Assembly (NCBI GenBank): GCA_052426225.1
Contig: JBNJNM010000008.1
Span: 620,001-684,000, forward strand
Direction: 5' to 3'
Source of the DNA: Zancudomyces culisetae HAW-14-8
Lineage: Eukaryota > Fungi > Kickxellomycota
DNA length: 64,000 nt
In this document: positions 1 to 64,000 of the stretch, piece after piece
Layout: each line of letters begins with the position of its first letter
How positions within the stretch are numbered: position 1 is the first letter of the stretch
Translations under genes and position numbers: made by a program
The notes under the pieces: model-generated
Database searches by the model: none
Told to the model about the DNA's origin: nothing
What the model saw: only the letters and a program-made list of their open reading frames with translations

Positions 1-322
1 TTTGCTTGTTCAAACTCAAGACTGTGTTCGTGTATTGCGAGTTCCTATGTATGATGTATTTCTAAATGATAAATTAATCGATACACACCTCTAAACTGAA
101 TATAACAACAAATACAACAACAAACTTGTCCTACACTCAATCCCCTCGCTTCAAGAGCAACTGAGCCCATAGAAATTTGCTAATTCAATATGTTTAAAAT
201 TCGACTGTATAAAGTACCGTTCCTTCTCATAGTAAAATATAAATTACCTCTACATTTAGACCAAGATCGCCCGCGGTGTCAATTCCATACTTTTCTGAGC
301 CCGATTCCAATCCCAACTCCAT
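1..322 (-). CDS. 5' end of a spliced hypothetical gene running off the left edge
   Basis: ATG at 322 gives MELGLESGSEKYGIDTAGDLGLNVE, then a GTAATT donor at 247 and a TTAG acceptor near 180 giving QISMGSVALEARGLSVGQ; a further GTTTGT..TAG intron is possible. No family recognised. Confidence 0.35.
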
Positions 323-1534
323 TTCTTAGAATCTAGTCTGGCTTCTTGGTGTTTGCTTATTTTTGTATGCTGTGTTTTTCTTTTTTTGGTTTTCCTCGAT
401 TACACAATTATAAACCAAAGTGGAATAAATTGGAAAAAATCGGAAAAAAGATCCATTTGGACAAATTGGGACTAATAAATAATATTCATGGAAGTTAGGT
501 AATGTCAATATTTGTCAATATTTGTCAAAATTCGTTTATTTTAAAGTGGTATAATCTTCCTGGTGACCAGATCCGCTATTGATTTGGTAAAAACTGCCAG
601 ATTACATCTAAAACGTCGCACTTATGAAAAGGACTCAGCACCTATCTCTCCTACAGGATAAAGCATCTAATATCTACATGTAACTATATCTGTACCATAT
701 TTGGTGGGTATGTTCCCTCTGTGCAACAAACGCTACTATCAAATCGATAAGAATAGATGCACTTCAACCCCAACCTGCCCCGCAAACGTTGAATGTGACA
801 AAGTAAATGCAACGTGTATTACTGCCCCAATTATACGCTGAGTTGATTTTTCATGCTGCATAAACTGCAAAAACCGGCTCTCGTAGTCCACACCTCTACC
901 AGGAAACGTTTATCCGCTGCAGAAGTGAAGAGTAGACACCAAGTAAGTAGCATCAGCAATAAATCGCAATTGGGTTTTTAATTGCTAACTGAAAAAGCAG
1001 CTTAATTATCAAAAACAAGATATTTTCCATTTTTGACTGTTCATGTATACATTCTACTGTTTTTGTGGAAATGACTACAAAAATGAGGTATGTGCGGCGA
1101 TGATAGGCCAACAATATACCATGCCAAATACCAACAATACCACTAATTCACTTGTATGAGGTTGAGCCAAGCCGCTTTACTGTTAGACAATTGGAATTTG
1201 CGAACTCATGACTGGACCTATTTATGCTGCTTCTGTGCTAAGAGCCGTTTAGAAGCATGGCCTGGGAATTGCAAAAGTGCGCATTACAACATATAACCCA
1301 CTCGTAAAGTTGGAAATCATGACAGGATTTGTGGAAATACTCTGCATTTATTCACATAAACGAACTCTCAAGCAAACACTAAAAGCTGGCGTGTATCTAG
1401 TTGGTCATGTGTGGGCAAGAGCATAACATATTCTATTCACGTGATATCTACTACACTCTAATTTCTCACTACAAGGACTTGCATATTAAATGTTGTAAAT
1501 GTTACCAATTGTATTTACACAAAGCAAACCATTT

Positions 1535-1548
1535 TGACCAATTGGTCA
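1535..1548. promoter_or_regulatory. Perfect 14-bp palindrome TGACCAATTGGTCA upstream of the acyl-CoA synthetase
   Basis: Seen directly, with extra TTGGTCA half-sites at ~1341 and ~1558. Regulatory role is inferred only. Confidence 0.25.
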
Positions 1549-2230
1549 CTTGAAACATTGGTCATATTATATTAAATAATTGCAAGAATATAAATCTTTT
1601 TTTTATCTTTTAGTAAAGACTGAAAGTCCGTAAATCATCGAAAATTGCCCCTTGCATATTTCGAACATATCAACCAGAATAAAAGTAACCAGAATTGGTA
1701 ATCTGTTGCTGGGAAATGCTCAACTTCCTAGATTGATTTAGATAACATTCAAAATCTTGTTTAATTCTCACCAGAGCTATTGAGAAAATAATATACGAAA
1801 ATGAACAATGCACCAATAGATAGTCTCTAAAAATATTGGAAACGCATCATCAAGAAACTTGTGGTTAGCCATTGGTATGAGCTTCATCAAAAAGTAAAAG
1901 TTTTACAGGTTTCCTGCGTCTAATTGGGAGGAAGAGGCTAAAAAAAAATGTTGGTGTACGGAAGAGGCGGAAGGCTATGAATGGGTCAGTTTCAGTAATA
2001 AACTCAAACAATACATGACCGTATTTTTCCGCCATGTCAAAAAAGCATGGCGAAAAAAAAAAGGGGAGCAGGCCAGTTCAACTTATAAATCCGTATACAT
2101 CACCTGGATTTTTGGATCTAAGCACTTCTTGGAAAATATTATATAAGGTAACGTTTTTCTGGCGAGTTCATTTAATAAACAAAAAAACCCTAGTTAAAAG
2201 TTAGTATTGTAATTTTGCGACCGAAACGCC

Positions 2231-4352
2231 ATGGTGACTAAATATTCAAAGGAATTAACTAATGCTCAACCAGTTGAGGGGGAATCAAAGGTATTTCAAG
2301 ACAGCAATAATAGCTCTGTATATTTATTTTCAGCAGTTTACCGTATACTTTGCTTGTTTTGGTAGCTTAAATTATATATGTACATGTATTTCTCTAAAAA
2401 TTTATTATTTATATGTAAAATAGCCCATCTCAAATCTGTACATTGGTGACGCGGAGCCGAAATTGTGTCCTGAGAATGTAAAAAATCTGATTGAAAGCTA
2501 TAGTGTAGCAATGGAACGGCATGGAGAGAATCACAAAGTCTTTGGGTATAAACCAAAGATTGATGACAAGGGGAATTTTGGACCTTTTAAACATTTTACC
2601 TACAAAGAATTTCAAAAGCGCTTTAGAGACTTTGGTTCCGGTTTGCTACTAAATGGAGTCCATAGCGGAGATTTCATTGGTATTTTCTCCAAGAACTGTA
2701 TTGAGTGGATTGTTACCGAATATGCTGGACTGAATTATGATTTGATTTCTGTGCCATTGTATGATACGCTTGGAGAGGAGGCCATGGTTCACATTATAAA
2801 TGAGTCTGATGTAAAAACAGTTGTGTGCCCTGGTGATAAAATTCCAGCTCTAGTAAAAATATATGAGCAGGTAAAACACATGCTTCACACGATCGTTGTT
2901 ATTGGTGAGCTTGAACAGGATTTGAAAGAAAAGGCCGAACAGGCTGGCCTCAAGGTATTGATTTTTAGCGAAGTAGAGGAACAAGGAGCCAAGAATCCAA
3001 ATGACTACCAAACAAAGGCCACAATGGACTCAATAGTAACAATCTGTTACACAAGTGGAACAACAGGAATGCCTAAGGGTGTGGTGCTTACACAAAAAAA
3101 CTTTTTGTGTCAAATTGAAGGACTCAACTTTATCATTGAGAAAAAAGTAGTATGTAACATTGGTCCTGAAGACTCATACCTATCAGTGTTACCATTGGCA
3201 CACGTACTGGAACGATTTATTATCCACATGCTGGCCTATAGAGGTGCCCTCATTTGCTTTTCTCGCGGGGATATTACCAAGATGGTTGACGACATTCGTG
3301 AACTCAAACCTACTATCTTTGTTGGAGTTCCAAGAATATTCACAAGAATCAGAGGAAGAGTACTTAGTGAAATAAAAAAGAAGGGCACTATTGTCTCAAA
3401 AATGTTTGAAATGGGGTACAACGCTAAAAAGGAAAATCTCAGAGCCGGATCACAAAATCATTGGCTATGGGACAGACTCGTCTTTAACAAAATCAGAGAG
3501 CAGCTTGGCGGGAGAATCAAGCTTATTGTTTCTGGCTCGGCTCCAATTTCAACTGAGGTTCTGGAGTTTATGAAAATATGTTTCAACTGCCAGGTAGTTG
3601 AGGGGTATGGTTTGACTGAAACTACTGGTGTTACATGTCTTAGCTTTGCAAGCGATAACGACTCTGGAACTGTCGGTGGTCCTTTCCCAACTGCCCTCGT
3701 AAAGTTGGCCGACGTTCCTGACATGAACTATCTTACCACCGATAAGCCTTATCCAAGGGGTGAGATTTTGCTGGGTGGAAACCCTATTGCAAGTGGATAC
3801 TACAAACAGCCCGAGAGGACTGCTGAAGCATTTACAAGCGATGGTTGGTTCCGCACTGGGGATATTGGTATGATTGATGACAAGGGTAGAGTACGGATCA
3901 TTGATCGCAAGAAGAATCTGTTCAAGTTGTCTCAAGGTGAATATGTCGCCCCAGACAAGATTGAAAATACATATTCCGATAACCCAATCGTCACTGCATC
4001 GTTTGTATATGGCGATTCACTCAAATCGTACTTGGTTGCAGTTATTGTGCCAGAACCACCAAATCTAAAGAAATTCTTGAAAGAAAAGTCGATTTCGTTT
4101 GATGAAGATGCAAGCGTTGAGCAATTGTGTACCGAATCAAAGATTAGAAAGGCAGTAGTAGCTGAGTTGAATGCATTTGGTAGAGCAAGAGGGCTCAAAG
4201 GGTTTGAATGTATTAAGAACGTACACCTCGAACCCAAACAGTTTGAGGTTGGAGAGATACTGACACCAGCAATGAAACTCAAACGACACGAGGCAAAGGT
4301 GGTTTATGAAAACGTTATCAACGAGTTATATGCCGAAATTGGTGATGTCTAG
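2231..4352 (+). CDS. Long-chain fatty acyl-CoA synthetase (ACSL/Faa2-like), 2 exons
   Basis: Exon 2231-2290 (MVTKYSKELTNAQPVEGESK) and a phase-0 intron 2291-2423 (GTATTT..TAG) join the 629-aa ORF. Motifs: YTSGTTGMPKGV, GYGLTET, GWFRTGDIG, IIDRKKNLFKLSQGEYVAP. Confidence 0.95.
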
Positions 4353-4791
4353 GCGGCCAAACTATACATTTTTATATACTAAATTCTCTATTATAGCTTT
4401 TGTTATTACACTAAACTTGTTTTAATTTTTATTTATTAATCCTTATAATAATACGCAATGCACACCATGTCGTCAGATCCCGCTAATATTCTTTAAAATC
4501 GTAACTTCAATATGGATGTGTACACTAATATACCCTGCCTCTCCTGTTAGTTTACGTTCACCTGCTTTACGGATCTCTGGTTTGGCACATTTACTGAGTA
4601 GTTTATTTTCAGATTGAACCAAAAATTGATCCAGAGCTAACTCCCTGGGTTTTTCGGCACCCCAAAATGTTACTGTACCAGAGAAATCCGATGTACATTA
4701 CCAAATGTAAAAAAAAGGCTTGGCTCTTTATTGCGAGAAAAAAAACCTTGAAACAAAACAAATCATAGCAAAAAAAGGCAAAAAGAAATGA

Positions 4792-6380
<1,589 letters not shown>

Positions 6381-7050
6381 GATTAATCTATATGTTGATT
6401 TTATAGCCGCTTTTTTATTACTCTGAAACCTAAAAACGCGAGTTTGAAGGTTTTTGAGCATAATATAATATTTCGGTAGAAAAACGCATCCTTTCAAAAT
6501 TTTTTTTTACTTAAATCCATAAAATCAAACTTTTTTTTTCACCAACTGATGCGACTTTTTTTCCGCAAAAACCATTGAAAAAATTAAACTTTACTCCCAA
6601 TTAACAAAACAGAAACTAGAAATATTCCACGAGATGAAGGACACTATTTCAAAAAAGAACCAAATGAAAGTATAGACCATTTTGTGGAGAAATGTATAAA
6701 TGAGCTTGTTATGAACTCTACAATTCAAAAGTACACTAGTGGCCATTGCACTGATATCTCATAGCAGCAGAATACAAAAATCATGGTAATAATTTCGGAC
6801 GGGGGGGTGTGTGGCTTGATAGCAAAGTACACCCGTTTTAGAGAAACGCTCATAAATCGTCTGGCTCCCTTTCAAATATAGCTTCGCTTTCTTTATTCGA
6901 GATGAAAAACATTGGGGAATCTGTATTACTATGGTTAAATATCAGAGGTGCTGATTCATCCTGGAACTATATCTAGTATTCCATCCGAAAGCAATTGATA
7001 TATATTAATGTTTTGGGACTAGATGGACCCGTACCTTTATTTAGAAAAAA

Positions 7051-7443
7051 TCAGCTAAACACACTCGAATTCATCATATTTTCAACATAATTCTTCAACA
7101 CCTGGTTCTGTTTTTTTGTTTTTTCGTTAATTTTTTTTATCTCCTCCAGCTTCTTTATTTTTTCTACAAAATTAAAAGTGGTAATTAGCAAGCTATTAGC
7201 GTTTTAATCGCATTTTATGTGCATCAAGTATCTCCAAGAAACAAAGTCTTACGTATTGTATAGACATATTTCTTATAAAGCGCTTTTTTTAAAGAGTCTT
7301 ACCTTTGAGCTCGTCTAGTTTGGTGTAGAAGCTGTTTGTTTCGAGACTATTGAGGAGTGCATTAGCGGATTTGTAAAAAGCTTATCTTATTTTGAATCAT
7401 AGCTACAATCTACTATTTACCTCAAATCGTTATTATCCATCAT
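7051..7443 (-). CDS. Short coiled-coil protein (SCOC/Slo1/UNC-69 family), 3 exons, 59 aa; not in ORF track
   Basis: Exons 7443-7421, 7346-7303 and 7163-7051 (180 nt, canonical GT-AG) give MMDNNDLSLETNSFYTKLDELKEKIKKLEEIKKINEKTKKQNQVLKNYVENMMNSSVFS. The C-terminus resembles the SCOC signature ENQVLGQYIENLMSASSVF. Confidence 0.75.
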
Positions 7444-8014
7444 TTCTCGTTCTATTTACAATAATTTGATCATATATTGAATGATTCTCTGGCTAGTTCA
7501 TCGAAAAAGTGCCTTTTCACTTTTCGCTAGCTTTTTATGGGATTTTGAAAACTCAACTTATTTTCGCAAACATTCCACCCTTCCTTCCTCCCTCACCTAA
7601 ATTCAGGATTTTGGCATTAAGGGTAATTTCAAAGCTCTGGTTTCTATTGGCTGCCTTCAAATCAAATAGGATTACCCAAACATCCTACCCAGCGCCTGAA
7701 GAGCTAAGTACACTAAAGAGGTTAAGCATGGTGCTATTCAATATGGGTTGCTTCCCACCTTATAAAATAATATTTTACGAAGACCTAGACATATTTAGTT
7801 TACATCCCTATACTAGACTGTAAGAAGGAGTACATAATTCACCGAATGCCTACAATTACAAGTGCTATAGTTAAGTAGCATCAGTTTTTTTTGCTTTCTG
7901 CAACTAAAACCACGTAACAGCCAATTCTTTAAATATTTTACATAAATTTGGGTTGCCACGAGAAACCAAATAACTGATAAAAAACACTACTTTTTCTACA
8001 GTTTCCCTATCTAA

Positions 8015-11000
8015 TTATAAAGAATAGTTAATGACAGAGTCGAGCAGCTCTTCAGCCCTTATTTCTGTATCTGTAGACTCGCTGTCAGCACCAGTAGAAA
8101 CTATGGGTGTTGGTTTCACATTTTCTTTTGAATCAGATACGCCTTGTTTAGTGTGTTCGTTTTCATAATCAATGGTCTTTGTTGGGCTCGTAAGACTAGT
8201 TGGAGGCTCTTTTAGGTGCGACACTAATCGGTCTAGACTTTTCAAGCTCTCAGAAGTATTACTCAGCTCCACTCCATTCCTGCTAAAACCTGTGTCTATT
8301 CTCTGTTGATTTGCTAAGAGTGCTTTCGCTTCATTTTTCTTTCGTCTTGCTATTCTTTCCTCTATGGCCCGTCGGCTTTTTTCAGCTCGCTCAGCCCTCT
8401 CTTTTTCCCTTTTATTATCATTCATAGCCTTATCACATGATAATAAGAAGGTCCTTATTGATCCAAAAAACATTTCCGGCGATGTTTTTTTGGGTTTTTC
8501 GCAAAACTCACTGGCAACTTTTGAGTAGAGCTGTTCCATTGTCTTGAAATCGGCCACAATAATTTTATAATGCATACTTATTTTGTCAAATGATTTTTTC
8601 ATTTTTTCTAGGTAAATTTTCAAATGCGTTAGTTTATGGTTATCCCCAGTCAACTCTGCTTTGGGTTTTACTTCAGAGGGAAGATCCAAGGAACCCACAC
8701 TGATATATTTATTCATATTTTCTTCAGACTCGTAGCCACTGCTGTAATCATCGCTATATGAGAGTTCAGAAATGTTTTCCTCAACAACTCTGATTTCATT
8801 TTCAAAATCTCGAATACCTGCTTTCATCGAGTTAAGGCTTAATTTCATCTCACTCAGCGAAACCCGACAGCCAGGGTCCAGATCTTCTAACCGCTCTCTA
8901 AACCGCAGCATATCTGGGTTTGAATCCTCTAAATACTTCATGATTAAATGTAGAAGCGTAGTTTTGTTGCCAATATCCTTTGTATCAGCTATTTTATTTA
9001 GTGAATTCAGCCTAAATCCAAATGCCCCACCACGGAAGGATGTTCCGTTCATAAAGTTGCCGATTATCAATACCAATACCAGAAATTGTTTAAACTCGAC
9101 ACACTCATCGAGGCTAATCGAGGCTCGTGTCACTGCATCGATATCCTAATGTGGTTAAAGTTTAAAAATGCCTTTTTCTCAGTTCTTGTTCCATAAAACC
9201 TGATTAATTGCAATATGTATCTAGATAAACGCCCCTCCCTCTTTTTCTTTAAAAAAAACATCAAAAATCATAATGCCATAAATAGTCAAAGTAAATGAAA
9301 AATACCTACCTTGATTAATTCTTTCCTACTTGTATCCCAATTTGCTCGAAATCCCAAACACCTTAGCCTGTACTCAATTCTATCGATTCTTGACAATTCT
9401 AGGACAAACCTGTCAGCCTGTGCCAGGTCTTCCTTTCTGTTCTTGTATTCTATCAGCAATGCTTTCTACAAAATTTGTTGGTGGGAAATGTTTTTTCAGC
9501 ATCAAACAATACTATTATCTTATGCCTACACCTATACTAACAAATACAAGTCTTTTTAATGGTTTACATACCTCTTCAGGAGAAGCAACACATTTTTTAA
9601 GTTGTGATAAGACAAATGGCGTAAGGAAAACATCATCTACTACCAGAACCCTCTTTGCTATTTGCTTGCAGGTCATATTTTTCATTTGTCCCAACACAAT
9701 ATCTAATTTATAGCAATAAAATAACATCGTTAGTACCCATCTTTAATCATAGCTCAATACCTGACTATAAATAGATACTTACTAACATTGTGTGCCCGTT
9801 TTTTTGTAAGTACAGACACATCTTTCTTTTCCACAACGTTTTTCCTCTTTTTCAACTCTAGAACATATTTAGCATATATATGTATTTATTTACTCTGGTT
9901 TTGTTTCTTATATGGATAATTGTAATGACTATAAAATTTGTTTTGATTGCATTACCTTTTAATGTAAATGCCTTTTTGGCCAAAAAAAGCCTTTCTATTT
10001 CATCGAAAAGACCATTTTTGCTCATTAGCATTTCGAGCTCTGATTCGTTAATCCCAAAGTTCAAAAGATGAGCCCAAAAGCTTCCAGTGGTACCCTTCTT
10101 ATCGATTTTTTCCAAATGCATCTGTTTCAATTTTACCTTTGGAATGGTATTTACCATCTTCCTAGCGTCTATATGTTGTTAAAATACACGACTGAGAAAA
10201 AGAGTGATTTCAAAGAAAGGTATTATTATAAAATATACAGATAATCTGTAACCAATTACCTTGATCTAGTAATGAGTTGGTAATCGATGCCTTAACTGCT
10301 GATGAGTGCGGCGGCGGCGGCGGCGGCGGAGGAGGAGGTGGTGGTGGTGGTGGTGGTGGGGGAGGTGGGGGAGGTGGGGCTAAGGGAGGTGGTAGAGGAA
10401 GAGTGGAAGGTGGTGGTGCCTGTGCTTGTACTATTTGCTCTTGTAGGGTTAAAGACTCCTGTTCTTGCTGAAGTTTCACTTTTTCTCCGAAATTCGGCTG
10501 TGTTTCTAAATCATTCTCAACATGCTGCTCTCTTCTACGTCCCAGGTTTTTAGAGTTTTTAGCCCTCTCTTTACTAGGTGATTTACGCCTTAACTGGGCT
10601 AAATTCTTGGATGTTTGAGATTTTTGCCTGCTATCAAGCTTATATTTCAAAAGTACATTATATTCGCTCTTGGGTTTTTGTTTACGCCCATGACGTCTAT
10701 TGTACAAGTGAGCTCCAGGAAAAGAATTACGTCCCGATGAGTCAAGCTGCCCAGACGTACCTCCAACAATGCTAGGTCGCGAAATCTGTCTTGTGCGGCC
10801 ATATGTATTATCGTAACAAAGACTAAACGATCTTCCCTTAAGCGAATCTTCAGAAACGTCAGGATCGTTTATTTCATTACCCACGCTGTTCGAATACGCA
10901 CTCGTCTCACCACTTTCAATATCTGCACCACTTGCTCCTGTCTCTTTGTGTTTACTACCGCCGTTTCCTCGCTTCCTGGTCACATACAGTGGGCTTGAGC

Positions 11001-13504
11001 TTAAAATCTTTTTTTTTACTGTTAGCAGTTTGCCCTTTTCACGAAAACTTTCTCTATCAGAGGCTACTTTTGGAATCTTTTCCGGGGATTTTGCTATTTG
11101 AATATAGTACATACATATTCCGTTATAAATCAATCGTCTGACTTTTTGTAGTTTTTGGAAGAATGTATAATTTTCTTCCAGGATCGTTTTACTCGGACAA
11201 AATATTCATAAAAAAAATAAACGCTGTTTTACCTTTCAGATCCTTATGGTGGTTAGATTTGATGCCTAAGTTTGGTTTTACTTTCTTAACGAGGGTTTTG
11301 GCTTTTCTGATGACATCAGTGGTATTATCGTCCTTACCATCTGAAGAATTTCCGCTTTGCGAATCCCAACCATATCCAGTAGCTGTAAAACTATCACTTG
11401 TATTTTTGATCTCACTGTTCAATCTTATTTTATCCCATGGTTCAAAATCTCTAAGTTTCTGGGAGTCGATTTCGGCTAGAATGATATCGTACAGGTCTTG
11501 TATCAGCATTTTTTGTCTATTCATCTTAATATTGTGTTTCATCAGGCTTTCCGATAGTTGGGTTTTGAGAGTGCCTATAGTATGTCTAGAAACTCGCAGT
11601 AGATCTTCTAATACTTCAGTTTGACTCTGAAGTTCGGATACCAATCCCTCTATGCATTTTTTTGTATTATGAACACTTATATTTATAGTTTTACGCATAC
11701 CGGTTAAGGCCGGTGGTTTCATACTGTCAAAATATATAAACACGGTCAGTTTACTTTATAAACCATTTTAAAGAATACTTACTGGTTTCGCTATTTATCT
11801 CCGATTTAAGCTTCGAGTTTTCATACATCATATTCCTAAGCTTGAGCTTTAATTCATTACTTTCCTCTATGATAGATTCCAGTAACTCTTGTTCTTGCTC
11901 CCGCCTAGAAGCTTCCGCACGGCGCTCGTCAGCTTTTGCTGCTTTATTTTCGTCGTTATATTTGTTCTCATTTTCCTCCTTATCGACTGAGACTGAACGT
12001 ATATAATACTCGTGAATGTTTTTCCTTTCATTTATCTTTTTTTTTAAAATGCTTTTAAACTCAGTTTTCAATTCTTCCACTTCTCTTTTGCTCTCAAGAT
12101 TCTCTGGAGGAACAAGAAGTATCGTATGAAATAACGATACTAGCGCTTTTCTCTCCTGATTGCTTTTATATTTTTTAGACATTTCACTTAATAGATTTTC
12201 AAACTCCATGTTTTTGGAGGCCTTGCGTTTATACCCAAGCTTCAGCATTTCATTTTCTTCAACTCTCCCCTTTTCGTATATACTTATCTGATCCCTTATT
12301 GCATCGTTTTCACATGACTCTATCAAGTCAAAAACCTCATTCAACCCTGCTCTTTTTAGCTTCTTCCTATACCTCTTTTTCACACTAATCGACACACAGC
12401 ATGAGAATATCGCATTTATCAACAAGAGGTTGGATAAAACGTATTCTTCAATTAATTGCTGGTAATTATTGCTCGTACCCTGCCTCAGTGCCTCCTCGTC
12501 GTTTAGACCTAGCAATTCTGCTGTCTCTTTTAAACCTTGAATCCATGCTCCCAGCGATGCACCGCCACTATCATCCTTTTCCACTGTTTCAATCGCTAAA
12601 ATCAACAGCTCACACGAGCCAGGTGGGTTGTGATAACACCCAATAGTGAGTAACTCAGCTGCTAGCTGCCTTGAATCAATATTATCACTTACTATTGATC
12701 GAAATAATGATTCAAATACTTCCGGTGAGCTAAAAGCTTGGTCACATCCAAGCTTTGTGTTTACAAAATGCTTAATCAAAACCAATATGTCGTTCTCTAC
12801 ATCATCTTCGCCCTTGCTACCTAAACTTTGCCTGTTGATACAATCTAACTGCTTTGTTAATAATTTGAGTCCCCCCTCCTTCAAATACTCGTTTTTCCAG
12901 CTATTGAATAGTTTATTTGTATATTTATTTAGTAGTTGATCAGTTGCTTTTTTTACTTAGCTATAGTGTTAATAGTTGATATTAATGCCTTTCCGCCTGT
13001 CTTTTCCATACGTATAAAACATCTATAGTGGATGATAATCAATTAAACACACAACATTCAATGTGCAATACCTGTTTTCACGGTTAGCAATCATCGCAGA
13101 TAATTCTGAAAATAGAACAACAAGCTGCTGAGAACTATGTTTCTTTTTTAACTCCTCTATGAACTGTGCTGGTGTGGTTAGATTTGGTTCCACAGTAACA
13201 ATGTCATTTTCCTAATTATATTTTCAATTATTCCTATTTTAGTCCTTAGCTACAACTATTACACACAACCATATTGGATCGAATATTATTTACAAAATAT
13301 GATACGTACGCTATCTCTTTTATTTGTAAGAAGTAGTTGAATCTTTTTATCACTTGGGAGTGTAAGAAGCCTCTTCTTTTGATCCATGCGAATATCTGAA
13401 CATGTTAGAAACTCCTCAAAATCGCTATTGAGTTTACGGCGGTCCAACTCAACGTTTTTTGGGATTTTTTGATCTTTATTATCATCTTCCTTTATTTCTT
13501 CCAT
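8015..13504 (-). CDS. Formin A (Diaphanous-related SepA/Bni1-like; GBD/FH3-FH1-FH2), 10 exons
   Basis: Manually spliced exons ~13504-13310, 13211-13072, 12900-11783, 11649-11233, 11093-10260, 10168-9956, ~9857-9783, ~9703-9572, ~9466-9311 and ~9145-8015. Poly-Pro FH1 at ~10310-10420; FH2 motif IGNFMNGTSFRGGAFGF; VLEDLLRVSRHTI shared with formin B. Confidence 0.88.
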
Positions 13505-13881
13505 ACTAAACCCAGTATTTAAGCACTCAAGTTTAAATGTTCTTCAGTTAACCACATCTATATTAAACTATTTTGCTGTAATACATTATTTAGAAAGTGT
13601 TTAAATTTATTTGTGATGCACATTTGATGGTATTGTGCACCTTCCAATTGACCCGAAATTACAAAAAGAAAAAAAAAATAGTAATAATAATAATAACGCA
13701 GGTTTTTCCACAAAAACCCTATCACCAACTTCTAGAAACTGCATCTAATAAATATTGTTATTATTATTATTGCTGTAAAAACCATTTTAATCGCTTTTAG
13801 AGGGTAAAGAGTCATAATAACCATGTGGTTGATTCCAACTGAGTCGTGGATTCGTCCGTCCACTCGAATCTTGCGGTTTCA

Positions 13882-13900
13882 CCCCCCCCCCCCCCCCCCC
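13882..13900. repeat. Poly-C homopolymer (19 nt)
   Basis: Seen directly. Confidence 0.9.
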
Positions 13901-14538
13901 GCTCACAAAAATAAAAGCGGTAAATGAAATAGAACGCAAATAACGATTATTTGGAAGCAAGATAATTTTCTTTACCGCAAATAAAAGATACCTTGCATCC
14001 GAACTCGAAAACTCGTTGATAGGCTACTTTTTGAATTCTATGACCAGTGTTATAAATACGCTGGTTAATGCAGATTCAATATGCACGGAGTAGCAGAAAG
14101 AAATATTCTAAGACATGGCCAATAGGCTATCGTTGTCATTAGGCTCGATATATTTTGGTTCAAAATTTAGAATATCACAGCCATACTGCTCCAGTAAGCG
14201 CGTTTTACTTACAGGATTTAGGCTTCTTTTACAACCAGCACCCGCTAGTCGGATTATTATCCCCTTCCTGAGTCCTAACCAACAGACGCTTAAAAACCTA
14301 TGTGCTGAGTTTATCTGATTGCACATTTATTGCAAAGTAAGGCCACTTATAAACGATCAACATGACTAACAAAAATACCCGGTACATTTGCACATGTTGG
14401 ATTGGCATATCTATATCTTTTGATATTCAATTCATTTTTTTTGTTGACCGTTGCGCAGGTTATCATTGTAAATAAATATATTTGATTTCAAGTCGAAAAG
14501 GTACAATTTAAATACAAGACATATAAAATAAAGAAATC

Positions 14539-15108
14539 CTAACTGGGATCGGTAGATATATATGGTGCATATATGGAGAAATCACAACCCCGTTCTATCG
14601 GCAGAGTCCTTTCCTCACCAGTTCTCAAACTAACGACATATGCAGTTATTGTGCACGTCGTTGGTTTCTCGCATACCTTATACTCAACCAAGTAATCCAT
14701 TTCTCCTACTGCCTGACTAATACCAGAGGTACTCATTTCATTGAACGGATATATGCAGTTGTCTTTTTTGGGTGGTGGATTGATATTTTCATTGCCCGAA
14801 TACCATGGCCTAGCACTGACTAAAATTTCACCAGTATCCAAAGTACGACGTTCCTTTAGGATAAGGTCACTGTATCCTCGCAGCTCGGCTCGATGTTGAT
14901 TCGAGTAGACGATCTTTTCATATGCATAAACTTTTTGAACACTCTTAAGCACACCAAGATGGTTGATTGCATCTGTAACATGTTTCAAAGCTTTATATCC
15001 GTTACACCCGTTTTTTTTTGCTATTTCTCGAGATACAAGAGTGAAATAACATGATACGTTGCTTACAATATGTGTAATAAGTATAAAGAATAGTAATGCA
15101 GTCTTCAT
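14539..15108 (-). CDS. Small secreted Cys-containing protein (189 aa), function unknown
   Basis: Intronless ORF with a signal peptide (MKTALLFFILITHIVSNVSC), several Cys, and TATAAAA about 50 nt upstream (15158-15164). Confidence 0.75.
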   Translation of the reverse strand: MKTALLFFILITHIVSNVSCYFTLVSREIAKKNGCNGYKALKHVTDAINHLGVLKSVQKVYAYEKIVYSNQHRAELRGYSDLILKERRTLDTGEILVSARPWYSGNENINPPPKKDNCIYPFNEMSTSGISQAVGEMDYLVEYKVCEKPTTCTITAYVVSLRTGEERTLPIERGCDFSIYAPYISTDPS

Positions 15109-15443
15109 TTTTTGTTGAATGTGCGAATGAAAGCTGAAAATACAGCAATTTTTACCTTTTTATATGGGGAAATGTGTATTATAAATTATAAATTCTACAC
15201 TGTGCTTGTGACCATACAAGCGTTTATAAAATGTATAGCATTTCAGTACAAACCATGAGGGGAAAGGGGTCCTCTTTGTTTGTTAATAAAGTGGGTTACA
15301 CTCTCTTTTCAAATGAGAAAAACCCAGATTTGAACAAAAACAGGCTTTAATAAATTTGAATGAAGATTTTTGGTTTTTGATTTGCGAGAATCGTTCAAGA
15401 AATAGTGCCAAATACGTCGTGGAAACGCTACAAAGAGACTAGA

Positions 15444-18400
15444 CTAGGGACAATCCTGCTTGTATAGTGTGTACATGGTTAGAGACGAAAGCAGCCTTTC
15501 TGGATGGGATTCTCTAGGTGTTTGCCATAAGCTTGATTTTTCGCCGATTTTGTCGAGATAAAATTTCGATCTAAATTGGCAGTTAAGCCACTCTTGCTTC
15601 GCAGCCAATTTTTGTAAAGAATTCGAAGGGGAGGGGGGAGGTGTTATAATTGTATAACACGAATCACTCAAGTTTACCCACTCCGATATTTTTTTATCAA
15701 GACTAATTTATTGTAAGGAAAACTATAAAAAAAAACCTACAAGCTGTAAAATCCTACTCATTTTTGAGCAGCTGCTCTCTAAGGCAAAAAGGTTTGCTGA
15801 GCAACTCCACGGTGAGCTTGTGTATATATACAACCAGGAGGACAAGTACACAAAGTATAAATACCATCAGGAAAAATTGTGGTTGGTAAAACGTCAACAT
15901 CCAAGTTCTTTTTGTAAAATAAAATTCTACTCCCGAAAATGGGGTTCCGTAACTGAAAATAAAGTTGAAAGCCAACCATGTAATAAGTGCAAACCCAAAT
16001 CCAAACAGAGTGAAAAGGGTTATGGATCTTGAATCCAAAAACGAAGCTTTAAAGTTGAGAGTAAACAGAACAATGCCCAAGAGATAGAAGTTTAGCGAGA
16101 AAAGATCGGGAGATGTTGCATTCGTGGAAAAAATTGACGAAAAAGAAAAAACACCGAACGAGCAAAGTACCGAATGAACTATTCCGAGATAAATAACTTC
16201 CCGAATAAAGACAGGGATACTCAGCAGGTAATTGTTTGGTCCTATGAATCTGTAATAGTGTGGATTCTTGAGTAAAGTTTTGGCTGGCAGATCTTGGTCA
16301 AAAATTCCGAGGAATAGAATGGGTAGCAATGTAAATATGGTATTATAAAAGGCGAGTGTGGTGGGCTCAAACACTGATGTTCCGCTAAACATTACATATG
16401 CCTGGTATATTGCTTGGCACAGACTATAAACCAGACACTTATAAAATGTAGCGATGGTGAAGCGAGAAATTCTGGAATAGTTCCACAATCCATGTACAAA
16501 CAATAATTTGCGCAAAAATCTAAACTGTGAGATCGAAAAATCGGCACTTCTCGCTGCTTGAAGCCCTTCAACACCAGATATTCCAATCCCAACATGTGCT
16601 TCTTGGATCATAGCAATGTCGTTTCCACCATCTCCAATTGCCAGAGTTGCTGCATAAGACTTGACTTTGTCGCACCTTTGTCTCATAAATTTTGCAATCA
16701 ACGCCTTCTGCGATGGTGATACACGCGAACATACCACTGTATCGGAATTAATTCCAATTTCAATAAATCGATCCATAAGGTCCTGATCCTTTTCAAGAGT
16801 GGAAAGAGTATCACCATCTATAACCATTGCAAAATGTTCATATTTCTCGTTGCTTTTTTTCTTTGTATTGGTAAAGGATAAGTTCGAGTTAAAAGCGCTG
16901 TTATTGTACATTTCAGACGCCATAAGACGCGAATTTAAAACTGCACTGTCAATGTTCTCCTCATTTTGTCTGCTAGAGTGTCTTTTGTTCGCTACTGGAA
17001 TATTCTCTGTTCCAGCATAGCTGTTTCTGGAACTTATTATCCTGCTATTTCTCGAAAGTGATCGTAGTTGGTTTAGTAACAGTTTGTAGAAGTTGGCGCT
17101 AGCACTAAATATTCTTGGCCACCTAAGATTTAGGTTGTTCTGCAAAAATTCTCGCTCGTTATATGGTCTCAACACCGACACAAAGCTTTCTGCCTCATCA
17201 AGTTTCCTAGAAAGTGTTTCGGCATCCTTGATTCCCTCCAACACAAGTGTTTTGCATATTGTTTCGTCTCCGTCAATCAACCGACATGATTTTGCTATGT
17301 TTATTGCTGTCTCTACCTTGTCCCCTGTCAACATCCAAATCCTAATTCCTGCTAACCGTAAGTTGTAGATTGTTTCTGGCACTCCCTCTTGTAGCTTGTC
17401 TTCTACTGCTGTAACTCCTGTCAATTCCATTTCCTGTTCCAGTTCATTTGCCACTGCATCTATCTGCTGTTGTCTGTTTTTCAATGATGTAGATGCTTCC
17501 AAAAACCGTTTTGCCCACGATTCATAATCTTCTTCTTCTATTTCTCGATGTGCATATACCAATGTTCGCAACCCCTCACATGAAAATGCCTTCAAACTCG
17601 AATCAACACACTTATATATCCACTTTGTCTCCTCTGTCCCCGTGTGTCTATCATTGTACCCCTTCAATCTTGGCAATATCACCATATCCGCTCCTTTACA
17701 AAACAATCTAATTTTACCATCTGGACACCTATAAACTACCGACATCCGTTTCCTATTACTAGAAAACTCTACAACTGCAAGTACACTGTACATTTCTATC
17801 ACATCCTCATTGGCGTCAAGTGGACATACAAAATTCAGATTTGGCTGTGGATTATTCAACTGTTCCTTCAGTATCTCGACTGGCAGGTTCGCCTGTTCTT
17901 CATTCTGTTTTATCACAGTTTCTTTCCACTTGGATACTCGCTCAACAGGAACTATTCGAATCTTGACTTCAGGCCCAATTCGTTCGTGAAAAATATACCC
18001 CAATTCGGCAGCCGAATATACGAGAGCCTTTTCATCAGGAGAAGTGCTTTGATATCCAACAACCGAGCGTGATTCCGAGTCGATATCAGGCTGAACAGTA
18101 TGGCATAGAGCCATTGATCGAATAAACAGAGATGATTGAACACTCAGCTTTTTAGTGGATTTGATATTCGCTGTTTTTATCAAAAGATCAATGTTTTCAA
18201 CATCTCCTTGTGATATTAGCCTAAGTAGATTTGTGGGTGGAAGCCTGGTGAGTTCACTACTAACTGTACTGAACTCCCCACTAACTTTGTCGTTTTCAAC
18301 CGAGCAATTTTCAGAATCTCCCACTACCGAATCATCATCAATCTCGTTTTTTTTGTGCTTTTTGTACAACTTTTTTGGTTTGGCACCAGAACTTGCTCTG

Positions 18401-20733
18401 TTGTTGTGGTTCAGATCCAAAGCACTGTAAATATACCTATCTTTGGGTCCAAAGAAAAACCTGTTCATGTTGACGCTGCTTCCTGATAACACGTATCTCT
18501 CAACTTGATCCAGCTTTTTTTGCCTTTTCTGTGAACTAGTTGCTGTGTCTTCGTGATAAAAGGCGAGTCCAGCAACCATTACTGCTCTGAACCTCATTAT
18601 ATTTTCTGTCAGGGTTCCTGTTTTATCAGAAAGAATATATTTCACCATTCCCAGGTTTTCGTTTATTGTTGAGGTTCTTGCCTCCATTGGGGTATCGGTC
18701 TTTTCGTCGTACATGTCCAAATCGCTGTGCATAGCATAGATTTGATAAATTCTTACTCCTTCAAGAGAGATAAACAGGGATATTGGTATTATATCGTTTA
18801 GTGATATTATTGTTCCAAATAACACATCAGCAACCGAGATTTTATACGTGAATAAATACCAAACGTTTTCAATCATATTATCCTGCACAAACACAAATGC
18901 CATAGTTAGCACTACGCATATTAGTATCAAGAAGAACAGCATTATCAATATCAGCTTGTTAAACAACCCTTGTGTCTGCGGAAGCTTTGTTCTGATATTT
19001 TTTGAAGCGTTGAGCCTCAACTTGGTCTCTTCTCCTGAATATATTATCTGGACAATTGCATACTTGATGTTGCGCAGTCTTGATCCTCTCAATAGTATTT
19101 GGTTGAGTGTGAGCGCATATTTAGCCCCATTTATCTTTACATACCCCTCAAAATAATACAAATCAGGGCTCGGTGCCTCTGTATATGTGACTCCGGAAAA
19201 CCCCGCTAGTTGTTCTGTATTTTTAATCTTTTTTGCAATAGCTGGTAATGCCTGCTTTTGTTTTAGCGTAGTTTCTCCATCTAGCGAGGAAGTTTCAACA
19301 AAACACACACCATCATCTTCGCTTGTAGTCAAAAGTATACAATCAGCTGGGATCCACTCGTCCTTTTCAATAATCAGTATGTCTCCCACCTTTAAATCCT
19401 TCCATTTTGCGTTTTTCCACGCATACCTAGCATTACTTGTTCTACATTCATGACTCTTATTTCCAGGCACATTTGCTTTGCTGAGGTTTTCTACAACAGT
19501 ATCAAAGTCTAAACACGAATACTTGGGTATATTTGCACCTGAAGCCTTATCAGTATCACAGTTTGTTCCGCTTAGCGTTTGAAGACTTTTATTTGTTTCA
19601 TCACCCATTAGCTCTTTGTTGTGTATGGACTTTGCAAAATCAAACTCCATGGCTGAACCAAGCGAGTTCAAATTTAGCTGAAAGCTTGTATTCGTCGCTT
19701 TCTCGTTATTTTTTCCTGTTTGAACATCCTCTTGTATGTTTATTTTAACATTTGTTTCAGGTACCAGCAACTTTTTTCTTTTGAACTGTTTAATCCTATT
19801 TTGAACTGCTGAAAAGGGATTCGGAATTTTTCCAAATATAGCCGATGATGTTAGTCCAACTGCAGCTTTATCTCTAAATGTATCAACCATACCTGAGCTG
19901 GCAGAGACATTAAAAAATAACTCTCTTGTTCCACACTCCTCTTCAGTCAAAACTCTTACCAACTGATTATTTTCCTCTTTGTCTATTCTGTACCTCCTAA
20001 TATCATCATACCCTTCATGTAATATGCTAATCAACAGAATAACACAAAGCGGTAGAATATTGTTCCAGCTTCCCGTTGTGCTCCAACCTGGTACTTGTTG
20101 CAATATTGTGACAAACAGAAAATATATGTTTGAAGTTTTAGAAAACTGCACTATTAGCTGTGCTGGAATAAAGGTGAATGCATTATACCTAGCAGTCGAA
20201 ATGTTGTTATTCGGGTAATCAAAGGATACCTCATACTGCAACCGTTTTACTGTGGACCGTGGTACAATGATTCTATTTTGTGGAGATTTGCTTTTTAGCC
20301 TATATGAGTATCCGGGTTTCCAGAAATCAGATGCACTTTGCATAAAAAAGCCTGGAAGTGGAACTACCCGTTTGTGCACCTTACTCGGGGTTGTCTGTGG
20401 GTCATTGCAAGCTGATGTTGGTTTATCTTTGAATTTTTTTTTTCTGTTAAATAATTTAGTTGCATTTACATTTATCCTTTCTTTAAAATTAGCAAATTGG
20501 GATTTAAAAAATGGTTGGTTTTTTGGTTGTATCAGCTCTTGCTCATCACTATTACCATCCAAGTGTTTGGTAAATGTGTTGCTACACTCGCCACTTTTAT
20601 TTTCTACCTCTGGTAGCTCATCATGTAAAGAGTTTAATCTGTCTTTGCTTTTTTCGTTATCCAGCAAAAAACTATCATTTGTAGCTAGTTTAATGTCTCG
20701 GTTGGGATTTTTGCCAGGATCATTGCCAAACAT
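15444..20733 (-). CDS. P4-ATPase phospholipid flippase A (Dnf3 subfamily)
   Basis: Motifs DGET, PISL, SDKTGTLT, KGAD, TGDK, GDGGND; Dnf3-like WSTTG..PL and SGTSVFEP. First ATG is at 20733. A probable 55-nt intron 15757-15703 extends the ORF in frame to the stop at 15444. Confidence 0.92.
17162..18142 (-). repeat. Left arm of a 981-bp inverted repeat (inside flippase A)
   Basis: Manual alignment to 36768-37748: collinear, no indels, 8 mismatches (~99.2% identity). Confidence 0.95.
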
Positions 20734-22398
20734 TATATATATTTTTTTCAATCTCCTATTTTCAAGTAAAATATATTTCTTCAGAATTATATCAAATATA
20801 AAAAAAAACCACCGCTTATTTGTAAATAAACGCTACACATAGAAGTACAGCTCTATCTTTGCACACACTTCTTTGGGTATACTTTTGGTTGTCTTACTGG
20901 TTATTTCTTGTATACTATGTGAAAATCATGGTATGGTATGTATTTGGGACTCACCTTGTTTATACAAGCTGCTTTAATATACTAGTTATTCTCTGATACA
21001 TCTACAGGATGTCAAGACTGTGTTTCTGATAGGTATTTACATACGATTACTACTATCTAATTTTTATTCGTACGTATCTGTGTATTTGTATATCTGTGTT
21101 TTTATTTATATCGCTAGTTGATATTTCTCGCTTTTTTTTCGCTCTTTTTCGTGATAACTGATGTATTGTGAGTAACTATATTCTTTTTACACCAATATAC
21201 ACTATTCTGTTTTTTATATGTTACTGATTCTTTTATATCTATACTTATTAGACTTTTTTGGTTGCACAAAGAATAAATCAAGTATTGGTTTAGAATTATA
21301 ACTACTCTCGCTTATTATTCCGTGATGTATTTGTTGCGGGCACTTTTATTAAATAAAGAAAGATATTAAACTGATATCATTAATGATGGCGACAGTAACA
21401 ACCTATACCTTTACTTTACTAGATGTTTAAAGTAACACATATTATAATTGAAAGTTAAACGTATGCTAATAGCGTTTATTTTCAATAATAGAAAATATTA
21501 AGGATGATATTTTAATATTTTTATTGTTTTTAACTTTATACCAACATGCTAATAAAGAAAAGGAAAAATAATAATAATAATAAAGAACAAAAGAGGTGGT
21601 GTGAGATGAAATGGGGAGAAAAAAGAAGGGAAGAAGGATGAAGGTGAGTTTAGGCGAAAACATAAAAAATAAAAAATAAAAATCAAGATTGCAGGCAAGT
21701 TCTCAGTAAAATGGACATTATACGAGTGGGTCTTTTAGTTTAGTTTTTTTTGATTGTAAGGTATATGGTTTTTATTCTGTGGTATTTGTTTTTGTTTTCT
21801 GCTTTTTGTTTTTTTTTCTTTACAACTGCTTGAAGTTAGGTATTGTTTAAAAAACAGAAAGGAATAATAGTTGGAGACATTTTGTATAACCAGAGGCAAA
21901 GTGATATTATTAGTAGCAGGCAATTTCAATTGAATTCAATTTGCCAAATAATATTAACAATTATTAGTTAATAAACTGAACTAATAATTTGAATATTTGA
22001 GTTATCATTACCACTAATATTATATTACTTTTTGTTTTTTTTTACTTGTGGCGTTTTATTCTAGAGTTTTAAGTTTAGCTTGAGAAGTTTGATTTATTAG
22101 ATTGAGGGTACTCTGTATCATTTTAGCTATGACTACTCTTTTCCACTAGTAAAAAATATAATGGACAAAGTGTAACTGAGAATTGGTACAGAAATTAAAT
22201 GCAATATAGGAGTGGGGAAAGGTTTAAAACAATTTTAAAAACATCAAAACCATGGACCCCAAAAACAATAACTTATCTTAGTTAACGATCCCTTGAAAAA
22301 AAACATGAAAAAAAAAGTACGTGTATGTTTTCAAGATGGGGGTTAAAAAGGAAATAGATGACAAGAATGGTAGAAAAGCGATACACTGGGTAATTGGT

Positions 22399-22439
22399 AT
22401 ACACATACATACAGATACAATACACATACACTATTACAC

Positions 22440-22472
<33 letters not shown>

Positions 22473-22686
22473 AAACACAAATTCGCACATGTATCGTATG
22501 AGCAAACACACACGCATACATATGTATATTCAGTATTTTTCTCTCACAACAAGTACCAGTATTGGTTTATTGTCTATACACAAGATTATAATTAAAAGGA
22601 AAAAAGAACAAAACAAAATAAAAAGGTACATTAAAAAAAATAGAAACGTTCCATGTTAATTTTTACATTTTTTCACAAGTAATATA

Positions 22687-22717
<31 letters not shown>

Positions 22718-22724
22718 CAAAACA
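22399..22724. repeat. Microsatellites: (ACACAT/ACAT)n at ~22399-22470 and (AAAAC)n at ~22690-22724
   Basis: Seen directly; they generate the spurious CV- and YT-repeat ORFs. Confidence 0.85.
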
Positions 22725-24062
22725 ACGCTAATTGTAAAATAATAAAGGGAATAGCAAAGTAAATGTGAGAGTGTGAGAGGGTTACAAGATGGAAAAAAGA
22801 AAAGGTGAGAAAGATTGGTGGGTGAGTGAATAAGTGAGTAAGAGATTGGGGGAGAAGAGAAAGAGAAAGAGAAAGATGAAAAGGAAGGGGTGTGGTTTGA
22901 ACAATTACCCACAATCATCGTACTACAAATAAAAAACGACCATTGTATTATACTGTATTATATTTTTAATTATTCGATAGTACAGGAAGGGCCTCCCCTC
23001 CCTCCCTCTGTCTCTCTCTCCATGTTCTTTACAAAGTGGTTGTTGTACCACAAAAGTTTTTATTTTGCTTTCTATTATTTGTTTGGGTTTATTATTACTC
23101 TTACTATTATTTTTTCCTTGATGTTTTTTTTTCTCTATCTATAATACATTCCCTAGTATAACAAACATTCATATACAAATGGATAGATAGATAGATGGAG
23201 ATGAAGAGATGAAGAGATGAATTATGAATTGAAGAGCGGAGGACAGGTAGGGGAAGCGAAGAAGGAGCGAATGTTTAGAGCGGGTGCGTGATTATTAAAA
23301 TCACTACAAAAAAAGTATATTTTATTCGATATTACATTTATAATTACAAACATTCAAACTTTTAGACAATAACGAGAATCCAGTTCTTGCTACCTTTCTG
23401 TGGATATAGTATGTATTTGTCCCAAAAAAAAAAGGAAACTAAATCAAATAAAATTCACAAACAAAAGTGAAAAAGAAAAAGAAAACGAAAAAGAAAAAGA
23501 AAAAAAAGGTGAGAAGAGCTGATGTGTGAATATATTTATTAAATGTTATTATACACACTATCCCTTCCTTGCTCATCCTAGTTCTTTACTTCCTCTTCCC
23601 CCCTCCCCCCCTCTCTCTTTCTCTCCTGTTCTGTTCATCTTCCACAATTCTAACTAATCAATCTTTGCACTTAATGTGTTTTATCATCTCACTTTTCCCA
23701 TATGGTAAATATTGGGCCTGTAACTACAAAAATGACATATCTGGTGGAGCCAGGGGGGAGGAGAGGTGAGGAGAGGTGAGGTGAGGTGAGGTGAGAGTTG
23801 AAATCATCAAATTAATCTGAAATGGTAAAATAAATCATGACACCTTTAATACAAATAAATCCAAACCATAAAACTCCTATTCGACTCTATCATCAATATC
23901 AGCTCTTAAGCTCCCTTAGTAATAAATCTTGATCACATTTATTCTGTTTTTCACGAAAAACGAAAAAAAATAAAATATGTATTAATAATTTATAATGGTA
24001 TAATTAAATAATAAAATGATTCTAATTCCAAAAAAAAAAATAGATAAAAAAATATCCATTAA

Positions 24063-27000
24063 CTACTTGGATTGAGGAACTGTACTGTCATCATCAGTTT
24101 TGGTTGTAATATCAGGAACTGTACCAACATTGGTACCAGTAGTACCATCACCATCACCACCGCTCATTGCATTTATTTTGCCACTATTATTACCCAATGT
24201 TGTAGTTATTGTCGTGTTTTTTGCACTTTTTGTGGAGGCATTGTTAGAATCTTTCATCTGATCCTCGAGTAATTCACTATGCACAATATTTTCACCACCA
24301 GTACCAGCACCAGGACTAGTAATGTTCATTTCTTGTAACATTTGCAATGCCCGTTTCGATATACTAGTTCGGTGCAAACTCTTTCTATAAGTTGAGTGTC
24401 GAATTGAAGAAATTTCACGACGTTTTGGTCGTAGCCGTTCAATAGGAATATTTGAATTTGTTGGTTGGTTTTGGTTTTGGTTCAAGAATAACGAGGTTAT
24501 ACTACTCGAACTTGTATTACTAACACCAGCACCGGGGCTAGTACTAGCACTAGCAGCAATTCTATTGGCAGCACCAGTTCTCAATGAATTCAACAAATCA
24601 TCAATCGCACCCTTTTCGTGTGATTTACTTTGCTTTGCTGCACTAGCTTCTCTAGAATTAATACTGGCGTTGGAATTAAGCGATTTGTTCGACTTTTCAT
24701 TTCTCAACTCACGCTCCCGCTTACGAGCCTCCAAAGCAGCTTCGATCTGTTTACGTCGTTTCTCCGCAACCAGTTTTCGGTTCTTTTCAAATGCATTCTC
24801 CTTGATTGCACGCTCAAAGCTAACACAAAACGACTTGAATATTGCAAAGAACTCATCGGCTGGCATTCCCTGAGGATCCTCACCAAACAGCCGAGCAACA
24901 ATGGTATATGACTCATCCATTTCAGTCATAGCAGAATCCAAAATGTTCAGCTGGATGGTGGCACGCTGCACAAATTCGGAGATTTTGGGAATAAAGGCAT
25001 CGCCTTCAACTTGGTTATCTAAAATATAAGTATCAAGTTCGGATTTGGCATTATCAAGATTATTCTGTAGCTCGGAAAGCTCGGTCTTGAGTTCAGGGTA
25101 GGAAACACGACAGGCCGCATCGAGAGGTTTCAAGTCTTCCAAAAACTGTAAAGCATCAGGAAAGGCCTCCTCTACTACCAGAGCTACAAAATGCAAAAGA
25201 GTTGTTTTGTTATCAGTAGCCTTTGTATCAAGCAGCCTAGACAACGACGAGATTTTGAAACCAAAGGCACCACCCCTAAAGCCAGCACCGTTCATGTAAT
25301 TTCCAATAGTCAGGATAACACCCATCAGCACAGGAATATGTGGTGATTTAGTGACGGCATTTGAAGCCTTAGAAACAGAAGAAATATCATCTTTCAGCTC
25401 GGAATACTTTTCACGCCAAGTCAAGCGAGTCAACATGACAGAAAGTCTAGAATCGTAGCGGTAAACCTGCATCATTTCATATAAAAATTGATCAGCACGA
25501 GCCATAAGGACATTATTCTTGGCCTGGTTGGTAAGAAGAGACCTTTCCTCAGAAGTTGGAAGATATATAAGGAATTGCTTGATGGTGTTTTCGCCAATAA
25601 TGCTGTCATCGAGTTGCAACAAGGCAGTCTTGATCTCCTCGAAAGTATATTTCCGCAACCGACCCAACATAATATTGATGTTGTTTGCACGTTTGGGATC
25701 CAGAATGGAAACAGCTTCAGCGGCACCCTTGTCGTCAACACCCTCGCCACCAGCCTGTTGTTGCTGGGCAAGAGCTTTCTCTCGGCGTTTCTTCTCACGT
25801 AAAGCGTTAAGATCAACAGCTTCTTTGGCAGCAAACATGGTTTCAACCTTGTCAAAGATGCCGGCTGTGCTAAGTTTGTCTTCAATGGTCTGGTCGACGT
25901 TAGTTTCAGCAGAATAGTTTTGAATCCAGAAGGATTGCACCAAAGTAGCTTGATCCGAAACCTTTTCCCATTGCACAGCCTTCAACTTTTTTCTAGGAAT
26001 AAACCGCAACTCCTTTCGAGGAAGTGGAGCAAAGACAGTGCTGTTTGATAAACCTGGGCCACTCTTATCACCGCCAACACCAGAGAACCCAATTCCTTGA
26101 AGTAAGGAGGCAATTTGGGAATTGGTGTTGTATCCAAATGAAGATGCACCGTCAGCTGAGTTGGGCGAGTCCAATTTTCCTAAAACCTGTCTGAATTGCG
26201 ATGCAAGAGGGGATGACCCACCTGAAGATGGTGGTGGTGGCGGAGGTGGAGGAGGAGGAGGACCCCCAGTTGATAGCGGAGGGGGTGGCGGAGGTGGAGG
26301 TGGTGGTGGTGGAGGCGGCGGCGGTGGTGGCGGTGGTGGTGGAGGTGGTGGTGGTGGGGGTGGTGGAGATGGTGGGGATGGTTGTGGTGGGGGAGGAGGA
26401 GGAGACAAGGCGGATGGAGGAGTTTGATCTTGAGTGGCAGAAATAGGTGTAGGGGTAAGAGAAGGAGAAGAGGAAGAATCGGAAGGTTCTTTGTTGCCGG
26501 GTAATGGTTCAGGCAGAGATTTCTGATCAACAGCGGACGGCTTGGGTTGAGAAGAAAAGGGTGCTTGAGTAGAGGAATCAGAAGAAGCGGGAATAGATTC
26601 AGGCCCAGGAACCGATCCAGACCCAGGAACAGGAACAGAAGTAGGAACTGACGCCGAATCAGGTGTTTCGTCTTCATCTTGGTAAAAGTCAGGGCTATCC
26701 AAAGCCTTTTTCAAGCCAATAGGACTACGTTTTGGGCGAGGACGGTCGCGAGTCTTAATAGAGTTGGAGAGATTAGAAGACTTTGAAACAGAAGAATATG
26801 GATTGGCGTCAACAGTAGTATCCATAGACGAAAAGTCCGAACCACCAGGATTGGTGGCATAGTTATCCGATCCCATTCCCCCTGGTACACCTCGGTCTCC
26901 AAACAACACTCGTTCAATTTTGTTGCGTGCAAATGATTCTGATACCATTCGGTCTACTGATCCTCCTTGTCCTTGAAGTCGCTTGACTTCCATTGCTAAC

Positions 27001-29240
27001 TTCTCCGCATTCAGCTGCATACTCAACCGCGGCTCTTCCGTCTCTGTGCCTGACGTCGATGTAGATTTCGATTTCAATGACGGATCACCATTTCCAGGTT
27101 CTTTCTTGACAACATCCCAAACAGCTTGCGACCGCAGCGCTGCATTCTCATACAGCAACATATTGCGCTGGTGTGTAACTGTGTCGGCATCATTGGCAAC
27201 TGACTCCACCGTCTGCAATATGTTTTTCAGCTGCGATTCTTGTTTCAACAGCTTTTCAGTAAATTGACTTCTCATCTCCTTAATCTGCGTGTTTAACCCA
27301 TCTATCGTATGTCTGCTCACCCGCAATAAGTCCTCCAGCACCAACACCTTGCTTTTCAAACTGCCTACCAGCCCTCCTGACTGGTTTGCCACTTCTTGCT
27401 CCAACTCGTTTATTATCTTGGTTGTCTTTTCCAGCTTTTCTCGCAGATCCAACGACTCTCTAATCACCTCTTCTAAACTCTCGTCATTCGAAAACTTATC
27501 AATCATATACCCCACTTTGTTCGACCCAGCTCCAGGTGACTGGCCATTACTCCCGACCAGTTGTGGCTGAAGATCGTGTTCCAACACTTGGTCAATCAGC
27601 TTGTCTATTATCTGAAGCTTCTTTACCACATCTGCCCTATCGTCCTCAACATATTTACTTTTCCCTCCTCCCAATGACACCTCCGCCCTCGCATCATTCA
27701 ATACCAGCAAGTGCTGTACCACCGAAAACAAATAGTCTCCAACCTGATCGTCACTGCTGAACACTGCTCTCAACCTGCCCAAAACATCTTCAACATCCTC
27801 TTCTACTGCCTCTTCATCTCTGCTTGCCGTCTCAAGAAGCTCCGTATAATCTTGTTCCATTTCTCTCACATACTTGTCTATCTGCAGATCTATCAACGCA
27901 CTGTTAAACTGCCTTAGCTTCTTCACCACGTTTTCTAACCCCGCTGAACTCAGCTGTGTCCGATATTCTGTTCTTATCTCCGCATACTCACACACTGAGA
28001 TTATCGAATTCACCAAAATCATACTTGCTAGCCCAAAATCTATAATTTCCCTATCCGGCGCTCCCGCATTAACATCTTTGCTCCTACCTGCCCCTGCCGT
28101 ACCCTGCCCCACATTCAACAAATCTATTGCCTCCTCCATTGACGCCACCCACACATCAAATATCGATCCTCCATACTTCTTCTCCTCTTCCCTCACCTCT
28201 TGCAACCTCTCTATTCCCTTCAATACTTGCTCATGCCCAAACTGTGGCTCACTATAGCAAATAAACGTCAACTGTTCCGAAACCAGCTTTCGTGTCTGCA
28301 ACGACTGTGAATCCAGCGACAAACATAACGATTCTATACATTCTGGAACCCTCAACGCCTCCTGTGCCCCCCATTCTATATTCATTATTGTCTTTATACA
28401 TCTAACTATCTCGAGTTCGCGTCCATTTTCATCACTATTTCTTCTTCGCTCTCCCCCATTTATTTGCTTAAGCTGCCGCGCCAAATACACTAACCCATCC
28501 CGGTCTACAAACTCTCGCACCCAGTTTATATGCTGCGTCCCCAAACATACCCGCAAATGTACCAGCATTTTTATCTCAATTCCAGTAATATCCGCCTCCT
28601 TCTCCTTAAACATCCTACAAAATGCTGCCGGTGTTGATTTCACCAGTCTGTTTTCTTGATATTTTGACTGCGAATGCAACAGCTGGATCTTGTTGTCTAT
28701 CGACATTGACCTCATCTGTGCCCTCTGTGTCTCTTTAATATTCATCTCCTCCATCATCTCCTCCAGCTTCGTATTAACCTCATTAGTTCGCCGATCATCA
28801 GCAAGCAAAAACGTTTTCAGCCTCTTTGCCGTATCTCCATCCCCTCCACTCTGTCGCTGTACATGTATACTGCCTTTTTCTGAAATACCACTACTGACCC
28901 GCGACGTAATCTGCTCCCTCGATGAGGTTGGACTCGTCGAATTCCATCTGGACGCACTCAAATTGCTAAACAACGAAGCTGTGCTTGCCCCTGAACCTCG
29001 GTACTCATGCCTGTTATCCCCACTACTACCTTTCTTTGTCGATCCAGCTTTCCCCCCAGATGTTATCGCGCTGGTACGTGATAGCACCCGTGGATCGATC
29101 GATATAGGAACAAACTGCATCTTGCCTGAATCCAGCTTGTAATTGTTTTCCTCTGGGTCAATTTCGGAGTATGGCTCCGAAATGCTCCGGATTGTGCTGG
29201 CATTTTTCTCTTTGTTCTTCGACTTTCTGAGAAAAGACAT
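24063..29240 (-). CDS. Formin B (Diaphanous-related SepA/Bni1-like), intronless, 1725 aa
   Basis: GBD/FH3 region, long poly-Pro FH1 (~26230-26405), FH2 lasso KLKAVQWEKV..FW, IGNYMNGAGFRGGAFGF, and DAD motif GAIDDLLNSL. Confidence 0.95.
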   Translation of the reverse strand: MSFLRKSKNKEKNASTIRSISEPYSEIDPEENNYKLDSGKMQFVPISIDPRVLSRTSAITSGGKAGSTKKGSSGDNRHEYRGSGASTASLFSNLSASRWNSTSPTSSREQITSRVSSGISEKGSIHVQRQSGGDGDTAKRLKTFLLADDRRTNEVNTKLEEMMEEMNIKETQRAQMRSMSIDNKIQLLHSQSKYQENRLVKSTPAAFCRMFKEKEADITGIEIKMLVHLRVCLGTQHINWVREFVDRDGLVYLARQLKQINGGERRRNSDENGRELEIVRCIKTIMNIEWGAQEALRVPECIESLCLSLDSQSLQTRKLVSEQLTFICYSEPQFGHEQVLKGIERLQEVREEEKKYGGSIFDVWVASMEEAIDLLNVGQGTAGAGRSKDVNAGAPDREIIDFGLASMILVNSIISVCEYAEIRTEYRTQLSSAGLENVVKKLRQFNSALIDLQIDKYVREMEQDYTELLETASRDEEAVEEDVEDVLGRLRAVFSSDDQVGDYLFSVVQHLLVLNDARAEVSLGGGKSKYVEDDRADVVKKLQIIDKLIDQVLEHDLQPQLVGSNGQSPGAGSNKVGYMIDKFSNDESLEEVIRESLDLREKLEKTTKIINELEQEVANQSGGLVGSLKSKVLVLEDLLRVSRHTIDGLNTQIKEMRSQFTEKLLKQESQLKNILQTVESVANDADTVTHQRNMLLYENAALRSQAVWDVVKKEPGNGDPSLKSKSTSTSGTETEEPRLSMQLNAEKLAMEVKRLQGQGGSVDRMVSESFARNKIERVLFGDRGVPGGMGSDNYATNPGGSDFSSMDTTVDANPYSSVSKSSNLSNSIKTRDRPRPKRSPIGLKKALDSPDFYQDEDETPDSASVPTSVPVPGSGSVPGPESIPASSDSSTQAPFSSQPKPSAVDQKSLPEPLPGNKEPSDSSSSPSLTPTPISATQDQTPPSALSPPPPPPQPSPPSPPPPPPPPPPPPPPPPPPPPPPPPPPPPPPLSTGGPPPPPPPPPPPSSGGSSPLASQFRQVLGKLDSPNSADGASSFGYNTNSQIASLLQGIGFSGVGGDKSGPGLSNSTVFAPLPRKELRFIPRKKLKAVQWEKVSDQATLVQSFWIQNYSAETNVDQTIEDKLSTAGIFDKVETMFAAKEAVDLNALREKKRREKALAQQQQAGGEGVDDKGAAEAVSILDPKRANNINIMLGRLRKYTFEEIKTALLQLDDSIIGENTIKQFLIYLPTSEERSLLTNQAKNNVLMARADQFLYEMMQVYRYDSRLSVMLTRLTWREKYSELKDDISSVSKASNAVTKSPHIPVLMGVILTIGNYMNGAGFRGGAFGFKISSLSRLLDTKATDNKTTLLHFVALVVEEAFPDALQFLEDLKPLDAACRVSYPELKTELSELQNNLDNAKSELDTYILDNQVEGDAFIPKISEFVQRATIQLNILDSAMTEMDESYTIVARLFGEDPQGMPADEFFAIFKSFCVSFERAIKENAFEKNRKLVAEKRRKQIEAALEARKRERELRNEKSNKSLNSNASINSREASAAKQSKSHEKGAIDDLLNSLRTGAANRIAASASTSPGAGVSNTSSSSITSLFLNQNQNQPTNSNIPIERLRPKRREISSIRHSTYRKSLHRTSISKRALQMLQEMNITSPGAGTGGENIVHSELLEDQMKDSNNASTKSAKNTTITTTLGNNSGKINAMSGGDGDGTTGTNVGTVPDITTKTDDDSTVPQSK

Positions 29241-32200
29241 TTTCTCTTTTGTTTTTCTCCTGTCTTTTGATTGTCTATTTATTTCCTTTTTATTTTCGTT
29301 TTACTACACTGATTTCCCTATTTTCTGTTGTTCTTTGGTAGCTTTGAAGTTGCTAATTTAAAAGCTCCTGTTTATCTTGGTGTTTCATTTCAGTTATTTT
29401 TTTTATCTTTTCACTACTAACTAATAAATAAATAAATAAAATTAGAGCCTACTGTTTATTGTCCGGGTTTTATTTATACCCCTTGTAAATGCTCTCTGTC
29501 TCAAATGTACAATATAATCCAAGTGATGTCAAGCCGCAAAAGAAATGTTCATCTCACTTTAGTTTTCCTTTAGGCCTCTTTTAATTTATTGCTATGGATC
29601 CCTCTGCTATTGTACCTTAAGATTTACTATTTCTTTTACACCTTTGTATTTGTTTGGGTTTTGAGTTTCTTGTATATTTCAAACCCTCAAATATTATTGA
29701 CTTTTTTATTGTGAACTGTAACAATAAAACAAACTAAGCTAAAAAAATCATAATTTGTAATAACGACTCTAAAATTCCTTTATGCAACCTATTATTGTAC
29801 TTTCTATTTTAAGCTATTCTACTCTATTCTATTTTAATTTATTTCATTTTATTGCAAAAACGCTGATTTCCAAAGTGCAAACAAATAATCAAAAGAAAAC
29901 TCGACACGATATTTCTGCAGTTTTCGTTACTATGATTTGCTTCCATTTGATTTACATTTGATAAACCCATGATCTCAAGAGATTTTTTTATTATTGAACT
30001 AAAATTTGAAAGAAGCACTAGATACTGAATTCAAACAAGACACTACAAACTTCCCCGCACTCCCCCGTTCCCTCCCTTTAACACTAAAGAATAAAGATCC
30101 CATAGTATCAGTACAAAGTTGCTTTTATAAATACAACTCTTTTATTTCCAATATCTTCAGCCTACCCTCTGCCCTGTGTACTCCTCCCATCTTATCTTGT
30201 ATAATATAAAAACAAGAACATCTCTTTTCAAATTTCCTCACTCCACTCTCAAAAATCAACAATAAAAACTACAATTAATTGCTTGAATTCAACCACAACA
30301 CTAACCATTATTTTTAGTTCTTCCATAAAAAAAAAGGGCCAAACTCGGTTTATTTATTCTGGATATTATGGGATACTAAGAGAGGGTCGAGAAGATGTGG
30401 CTAGTTGGGTCAGGTTTATACCATATTTTCCACTTTTTTATCTCATCTTTATTCCATTTTATCCTTGCTAGCTCGCCTATAAATAGAGTCAAAAGTTGTA
30501 TTTTTACCAAGTAAAAGAGTATTGCTTCTAGCTTTTACTGATGCAGGGAACGTATTTGTAAAAAAAATGAACGGGAATAATGGCGGAATATTTTTCGTTC
30601 TGTTGTCTTGCTGATAAATGCCATCAAAAAAAATCACACCACATATTCTAGTACTTTTCTTTTATTTAGTAAATGAAAGTATTATACATTTTGGTTTTCT
30701 ATTAATAGTATGGCGGGGAAAACATTTACATGTTTTTACAAATATCTCCCAGTAAGATAAACAGATCAAAGATTAAAAAAAATCCGAGTGATAAATTAGT
30801 CAAAGCTGCTCAAATCAAAACATATATTACAAACCACAGAACAAAATAAAAGAAATTAGAATATTAACACACAACCCCCTTTTTTTTGCATTACCAAACT
30901 TGCCAATTCGTTCAATTGTCAAATAGCTCATCACAACTTACGGTATGATATGATATGCACAAAAGTAGAACTTTACACAAATGTTAAAATTATTATATAT
31001 TGAGAACTATAAAAAGGCTAGTTGAAAAAAAAAACAAAAAATTGTGGTATAAAATTGTAAAATTGTAGTTGGGTGATGGTAATTCAACTCATTTTTTCAT
31101 ATCGGCTGAAGAATGTACATTTTTTTTGATGTATTTAATGATAATTAAAAGAATAGCAACTAGAAATGAGCGTGTAGTATTCAGCTATCTGCTTGGGACT
31201 ATGTTTTGGCATATGCCTAATTATCCAAAAAAGTGTATTTACTTTTTCACTTTCAGTCTTTATCGTGGTGTTCGCGATATCCGGATATTTTCAAGCTACA
31301 CGGATACAATAAACCTAAAGCATGGTGTACCTAATGTGCATTAATAAAATGAAACAAGTGTATGTGTTTTGGTAGTTCATCTAAATGAACAAGAGTAAAA
31401 AATAAAAAGTAAAGGATTCAAGGTGAAACGTAAAAAGTAACTGATATTTAGGTCTAAAGCTTGGCTCATAAATTTTGTATAATATCACAAGGTGTGAGTT
31501 TTTTTTTTTGTTTTGCTCTTTCAATGGCTCTTTTCACACACACAAATAACAGCGTCATGCTATCCATACATTTACACCACCCAATCTTTTACTCTTGCTT
31601 TTTATGCCTTTTGGTGTTTTTGAAGCAAGAAAAACAGGTTTAAACACAGCAAACCCAATCAATACAAATAAAATTCAGCTAAACATCCATGATCATCTTT
31701 GCTGGGGCAAAATCCTTTGGTTTCAGGATTTGACCCTTAATTTTATTCTGTACTACAAATAATAACAATGTGAAATAATAAAAAGGTACGTAGATTAGCA
31801 TTTTTGTGAAACACGAACGAATACACAAGATTAAAAAATAAAATAAAAGTTCATCAGCAATTATTGTTTGTTGGAACTTTATATTTTTTCAGTTAGTTGG
31901 GGTATTGTGGTTGAATATAGAAAACCAACAGCGATTGGCAAATGAATAAGACTGGGAATGCGCGATAAAAAAAATAACCAACAAGGGGGGAGTAAATGGT
32001 GTTTTTAATAAAGAAAATGAACAGACGATTTGCTTAAGGGTTGGGAATGTTAACTTCAGTAAAATAACTTTAACCTTTTAGCATGTGATTGTAATGTATA
32101 TTCCAACACACAGGTACGCAATAAAAACAGTGAGATATGGGCATTTGAGGGGAAATCTTTTCCAGTAGCAGAGTGCACTAGGACAGTTTATTAGCCTTAC

Positions 32201-34056
32201 ACACTTTCAGCTTGAAATATTATATATAGAGCCTACAGCTGTAGAAGTATACCTGGCGAATGGATACCAAAGTGCTCAAACGATGAATTGGAATGAAATT
32301 AATGACTCTTTTATTACTGTAAAAAAACACAAGAGTTGTTGGAGGGTTAAAGAGTCCGAAAGATCGTTGTGTTTGAGGAGACGGCATGTATATGAAATAA
32401 TGTAGTTTTAATTTCCTTCTCTAAATAAAGTATAAGCAGATAATAGCTTCATCTGTTTGTTTGTTGGACAATGAGGAGCGTAATGTGTAATATGTAAAAG
32501 GAAAAGGAGAAGGGAAAAAAGAAAAAAATTATGATTCGTCTCCAAAGTTATGTAACTGAGCTAGACCAATGATCTAATTAGTGTCCAATTTTTATTATAT
32601 ACATAAGGTAAAAATGACCGTTTCAACTGGCTTGAAGGGTGTAAATATATTTTCTGTAAACCAAAGCATAGGCTTTCAAGCGCTATGAAGTGATATGGTT
32701 AATCAATCTCACTCGGTTCCTAATTTTGGAGGCTCAATAAAAGCGAGAATAAAATAAATAAAATGTCCCGAAAGCACAAGAGATTGGCTTTTAAAAGAAA
32801 CTTGCAAACCAAAATTTTTGATTGTTTTTGGAAGAATAAATTTGCATATACTTGTTGCCTAATTATTTATTGTGGATTTAAACAAAGAGAAAAACGTTAC
32901 AAAACTTTGCCAATTAGATAATAAATGATTCAAAAAAATTAATGGCTTGAAATACATCAGCTAAAACTAGAGTATTTATAGCTTTTTAAAATGGTCTGGT
33001 TTTAATCAGCTTACACAGGCTTTTGACTATTGTCACCAGTTGAAAAAAATATTTAAAAAAATACCCAAAAGGTGCGGAGGGAGAGGATGGTGGGAACCAG
33101 TAAAAAAACTTCAACGGTTTTGGACCTCCAGGACTATTTGCGAGTAAAAAAGATAACCAAAATGTTACAAATTTGATCTTTTTGGGTCAACTCAGAAGCT
33201 AGTAGATTTAGTAAATAAAAAAATAAACATTTCTTCTAAAATAAATTAAATATATTAAAACAGGAATTCGGTTTTCAATAAATAAAAAAACTATAACTTT
33301 AGAAATAACACCTCAATGCTATTTCTAACCAGAAGGATATATATACTATCAATTTACGCAAATCAGTGACATATTTATGAGAGTAATTGTTGCTATTTGC
33401 CAAAACGATTCAAGTGTTTTCTGAAGAATTTAGATCATACATTGGGAGAGTTTAAGAGTCTAGAAAAAAGGTAGGTAAAACAAAATTTACAACACTGGTC
33501 TGTGCTTAGAAATCAACACCACTCTGAATATGAATGTATAAAAAAGGGACAAAAAGTAGAGAATGGAAAACGTGATCTTAAGTGTTCTGAGGATTGTGAC
33601 ATTTCTCTGGTACCATTAATCCGAAGCAGATAACATAAGTTATTACAGCTATTTATTTCTGCCGAGGAGTTTATGCTTTTTTTCAGAAGAATCACAATTC
33701 AATAAACCTTGAGACTTTTTGATCAGTAATTTTTGGTTGATTGCATTTAAATGAATGTTATTCACATCTATCCCCATTTTGAGCCATTACAATTTTATAA
33801 AGTATACTAACAGTTACCAAACATATAAAATATCTAGATATTTAGAATTTACGCATATCACATTTGGAAGGGGTCAAAATTGCTTAGTTCTTCAAAGTCA
33901 TTATTGATCACTGAATAAGCATTAACAAATAAAAAAGACAAAGGCAGCGCTCTTGAATAACGCCTATAAATTAACTCTAGTGCCTTAGCATAACGATCAA
34001 GACAGAATACCACTGTACAATATAAATTTCGTCCTAACAGCGCTGTTATTTAACTA

Positions 34057-37000
34057 ATGGATACCGAGAAAAAAATGGAAAAAAACAAAAATAGAAAGTC
34101 TCGTGAGCTTGGAGAGGAGTCGGAGGAGGAACTTGATGAAGACATCTATCTCGAAGATGGGCAAAATCTAGGACAGATAAGCAAACTGAGACATTATGGA
34201 GCAATACGAACCAAGGTGACTAGGATATCGAGAGCAATAGAAACATACCATGCGAAAAAATCAAAAACAGAAGTCTCGAGCCCTGTGACCAGCGGAAGAC
34301 CAATGCTAGCCAAACATCAGGGTGTGGAACAGGATCAAAGTGCTGAAACGGAACATTCCGAAGTCTACGTCAGAATGGCTCAACCAGAGAGAAAATCTGA
34401 GCAGGCCCCAGAAGGCGCTAGAGAAAGGATGCTTAATCTACTCGAAGAGCTAGAGTCAAGTGGAGATGGCAAGCAAAAGGTAATAAAAGAACACCAAGAA
34501 ATAAACAAACAGCCGGCCTTGGCAACCGATCATGAAGGGGTCAACCCCATCTTGGAAAGTGGGGAAGTGATGTCGCGAGCGGTTCCGCTTCCGGGGTATT
34601 TCTTGCTAGATGATTCTGACTATTGGACTGGTGGGTATGTGTTTCAGCTTCGAGGAAAAAATCCAAAGATGTCAATAAGAGTCCCAGGATCTCTAACTAA
34701 ACGGGTCCATTACGAAGTATCTTATGACCATCCAAAAAACAACATTTCAACAGCCAGGTATAATGCGTTTACATTCTTACCGGCTCAGCTAGTTGCACAG
34801 TTTTCAAAAGTGGCAAATATATACTTCTTGTTCATTTCAATATTGCAGCAAGTTCCTGAATGGAGCACTACAGGAAAAGCAACCACTTTGTTTCCATTGA
34901 TGTTTTTCATAACTCTTAGTATTCTACACGAAGGTTATGATGATTTTAGGAGACATAAAATGGATAGAGCCGAAAATACACAGGAAGCCAAAGTTTTGAA
35001 AATCAAAGTACTAAAGTCAAAGGAAAAACAGCATAAATTCATACATGTTCTGCAGGCAAGGGCAGCAAAATTGAGTATTGCTGAAGGGCCAAGAGGTGTG
35101 GTAAAGATGGTAAGGGCTATGAGGAACCTCTTGTGCTTTTCTTCAGTAAGAAGTAAAATCCAAGAAAGAGTTGAAAACAATAGAAGAAAAAAACGAGAAA
35201 CCGAGGAATCTGATGAAGAGGATGAAGGTGAGATTGAGGGCAGGGCGCTCACAGAAAGGAAGAAAGCACCGCCACGGCGTTCTGGCGATAGGCATGTAGG
35301 TTTTATCTTGGAGGATGAAGAAATGTTAAGGAGGAGAAGTACATATAGAGGTAGCGTGCATGTACCCACATCCATGGATATCGAATCAAGAGAAATAGAA
35401 CCAATTAATAGGCGTTCATCACTGGGCGTCTATGAGATCGATAGAAGAGAAAAAAGACAGGGCGAACGAGGTGAGATGAGCCGATCAAGCTTTTCTCTTC
35501 CTACCGACATGATGTATAAGTGGAAGAGTAAGAAGTGGCAAAACTTACAGGTTGGAGACTTGCTGTTAATCGAGGAGAACGAATGGATTCCGGCAGACTG
35601 TGTGCTATTAGCGAGTGATGATAGTGAGGGGGTGTGTTTTATTGAAACTTCATCGCTAGATGGAGAAACTACGCTCAAACAAAAGCAGGCATTACAAATT
35701 ACTGCAAAAAACATTAAAAATACGGATCAGTTGGCGGCATTTCCTGGAATCACGTATACGGAACCACCAGATCCAGATCTGTATTCGTTTGAAGGTTATT
35801 TAGAAGTTGAGGGTATTAAACATGCGCTTACTTCTAACCAGCTGTTGTTGAGAGGGTCAAAGCTACGCAATACCAAGTATGCGTTGGTGCAGGTAATCTA
35901 TTCAGGAGAAGAGACCAAGCTGAGGCTCAATGCTTCAAAAAACATCAGAACAAAGGCTTCACAGCTACAAAGGGTTACCAATAAGATTATTATTGTCGTG
36001 TTTATGGTTTTAATTGCTGCATGTATCGTCTTGACAGTAACCGGTACAGTTACACAGAGAAAGTATGATGATTTGGTCTGGTATTTATACAACTATAAAG
36101 TACCTAATGCTGCCATGTTTTTTGGGTATGTAGTAATGCTTAATACATTGATTCCCATATCATTATATGTAACACTTGAGGGCGTTAAGGTTGCACAGGC
36201 CTTTTTGATGCAAAATGATATTCAGATGTATTATGAAAAGACAGATACCCCGATGGTTGCAAGAACTTCTGCATTGAACGAAGATTTAGGCATGGTGAAA
36301 TATATTTTATCTGATAAAACAGGAACACTGACAGAAAATATAATGAGGTTCAGAGCAGCAATGGTAGCGGGTCTGGCATTTTACCACCAAGATCTTTTAA
36401 CTGTAAAAGAGTCAAATGTTTCAGAAATAAAAACAGTAGAGGAATCAATTTTGAAGAATTATGCCAGTGGGGACCAGAAAAAACGTCGAGACACCACCGC
36501 TACCAAGGACGGGGGTATGGATGTTGGTTGGGGTACTGCTACTGTGAGCAGAGCTTCTAACCAAACAGATAAGGAAATATTCAGAGTTTCAGCAATTGGC
36601 GAGGAAGAGCTTAATACAAGCGGTAAGGACGCTTACCCGGCATATGAAGCCGATATTACGCAATTACCACCAACCACCTTTCTAAGAATGTTATCAGAAA
36701 ACAAAAACTTTTTTGAGGCCCAGCCCCAGTATGTAACAAATGGCCTTCGACTTTCGAGTAACTCTGATGTTCAATCATCTCTGTTTATTCGATCAATGGC
36801 TCTATGTCATACTGTTCAGCCTGATATCGACTCGGAATCACGCTCGGTTGTTGGATATCAAAGCACTTCTCCTGATGAAAAGGCTCTCGTATATTCGGCT
36901 GCCGAATTGGGATACATTCTTCACGAACGAATTGGGCCTGAAGTCAAGATTCGAATAGTTCCTGTTGAGCGAGTATCCAAGTGGAAAGAAACTGTGATAA

Positions 37001-39222
37001 AACAGAATGAAGAACAGGCGAACCTGCCAGTCGAGATACTGAAGGAACAGTTGAATAATCCACAGCCAAATCTGAATTTTGTATGTCCACTTGATGCCAA
37101 TGAGGATGTGATAGAAATGTACAGTGTACTTGCAGTTGTAGAGTTTTCTAGTAATAGGAAACGGATGTCGGTAGTTTATAGGTGTCCAGATGGTAAAATT
37201 AGATTGTTTTGTAAAGGAGCGGATATGGTGATATTGCCAAGATTGAAGGGGTACAATGATAGACACACGGGGACAGAGGAGACAAAGTGGATATACAAGT
37301 GTGTTGATTCGAGTTTGAAGGCATTTTCATGTGAGGGGTTGCGAACATTGGTATATGCACATCGAGAAATAGAAGAAGAAGATTATGAATCGTGGGCAAA
37401 ACGGTTTTTAGAAGCATCTACATCATTGAAAAACAGACAACAGCAGATAGATGCAGTGGCAAATGAACTGGAACAGGAAATGGAATTGACAGGAGTTACA
37501 GCAGTAGAAGACAAGCTACAAGAGGGAGTGCCAGAAACAATCTACAACTTACGGTTAGCAGGAATTAGGATTTGGATGTTGACAGGGGACAAGGTAGAGA
37601 CAGCGATAAACATAGCAAAATCATGTCGGTTGATTGACGGAGACGAAACAATATGCAAAACACTTGTGTTGGAGGGAATCAAGGATGCCGAAACACTTTC
37701 TAGGAAACTTGATGAGGCAGAAAGCTTTGTGTCGGTGTTGAGACCATACAAAGAGCGTGTCAAGTACAAAATTTTCAGTCGCATCAGATGGCCCAAACTT
37801 TTTAAATCCAGTACTTTTTTTTATAGATCACTTAAACAGCGCTTAAACATGTTCGGCTCTAAAAAAGAGAAGAATGGTAAGAGTCGGAAAAGACTGAGTT
37901 CTGAGGTCAGGAACAGCCACAGCAACTATACATTGTCAACATCCAACAACTCATTGATTAACGACTCTGTAGCTGGGCTAGCAGTGATGTCGGACCAAAC
38001 ACAGTCTAGTCACAGTATTTTCCACAATAATGGAAAAGACTCATTTTTGAACAGTACTTTAGGTAACTCTAGTACAAATGCTATCAAGATGACAACTGAT
38101 ACTGTTCCACCTCATCAACACAAGTACCAAAACTTTGCCATGGTGGTTGATGGCGAGACGCTACTAACACTAGAGAAAGCCCCCGAATTATTGAAACGAT
38201 TTATTGAAACTGGTATTAACTCTGACACCGTTATATGTTCACGAGTATCACCATCTCAAAAAGCACTGATTGCCAGATATATGCGAATAAGATGTAATAC
38301 CATCCGATCCCACCCAGTCACGTTGGCTGTAGGCGATGGTGGAAATGATATTTCAATGATTCAGGAAGCACATGTGGGTGTTGGGATTGCGGGTGTGGAA
38401 GGACTTCAAGCAGCAAGGAGTGCTGATTTTTCGATTGCGCAGTTTAGATTTTTACGAAAACTGCTTTTGGTACACGGACTTTGGAACTATTCAAGAGTTG
38501 CTCGGTTTACAAGTGCTACTTTCTACAAATGCTACACGTTTTATATGTGCCAGTTTGTCTTTCAGTTCTTCAACTTTATTAGTGGTACGTCTGTTTTTGA
38601 ACCCACTGCGCTGTCTTTGTACAACACATTCTTCACTCTTTTTCCAGTAATTATTCTTGGTTGTTTGGATCAAGATTTACCCGCCAACGTCTTGTATAAT
38701 TCACCAGAATACTATGCAATGGTTGGACCTAAAAATAGCCTGCTTAGCTTGAAAACCTTTTTCAAGGATTTCTTGATTCTTGGGACAATACATTTTTTGG
38801 TGAGTACATTCAGCGTATTCTTTCCTCCACTCATTTCTGGAAGGTATGCGACCAGTGTCGATCTATATGCGCTGAGTACGATATTGTACACAATCTGTGT
38901 GATTTCCATCAATTTCAAAATCGCATATTTCGACACCAAACTGAGAACGATATATACCCACCTGTCGTATATACTGTCAGTCTTGCTGTGGATTGGTTTT
39001 TGTGTGGTCCTATCCACCATACCTATCCCAATTGTTTCTAAACAGTATACAGCAAAGAATTCTTACACAAAGCACTTTGTCCAGGGTCATTTCTGGGCTC
39101 AGATAATGATCACCTCAATTTTCGCTCTATTGATGGTTTACATACTATACAAATACATGGAGAATAGAAATCCAACTGAGCGCTTTAGACTGCAATTGTT
39201 TCAAAAGCATGTCAGTAAATAG
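34057..39222 (+). CDS. P4-ATPase phospholipid flippase B (Dnf3 subfamily); possible extra terminal exon to 39302
   Basis: 1721-aa ORF with DGET, NTLIPISLYVTLE, SDKTGTLT, KGAD, TGDK, GDGGND and QFRFLRKLLLVHG. Confidence 0.94.
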   Translation: MDTEKKMEKNKNRKSRELGEESEEELDEDIYLEDGQNLGQISKLRHYGAIRTKVTRISRAIETYHAKKSKTEVSSPVTSGRPMLAKHQGVEQDQSAETEHSEVYVRMAQPERKSEQAPEGARERMLNLLEELESSGDGKQKVIKEHQEINKQPALATDHEGVNPILESGEVMSRAVPLPGYFLLDDSDYWTGGYVFQLRGKNPKMSIRVPGSLTKRVHYEVSYDHPKNNISTARYNAFTFLPAQLVAQFSKVANIYFLFISILQQVPEWSTTGKATTLFPLMFFITLSILHEGYDDFRRHKMDRAENTQEAKVLKIKVLKSKEKQHKFIHVLQARAAKLSIAEGPRGVVKMVRAMRNLLCFSSVRSKIQERVENNRRKKRETEESDEEDEGEIEGRALTERKKAPPRRSGDRHVGFILEDEEMLRRRSTYRGSVHVPTSMDIESREIEPINRRSSLGVYEIDRREKRQGERGEMSRSSFSLPTDMMYKWKSKKWQNLQVGDLLLIEENEWIPADCVLLASDDSEGVCFIETSSLDGETTLKQKQALQITAKNIKNTDQLAAFPGITYTEPPDPDLYSFEGYLEVEGIKHALTSNQLLLRGSKLRNTKYALVQVIYSGEETKLRLNASKNIRTKASQLQRVTNKIIIVVFMVLIAACIVLTVTGTVTQRKYDDLVWYLYNYKVPNAAMFFGYVVMLNTLIPISLYVTLEGVKVAQAFLMQNDIQMYYEKTDTPMVARTSALNEDLGMVKYILSDKTGTLTENIMRFRAAMVAGLAFYHQDLLTVKESNVSEIKTVEESILKNYASGDQKKRRDTTATKDGGMDVGWGTATVSRASNQTDKEIFRVSAIGEEELNTSGKDAYPAYEADITQLPPTTFLRMLSENKNFFEAQPQYVTNGLRLSSNSDVQSSLFIRSMALCHTVQPDIDSESRSVVGYQSTSPDEKALVYSAAELGYILHERIGPEVKIRIVPVERVSKWKETVIKQNEEQANLPVEILKEQLNNPQPNLNFVCPLDANEDVIEMYSVLAVVEFSSNRKRMSVVYRCPDGKIRLFCKGADMVILPRLKGYNDRHTGTEETKWIYKCVDSSLKAFSCEGLRTLVYAHREIEEEDYESWAKRFLEASTSLKNRQQQIDAVANELEQEMELTGVTAVEDKLQEGVPETIYNLRLAGIRIWMLTGDKVETAINIAKSCRLIDGDETICKTLVLEGIKDAETLSRKLDEAESFVSVLRPYKERVKYKIFSRIRWPKLFKSSTFFYRSLKQRLNMFGSKKEKNGKSRKRLSSEVRNSHSNYTLSTSNNSLINDSVAGLAVMSDQTQSSHSIFHNNGKDSFLNSTLGNSSTNAIKMTTDTVPPHQHKYQNFAMVVDGETLLTLEKAPELLKRFIETGINSDTVICSRVSPSQKALIARYMRIRCNTIRSHPVTLAVGDGGNDISMIQEAHVGVGIAGVEGLQAARSADFSIAQFRFLRKLLLVHGLWNYSRVARFTSATFYKCYTFYMCQFVFQFFNFISGTSVFEPTALSLYNTFFTLFPVIILGCLDQDLPANVLYNSPEYYAMVGPKNSLLSLKTFFKDFLILGTIHFLVSTFSVFFPPLISGRYATSVDLYALSTILYTICVISINFKIAYFDTKLRTIYTHLSYILSVLLWIGFCVVLSTIPIPIVSKQYTAKNSYTKHFVQGHFWAQIMITSIFALLMVYILYKYMENRNPTERFRLQLFQKHVSK
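36768..37748 (+). repeat. Right arm of the 981-bp inverted repeat (inside flippase B)
   Basis: Reverse complement of 17162-18142 with 8 mismatches (7 synonymous, 1 Phe/Leu). Confidence 0.95.
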
Positions 39223-39394
39223 AGTTCTGATTTTGTGTACTCTAAAAAATTTTCAGTACTTTATCAATTATTACCCCCCCCCCCTCCCCCTCCCACTTTT
39301 AGCATTTACTTTTTAATATAAAAAACTTTTGGGTACATTCTCTAGAATCAAAAACGTTGTTGATCAAATAAATCCTAAACAGTTCAAAATGAGC

Positions 39395-39469
39395 CCCTCA
39401 TCCTAGTCCCTCATCCTAGTCCCTCATCCTAGTCCCTACCCTTACCCCTACCCTTACCCCTACCCTTAA
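39395..39469. repeat. Compound C-rich minisatellite (CCCTCATCCTAGT)x3 + (CCCTACCCTTAC)x3, telomere-like
   Basis: Seen directly; the last unit ends in CCCTTAA. Confidence 0.85.
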
Positions 39470-41582
39470 CTTTGAAAACCACATTGAAGCACATTGAAAG
39501 GCATGTCATCCCATGTTCCCATGCTACTGTTTTTGATCAGTAGCAGTGTTGATAGTAAGCCTATACAAATTTATCCGGAATAAACATGTTTCACACAAAA
39601 TAACTGGTTTTCTGTACATTTAAGCTATTTTAGAATACGTGTTTTAGCAAAATTTCATTCATAAACAAAATACCCCAGGCTTAGGATTGATAATCCTGTC
39701 ACGCTTTATTTACCCCTGACTTTGTACTGTTAAGTGTATTGAAAAGAGCAATGTTACGAATCTAAGTCTGTGCTTGTTAGATAGTAATGTGATATGAGAA
39801 AGGGGGAGGGAGGGGGAGTAAAACACAATGACTAACTCGCGTTTACCTTTGAATACTTCGTTTATAATATTAGCCAAAGTACATGTAGTGCATAGTAAAA
39901 TGGAACTGAAAATCGAAAAAAAGCAAAAACAAAAGCAATTACTTTGTGCAACAATAAACCGTGCACTCTTACTCGCCTGCAAACATAACTATGATTTAGT
40001 TAGATTGGTATTAGTTTCCGAATACTGCAAGGTTGTATATGCCCTTCAAGCATTGATTTATGTACAAGTGCATTCGTTTGTGATAAATGCAAAAGCGAAT
40101 GTTAGACCCACACATGTCCTTTTAGTTTTGTTGAAAAATAATCAAAAATAATGGAAGAAAGTTCATAAAGTGTGTGATAATAATGGGGGGGGTGTTGTTG
40201 AGTGCTTGAAGAGTCTATTTGTTAAGCAAGTGTGCTATATGAATTGAACGAATCTACGCAATTGTATTGGTTTCTAAAAAATAAAAAATAATACAAAAAA
40301 AACAAAAGCTGCTATGCAACCTTTATACGCATTGTTATCACATACTATTATTTTTTTAATACTTTCTTAGACATGAGTAAACTCATTTTTTAAAGTGAAC
40401 TGTGCCAGTAACATACAGTTATCTTTTGTAGCACAGAGGAAATGCCAAACAAGATGTGAATGAGACAAGAAAATAGTGCTGGGAGAGTTTGAATTGATTG
40501 TTTACATTAAAGCTAAAGACGCCTACACAATCCAATACTTATGACTAAAGTTATAGATACACAAACCCACTATTATTAGCGAAAAAACACAAGAATCCAG
40601 AGTGGAGTAGGGAGCCAATACGCTTGGCGTGTGATATCACCAAGAAACTCTTGAAAAGAAAGATATCGGAATAAAACTTGTTCTCAACATTTTTATGACT
40701 CTTGTTATTTTGAAAACCATTGGAAACTTCAAGCTTGTCTTGTGTAAAATTGTCTTTGCCCATTTTATTTTTTTTAAACAATTATAGATTGTATTAATAA
40801 TCCCACTAGTATTCGAAAATAATAACTGCGTTAATATTGCCATTACCATTACTTTACGGAACTAAGCCTCTATCCCATCTCCATTCCCGTTCTTTTTACA
40901 AAAGAGCCAAGTATATAGTAAATAGTAAAAAAAATACTTTTTATCAATAATATTGCGGAGTTATCGTAATATATATTATTGGAAAGCTATGTGCTAAATA
41001 TTCATCAACATTTCAATAAAAAATGCAAAAAAAACTAACGAAGATTTCCAATGCGTCGGAATGGGCATTTTGTGAATTACTTTCAAAATAATACTAATAC
41101 AAAAGATCTATTACTTCAAGACCAACGTATAAAGGTTTATGTTTTCTTGATGAAAAAATAGAAATCGATGAACTGATATTGCTAGTAACAAACTATAATG
41201 ACATTAATATATATTCGAGGCAGAACTATAATATTCTAGATATATATAAAGATACAGAAAAAGCACAGAAACCGTTTCCTCAACATTAATTTTTCTGATA
41301 AAATCGAAAATAGTGGTTGAAATCGATTCTTACCCCTCTCAAAGTCTACAAGTGATTAATAATTGTGCATATCAGTTTTATTACATTCTAAGAGGTAAAT
41401 TGATGCAGGGTATTGTCGACTACTGTATTTAAAGCTAGAATTTACAACAACGAACAGTTCGGAGTCGGTTTTTATTTTGAATTTTTTGTGAGACATTGAT
41501 AACCATAATATTAAATAAAATTATTAGGTCGTGTAAAATACGTACGGCTGCAGTGATAATAGTGATAATAGTGATTGAGAAA

Positions 41583-42677
41583 ATGCGACGAAAGCCCTAT
41601 ACCCTCTTTAAAAGTATCAGCAAAAAAACGAAAGGCGACGTTCGGAGAGAATGCACCCGAACCCTTGCTGCGGCAGTATATATGCTTGTGGTTATTTTTA
41701 TAATGACAATATTACAGGTTATTTCGGACTCAAGGTATGATATGGGAATACAGATGTATGGGGCAACAGATAAAAGTCTACGCGATCTTTTTTTTGAATA
41801 CATACCAACAATCGATTCGTTTTATCTTGTGGACTTGAGCCTCAACTCTTCAGCCTTGTTTGCATATTTGTGCAACTTGTATTTTGTTCCAGGATGGAGA
41901 GCCAAACTTATTTACACAAGACGAATAATGTGGATCACAGGAACATTGTATGGGTTAAGGGGCATATCAATTCTTATCACTACTGTTCCACCAACCCTAG
42001 GAAGCAAATGCGTTCGAGTTGATACGACCAATGCTGGGGTGCTCGACTACATCAAACACGCATACCTTGTGTTACGAGACAAACGCAATAATTGTACGGA
42101 CAATATATTTTCAGGACATACGGTGGTTGCAGTGACTTCATTTATGCTATGGTGGCTCTATTCTCCATACACTGGGTTTATTTTATACTCAATACTTCAT
42201 ACCTCCATCACCTTGTTTTTGATTGTTTCGTCCAGGTTACATTATTCTGTAGACGTGTATCTGGCTATTTTTATGACATTGGGAGCATACTATGCATATT
42301 TCTATGCTCTAGATCAAAAGCACAACTCTTTAATGTTTTCTCATTTATATTCTGAACGGCCAAGTGAGCCCAGAGATACATTGGTCAGGTTCGGTGCATC
42401 CGACGCCACTAATACCACCGCTATGGCAATTCCAGTAACAACAACAACAACCAGTACAGTAGCAGCAGGTTACATAAGAGTATCGATAACTGATGATGCG
42501 GAAAAAGGTGTCAATGCCGCTAACAGCTGCAATGATCTTTTATCCCGACACTTTGCTCTTAAGAATAACCACTTGTTTTTTATTCAAAGGCACTTTAGTC
42601 CAAAGATCTTCAGTGATGTTGTAGGCTGGGCAGACGGTGTGGACCTTCGTCTGAATGAATTTTCCTTGCCCAAGTAA
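41583..42677 (+). CDS. Sphingomyelin synthase-like / PAP2_C sphingolipid phosphotransferase no. 1
   Basis: About 6 TM segments with motifs LRDLFF, CTDNIFSGHT and SSRLHYSVDV (H-H-D triad). First ATG is at 41583; the 5' end is uncertain. Confidence 0.85.
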   Translation: MRRKPYTLFKSISKKTKGDVRRECTRTLAAAVYMLVVIFIMTILQVISDSRYDMGIQMYGATDKSLRDLFFEYIPTIDSFYLVDLSLNSSALFAYLCNLYFVPGWRAKLIYTRRIMWITGTLYGLRGISILITTVPPTLGSKCVRVDTTNAGVLDYIKHAYLVLRDKRNNCTDNIFSGHTVVAVTSFMLWWLYSPYTGFILYSILHTSITLFLIVSSRLHYSVDVYLAIFMTLGAYYAYFYALDQKHNSLMFSHLYSERPSEPRDTLVRFGASDATNTTAMAIPVTTTTTSTVAAGYIRVSITDDAEKGVNAANSCNDLLSRHFALKNNHLFFIQRHFSPKIFSDVVGWADGVDLRLNEFSLPK

Positions 42678-43419
42678 TTAAATCTATACACCTGATATCT
42701 CAGGTCGAAGTTAGCGTGTAAAAATATTGTAGCAACAAAATCAGCAACATAAAATAAAGTGTATAAAGGCTTCATTGGTAGCTATAAGAATAGTATTTTT
42801 TTTTGGAGGGATGGGTAGTTGCTAAATTAATTAGTTATTATAGTTTCAACATTTTTTTCCCCCACTAGATTATAAAAGACTCCTCCTTTCTCTTCCTTCC
42901 CTCATTTACATATAGTGACTTTTCCTTTTATCTTTGCATTAAACTGCTTTATAAAGTTAGTGAATGAAACTTCAATTTTCTTTTATCTAAATTGTGTGTA
43001 AATACTGAAAGTAATCTTTCATTGTATTATTTCGCTTATATTGTTAAATGCCTGATCTTAAGCGATAATATGTTAGAGAAGGTATTTACAGTACTGCTTG
43101 CAGTGTATATCATATTTGTTGCTAGGGGTAGGAGGGCAAGAGGTGTAAGTAAATACAAGCAAAAATTGAAAGACAAAATATATTGCATTTGTTGTGTTGT
43201 GTAATCCTCAGAATCATCAACTCGCTTTAAAAGTGCGAATCAAAACTACCTCAAAATCACTTGCAAAAAAATTTTTTTTAAAGGTCTAGATTAGTGATGG
43301 CTTTGGAAAAATTACTGATAAAACAATAATCAATAGTGCAAATCAGCTACATAGAAATAAACATAAAACAATAATAATTCAACAAATAATTTAGATAATC
43401 AAAAGGGGGAAAGCGAAAT

Positions 43420-44526
43420 ATGAATACAGGAATGCTGAGGATAGGAGGCGGGATAAGGGCGGGGAAAGGAATAGTATCGAAACTAGGCGCTGGGTTGCAA
43501 AGCAAGTCCCAACAATTCCGACTTGAAAGTACAATTATACAGTCACATAGCAACACCTCAAATCCGACTCAAGCACAAAATGAGACAAATATACACCAAA
43601 AAATAAAAAATCTAATACCCCCACAATCACAGCAACAAAAAGTAAAAAGACATCCAACAGGAGCAGACTTGATAGAAGGTGCAAACGAACAAGAGGGGCT
43701 CGAGGGATTGGGAATCGAAGAGATGATAAACCTACGTGATATGGTCGAAGCCGGTGTCCATTTAGGCCACAGCACAAAGATCTGGAATGCACTGAATATT
43801 CACACCATTTTTGGCGAGCGAAACGGAATTCATGTTATCAATCTCGAGCACACCATCGCAGCACTGAGGAGAGCAGCCAAGGTTGTAGAATCTATTGCAT
43901 ACAACGGCGGAATTATCTTGTTTGTGGGTACCAGGGCAAATATTCGTGATGTGGTGATTGATGCTGCATATTCTAGCGGGCAGTACTATGTGGTTGACCG
44001 GTGGATTCCAGGAACACTGACCAACAGCAGACTGATGACAGGCCAACAGCTTATGGGCAGTGAAAGTTATGTAAAATTGGTACCAGATTACCAACCACCA
44101 AAGACTATCAAAAAAAATACTGATGACGGTGAGGTTAACACTAACGATGGCGGTAGCAGTAGTGCTGAACTTGGAGAGGAAAAGAAAAAACAAGTAGGAG
44201 ACAAGGGCGGTAATAGTAGATACATGAAAAACACTACTGGGCAGCGGAGAGGTGATACAGAAGATGAAGACTACCATGTTATGCCAGATCTAATTGTTTC
44301 TTTCAACCCAACAGATGTTACAAACACCCTATTGGCAGAGGCTCAGCGGTGTCTGATCCCAACTGTTGGTGTTGTGGATACGAATTTTGATCCACGAAAA
44401 GTGACTTATGGGATTCCAGGAAACGACGACAGCTCATCTTCTATTGGGTATATTGCTAAAGTGTTGAGTAAAGCAGCATACCTTGGAAAACAAAGAAGAA
44501 TTAACCAGGCTTATAAAGGACAATAA
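43420..44526 (+). CDS. MRP4: Mitochondrial ribosomal protein uS2m
   Basis: AGVHLGH..WN..IFGERNGIHVINLE, RWIPGTLTN, IPTVGVVDTN and IPGNDDS, with a basic N-terminal presequence. Confidence 0.93.
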   Translation: MNTGMLRIGGGIRAGKGIVSKLGAGLQSKSQQFRLESTIIQSHSNTSNPTQAQNETNIHQKIKNLIPPQSQQQKVKRHPTGADLIEGANEQEGLEGLGIEEMINLRDMVEAGVHLGHSTKIWNALNIHTIFGERNGIHVINLEHTIAALRRAAKVVESIAYNGGIILFVGTRANIRDVVIDAAYSSGQYYVVDRWIPGTLTNSRLMTGQQLMGSESYVKLVPDYQPPKTIKKNTDDGEVNTNDGGSSSAELGEEKKKQVGDKGGNSRYMKNTTGQRRGDTEDEDYHVMPDLIVSFNPTDVTNTLLAEAQRCLIPTVGVVDTNFDPRKVTYGIPGNDDSSSSIGYIAKVLSKAAYLGKQRRINQAYKGQ

Positions 44527-44593
44527 TATGTTATTTTGTTATTATTTATTTTATTATATTTAAAGAGCAAATAAGGAAATAAAAAAGCATAAA

Positions 44594-46652
44594 TTATAGT
44601 TCGTCCTTGTGTGGAGGCAGCTCAGTGTGTTGTGGCTGTTCCTGATATTCTTGTTCCTGGTTTTCTTGTTCCTGGTTTTCTTGTTCCTGGTTTTCTTGTT
44701 CTTGTTCTTGTTCTTGTTCTTGTGGTTGCTGTTCTTGTGGTTGAGAAGGTAGATAAGGACAAGCAATTGGAGACAACAAAATGGCATGATACGTACATTT
44801 TTCTGGTTCAGTAACCGACATTAGTTTGTTTTCAACACCACACTCAACACTCAGCGACAAAGAACGCTCTGGACCATTCCAGCAGTGAGTCCCACCTGTG
44901 TATTTCAAAACCATTTTACCGCTTTCAGGAACGGAAATATTTCCAAATTCACCCAAGTGCACCCGGCTTCCTGAAGTTGTTGATGATTGTGTTGCTGAAC
45001 CCAAAAAGCATATTTCATAATTATATTCGCCAATTGGTTCGTTGGTTGTCACACACTCTCCCTCTACTGCAATCAAAATGTTTTCTGGCCCCAATTCAGC
45101 CTTCAGTGTCTTTTTTAAGTTTTCAATATCGCTGCTGAGCCGTTTTACCTGATCATTGATAGTTGAATGCTCCTTTCGCACATCTTCAAGCTCCTTCAAT
45201 ACCTTGGCTACTGGATCCTCCTCATTTATATCTCCAGCTACGTTTTCGGCTCGCATCTCAAAATCAATTTGTCTCATTTCTTCGTCTGCTTTTTGACACT
45301 CTTCTTCAAGTTTTTTGTGCTCCTCTGTATGTTTTTGGCTATACTTCTTACTATCCCTGGCCCTATATTTTTCTATGAGACTTACATATTCACCTGTTCC
45401 TCCTTTGACAACCAGATCGTGATAATTACGGTTATACTCCGCCTCTAACTTTCCAAGAATTTCTGTCAATTTAACGAAATTTGCTTTTGTCCTTTCTGCG
45501 TCGTGTTGCGTGTTTCTTGCCTGTCTAAACACAGCCTCAAAGTCGTCATCCCCAGCTTCCTCTTCCTCTTGCCCCTGTTCATTGACACTACCATTACTTT
45601 CTTTCTTTGCTTCTTTACCCTCCTCCTCTTTCTCGTCCTTATCCTTGTCCTTCTCCTTCTCCTCTTTATTTTCTTGCTTTTGTTGGTTCTCATACTCCTC
45701 CAATTGCTTCTTGGAATCATAGTTGTACCGCAAAAACTCCTCAAACCCATCAACTGCCGCCTTTACAGCTTCGTCGTTAAATTCCTTGTTTCTGTTTTGC
45801 TCAATATCCCTCATAATTTTCATTAGCTCCATCACCCTCCCCTTTGCCTCTTTTAGCTCCTCATTACTATCTCTTCGTAGCTTGACGGCTGCTTTGATAT
45901 GCCTCTTTGAGAGCTCTAGCTTCCTTACTCGCCCCTTCTCTTTATTTTCTTCAATTATCTTGTTTTCTACCTTTTCTAACTCCTCCTTCTTCTTTTGATT
46001 TTCTTCAAATTTCTTTTCAGCCTCTTGCTTTTCAGCCTCCAATTTTTCTACTTCAATTCCTTTCTCAACAATTAACACCTTCGCTTTGTCGACAAGTTGT
46101 GCCTTGACTGCACCTCCAACTTTCTCTGTTTCTTGTTTCTGCAACTCCTTCTCCACGTCCCGCTTAGCAAGCTCTAGACACCTATTCTCACATCGCACGA
46201 GCCCACTCCACTCATCGCTACCATCACAACACTCTTCTTCGCAGACTCCGTCGTTAACCTGGCGGGCATCTATAAGAGCTGGCTTATATCCCTCATTTCG
46301 GCAATAAAATTTACCATTATTACACGCGGACGTTCCAGGCTCATCTGAGCCGTCTTCACAATCGCAATAATCGTCGTTCACCCACGCTATTGGTATTTTT
46401 TTCTTACCATCAAAGCAGGCGAATTTACCGTCTTTATCTGCCACATACCTTTCAGCATCTAGTGTTTAAAAACATTTATCAGAAAAATCGTTATGTTCCT
46501 ATTCATTGGAATAAAACAACTAAAAACACAAATAAAACATTACCTTTTGGATTTGCTCCGCGGATTTGTTTTATTTCTCCCTCTACTTTTCCTGTGATAC
46601 TGCCTACTGCAAATACCAATACAAGCGACAAACATGATATTTTGAATCTCAT
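44594..46652 (-). CDS. GTB1: Glucosidase II beta subunit (PRKCSH), 2 exons
   Basis: Signal-peptide exon from ATG 46652 (MRFKISCLSLVLVFAVG..), VNDDYCDCEDGSDEPGTSAC, MRH domain CWNGPERS..EPEKCTY, and C-terminal KDEL. Confidence 0.93.
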
Positions 46653-47087
46653 CGTAACTACTCTTCCTTTTGGATTTATTATTAAGCCAAGTGAAAAGTA
46701 TGTTGTATAAAAAATATATATATAACCTCCTTGAATAGATGCTTACTTTGAGGCTTGAAAAAAAAATACATATATTTAAAGATGTTTAGTGTTTTGCGTT
46801 ACCCCCCAAATCCCATTTTTACTATTCCCATCATCAAACTCCATTGGCAGGTATGGATCTTATTTTATGAGTTACAATTTCAGCCCTTGTTCTTCCATAT
46901 TTCGTTTTGCTATTGGCTCATATTTGAATAATAATAGCAATAGTAGCAGCAACAGCGACAGAAAAAAAAACATACAACTTTATATCCGCTTATACACTCC
47001 ACCGACCAAACCCACAGTTGTAGTCAAGGCAAAGCTTAAATTTGTTTAAAGATTTGAGGAGAAATAAGCAACTAGTAAAAATCCATA

Positions 47088-48712
47088 ATGACCCGCTACC
47101 ATTCGCTCGTTGTAGCCATCCTTTTGCTTTTATATTCGATACATGCTACACTAATCAACAAAAACATTATTCGAGAAGTCGATTTGTCTGACCAAGCCTA
47201 CACGGAAATCATCAGAATCCTTGTTCTCAACAAGAATGAGGGTATTAGCGACAAATCTTCAGATGAGCAAAAGAAAGATCGAAATAAATCGCCAGAGGGC
47301 GATAAAGAATACGAATACTACGAATTGTTGATCCCAAAGTCTCTTGAAATGCAGATGGGATCCATCAAAGCTGCTGAAATCAAAACCAAGACTCCCATGT
47401 CTGTAAAACGCATAGGAACAATAGCTAAACTCCGAAAGGACAATGAAGGTAATGTTGCTGATGACATCAACTCCAAGAATGCCAATGGTTTGTATGTGCT
47501 TTACAAGGTTAAGTTTGCTCAGCCCTTGAAACCTGAGGAAAGGATAAGTTTCAAAGTAACAATCTCAGCAATGCAGAAGCTTCAGGCACTTCCCGCTGAA
47601 ATCGAATTTGGAGGCTCTGGTTCGTATGTTTACGAACGCGAAGTCCATGTTGTTTCATTGTACGAAACTGAGAATCAAAAGACAATTATCAGGTAGGTTT
47701 TTACTATGCAAAACTTATTATAATAATATATGCTGGTTCTAACAATAAACCAAATCAAAATAGACTTCCACAGGGAGACACTGAATCGTATAGTTTACAG
47801 CCGGAGCCAGTAAATAAGGACGGCAAAACAATAACATATGGCCCATACAAAAACGTGAAGCCCTACTCAATTTCAACTACAGACTCGCAGGTGGGACCAA
47901 ATATCCGCGTACATTTTGTTTCGGATTTGCCATATCTTGAAGTCAGAAAGAATACACGTGAAGTAACTATTAGCCATTTTACAGGAACTACTCGCATTGT
48001 CGACTTTTATGATGTCTACAACAACGGACCAGCATTTAAGGGTGGATTCAGCCGAATAGACTACTACAAACTCTTGGATTCCAAAGCACAGCGAACAATT
48101 CCGCGTGATTTCAGTATTGGTATCTCAGGAAGTGCCAAAAACATTTTCTACAAAGATGAAGTGGGAAATGTCACGTCCTCAAAGATATATGAACCAGGAA
48201 GCAGCGGTGGTAGTCCAATGACAAAGGTCTTGGTCTTGTCACCAAGATATCCTCTTGCTGGTGGATGGCACTATTCATGGAACCACGGGTACGACTCTAA
48301 CCTGTCATCCAATCTCCGGTTTGACAAGTCAACAGGGCTGTACAATTTCGCTATTCCATTCATCGTTGGCCTGTCAGAATTGCCCGTTCGTGAATATGAG
48401 CTCTCCATAGTTCTTCCTGAGGGTGCCATATTTAGCAACTTTCATATACCATTTGAACTTGAGGAAACCAAATTTTCTCAGGTTTACTCCTTCCTAGATT
48501 CGGTGGGGAGAACCAAAATCACGTTTAAACTATCCAACGTTGTTTCAGACCACACTGTCCCTATTGTTTTATCGTACAGGTACCCAACCTATGCTTATCT
48601 TATAAAGCCGCTCTCGGTCGCTGCCTTCCTGCTAGTCTTATTCATCTCTAGCATGTTTATCAGCCGTTTGGATTTATCATTGTCTAAAAAACGTCATCTG
48701 AAAACCGAGTAG
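47088..48712 (+). CDS. OST1: Oligosaccharyltransferase alpha subunit (ribophorin I), 2 exons
   Basis: Signal peptide; intron ~47693-47763 (GTAGGT..TAG); motifs FSRIDY, FYKDEVGNVTSS, PRYPLAGGW, LPEGA; C-terminal TM segment. Confidence 0.92.
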
Positions 48713-48965
48713 GCCAACAGACTCTTTTTCCTTTGTGTTTATTACTGATATTTTCAATTCACATCTTTCATTCAATACGCAAAGCCGTAAATAAACATAT
48801 CTTAAAGACGATGCAATCATATTATTTAGTTTATGATTTATTAAATTAACGTAAAACAGTGCAAGCTAAAAAAAGAAAGGCTGTGTAACTTCAAACGGGC
48901 AAAGAGGTGTTTTATCCATCTTTATCTTTTGTCAAATCGCTTATTTTCCAAAGTGTGCCAGGATT

Positions 48966-49746
48966 TCAGTCCTTCTTGATCATGGCATTAATGGAATCTT
49001 CGAGCTTGTTTACCTAGTTAATTTTTTGTATATGGAAATAAGTTCGTGCCTAGAATATTTGCTTTGATGCTAGTTTCAAAGTGTACTTACTGAAAACCCT
49101 GCGTTTTCTTTTTCAAGCCCATTGAATGGGTAGTGTCTTGGAATCTACATTATTTTCAAGTTTAAACACGTCATTACTCTGATTGTAAACGTATATTATC
49201 CAAATCAACACATAATATATATAATGATAAGCAAAACAGATAGAGTTGACTTACAGCTACTCTCTCAGGTTGCATATAGTATGCCCACAAACCTCCGAGT
49301 CCCAACAAACCAATCAGTGTCGCCCACTGTTTAAACACAAGCGAGTATGCTGGATGTCTGTACACTGAATTTGATTGCATGTGCAGCATCTCCTCGTGTT
49401 CGTGTACTGGATCTCCAAAATTACGTCGCATTTGCCTATCCCACCAGCCATATGGTGTTCGTTTTTCAGCCTTAGTTAGGGGTAGATTGGGGTAATAGTT
49501 TCCGGTTTGTGGATCTGGATCAACATACCCTTCATCCTTGAATTTCAATTGATGGGTGTCGATTGGGCCCTTATCTTTATTGTTACTGCTTGTGGTGGAG
49601 GAAAAGCCACGTTGAATCGATTGTTGCAAAACCGCCAATCTACCATTCATCCCAGAAACAACTAGTGCTCTGTAGTTGTGGGTGGTTTTCATGGATTTGG
49701 AAATGTTTCCTATGCTTCTGCTTGCGATTCCTAATACCCTGGTCAT
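48966..49746 (-). CDS. NDUFB8: NADH:ubiquinone oxidoreductase accessory subunit NDUFB8/ASHI, 3 exons
   Basis: Mitochondrial presequence, YPNLP..R.PYGWWDRQMRRNFGDPVHE, a single TM, spliced PRHYPFNGLEKE, and stop at 48966. Confidence 0.85.
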
Positions 49747-50294
49747 TTTTCCTGAATTTGGAATTGGTATTTTTCTATTGTTTTTTGTACCTAGATTAAA
49801 AATGAAAAATATTAGATTAATCTAGTGATTGTAATTGCAAATAATAATTTTTTTAAAAAATTCAAACTACAACTAAAATATCAGCAATTGTTCAATTCAC
49901 CCCTCTCTGAAACCCAACCAATTTACCAACTTTTTTTTTCTTTGTATATACAGTTTTTGTTTTGGCTGATAAATAAATAAAACAAATACATAAAACAAAT
50001 TCCCTAAAAGCCCGGGCAAATTTTTTTGAAATTTGGCGTGAACCTTTGGGCAACTTTTCCCCCAGCCCGGGAGCACTTATGGCCCAACAAACTGTATCTG
50101 CATTCGAAACTTCTAGCCAATTTGTTTAAAGAATCGCTTGGGCTTTAATAACAAAAAAAAAAGAGCTAGACATGACCACACAGGTTGATAAACAAGTAGA
50201 TCATAAATATTAAATAATAGTCAGGTAAATAAATGACTACGCTATGAAAAGGAAATCAATGTGATAAATATAAAAAAGAAAATAGGTAAAGAGA

Positions 50295-51931
50295 TCATTG
50301 GATCGAAGCTTCGAAAGCAGCCTGTTCTTCATCTATTGTAGGTCTCTTTTTGATAACCAACTCATCTCCCGTAATACGATGGTAAATGTCCTTGATATCT
50401 TCGTAAACAGTGACAAAATGTGAAGTTGCATCGTAGCTCTTACTGATAAATGCCTGTGAGTGGGTTCCGTCATCAACAGGCTCATAGATATCCGATACGT
50501 AGTCAAATCGCTCCTTAATAGGACCCAAATAGCTGATTGCCGCTGCAACTTCGCTATGAGGATCGTCGGTTTCAACAACAGTAGAAATTGAAGCCAGCCA
50601 GAAGCCCTTTGGAACCACATGGTGGGATGCAGACACGCTAGTAATGTAGATATCATGCTTTCTCTTTGCTTGGTTTTGTGGAATAATAATCTGAGTAGAG
50701 TCGGCGTTGTCAGAGTTGGGGATTGGGTGATCAAGTAGACAGATTGTTCTTATAACTTGCCCAGTTTTCTTAACCTTTTCTTTGAAGTATGATGGGTCAC
50801 CAATCACCAGCTTAGCCTTGGCAACCTGCTCACCAGATTTAACACCAGTCACTTTGCCGTCTTCGCCATAAATCACTTCATCTATAGGTGTACCCAGCAT
50901 ATAAGTACCACCATAGATCGCACTTAATCGGGCAAACCCTTGAGGAAGTTCTCCTAGACCATAAAGCGGATAAATGTATGGACTCGAACCATATCTCGCT
51001 ACGGATGACACATAGAGCACGATTTTCTCGAAAGTCTCATTCGCTGGCCTATCCTTGTAGTCTTCATTCAAATGCAACGCCATGGCGTGCCCAATAAACT
51101 CCTGGGATGATGCATCGAGTCCAAAATGTGCAAAAATCTCGCTCATGGGCTGCTTCTCCAAGTTTAATCCTTGGTGTGTTGAAACATCATCCTTTTTCCA
51201 CTTGCTAACAAACTCCAAAAACTTTTTCACTTTGAATTTTTCAAAGAAGCCCAGCAATGGACTAGATCCTGCCTCGGTAACAGTAGCTGGCACCTTCTTG
51301 ATCTTCCCATCTCTACATACCATTGAGCGTGAAATGAGCTTAAACTCGATGTATCTGGTAACATCGGTGTATACAAGCACCTTCACCAGCTCCTCATTTG
51401 CCATCATAAACTTGGGTATCAAGTCAATGTTGTAATCCCTATCCCTTCCAAAAGATTCTGGAAACTCTTCCACTCCTTTGAACTTTTTGTAGAGCTATTT
51501 ATAAACGGTTGAGCGCACATTTAGTATGATTTATCGAAAAATTAATACTCAGCAGAATAAAAAATGATGCTGTTCTACAAATAAAACGTCATTAGAACAT
51601 ACCTGAGACAAATTAAGACTGGCACATTCTCCCCCATAATAGTCATTCCTATCAATGTGGAGCACCTTTTTGCCCTCAACTGAAAGTATTCCAGATAAAA
51701 CACATTCCGTTAGTCCTGTACCCAACACTATGACATCGTATTCTTCATCCTATTTTCGTTTACACAGTAATTTAGTAGCTAAGAGGGTATTGTTTTAAAA
51801 TCATAATGGCCATACATTTACATTTATCTAAAAGTAAAATCAAATACAAAAAACCAGTCTAATTCTCTCAGTGTCGTCCCCGTCCCCCTCCCCTCTAATC
51901 TAGCTGTTATAACATTTTTTCTACATACCAT
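50295..51931 (-). CDS. GDI1: Rab GDP-dissociation inhibitor, 3 exons (first coding exon is ATG only)
   Basis: M|[63 protein letters not shown]. Confidence 0.96.
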
Positions 51932-54170
51932 TTTATCGGCACTTGCTGTTTTTCTCTTCTATTTTTGTTTCGTATATCTTATGTTCAACTTTTGGTTTTG
52001 CTTTACAAAAAGGCTAATTTACCTCAATTTATCGCATTGCAGCTTTTAATTAGCGCGCATTTATTCCGTGGAGTTTGAGCTACAGGTGAACAATAGCCCA
52101 ATCCTGCAAATTTAAACAAAAATCATTCGCTATCTTGAATTTGTTTGCACCTAATTAAAAACAAAGCCGAAACAAATTTGTTTTTACTATTCTAGAGCTT
52201 GTCCACCTCATAAAACCAAAAACACCAAGTTCAGTGTTAGCAGAGGCAATAAAAGAAGCAAGCTATATATTTTTGAGCTGCTCATTCAGATATCACTGTC
52301 TCTTAGGTGTGAAAACAACCCCCGTGGTGGTATTCTCATCATTTTTGGTCATGTGAATGCAAAAAAAAAAACATCACACCCCCCCCCCCACCACACCACA
52401 CGGGTATTAACACACGGACATTTATCTCGTAGTTAAACTACTCAAAAAAAAAAAGCAATTTTATATGCTACTCACCCAGGTCTGTTAGTAAGGATATTTA
52501 ATTTGCAACTGGTATACTTGTGCAAAAAGTAGCGCGTTTAACTATCACTTGGAAATAAACATGTTTCGGTTTACTAATAAAAAATAACAATACCAGGGCA
52601 ATTGTATCATATTGCTAATCCAAATGTTTATATATCTGCAGATCTGCATATCCGTTTATCAACATACCTGTGCATCTTTATCCAGTGTGATAGCAGAACG
52701 TGAAAATAATGTCAGAAAACACATATTGGTCTTTTTGGCTTCAAGTTTGTGTACCAATGTTTATGATGAAACTAGTCACGTTTTACTAAAACTATTTCAC
52801 TTGATTCTGCTCACGCTTTTTGCGCCCTAGGTTCTATAATCTGGTCTTGTCTCACGTTTAATCAGTTACACATCATTACTCCGAATGCAGTTTATAAATT
52901 CTCCAGGTTGGCCATGAGTTCCGGCCAGCTAAGATTTTTTTTCAAACTCAGACGAGTATTTACACTTAACATGAGCTGTAATTTAAAAGATATACAATTC
53001 TTTTTATTTTACTTTTAATACGGGGCGAGAGGCTCTGAAACAGTACAAAAAATAAACAAATAAATAATCGCAATCCTTCCCGGTGGCATATGTCTTTCTG
53101 GATACTATGTTTATCTGTTCATTTCACTATGAATATTTTGCTCTTTTAGCAAAATCTTTGTTAGGTTATTACACCCGGAAATAATATACTCGAAGAATCG
53201 CTTTCTTTGAAAGCTCGCGGCTCAAGTAATGGTAATAATTACGTTTTCAGGTAATTATTTGTAAACAAGCGCAATTTCTTTCAACATGGGCCAACGAGAA
53301 ACTGTATCTATGTTTTTTTTTTGTTATTTTTGTTTTGATAATTTTTTTCAAATCAATTAATTAATTATAAACAAAGAAAATTTTTTTAGGACAACTTCAT
53401 CAACCGGGAGCAGCAAATCGCCCACAAACAACAGCAAACACTTGTGAATTTACATCTATTTCCTCTCTCCTTGAACCAGTGTAATACCACAAGTCGTCCA
53501 ATTTTTTACAACTGTTTGTTTTTTTAGTGCATCCTCGCAAGACCTAAAACACCCAAAGGAGAATCCATATGTTTATCAATACGACTATTTTCTAGAAATC
53601 TCGGCATTATTGACAGAAACTAAAAAAAAAAACATTATAAATATGGCAGGCTTCCTAAGTACACAAAGACAGAGGATTTACGTTTTCTTCGTTTAATCTA
53701 ATTATCTTGGCTAAATCAAGATTTTATATGTTTTCCTTCTTAAATGTACTTTAAGCGAAAACACCAAACTTTTTAATATATTTTTTAGCTTGTCCTACTT
53801 TCTTTTGGAACAAAGAGACATAAGAAAAAGAAGCTGAAATCGAAACCGAGGCAGAACGTGCACTATCTATTGTTTTCTTTGTTGATGCTATAATCTACAC
53901 CTACCTTAATAAAACCAATCAAAACCTTATTCCAACTCTCACTTTTGGATACTTGCGCAAGTAAAGACACCAACACTAACTAAAACCCGAGACCTGGAGT
54001 ACAATTTGCTTTATCAACAGTCTGAATAGCAACACGGATAACTCATCCATCTATTTAACCACACGTAGACTAGAAAGATATAAAATAGAGCCAAGGATCA
54101 CCTCAACTGCTATTTACGCATCATAAGAGTAAAACACTGACCAAATATTCCTCATAAATATAAATACAAA

Positions 54171-55115
54171 ATGGATACTCAGACCGGACAAGCGGAAAAG
54201 CGTACGGATAAGCTGAAGAAATGGGTATTGAATTATTTAAATAGATATCGGAAAATAGACTTGAGAAGCGGACTATTCCTCTTGGTAGTAGCTATCTTTT
54301 TTGGACTAGCATACTGGTTCAATAATGTGATGGCCAACTTTGCTTCAAAAAGAAGCATGAAGGTCGAGGAAGAGGTAGGAAGAAGACTTGTTTTGCCTGA
54401 TTTAGGATTTGAACTACTCCCAACCACGAGTCTGCTAGGATTGACTGATGCCTTTGTAACTCTAACCATTGTCATATCAGTCTTGCTCTTACTGGTTTAT
54501 GAGCGACCGTATCGTTTTCTAGGGAGATTTTTACTCGCCTGGGGACTATCACTTTTACTCAGAATTACTACTATTGGGACAACATCGTTGCCCGATCCGA
54601 GATCAACCTGCGAATACATCACTGGAAATATTTTTACAGAGGTCGCTCTACACAGATGCGGAGATTTGATATTTTCTGGTCACACAATAATCTACGCAAC
54701 AAACTTTATGGCGTGCTTTTCCTTTTCACCTAGAAATATTTTGGGAAAGATAATAACGCTATTGGTATTCGGAGTCGCTATATCTGGGTCAATTATTGTG
54801 CTAGCTAACCGGGCCCACTACACGGTTGATGTCCTTCTAGCTTGGTATATTTCGATCGGATCTTGGTACATTGTAGCATGGGTCTGGTACTGGCAGATAA
54901 CTGTTAAAAAGAGGTTCTTGATTATTGAGTACCCTATGGGATTAGGTAGACATAGAAGCAGCGAAAAAGATGCTATTGTTCAACGGAGAATAAAACGTCT
55001 GGAATTGGACGTTTTGCTGCAAAATGAGGAAAATGGTGAAGAGTCACAGGAGTCCTTTGATAAGATGTCACCAACTTTAAAAATGGCCACTGCGGAACAA
55101 GAATTACCTATGTAG
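54171..55115 (+). CDS. Sphingomyelin/IPC synthase-like PAP2_C protein no. 2
   Basis: LPDLGF, LRITTIGTTSLPDP, CGDLIFSGHT and ANRAHYTVDV; about 6 TM segments. Confidence 0.88.
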   Translation: MDTQTGQAEKRTDKLKKWVLNYLNRYRKIDLRSGLFLLVVAIFFGLAYWFNNVMANFASKRSMKVEEEVGRRLVLPDLGFELLPTTSLLGLTDAFVTLTIVISVLLLLVYERPYRFLGRFLLAWGLSLLLRITTIGTTSLPDPRSTCEYITGNIFTEVALHRCGDLIFSGHTIIYATNFMACFSFSPRNILGKIITLLVFGVAISGSIIVLANRAHYTVDVLLAWYISIGSWYIVAWVWYWQITVKKRFLIIEYPMGLGRHRSSEKDAIVQRRIKRLELDVLLQNEENGEESQESFDKMSPTLKMATAEQELPM

Positions 55116-56364
55116 GTAGTATATTAGAATTCTTTTGATTATTTTTTTTAAATTTTTTTTTTCAGTCTTTGATGTTGTATGTAAATTAACTGCTTTTATT
55201 ATCTCAAAAGTTACAATTAAGGTCCGGTTTTTTAGTTGAAGGAGGTAAGGTAGGTGGATGGGTGGTTATAGTTGAATAGTCGGAATAATGCTGCAATTTG
55301 CATTTAAAAGCTTTATTAGCAGAGTATTAAATAAGATTGAAGAGTGAATCTGAGCAAATAAAGCTGATGTTCAAAAATTTTAATATGGCGCAGATGACCA
55401 CCAACGCCACCCTGTTTATGTATAGGATGATGCTTGCATTTTAGTACTGGCAAAGCCAAGTTGAGGGTATTATTAATAAAGCATGCATTTATTAGAGAAT
55501 ACTATTCTACTACTTTAATTAAATATATTCTCCTGTTAAAGATATAGCGCCATGATTGGAAATTCGCCATTTATTATATTTGATAACTCTTGAAAAAGAA
55601 CCTTAAAAACGGTCTTTTAAGAACCGGAAACATTTAGAAATTTTATTCCCTTGTTTGATTTACTTCAAAGATGAAAAAAACGGCTTAAGCCTCAAAGTGA
55701 GAGATTTAGTATTTGTCTAGGAATAACACTTTCAGCACTGACAAAAAACCATTTGCTCCAAATGAAAACCTGATTGTTTAATATAATACTAATTAAAAAC
55801 CCCGATAAACACATATATCTCTAGCGTTTGTGATGCGATGAGAAGTTGAGGAAACTAGTTCGCTTGAAGCCCAATTTGTATCGGTTCATACATATGGTGC
55901 ATCTATATACATGTATGAATTTATACAAATGTATTTTTGTTATTAACTGATTGATTATTACCAAACAAAGGGGTTTGAATGTAATGGTGTTTGTCATGTG
56001 TTGTGTAAATATTCGAGAATTATGAACTGCACAACACCAATACATAGAAAATCAAAATATGTCAATATTTCAGTTACCTAATTCAGAAGCTGCTTGTTAT
56101 AAAAACATTTTTTTGTACTAGATTTGTGACAGATCTAAATATTTGAATAAAAATGAAGATACATGACATTAACTTTGTTCTCCCCTATCTCCCGTATCTC
56201 CCGTATCTCCCGTATCTTCCTTATCTCGCTTTCACCACTTACTTCCTGAAAAATTACAAATTTAACGCTTTTCGCTGTTTATTGTTACTATACTTTTTTT
56301 TTGGGAGGGAGGGAGCTTTGTGTGGGAGGTAATAGTGGGAGATGGGAAAATAAAGGTCCGCTTT

Positions 56365-56409
56365 GTGGTCAGTGGTCAGTGGTCAGTGGTCAGTGGTCAG
56401 TGGTCAGTG
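56365..56409. repeat. (GTGGTCA)x6 tandem repeat, with a (CCCGTATCT)x3-4 repeat nearby at ~56182-56217
   Basis: Seen directly. Confidence 0.9.
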
Positions 56410-57949
56410 AAGGTTTTCTCTTGAAACAAGCAATGAGAACGAGTTAAAAACCCCTGAGCCCTTTATTCGAATCAGCCATTTTATGCCCTTTTGTTTTTAA
56501 AAGTAAATGAGAACTGCCTTATCTTTCAATCGGTGAAGCCAAAATCCCGCGAATTTACAACCTCTGTTTTTTTTTGTTTTTTTGTTTTTTTATTATTTGT
56601 TTTTTTTGCCAACTCAATGATGTGCCGGCCAAATATCTAAATGAGCCAGATGACGATGTGCACAAAGTTCGCAAATAAACTCGCAGAAAATCTTCTCGAC
56701 AACTATAAGCGTTTGTGTCATTAACATACGAGTGCTTTTTGGCTGCAAGCCATACATACCCACAATTCAGCAAAAAAAAACTATCTGCTTTATGAGGATT
56801 GGTGGGCTCAGAAAGGCTTGGCCAATAGCTTACAAGCCACACTTTTATATATCCTCTAGCTCTCGAGTCTCATTTTAATAAAGCTTATTAGGACAAATCA
56901 TACTCTGAACTACCCTTCTGGGGATCTGATTTGACCAGAGATGCTGTTGCGAGTTATTGCTTCACAAAGCCTCGAATCCTTTTTTAATAAATAAAACTTG
57001 CAGCACAGAATTACACTATTTTGAGTTTGGCTTGGATGGGGGAGCAGAAAAGGGATCGTTTGCTAGAAGAGCCATGAAATACTTAAAAAACGATTTTTAC
57101 GTTTTTCAAGCTTTTTGTTTTCATCTTTTCGCTAGTTTTTGTATTTATTTAAGTATTCAAACACCAATCTATATAATAACCGGTATTTACAAGAGTACTA
57201 TTTTTTACGGAACATTGATATATAGAAAGGCTAAATGAACGGTATTTTACGTAATAAGCAATATATGGAAGTACGGGTATAATATAAAACAACCAATGAT
57301 TACCATTGAAAACATGAATTTCGACGTTTTACAGGTAAGCTTGTTAAAGATATCCAAGCTAAAATGTTTAGATTACTGGTGTACAGTAAAGTGAAAACAA
57401 GCAATTAAGTAATCGTTGTGGCATTTTCTTTCTACTTAACGCAACTTCAATAATTAAATTCCGGTAATTACTCAACCATTTTAATAAAAAAACGAATGAA
57501 GAGGGGTCGCTAAGTGATTGCTTTTGTTTAGAAATGTATACAATCACTTTGTTTTGTCGCAGCATGAAATGTGAAAAGCTTTAGTAAGGATGAGATGAAA
57601 AAAACAAAACCATTAGGTTCACATGACAAAAATCTAAGAATAGAAAAATTGAAATTGGGAAAGGGCAATTGTTTTCTGACCTTTGGGGGGGTGACCCAAT
57701 TGATATTTGTGGGCGTAAATTGACAACGGGTGTTTTTGTTTAAGCTAGTTGGTGGGAACGAAGTAGAGAGAAAAATATATACCCTTGGTTACAGTGTTTG
57801 GCATGCACATTTAAAATATATTTGCATTAAAAGCTTTTTTTCCACCTTTATATACCATTCTATTATTTAATTGCAATTCAGCTTCAACTATATATTCATT
57901 TACCACATAGAAGGAAAAGGAGGTGTTTATAGTTGGTAACATATCCGAA

Positions 57950-59035
57950 ATGATGGTTTTTGGCGTAAAAAGGGCACCACTAATCTTACAGGAGGCCATA
58001 AGACTGGCTATTTCATTCCTTTTCGTGTTTATAGTGGCATGTTTCATGACATATGCACAGGTACTCTCGGATATGAGGTACGAAAGACACCTACTCGAAA
58101 CGAATTCGGACCACAATCTCAAGGATATCTTCTTTGACTATCTTCCTGTTACCGAATCATACCACATAGTGGATGTGTTTCTAAACAGCTTTATTTTAAT
58201 CACATTGTTTGCCAATGCATATTTTTTATCAACATGGGTTTCTAGAATCGTAATGTTAAGGAGAGTGTTTTGGATGTCCGGACTTTTGTATATCTTGCGA
58301 GGTATTACATTAATTGTAACAACACTACCGCCAGCGGTTGGGAAAAACTGCATAAGGTCAAAGCTAGAAAATGATACAATTTCAGCGGCAGTCAGTCTGG
58401 TTTTCAGGATATTGGCAGGCGAGGCGAACACATGCACGGATAATATCTTTTCTGGACACACTGCAATCGCAACGCTATGTTTTCTGTTATGGTGGAAATA
58501 TTGTCCACACCCCATGTTAGTGCTTTACTCCGCGATACATGCCACCACCGTAGTCTGTTTAATATTGAGCTCAAGGATGCACTACACTGTGGACATAATA
58601 TTAGGAGTTGCATTAACACTAGGAATCCACTACTTCTACTACTCAACTTTGGAACAAAAGTATTATTTAGAATCTCTAAAACATCTGTTCAGTGAGAATA
58701 TTTTGGGTCCACTGTCACCACAGAACATAGGTTTAAAAGATTTATCTGGAGAGCGAAGTAGCGCGGATGACAGCCATTATGTCAGGTTGAATGTAGAAGA
58801 TGTGGATTTCGATAGCTCTGATTCAAGGGGTGAGGTTAGATTGCTCAGGAATCTAGCCTTAAACATGATGCATTGTAAACCAAACCTCCTCTACACCAGG
58901 CGCTGGTTTACTACACATGCAATGTGTAGCATTACAGGGTGGATGGATGGCCTCGATTTGCGGACCAAAGAACTATTTTTTTCGGAAGAATTATATAACG
59001 AGCCGAAGCTATCCTCCATCAAAATTAGAAAATAA
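57950..59035 (+). CDS. Sphingomyelin synthase-like / PAP2_C protein no. 3 (closer paralog of no. 1)
   Basis: QVLSDMRY, LKDIFFDYLP, CTDNIFSGHT, SSRMHYTVDI, and GWMDGLDLR (cf. GWADGVDLR in no. 1). 5' end uncertain. Confidence 0.85.
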   Translation: MMVFGVKRAPLILQEAIRLAISFLFVFIVACFMTYAQVLSDMRYERHLLETNSDHNLKDIFFDYLPVTESYHIVDVFLNSFILITLFANAYFLSTWVSRIVMLRRVFWMSGLLYILRGITLIVTTLPPAVGKNCIRSKLENDTISAAVSLVFRILAGEANTCTDNIFSGHTAIATLCFLLWWKYCPHPMLVLYSAIHATTVVCLILSSRMHYTVDIILGVALTLGIHYFYYSTLEQKYYLESLKHLFSENILGPLSPQNIGLKDLSGERSSADDSHYVRLNVEDVDFDSSDSRGEVRLLRNLALNMMHCKPNLLYTRRWFTTHAMCSITGWMDGLDLRTKELFFSEELYNEPKLSSIKIRK

Positions 59036-59549
59036 AAACCCCTCATACAGATATACAGATAAATATAATTCGTGATAATAGTTGGAAGGGTATGTGTAGT
59101 ACTGATGTGACGACCACATTGCTCGTCTAGCATAGGTGTTTTTTACAGCTTCTTCGTTATATTTTGGCTATTTTATTGAAGTTGTTGCTTTCACCCTTTA
59201 ATTTTAATATGATTCTTTTTTGTGCTTTTAACCTCTCGGATAAAAATTCCGAAGACTACAAGTATATTGTAAAACTAACTAGCATTTAGCTTTCTTTCTT
59301 CTGTTCTCTAATATCTAACACCAATTTCCTAAACTCTTTCGCTTAACGAGCTGCGACTATAACAGTTAAAAAAAATGAACAGATAAATCACTTAGTAAGT
59401 AAATTATAGCTGAAAAGGGTTTTCAAAATTAAGGAAATTTAGATCCGGAGGAAATAATGGTAATGTGTTCCAAAAAACATAGCGAACGATATCTTTTTGT
59501 CCTCTCCTTTTCCTCCCCCCTCCACCTCATATCCTTTTCCCAAAACACT

Positions 59550-60514
59550 CTATAATTTCAGTTCTGGAAAAAAGTACTTGATTTCAGTTCTCGCATTACT
59601 TACAGAGTCTAGTGGTTGTATAGTTGCGTTTTTGTTTTTTAAAAAATATTTCTTATTTTTTGACTTCAAACAAGCAATACAAAAATAAGAGCACTGTGTC
59701 CAACAATGATGGGTCAATCAACTTACCTGAGCCATGAAAGGAATTCCTGGTATCCGTAAGCCCAAGTAAGGATCTTAGTGTGAAATTCGAGGCAAGTTTT
59801 GCCCTATTAAGTTTTTTAATTTTTTAAAATTATTCGAATGTAAATATTTCGGCGTAAAAAGCATAGTAATATAATGGATAGTAATAAGAAAGTACCTGAC
59901 GGGATGAGTGGGGCCGATAAGTTTCCTCCATTTTAGTATAATGTCGTCGCCTTGTAACACCAGTGCTTGAAACGGTCCGCTAAAAAACACGCGAAGATAT
60001 GCATTTAGTAGTCCGGTACGACAATGGAATAAAAGATAATATCAGTATTGGGTATAAACATCTATCAAGAATTATAGTGATGTTTTTACCTTGTCATGTA
60101 GCCCGTTAATCTTTCAAAAAAAAATCTACCCTCGTGCACAGCATAAAAACCATTAGCATCCTCTTTAGTCCAGAAAAACTCTTTTCGAGCCACTATATTT
60201 ATCGGTGATTGAGGTGTGCTTAGTTTTTCAATCTCCAATAATACTCGCTTCACTGCGTAAGGGTCAGCACACAAATCAGGCTTTAAAAGTGCCAACGTAA
60301 ATTCACCATTCGGGCTTTTTCCTGGAGTCGAAAATGCTCTAAACGTGGATTGAAAAAGCTTGGTATTCGTCGTGCCATCGACCAAACAGTTTGGTGAACT
60401 GGTTATCCTGTAAAATGGAACATGTACATACTTTGTGAGCGTTCGGTGTGCCATTCTGAGCGGAGTAGAGGAATACATACCTATATCTTTATCACATCTC
60501 TTTTTATCTTGCAT
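59550..60514 (-). CDS. Nucleoside diphosphate kinase, NME6-like (group II), 4 exons
   Basis: TLALLKPD, FYAVHEGRFFFERLTGYM, WRKLIGPTHP, GLTDTRNSFHGSDS and EIKYFFPE after splicing; long N-terminal extension. Confidence 0.85.
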
Positions 60515-60732
60515 AAAAAACTATTGCACCATCATTGCTCAACATGCCAACCAATGGGGAGTAGAGTTGGAAATATTTTTCTAGCTACCCAATAAAAGTG
60601 TCAATCCCAGTTTACCTAAAGGTAGAAACCAAAACAAGTAAAGCCTCTCACGTTTGAATCAGCTTTTTATAGTATCTCTATTTCCTAAAAAATAAAGCCG
60701 CAACTAGAGGAACTTTAGAACCGAGAACAAGA

Positions 60733-61791
60733 ATGTCATACGTAAAGAATCAATATTTAAGTTTGTACATGTCATTAATGCATTCTAGACATGCATGGAA
60801 AGAAAGGATCCTAGAAAAGATTTTTGAAAAGGAATTTGAAAGTGTCGAGCAATCAATTTTATATGAAGCAAAATTAGATACATGGATGTATGCGGGTTCG
60901 GTTAACCTTGTTTTGGGTCCGCATTTATTCGAAAACACAACCTTTTATGTTAAAAAAATAGAAAAAAAGGCAAGTAAAGTGTCTCAAATAGCAACTAATG
61001 GTACTAATAATCAAGAGAATGGTACCGAAATAAACGAGACGGACTCTGGCGGTGGACTCCAAATTCGGATTGGATTTAGATTTCAAGCTCAAAAACACGG
61101 AATTTATGTGCTTCCACTAGATACAATATGTATGGTATACGAAAGGGAACCGGCAGTTAAATTGATACTATCATTTAGTATTAAGAGCTACGATTCCTCA
61201 GAGAATTTATGCAAGTATACCAACCTTTTAGAGGGTGGTAATCCAGAAGAAAACTTTCTAGGAAACGATTTAAACGAGGAGGAAAATAAAGACGGACTCA
61301 AAGATTTCTCTGGGCAAGCAGCTGGAAGAACCGCCAATTCAAATACAGATATAAATACAGATATAAATACAAATACAAACAACATAAAAGATGAGTGTGA
61401 ATATACCAGTGTAATAATGGGGCTTAATGGGGCAAGCAAACATCTTTTGAGTTTATTGGAAGAGCTTTCTAACCATACCGAAACTCTACTGGAACGTAAA
61501 AAACGTAGCCCATATATTGTAAGTATCTCTGTATATCTTTTCATTTAAAATTATACAGCGTTGTCACAATTGAAGAAAGATTTTAAGATTTATATAAATA
61601 TATATAAACCCACTGCCTACCTGTACAAATATTTATATAATCACCAAAAATACAATTTATAGGCTAGAAGAAATGAGGTGTTGTACCCAAAGGATTTCGA
61701 GCTAGTCCCAGGGACCAGAGAACAGTTAGAAACGTTAAAAAAATTTTGTGAGTCCAATCTAGGTATAGACAGAAAAAGCGCAGCATGTTAA
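60733..61791 (+). CDS. Hypothetical protein, 2 exons
   Basis: 271-codon ORF; a phase-0 intron 61519-61662 (GTAAGT..TAG) continues as ARRNEVLYPKDFELV..SAAC*. No family recognised. Confidence 0.6.
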
Positions 61792-61895
61792 CTGTATTTT
61801 TTGATTATCCTCGAGCATATTAGAATTATGAAAGGGACGTGACAACGTTGATGTACTAGGAATAAAACCGTCAAGTGTATAAATAACAGCCTATA

Positions 61896-62966
61896 CTATG
61901 AGAAAATATATTTGAGAAGCAAAATTATACAAACTGAAGCAACAATAGCCAAAATAACCTGATCGCGAAGCTTCTTCTTGCGGATCTTACGCATCAATGA
62001 ATGCATCGAAGGGAAAACATTGGTAATACCCGACATTCGAGACTGTGTACCGACCAAGCTAGCCTGTTGTTCGCGTAGATCGTTCCTGATTCCGAATGCC
62101 TGACCTACTATAAAATCAGCCTCGTCAAGCGCAGCATCAATATGGATACGCTCGTCCATCAACAGTTGTTGCCCAGAGCTTGCTCCACTTTATGCGGTAT
62201 AAATAAACGTTAGTAACATATTTTTTATCATTGTTATTATTCGTCCGCAAAAGTACAATACTTTTGTGTTAATGTTTCAATTATGTATACATGAACGGCT
62301 TTACAAATAAAGCGTTTATCTCAAGAGAATTAATATAAATAGAGCTATTTTTAATTAATTACCTGCTAATCGTTGCACCACTCATCAAAGCATTGTGATC
62401 CTTGAGTTTCCCGATTTTGATCTATTGTAAAAGGAAATTTTAAAAATGAATAAGAGTTAGACATTAATTAGTTTTTCTTTATATACTCAAATAAAAGATT
62501 GCATGTGGCTACAGAAAAGGGAAAAGATTACCTGGTATTTTTTAAATGAAGTTCGGTATTCTTCGTATAAATCAGAATGCCGTTCTAGAGTTCTAGTTGT
62601 GATTGCATTGCTTGAACCACTTGTAGGTGCGCTATTGTCTAGATCTTGCAACAATACTTCCAACTATATTTAGTGTTTAATCTTTAATACAAATATAAAA
62701 AGGAAATATAGTTTTAAAGTGGTATGCATACAGGTAGCAAGATATCTCTAGAAAAAAAAAAACAATAAATTCCAAGTATATACCTTGTTCAAAGAATCAT
62801 TTATTGCAGATTCCAGTTTCGTAACTGAGGTATTCCAAGCATCGGAATTTAGTTTCGAGGAGCTGTGATTGCTGGCAAAATTGGAATAGCTTGAAAGTAG
62901 AGACTCCAGCTTTCTTTCAAAATCGACGGCATTGCTGGAAAGAGTATTCCAATCCTTTTTGCTCAT
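61896..62966 (-). CDS. GOS1: Golgi SNARE Gos1/GS28, 4 exons
   Basis: N-terminal W..L....E..LE..LSSYS, TLERHSDLYEEY, SNARE motif and C-terminal TM (RDQVILAIVASVCIILLL). Confidence 0.85.
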
Positions 62967-64000
62967 TTTCCGGCTAGTTTTGAGTTCTTATTGTTGAGTA
63001 TTGGGAAAGGAGAGAATGAAGGAAAGAAAGGGTTGATAATTTTATTTTTAGAGATTGTTTTAACTGGGTAACAAACAAATTTAAATCCACGCAAAATCCT
63101 TCATGATTTTACTATATTTTTGCTTTTATTTTACCAAGTTTAAAGCCAGTTTGCTATAAACATATTTCGTCCACTTTATTAAAAAAAGGGGTGAAAAAGG
63201 AAGTAAAGTCAGAGGAAGGATGCAAAATAAAATTTATGTTGTTGTACTTCAGCAGCAGTATATTACTCAAGATAAATAAATGTACGTGTACTACTACCTT
63301 GTCCTGGATGAAAATGGCTCCAAAAGCTTAGGAATGGTAAGAAAAGACAAGGAAGGTGAAGCATATTTGGTAAAGTACCAATATTCACACATTGGTATTC
63401 CTGTAATGGCTCATTTTGGTTGTTTAACCTTTTCTAAAAAAAAATGAGAAAATATAAAGAAATGGGATTTGCCAAGCGTATTCGTGTTCTTAGCCATATA
63501 TGTTAAATTGTGCTTGAAAATCAACTCTACCTACAATATAAAATGCGGCAAGTGAAAATAGTAAATCCTGAAATAAATGTCTTGGCTTGCTCATAAACAG
63601 TTTCTTGGAAGAAGGAAGAGTATTACTGTATACTATACATTCGCATAATAACAACACAACATTTATATCTCGTCCAAGTATTACAGCCCAACACATGTGA
63701 TTCTTTTACTTGGTTTTCATCATCTTATCTCTTACTTTACAGTTTCGACCTCTCCCCCTCCTCCCTTCCCCCCCAAGATGCGAATGGGAATGTTTGGCAT
63801 TTGGGGTTTTTTTTGCCAATTTTTTCAATGTGAACTTTTTATTTGCTCTGGGTTCTGCAATTTAACAATTATTTACCTCAAAAGGTCCATTTAAACTAAA
63901 ATTAGCAAATAGTGAAGTTTTCATATTGACCCTAAATAATTAACACGTCAATTTATAAAATTGTATAAAACACACACAAAAAAAAAAGAAAAAGAAACGG

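What the first reader, a model, noticed from the sequence alone, without database searches (positions are those of the whole stretch)
17162..37748. Near-identical 981-bp inverted repeat inside two diverged flippases: gene-conversion tract and candidate 18.6-kb flip-flop switch
Seen: 17162-18142 (-) and 36768-37748 (+) align without indels, with 8 mismatches (7 silent) and abrupt borders (VQSSLFIRS...SVLRPY). The tract includes a variable loop (IVPVERVSKWKETVIKQNEEQ...) that selection alone would not keep identical at silent sites, and the genes differ at many silent and non-silent sites elsewhere. It spans the N domain and part of the P domain. Inference: recent ectopic gene conversion. Because the genes point away from each other, a crossover in the tract would invert 18143-36767 and keep both reading frames intact. 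That would exchange the promoter + TM1-4 halves against the TM5-10 + tail halves, giving two new chimeric flippases, and would flip formin B. The geometry resembles the inverted-repeat flip-flop MAT inversion of Ogataea/Komagataella, but here the repeat lies within coding sequence.
Basis: partly seen in the sequence, partly recalled or inferred. Interest (0 to 1): 0.85.

Follow-up and report, generated by a model that had tools for sequence, protein, structure and literature searches.

The report
Homogenised inverted tract swaps flippase halves
Two old, very different lipid-flippase genes of the mosquito-gut fungus Zancudomyces culisetae share a nearly identical 981-bp stretch in opposite orientation, kept alike by gene conversion, and a second isolate's assembly appears to carry the 18.6-kb segment between them flipped, which would give two hybrid flippases.

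Summary
Arms 17162-18142 (-) and 36768-37748 (+) differ at 8 of 981 sites. The rest of the two P4-ATPase genes is saturated at silent sites (dS 0.045 in the tract, 1.7 or more outside).

The window is the PacBio HiFi assembly of Z. culisetae HAW-14-8. Ectopic gene conversion is very well supported:
- The homogenised tract also appears in an independent Illumina assembly of isolate COL-18-3.
- Allele patterns suggest repeated, patchy conversion.
- A second, unrelated inverted flippase pair on contig C11 carries a 1,784-bp tract with 3 mismatches, ending at the same structural position. This scan had already noted that tract on other DNA (s1-676226).

New here: the COL-18-3 assembly holds both junctions predicted for the inverted state, A5'-arm-B3' and B5'-arm-A3'. 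Both hybrid frames are open as far as they are assembled. It also holds one B5'-arm-B3' contig, and no A5'-arm-A3' contig was found.

I read this as an inversion polymorphism by homologous recombination in the tract (about 0.6), which would swap halves of two diverged flippases. Misjoins by the Ray assembler remain the main rival (about 0.3). A regulated flip-flop switch has no support. No sequencing run was listed, so nothing was tested at read level. The closest known case is the S. cerevisiae chromosome XIV flip/flop region.

The parts
15754..20733 (-). Flippase A (P4-ATPase, 1659 aa from the first ATG)
   Evidence: Single long ORF. Pfam PhoLip_ATPase_N, E1-E2_ATPase, Cation_ATPase, Hydrolase and PhoLip_ATPase_C. 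Long branch in the tree.
17162..18142 (-). Arm A of the inverted repeat: the homogenised tract covering the N domain and the TGDK part of the P domain (A residues about 871-1197)
34057..39222 (+). Flippase B (P4-ATPase, 1721 aa)
   Evidence: 99.7% identical to the COL-18-3 protein P0165.
36768..37748 (+). Arm B of the inverted repeat
18143..36767 (.). 18,625-bp segment between the arms. It holds the A 5' half, a 3.3-kb gene-free spacer, formin B, a 4.8-kb gene-free spacer and the B 5' half. In the COL-18-3 contigs it appears joined the other way round.
   Evidence: L008 joins window 26606-37757 to 18147->6370. L011 joins 26281->17153 to 36764-37897.
24063..29240 (-). Formin B (GBD, FH3, FH1, FH2), a passenger gene of the segment. 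Its FH1 repeat at about 26220-26610 is where all three COL-18-3 contigs end.
15754..17161 (-). A 3' half: hypervariable P-domain loop, GDGGND motif, TM5-10 and tail. In COL-18-3 it is found only behind B 5'.
37749..39222 (+). B 3' half. In COL-18-3 it is found behind B 5' (L010), and its first 140 bp also behind A 5' (L011).
36687..36688 (+). Two-base patch 80 nt outside the tract. COL-18-3 contig L010 carries the A-type bases GC on a B background.

Best explanation
Flippases A and B are old paralogues that arose in the Zancudomyces lineage and lie head to head. Their central catalytic block is bounded on both sides by hypervariable, poorly alignable loops. It comprises the nucleotide-binding domain plus the TGDK part of the phosphorylation domain. 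I infer that non-allelic homologous recombination without crossover (interlocus gene conversion) homogenises this block repeatedly. Conversion would spread until homology runs out at the loops, which would explain the abrupt borders. It would also explain why an unrelated inverted flippase pair (C/D on contig C11) has a tract ending at the same structural position. The resulting 981-bp near-identical inverted repeat is then a substrate for the crossover outcome of the same reaction. That crossover inverts the 18.6-kb segment and rejoins the halves in frame. It yields B5'-A3' and A5'-B3' hybrids: promoter, N-tail, TM1-4, A domain and DKTGT of one gene joined to the late P domain, TM5-10 and tail of the other. 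HAW-14-8 carries one orientation. COL-18-3 carries the other, at least in part of its DNA. Shown: the tract, its homogenisation at silent sites, its presence in two isolates, the second pair, and the junction contigs with open hybrid frames (one complete, one open as far as it is assembled). Inferred: that the junction contigs reflect real molecules, that the process is unregulated homologous recombination, and that the hybrids function. Sub-confidences: gene conversion about 0.95; a real orientation difference between isolates about 0.6.
For: Conversion:
- dS is 0.045 in the tract against 1.7 or saturated in the conserved flanks.
- The shuffle test excludes chance.
- A and B are sisters (98/95 support) outside five Smittium orthologues in the 5' block, so the duplication is old but lineage-specific.
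- The tract is near-identical in independent Illumina contigs of COL-18-3 too.
- The COL-specific alleles G269 and T272 are present on all COL arms and on neither HAW arm. Sites 529 and 643 show all four allele combinations. An A-type GC patch lies 80 nt outside the tract in L010. Together these indicate repeated, patchy conversion.
- The C/D pair has an 1,852-bp inverted repeat whose 1,784-bp core has 3 mismatches. Its 3' border falls at the homologous column, about 45-55 residues after TGDK-ETAINI.

Inversion:
- Contig LSSK01001401.1 (L008) is collinear with window 26606-37757 and then with 18147->6370. Its B5'-arm-A3' ORF of 1699 aa is open.
- Contig LSSK01000781.1 (L011) is collinear with 26281->17153 and then runs 140 nt into the B 3' flank. 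Its frame is open to the contig end.
- The A 3' flank gene is on one COL contig only, the recombinant one. No A5'-arm-A3' model was found.
- The COL arms differ at 8 sites. The outermost lie 67 nt from the 5' border and 123 nt from the 3' border, within reach of the 150-nt reads (PMC5026252).
- The window's own orientation comes from 48x HiFi reads that span a 1-kb arm easily (PMC12611240).
Against: - The COL-18-3 contigs come from Ray on 2x150 reads with 500-bp inserts (PMC5026252). Pairs of that size cannot span the whole arm.
- That assembly also has LSSK01001254.1 (L009/L010) with the uninverted B5'-arm-B3' junction. At least one contig is therefore wrong, or the DNA was mixed.
- L011 reaches only 140 nt past the border.
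- The allele pattern on the COL arms does not fit one simple crossover (529 is B-type and 643 A-type on the A5'-linked arm).
- Only two isolates are available.
- No sequencing run was listed, so nothing is tested at read level.
- The HAW-14-8 genome holds no alternative contig with the other orientation.
Confidence: 0.6

Rival explanations
1. Conversion only. Both isolates have the orientation seen in the window, and the two recombinant COL-18-3 contigs are misjoins made by the Ray assembler inside the repeat.
For: The assembly is short-read, with a 500-bp insert and a greedy seed-extension assembler (PMC5026252). The assembly contradicts itself: B 5' is joined both to A 3' (L008) and to B 3' (L010), and those two contigs duplicate 11,152 bp. 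The flank switch falls in the last identical stretch of the arm, positions 860-981, which is where a de Bruijn walk is ambiguous. L011 stops 140 nt after the border, about one read length.
Against: It needs two independent misjoins that happen to be exactly reciprocal. The expected A5'-arm-A3' contig is absent, and the A 3' flank occurs only once, on the recombinant contig. The identical stretch to be bridged is 122 nt, shorter than the reads. Misjoining also does not explain why L008 and L010 differ at 6 sites in shared sequence, four of them upstream of the arm in single-copy sequence.
Confidence: 0.3
2. Active flip-flop. Both orientations coexist and interconvert within a culture, so two loci give four flippase forms. 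This would be a phase-variation-like or diversity-generating device, regulated or at least frequent.
For: The COL-18-3 assembly holds three of the four possible junctions at once, as a mixed population would give. The geometry and in-frame repeat make the exchange non-destructive. First-stage notes of this scan list many candidate invertible inverted repeats in this genome (untested).
Against: L008 and L010 differ at 4 sites upstream of the arm, three of them 3-8 kb from it. That points to two separate lineages or haplotypes rather than rapid interconversion of one molecule. The HiFi assembly gives one orientation and no alternative contig. No recombinase-like ORF lies in or beside the segment. 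There is no centromere- or telomere-type silencing context that would give orientation a regulatory meaning. In the closest known yeast case the orientation is stable on laboratory timescales (PMC9731477).
Confidence: 0.07
3. The near-identity of the arms is an artefact of assembly or polishing in the window's genome.
For: None found.
Against: The assembly comes from HiFi reads with hifiasm (PMC12611240). The arms keep 8 differences, 7 of which have the B-type allele in the independent Illumina contigs of another isolate. That isolate's arms are also about 99% alike. A second pair in the genome shows the same pattern.
Confidence: 0.02

Closest known systems
S. cerevisiae chromosome XIV 24-kb flip/flop region (Salzberg et al. 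2022, PMC9731477)
   Same: The inverted repeat is made of paralogous genes and is continually homogenised by gene conversion. The segment between the arms, some 20 kb, occurs in either orientation in different strains through homologous recombination. It is not a regulated switch and is stable in the laboratory.
   Different: In yeast the 4-kb repeat holds whole, near-identical genes, so inversion changes no protein. Here the repeat is an internal 981-bp block of two genes that are otherwise saturated at silent sites, so inversion recombines gene halves and promoters. Only two isolates are known here, and the evidence is at assembly level.
Ogataea polymorpha / Komagataella phaffii flip-flop mating-type switching (PMC5720833)
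   Same: A segment of about 19 kb is inverted by recombination between inverted repeats.
   Different: In those yeasts the process is induced by starvation, and orientation decides which MAT genes are silenced by the centromere or telomere. The repeats flank the genes rather than lying inside coding sequence. None of these properties is shown here.
Arm-to-arm gene conversion in palindromes, such as human Y-chromosome palindromes P1-P8 (PMC8600007), and the FLNA-EMD inversion polymorphism between inverted repeats (own knowledge)
   Same: Inverted duplicates stay nearly identical through intrachromosomal conversion. Crossover yields inversion rather than deletion, so it is tolerated.
   Different: Those arms are whole duplicated segments. 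Here only a sub-genic block is homogenised while the rest of each gene has diverged freely.
Bacterial invertible coding-sequence systems (phase-variable hsdS loci, shufflons; own knowledge)
   Same: Inverted repeats inside coding sequence let an inversion exchange protein halves and create new hybrid specificity subunits.
   Different: Those systems are usually driven by a dedicated site-specific recombinase and switch at high frequency. No recombinase gene was found here, and the repeat is long enough for general homologous recombination.

Membership tests
Interlocus (ectopic) gene conversion tract between paralogues | Sharp step in identity inside otherwise diverged paralogues, including silent sites | tested here: met
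   Nucleotide identity is 0.97-1.00 inside the tract against 0.3-0.8 outside. dS is 0.045 against 1.7 or more. Shuffle test.
Interlocus (ectopic) gene conversion tract between paralogues | The duplication is much older than the tract | tested here: met
   Flanking conserved blocks are saturated at silent sites. A and B have protein branch lengths of 0.63 and 0.27 after their split.
Interlocus (ectopic) gene conversion tract between paralogues | Not an assembly artefact: seen in independent data | tested here: met
   COL-18-3 Illumina contigs carry arms that differ at 8 of 981 sites and share most B-type alleles with the window.
Interlocus (ectopic) gene conversion tract between paralogues | Concerted evolution: isolate-specific alleles shared by both arms | tested here: inconclusive
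   G269 and T272 are on all COL arms and on no HAW arm, and sites 529/643 show four allele combinations. The phasing of short-read contigs inside the arm is not certain.
Inversion polymorphism by recombination between inverted repeats (S. cerevisiae chrXIV flip/flop type) | Both orientations found among isolates, with both reciprocal junctions | tested here: inconclusive
   Both recombinant junctions are present as COL-18-3 contigs. A parental B junction contig exists too. The contigs are short-read Ray contigs and no reads were available.
Inversion polymorphism by recombination between inverted repeats (S. cerevisiae chrXIV flip/flop type) | Breakpoints lie inside the homogenised repeat | tested here: met
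   In L008 and L011 the flanks change partner within the arm. The last arm-specific site is 859 and the first flank-specific site is 982.
Inversion polymorphism by recombination between inverted repeats (S. cerevisiae chrXIV flip/flop type) | Repeated re-inversion across a strain phylogeny | not testable with these tools
   Only two isolates have assemblies within reach.
Programmed flip-flop switch (Ogataea/Komagataella MAT type) | Both orientations in one clonal culture, inducible | not testable with these tools
   No run was listed. The HAW-14-8 genome has a single orientation.
Programmed flip-flop switch (Ogataea/Komagataella MAT type) | Orientation decides expression through position next to silencing chromatin, with repeats outside the affected coding sequences | tested here: not met
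   The repeat is intragenic. The window lies at 620-684 kb of contig C8, and no centromere-like feature was seen at the arms. The effect of inversion would be on protein composition.
Recombinase-driven invertible coding segments (hsdS, shufflons) | Dedicated site-specific recombinase gene at the locus | tested here: not met
   Between and beside the arms only formin B and ORFs of 112 aa or less in the spacers occur. These small ORFs were not scanned against Pfam.
P4-ATPase (phospholipid flippase) | PhoLip_ATPase_N and _C, E1-E2 ATPase and N-domain Pfam set, with DKTGTLT, TGDK and GDGGND motifs | tested here: met
   for both genes. Motifs are visible.

The most novel reading that the evidence does not exclude
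The inverted tract works as a reversible intragenic flip-flop. Both orientations would coexist in one culture, as the three junction types in the COL-18-3 assembly hint. Two loci would then encode four flippases, pairing either substrate-path half (TM1-4, own promoter) with either TM5-10/regulatory-tail half. The same device would operate at the second pair (C/D). Recurrent homogenisation of the catalytic core would then be maintained because it keeps the switch usable. That would be a eukaryotic counterpart of the bacterial hsdS-type shuffling of coding halves.
Probability: 0.1. Interest if true: 0.85.

Novelty: new variant of a known kind. Interest (0 to 1): 0.62.

Why it matters
If the orientation difference is real, nature has performed a reciprocal domain swap between two deeply diverged flippases, and both products have open frames. 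One isolate would have A5'-A3' and B5'-B3'; the other would have A5'-B3' and B5'-A3'. That gives a ready-made test of how far the membrane entry-gate half (TM1-4, with the promoter) and the TM5-10/tail half of a P4-ATPase are interchangeable. It would also show that conversion of a sub-genic block can turn old paralogues into an inversion substrate. This extends the yeast chromosome XIV flip/flop principle from whole-gene repeats to intragenic repeats. Two unrelated flippase pairs are homogenised over the same catalytic block up to the same loop. This suggests a general rule: conversion fills the alignable core and stops at hypervariable inserts. Deep public long-read data (844x Nanopore, 468x CLR, 48x HiFi) make the question answerable at once.

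Tried and rejected
- **Read-level test:** The look-up of sequencing runs on window 15500-20500 listed no run, so read laying could not be used.
- **Window genes beside B:** exact look-ups of two of them found nothing. The contig was reached instead through a homologue search.
- **A 5' in COL-18-3:** the word-based search found no A 5' model. The exhaustive representative search found the 293-aa fragment P0167, which led to the reciprocal junction contig.
- **C/D pair in COL-18-3:** it could not be reached. Five exact look-ups of neighbouring ORFs failed, and no C/D-like Z. culisetae protein was among the fetched proteins.
- **Metagenomes:** a scan with a 40-nt arm pattern found nothing.
- **Ancestral 5'/3' combination:** Smittium has a single co-orthologue, so this could not be inferred from Smittium paralogues. 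Synteny shows flippase followed by formin in S. simulii, as with A 3' and formin A here. That does not decide orientation.
- **A simple single crossover as the origin of the COL arms:** rejected, because the allele pattern at sites 529 and 643 is not monotonic.
- **Replacement of A 5' by a copy of B 5' in COL-18-3** (expansion into a larger palindrome): rejected, because A 5' exists there (L011).
- **tRNA and Rfam scans of the window:** empty.
Full report
**1. What is there**

The window is positions 620001-684000 of contig C8 in a 27.1-Mb, 25-contig genome. The largest contig is 5,239,357 bp. That is exactly the largest fragment of the PacBio HiFi/hifiasm assembly of Zancudomyces culisetae HAW-14-8 (ARSEF 9014) described in PMC12611240. 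The best protein hits are Z. culisetae and Smittium, which are Harpellales, gut fungi of mosquito larvae.

- Two long intronless ORFs are complete P4-ATPases: 15754-20733 (-) is flippase A and 34057-39222 (+) is flippase B.
- They lie head to head, with formin B (24063-29240, -) and two gene-free AT-rich spacers between them.

**2.

- The inverted repeat is 990 nt at 99%, with arms 18,625 nt apart.
Seven are silent.
- Outside the tract the genes are 30-80% identical at nucleotide level.
- Nei-Gojobori dS is 0.045 in the tract. It is 1.7 in the conserved 5' blocks and saturated in the 3' block.
- In 2000 column shuffles the best 981-nt window still had 310 mismatches, against 8 observed.
- The tract covers the whole nucleotide-binding domain and the TGDK-ETAINI part of the P domain.
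- Both borders abut hypervariable, poorly alignable loops.

**3. It is gene conversion, it looks recurrent, and it is not unique to this pair**

In the 5' block A and B are sisters (98/95 support), outside five Smittium orthologues. The duplication is therefore specific to the Zancudomyces lineage, yet old. S. simulii has one flippase followed by one formin.

An independent Illumina assembly of another isolate shows the same homogenised tract. This is COL-18-3, GCA_001969505.1, so a polishing artefact is excluded.

Coding divergence between the isolates in these genes is 0.34-0.52%. The two arms differ by 0.82% in each isolate. The last complete homogenisation therefore seems to predate the isolates' split. 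Three observations point to later, patchy conversion:
- The COL-specific alleles G269 and T272 sit on all COL arms and on no HAW arm.
- Sites 529 and 643 show all four allele combinations.
- Contig L010 has the A-type bases GC at window 36687-8, 80 nt outside the tract on a B background.

A genome search with the arm also revealed a second pair, C and D, on contig C11 (about 4,758,603-4,763,267 on the + strand and 4,771,034-4,775,854 on the - strand). This pair is tail to tail and belongs to a deeply separate P4-ATPase clade.
- C and D share an 1,852-bp inverted repeat whose 1,784-bp core has only 3 mismatches.
- Its 3' border falls at the column homologous to the A/B border, about 45-55 residues after TGDK-ETAINI, where a long low-complexity insert begins.
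- Its 5' border lies much further upstream, near the PISL motif of TM4.

The simplest reading is that conversion spreads through the alignable core and stops where homology ends. Another first-stage note of this scan had flagged that 1,784-bp tract (s1-676226).

**4. The inversion**

No sequencing run was listed for this stretch, so read-level tests were impossible. The older COL-18-3 assembly gave unexpected evidence. That assembly used Ray v2.3.1, 2x150-nt reads and 500-bp inserts (PMC5026252).

| COL-18-3 contig | Locus | Collinear with the window | Junction |
|---|---|---|---|
| LSSK01001401.1 (29,484 bp) | L008 | 26606-37757, then 18147 down to 6370 | B upstream - B5' - arm - A3' - A's downstream genes |
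| LSSK01000781.1 (9,278 bp) | L011 | 26281 down to 17153, then 140 nt into the B 3' flank (37758-37897) | formin B C-terminus - A5' - arm - B3' |
| LSSK01001254.1 (30,933 bp) | L009/L010 | 26606 to 54549 | B5' - arm - B3', as in the window |

- The annotated protein of L008, P0001, matches B over its residues 1-1225 bar two residues and matches A thereafter. The full hybrid ORF is open, at 1699 aa.
- L011 was found through the 293-aa fragment P0167. Its hybrid frame is open to the contig end.
- L008 and L011 are exactly the two reciprocal junctions predicted for the inverted state.
- No A5'-arm-A3' contig or protein model was found.
- The gene just downstream of A occurs on one COL contig only, the recombinant one.

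**5. How far this can be trusted**

The COL arms fall into two types. Alpha is linked to A 5'; beta is linked to B 5'. They differ at 8 sites (67, 229, 484, 529, 643, 812, 820, 859).

The outermost sites lie 67 nt from the 5' border and 123 nt from the 3' border, so 150-nt reads could phase them.

A uniformly parental genome would need two misjoins that happen to be reciprocal. A uniformly inverted genome would need one misjoin (L010).

L008 and L010 share 11,152 bp but differ at 6 sites. These are window 29051, 33623, 36687, 36688, and arm positions 337 and 361. L008 equals the window at all six. The COL-18-3 DNA therefore seems to contain two versions of the B 5' region.

This fits a mixed or heterozygous sample with one version in each orientation. 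It fits rapid interconversion of a single molecule poorly. I cannot exclude assembler artefacts.

My estimate is 0.6 that COL-18-3 really carries the inverted arrangement, at least in part. I give 0.3 that both recombinant contigs are misjoins, and less than 0.1 that the locus switches actively within cultures.

**6. Mechanism and consequences (inference)**

General homologous recombination between the arms gives conversion when resolved without crossover and inversion when resolved with one. Because the repeats are inverted, crossover does not delete anything, and because the arms are in register, both frames survive.

- The swap puts the promoter, N-tail, TM1-4, A domain and DKTGT of one gene together with the late P domain (GDGGND), TM5-10 and C-tail of the other.
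- It also flips formin B.
- No recombinase-like ORF and no structured RNA lies in the segment.

**7. Comparison with known systems**

The closest case is the 24-kb flip/flop region of S. cerevisiae chromosome XIV. There a 4-kb inverted repeat of paralogous genes is continually homogenised, and the region re-inverts among strains while being stable in the laboratory (PMC9731477). The difference is that here the repeat is an internal block of two otherwise very different genes, so inversion makes hybrid proteins.

Ogataea MAT switching (PMC5720833) shares the geometry. Its regulation and its silencing logic are not shown here. Bacterial hsdS-type inversions share the 'repeat inside coding sequence' idea but use dedicated recombinases (own knowledge).

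I rate this a new variant of a known kind. First-stage notes list many other candidate conversion tracts and invertible repeats in this genome (untested), so the locus may be one instance of a genome-wide habit.

**8. Limits**

- No reads were examined and only two isolates are available.
- The C/D pair could not be examined in COL-18-3.
- No functional data exist.

Noticed in passing
G000 contig C11, about 4,758,603-4,775,854 (loci L005-L007): A second inverted pair of P4-ATPases (C on the + strand, D on the - strand, tail to tail) from a different subfamily. They share an 1,852-bp inverted repeat whose 1,784-bp core has 3 mismatches. The rest of the genes is saturated at silent sites. The 3' border is homologous to that of the A/B tract.
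   Followed up: partly
L008 and L010 (COL-18-3 contigs LSSK01001401.1 and LSSK01001254.1), equivalent to window 26606-37757: Two contigs of one assembly start at the same base and duplicate 11,152 bp, but differ at 6 sites (window 29051, 33623, 36687, 36688, 37104, 37128). This suggests that the COL-18-3 DNA was not a single haploid clone at this locus.
   Followed up: partly
window 20752-24062 versus 29241-34056: The gene-free spacer upstream of flippase A is only 96.2% identical between isolates, with 16 gaps. The spacer upstream of B is 99.1% identical. The A5'-linked arms also carry most of the private changes, matching A's long branch in the tree.
   Followed up: no
window 39411-39446: The alignment of the COL-18-3 contig breaks here, with a length difference of about 35 bp between isolates. 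This sits at the telomere-like repeat just 3' of flippase B that another first-stage note flagged (s1-667886).
   Followed up: no
window 41583-42674; COL-18-3 protein P0162: The public COL-18-3 model named '30S ribosomal protein S2' (447 aa) matches this sphingolipid-synthase-like gene at 95% over only 29% of the query. It is probably a fused or mispredicted gene model in the older annotation.
   Followed up: no
L012 (Smittium simulii MBFR01000041.1): Among the best-scoring hits each Smittium species has one flippase of this group. In S. simulii it is followed 2.1 kb downstream by a formin on the same strand. This is the same order as flippase A, the 189-aa ORF and formin A in the window, which suggests an old duplication of a flippase-formin module in Zancudomyces. 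Formins A and B are only about 30% identical.
   Followed up: partly
whole genome (PMC12611240, Table 1): The HiFi assembly has 6.2% duplicated BUSCOs against 1.5-1.8% in the Illumina, hybrid and CLR assemblies of the same strain (7.8% in the Nanopore one). This could mean retained haplotigs and some heterozygosity in HAW-14-8.
   Followed up: no
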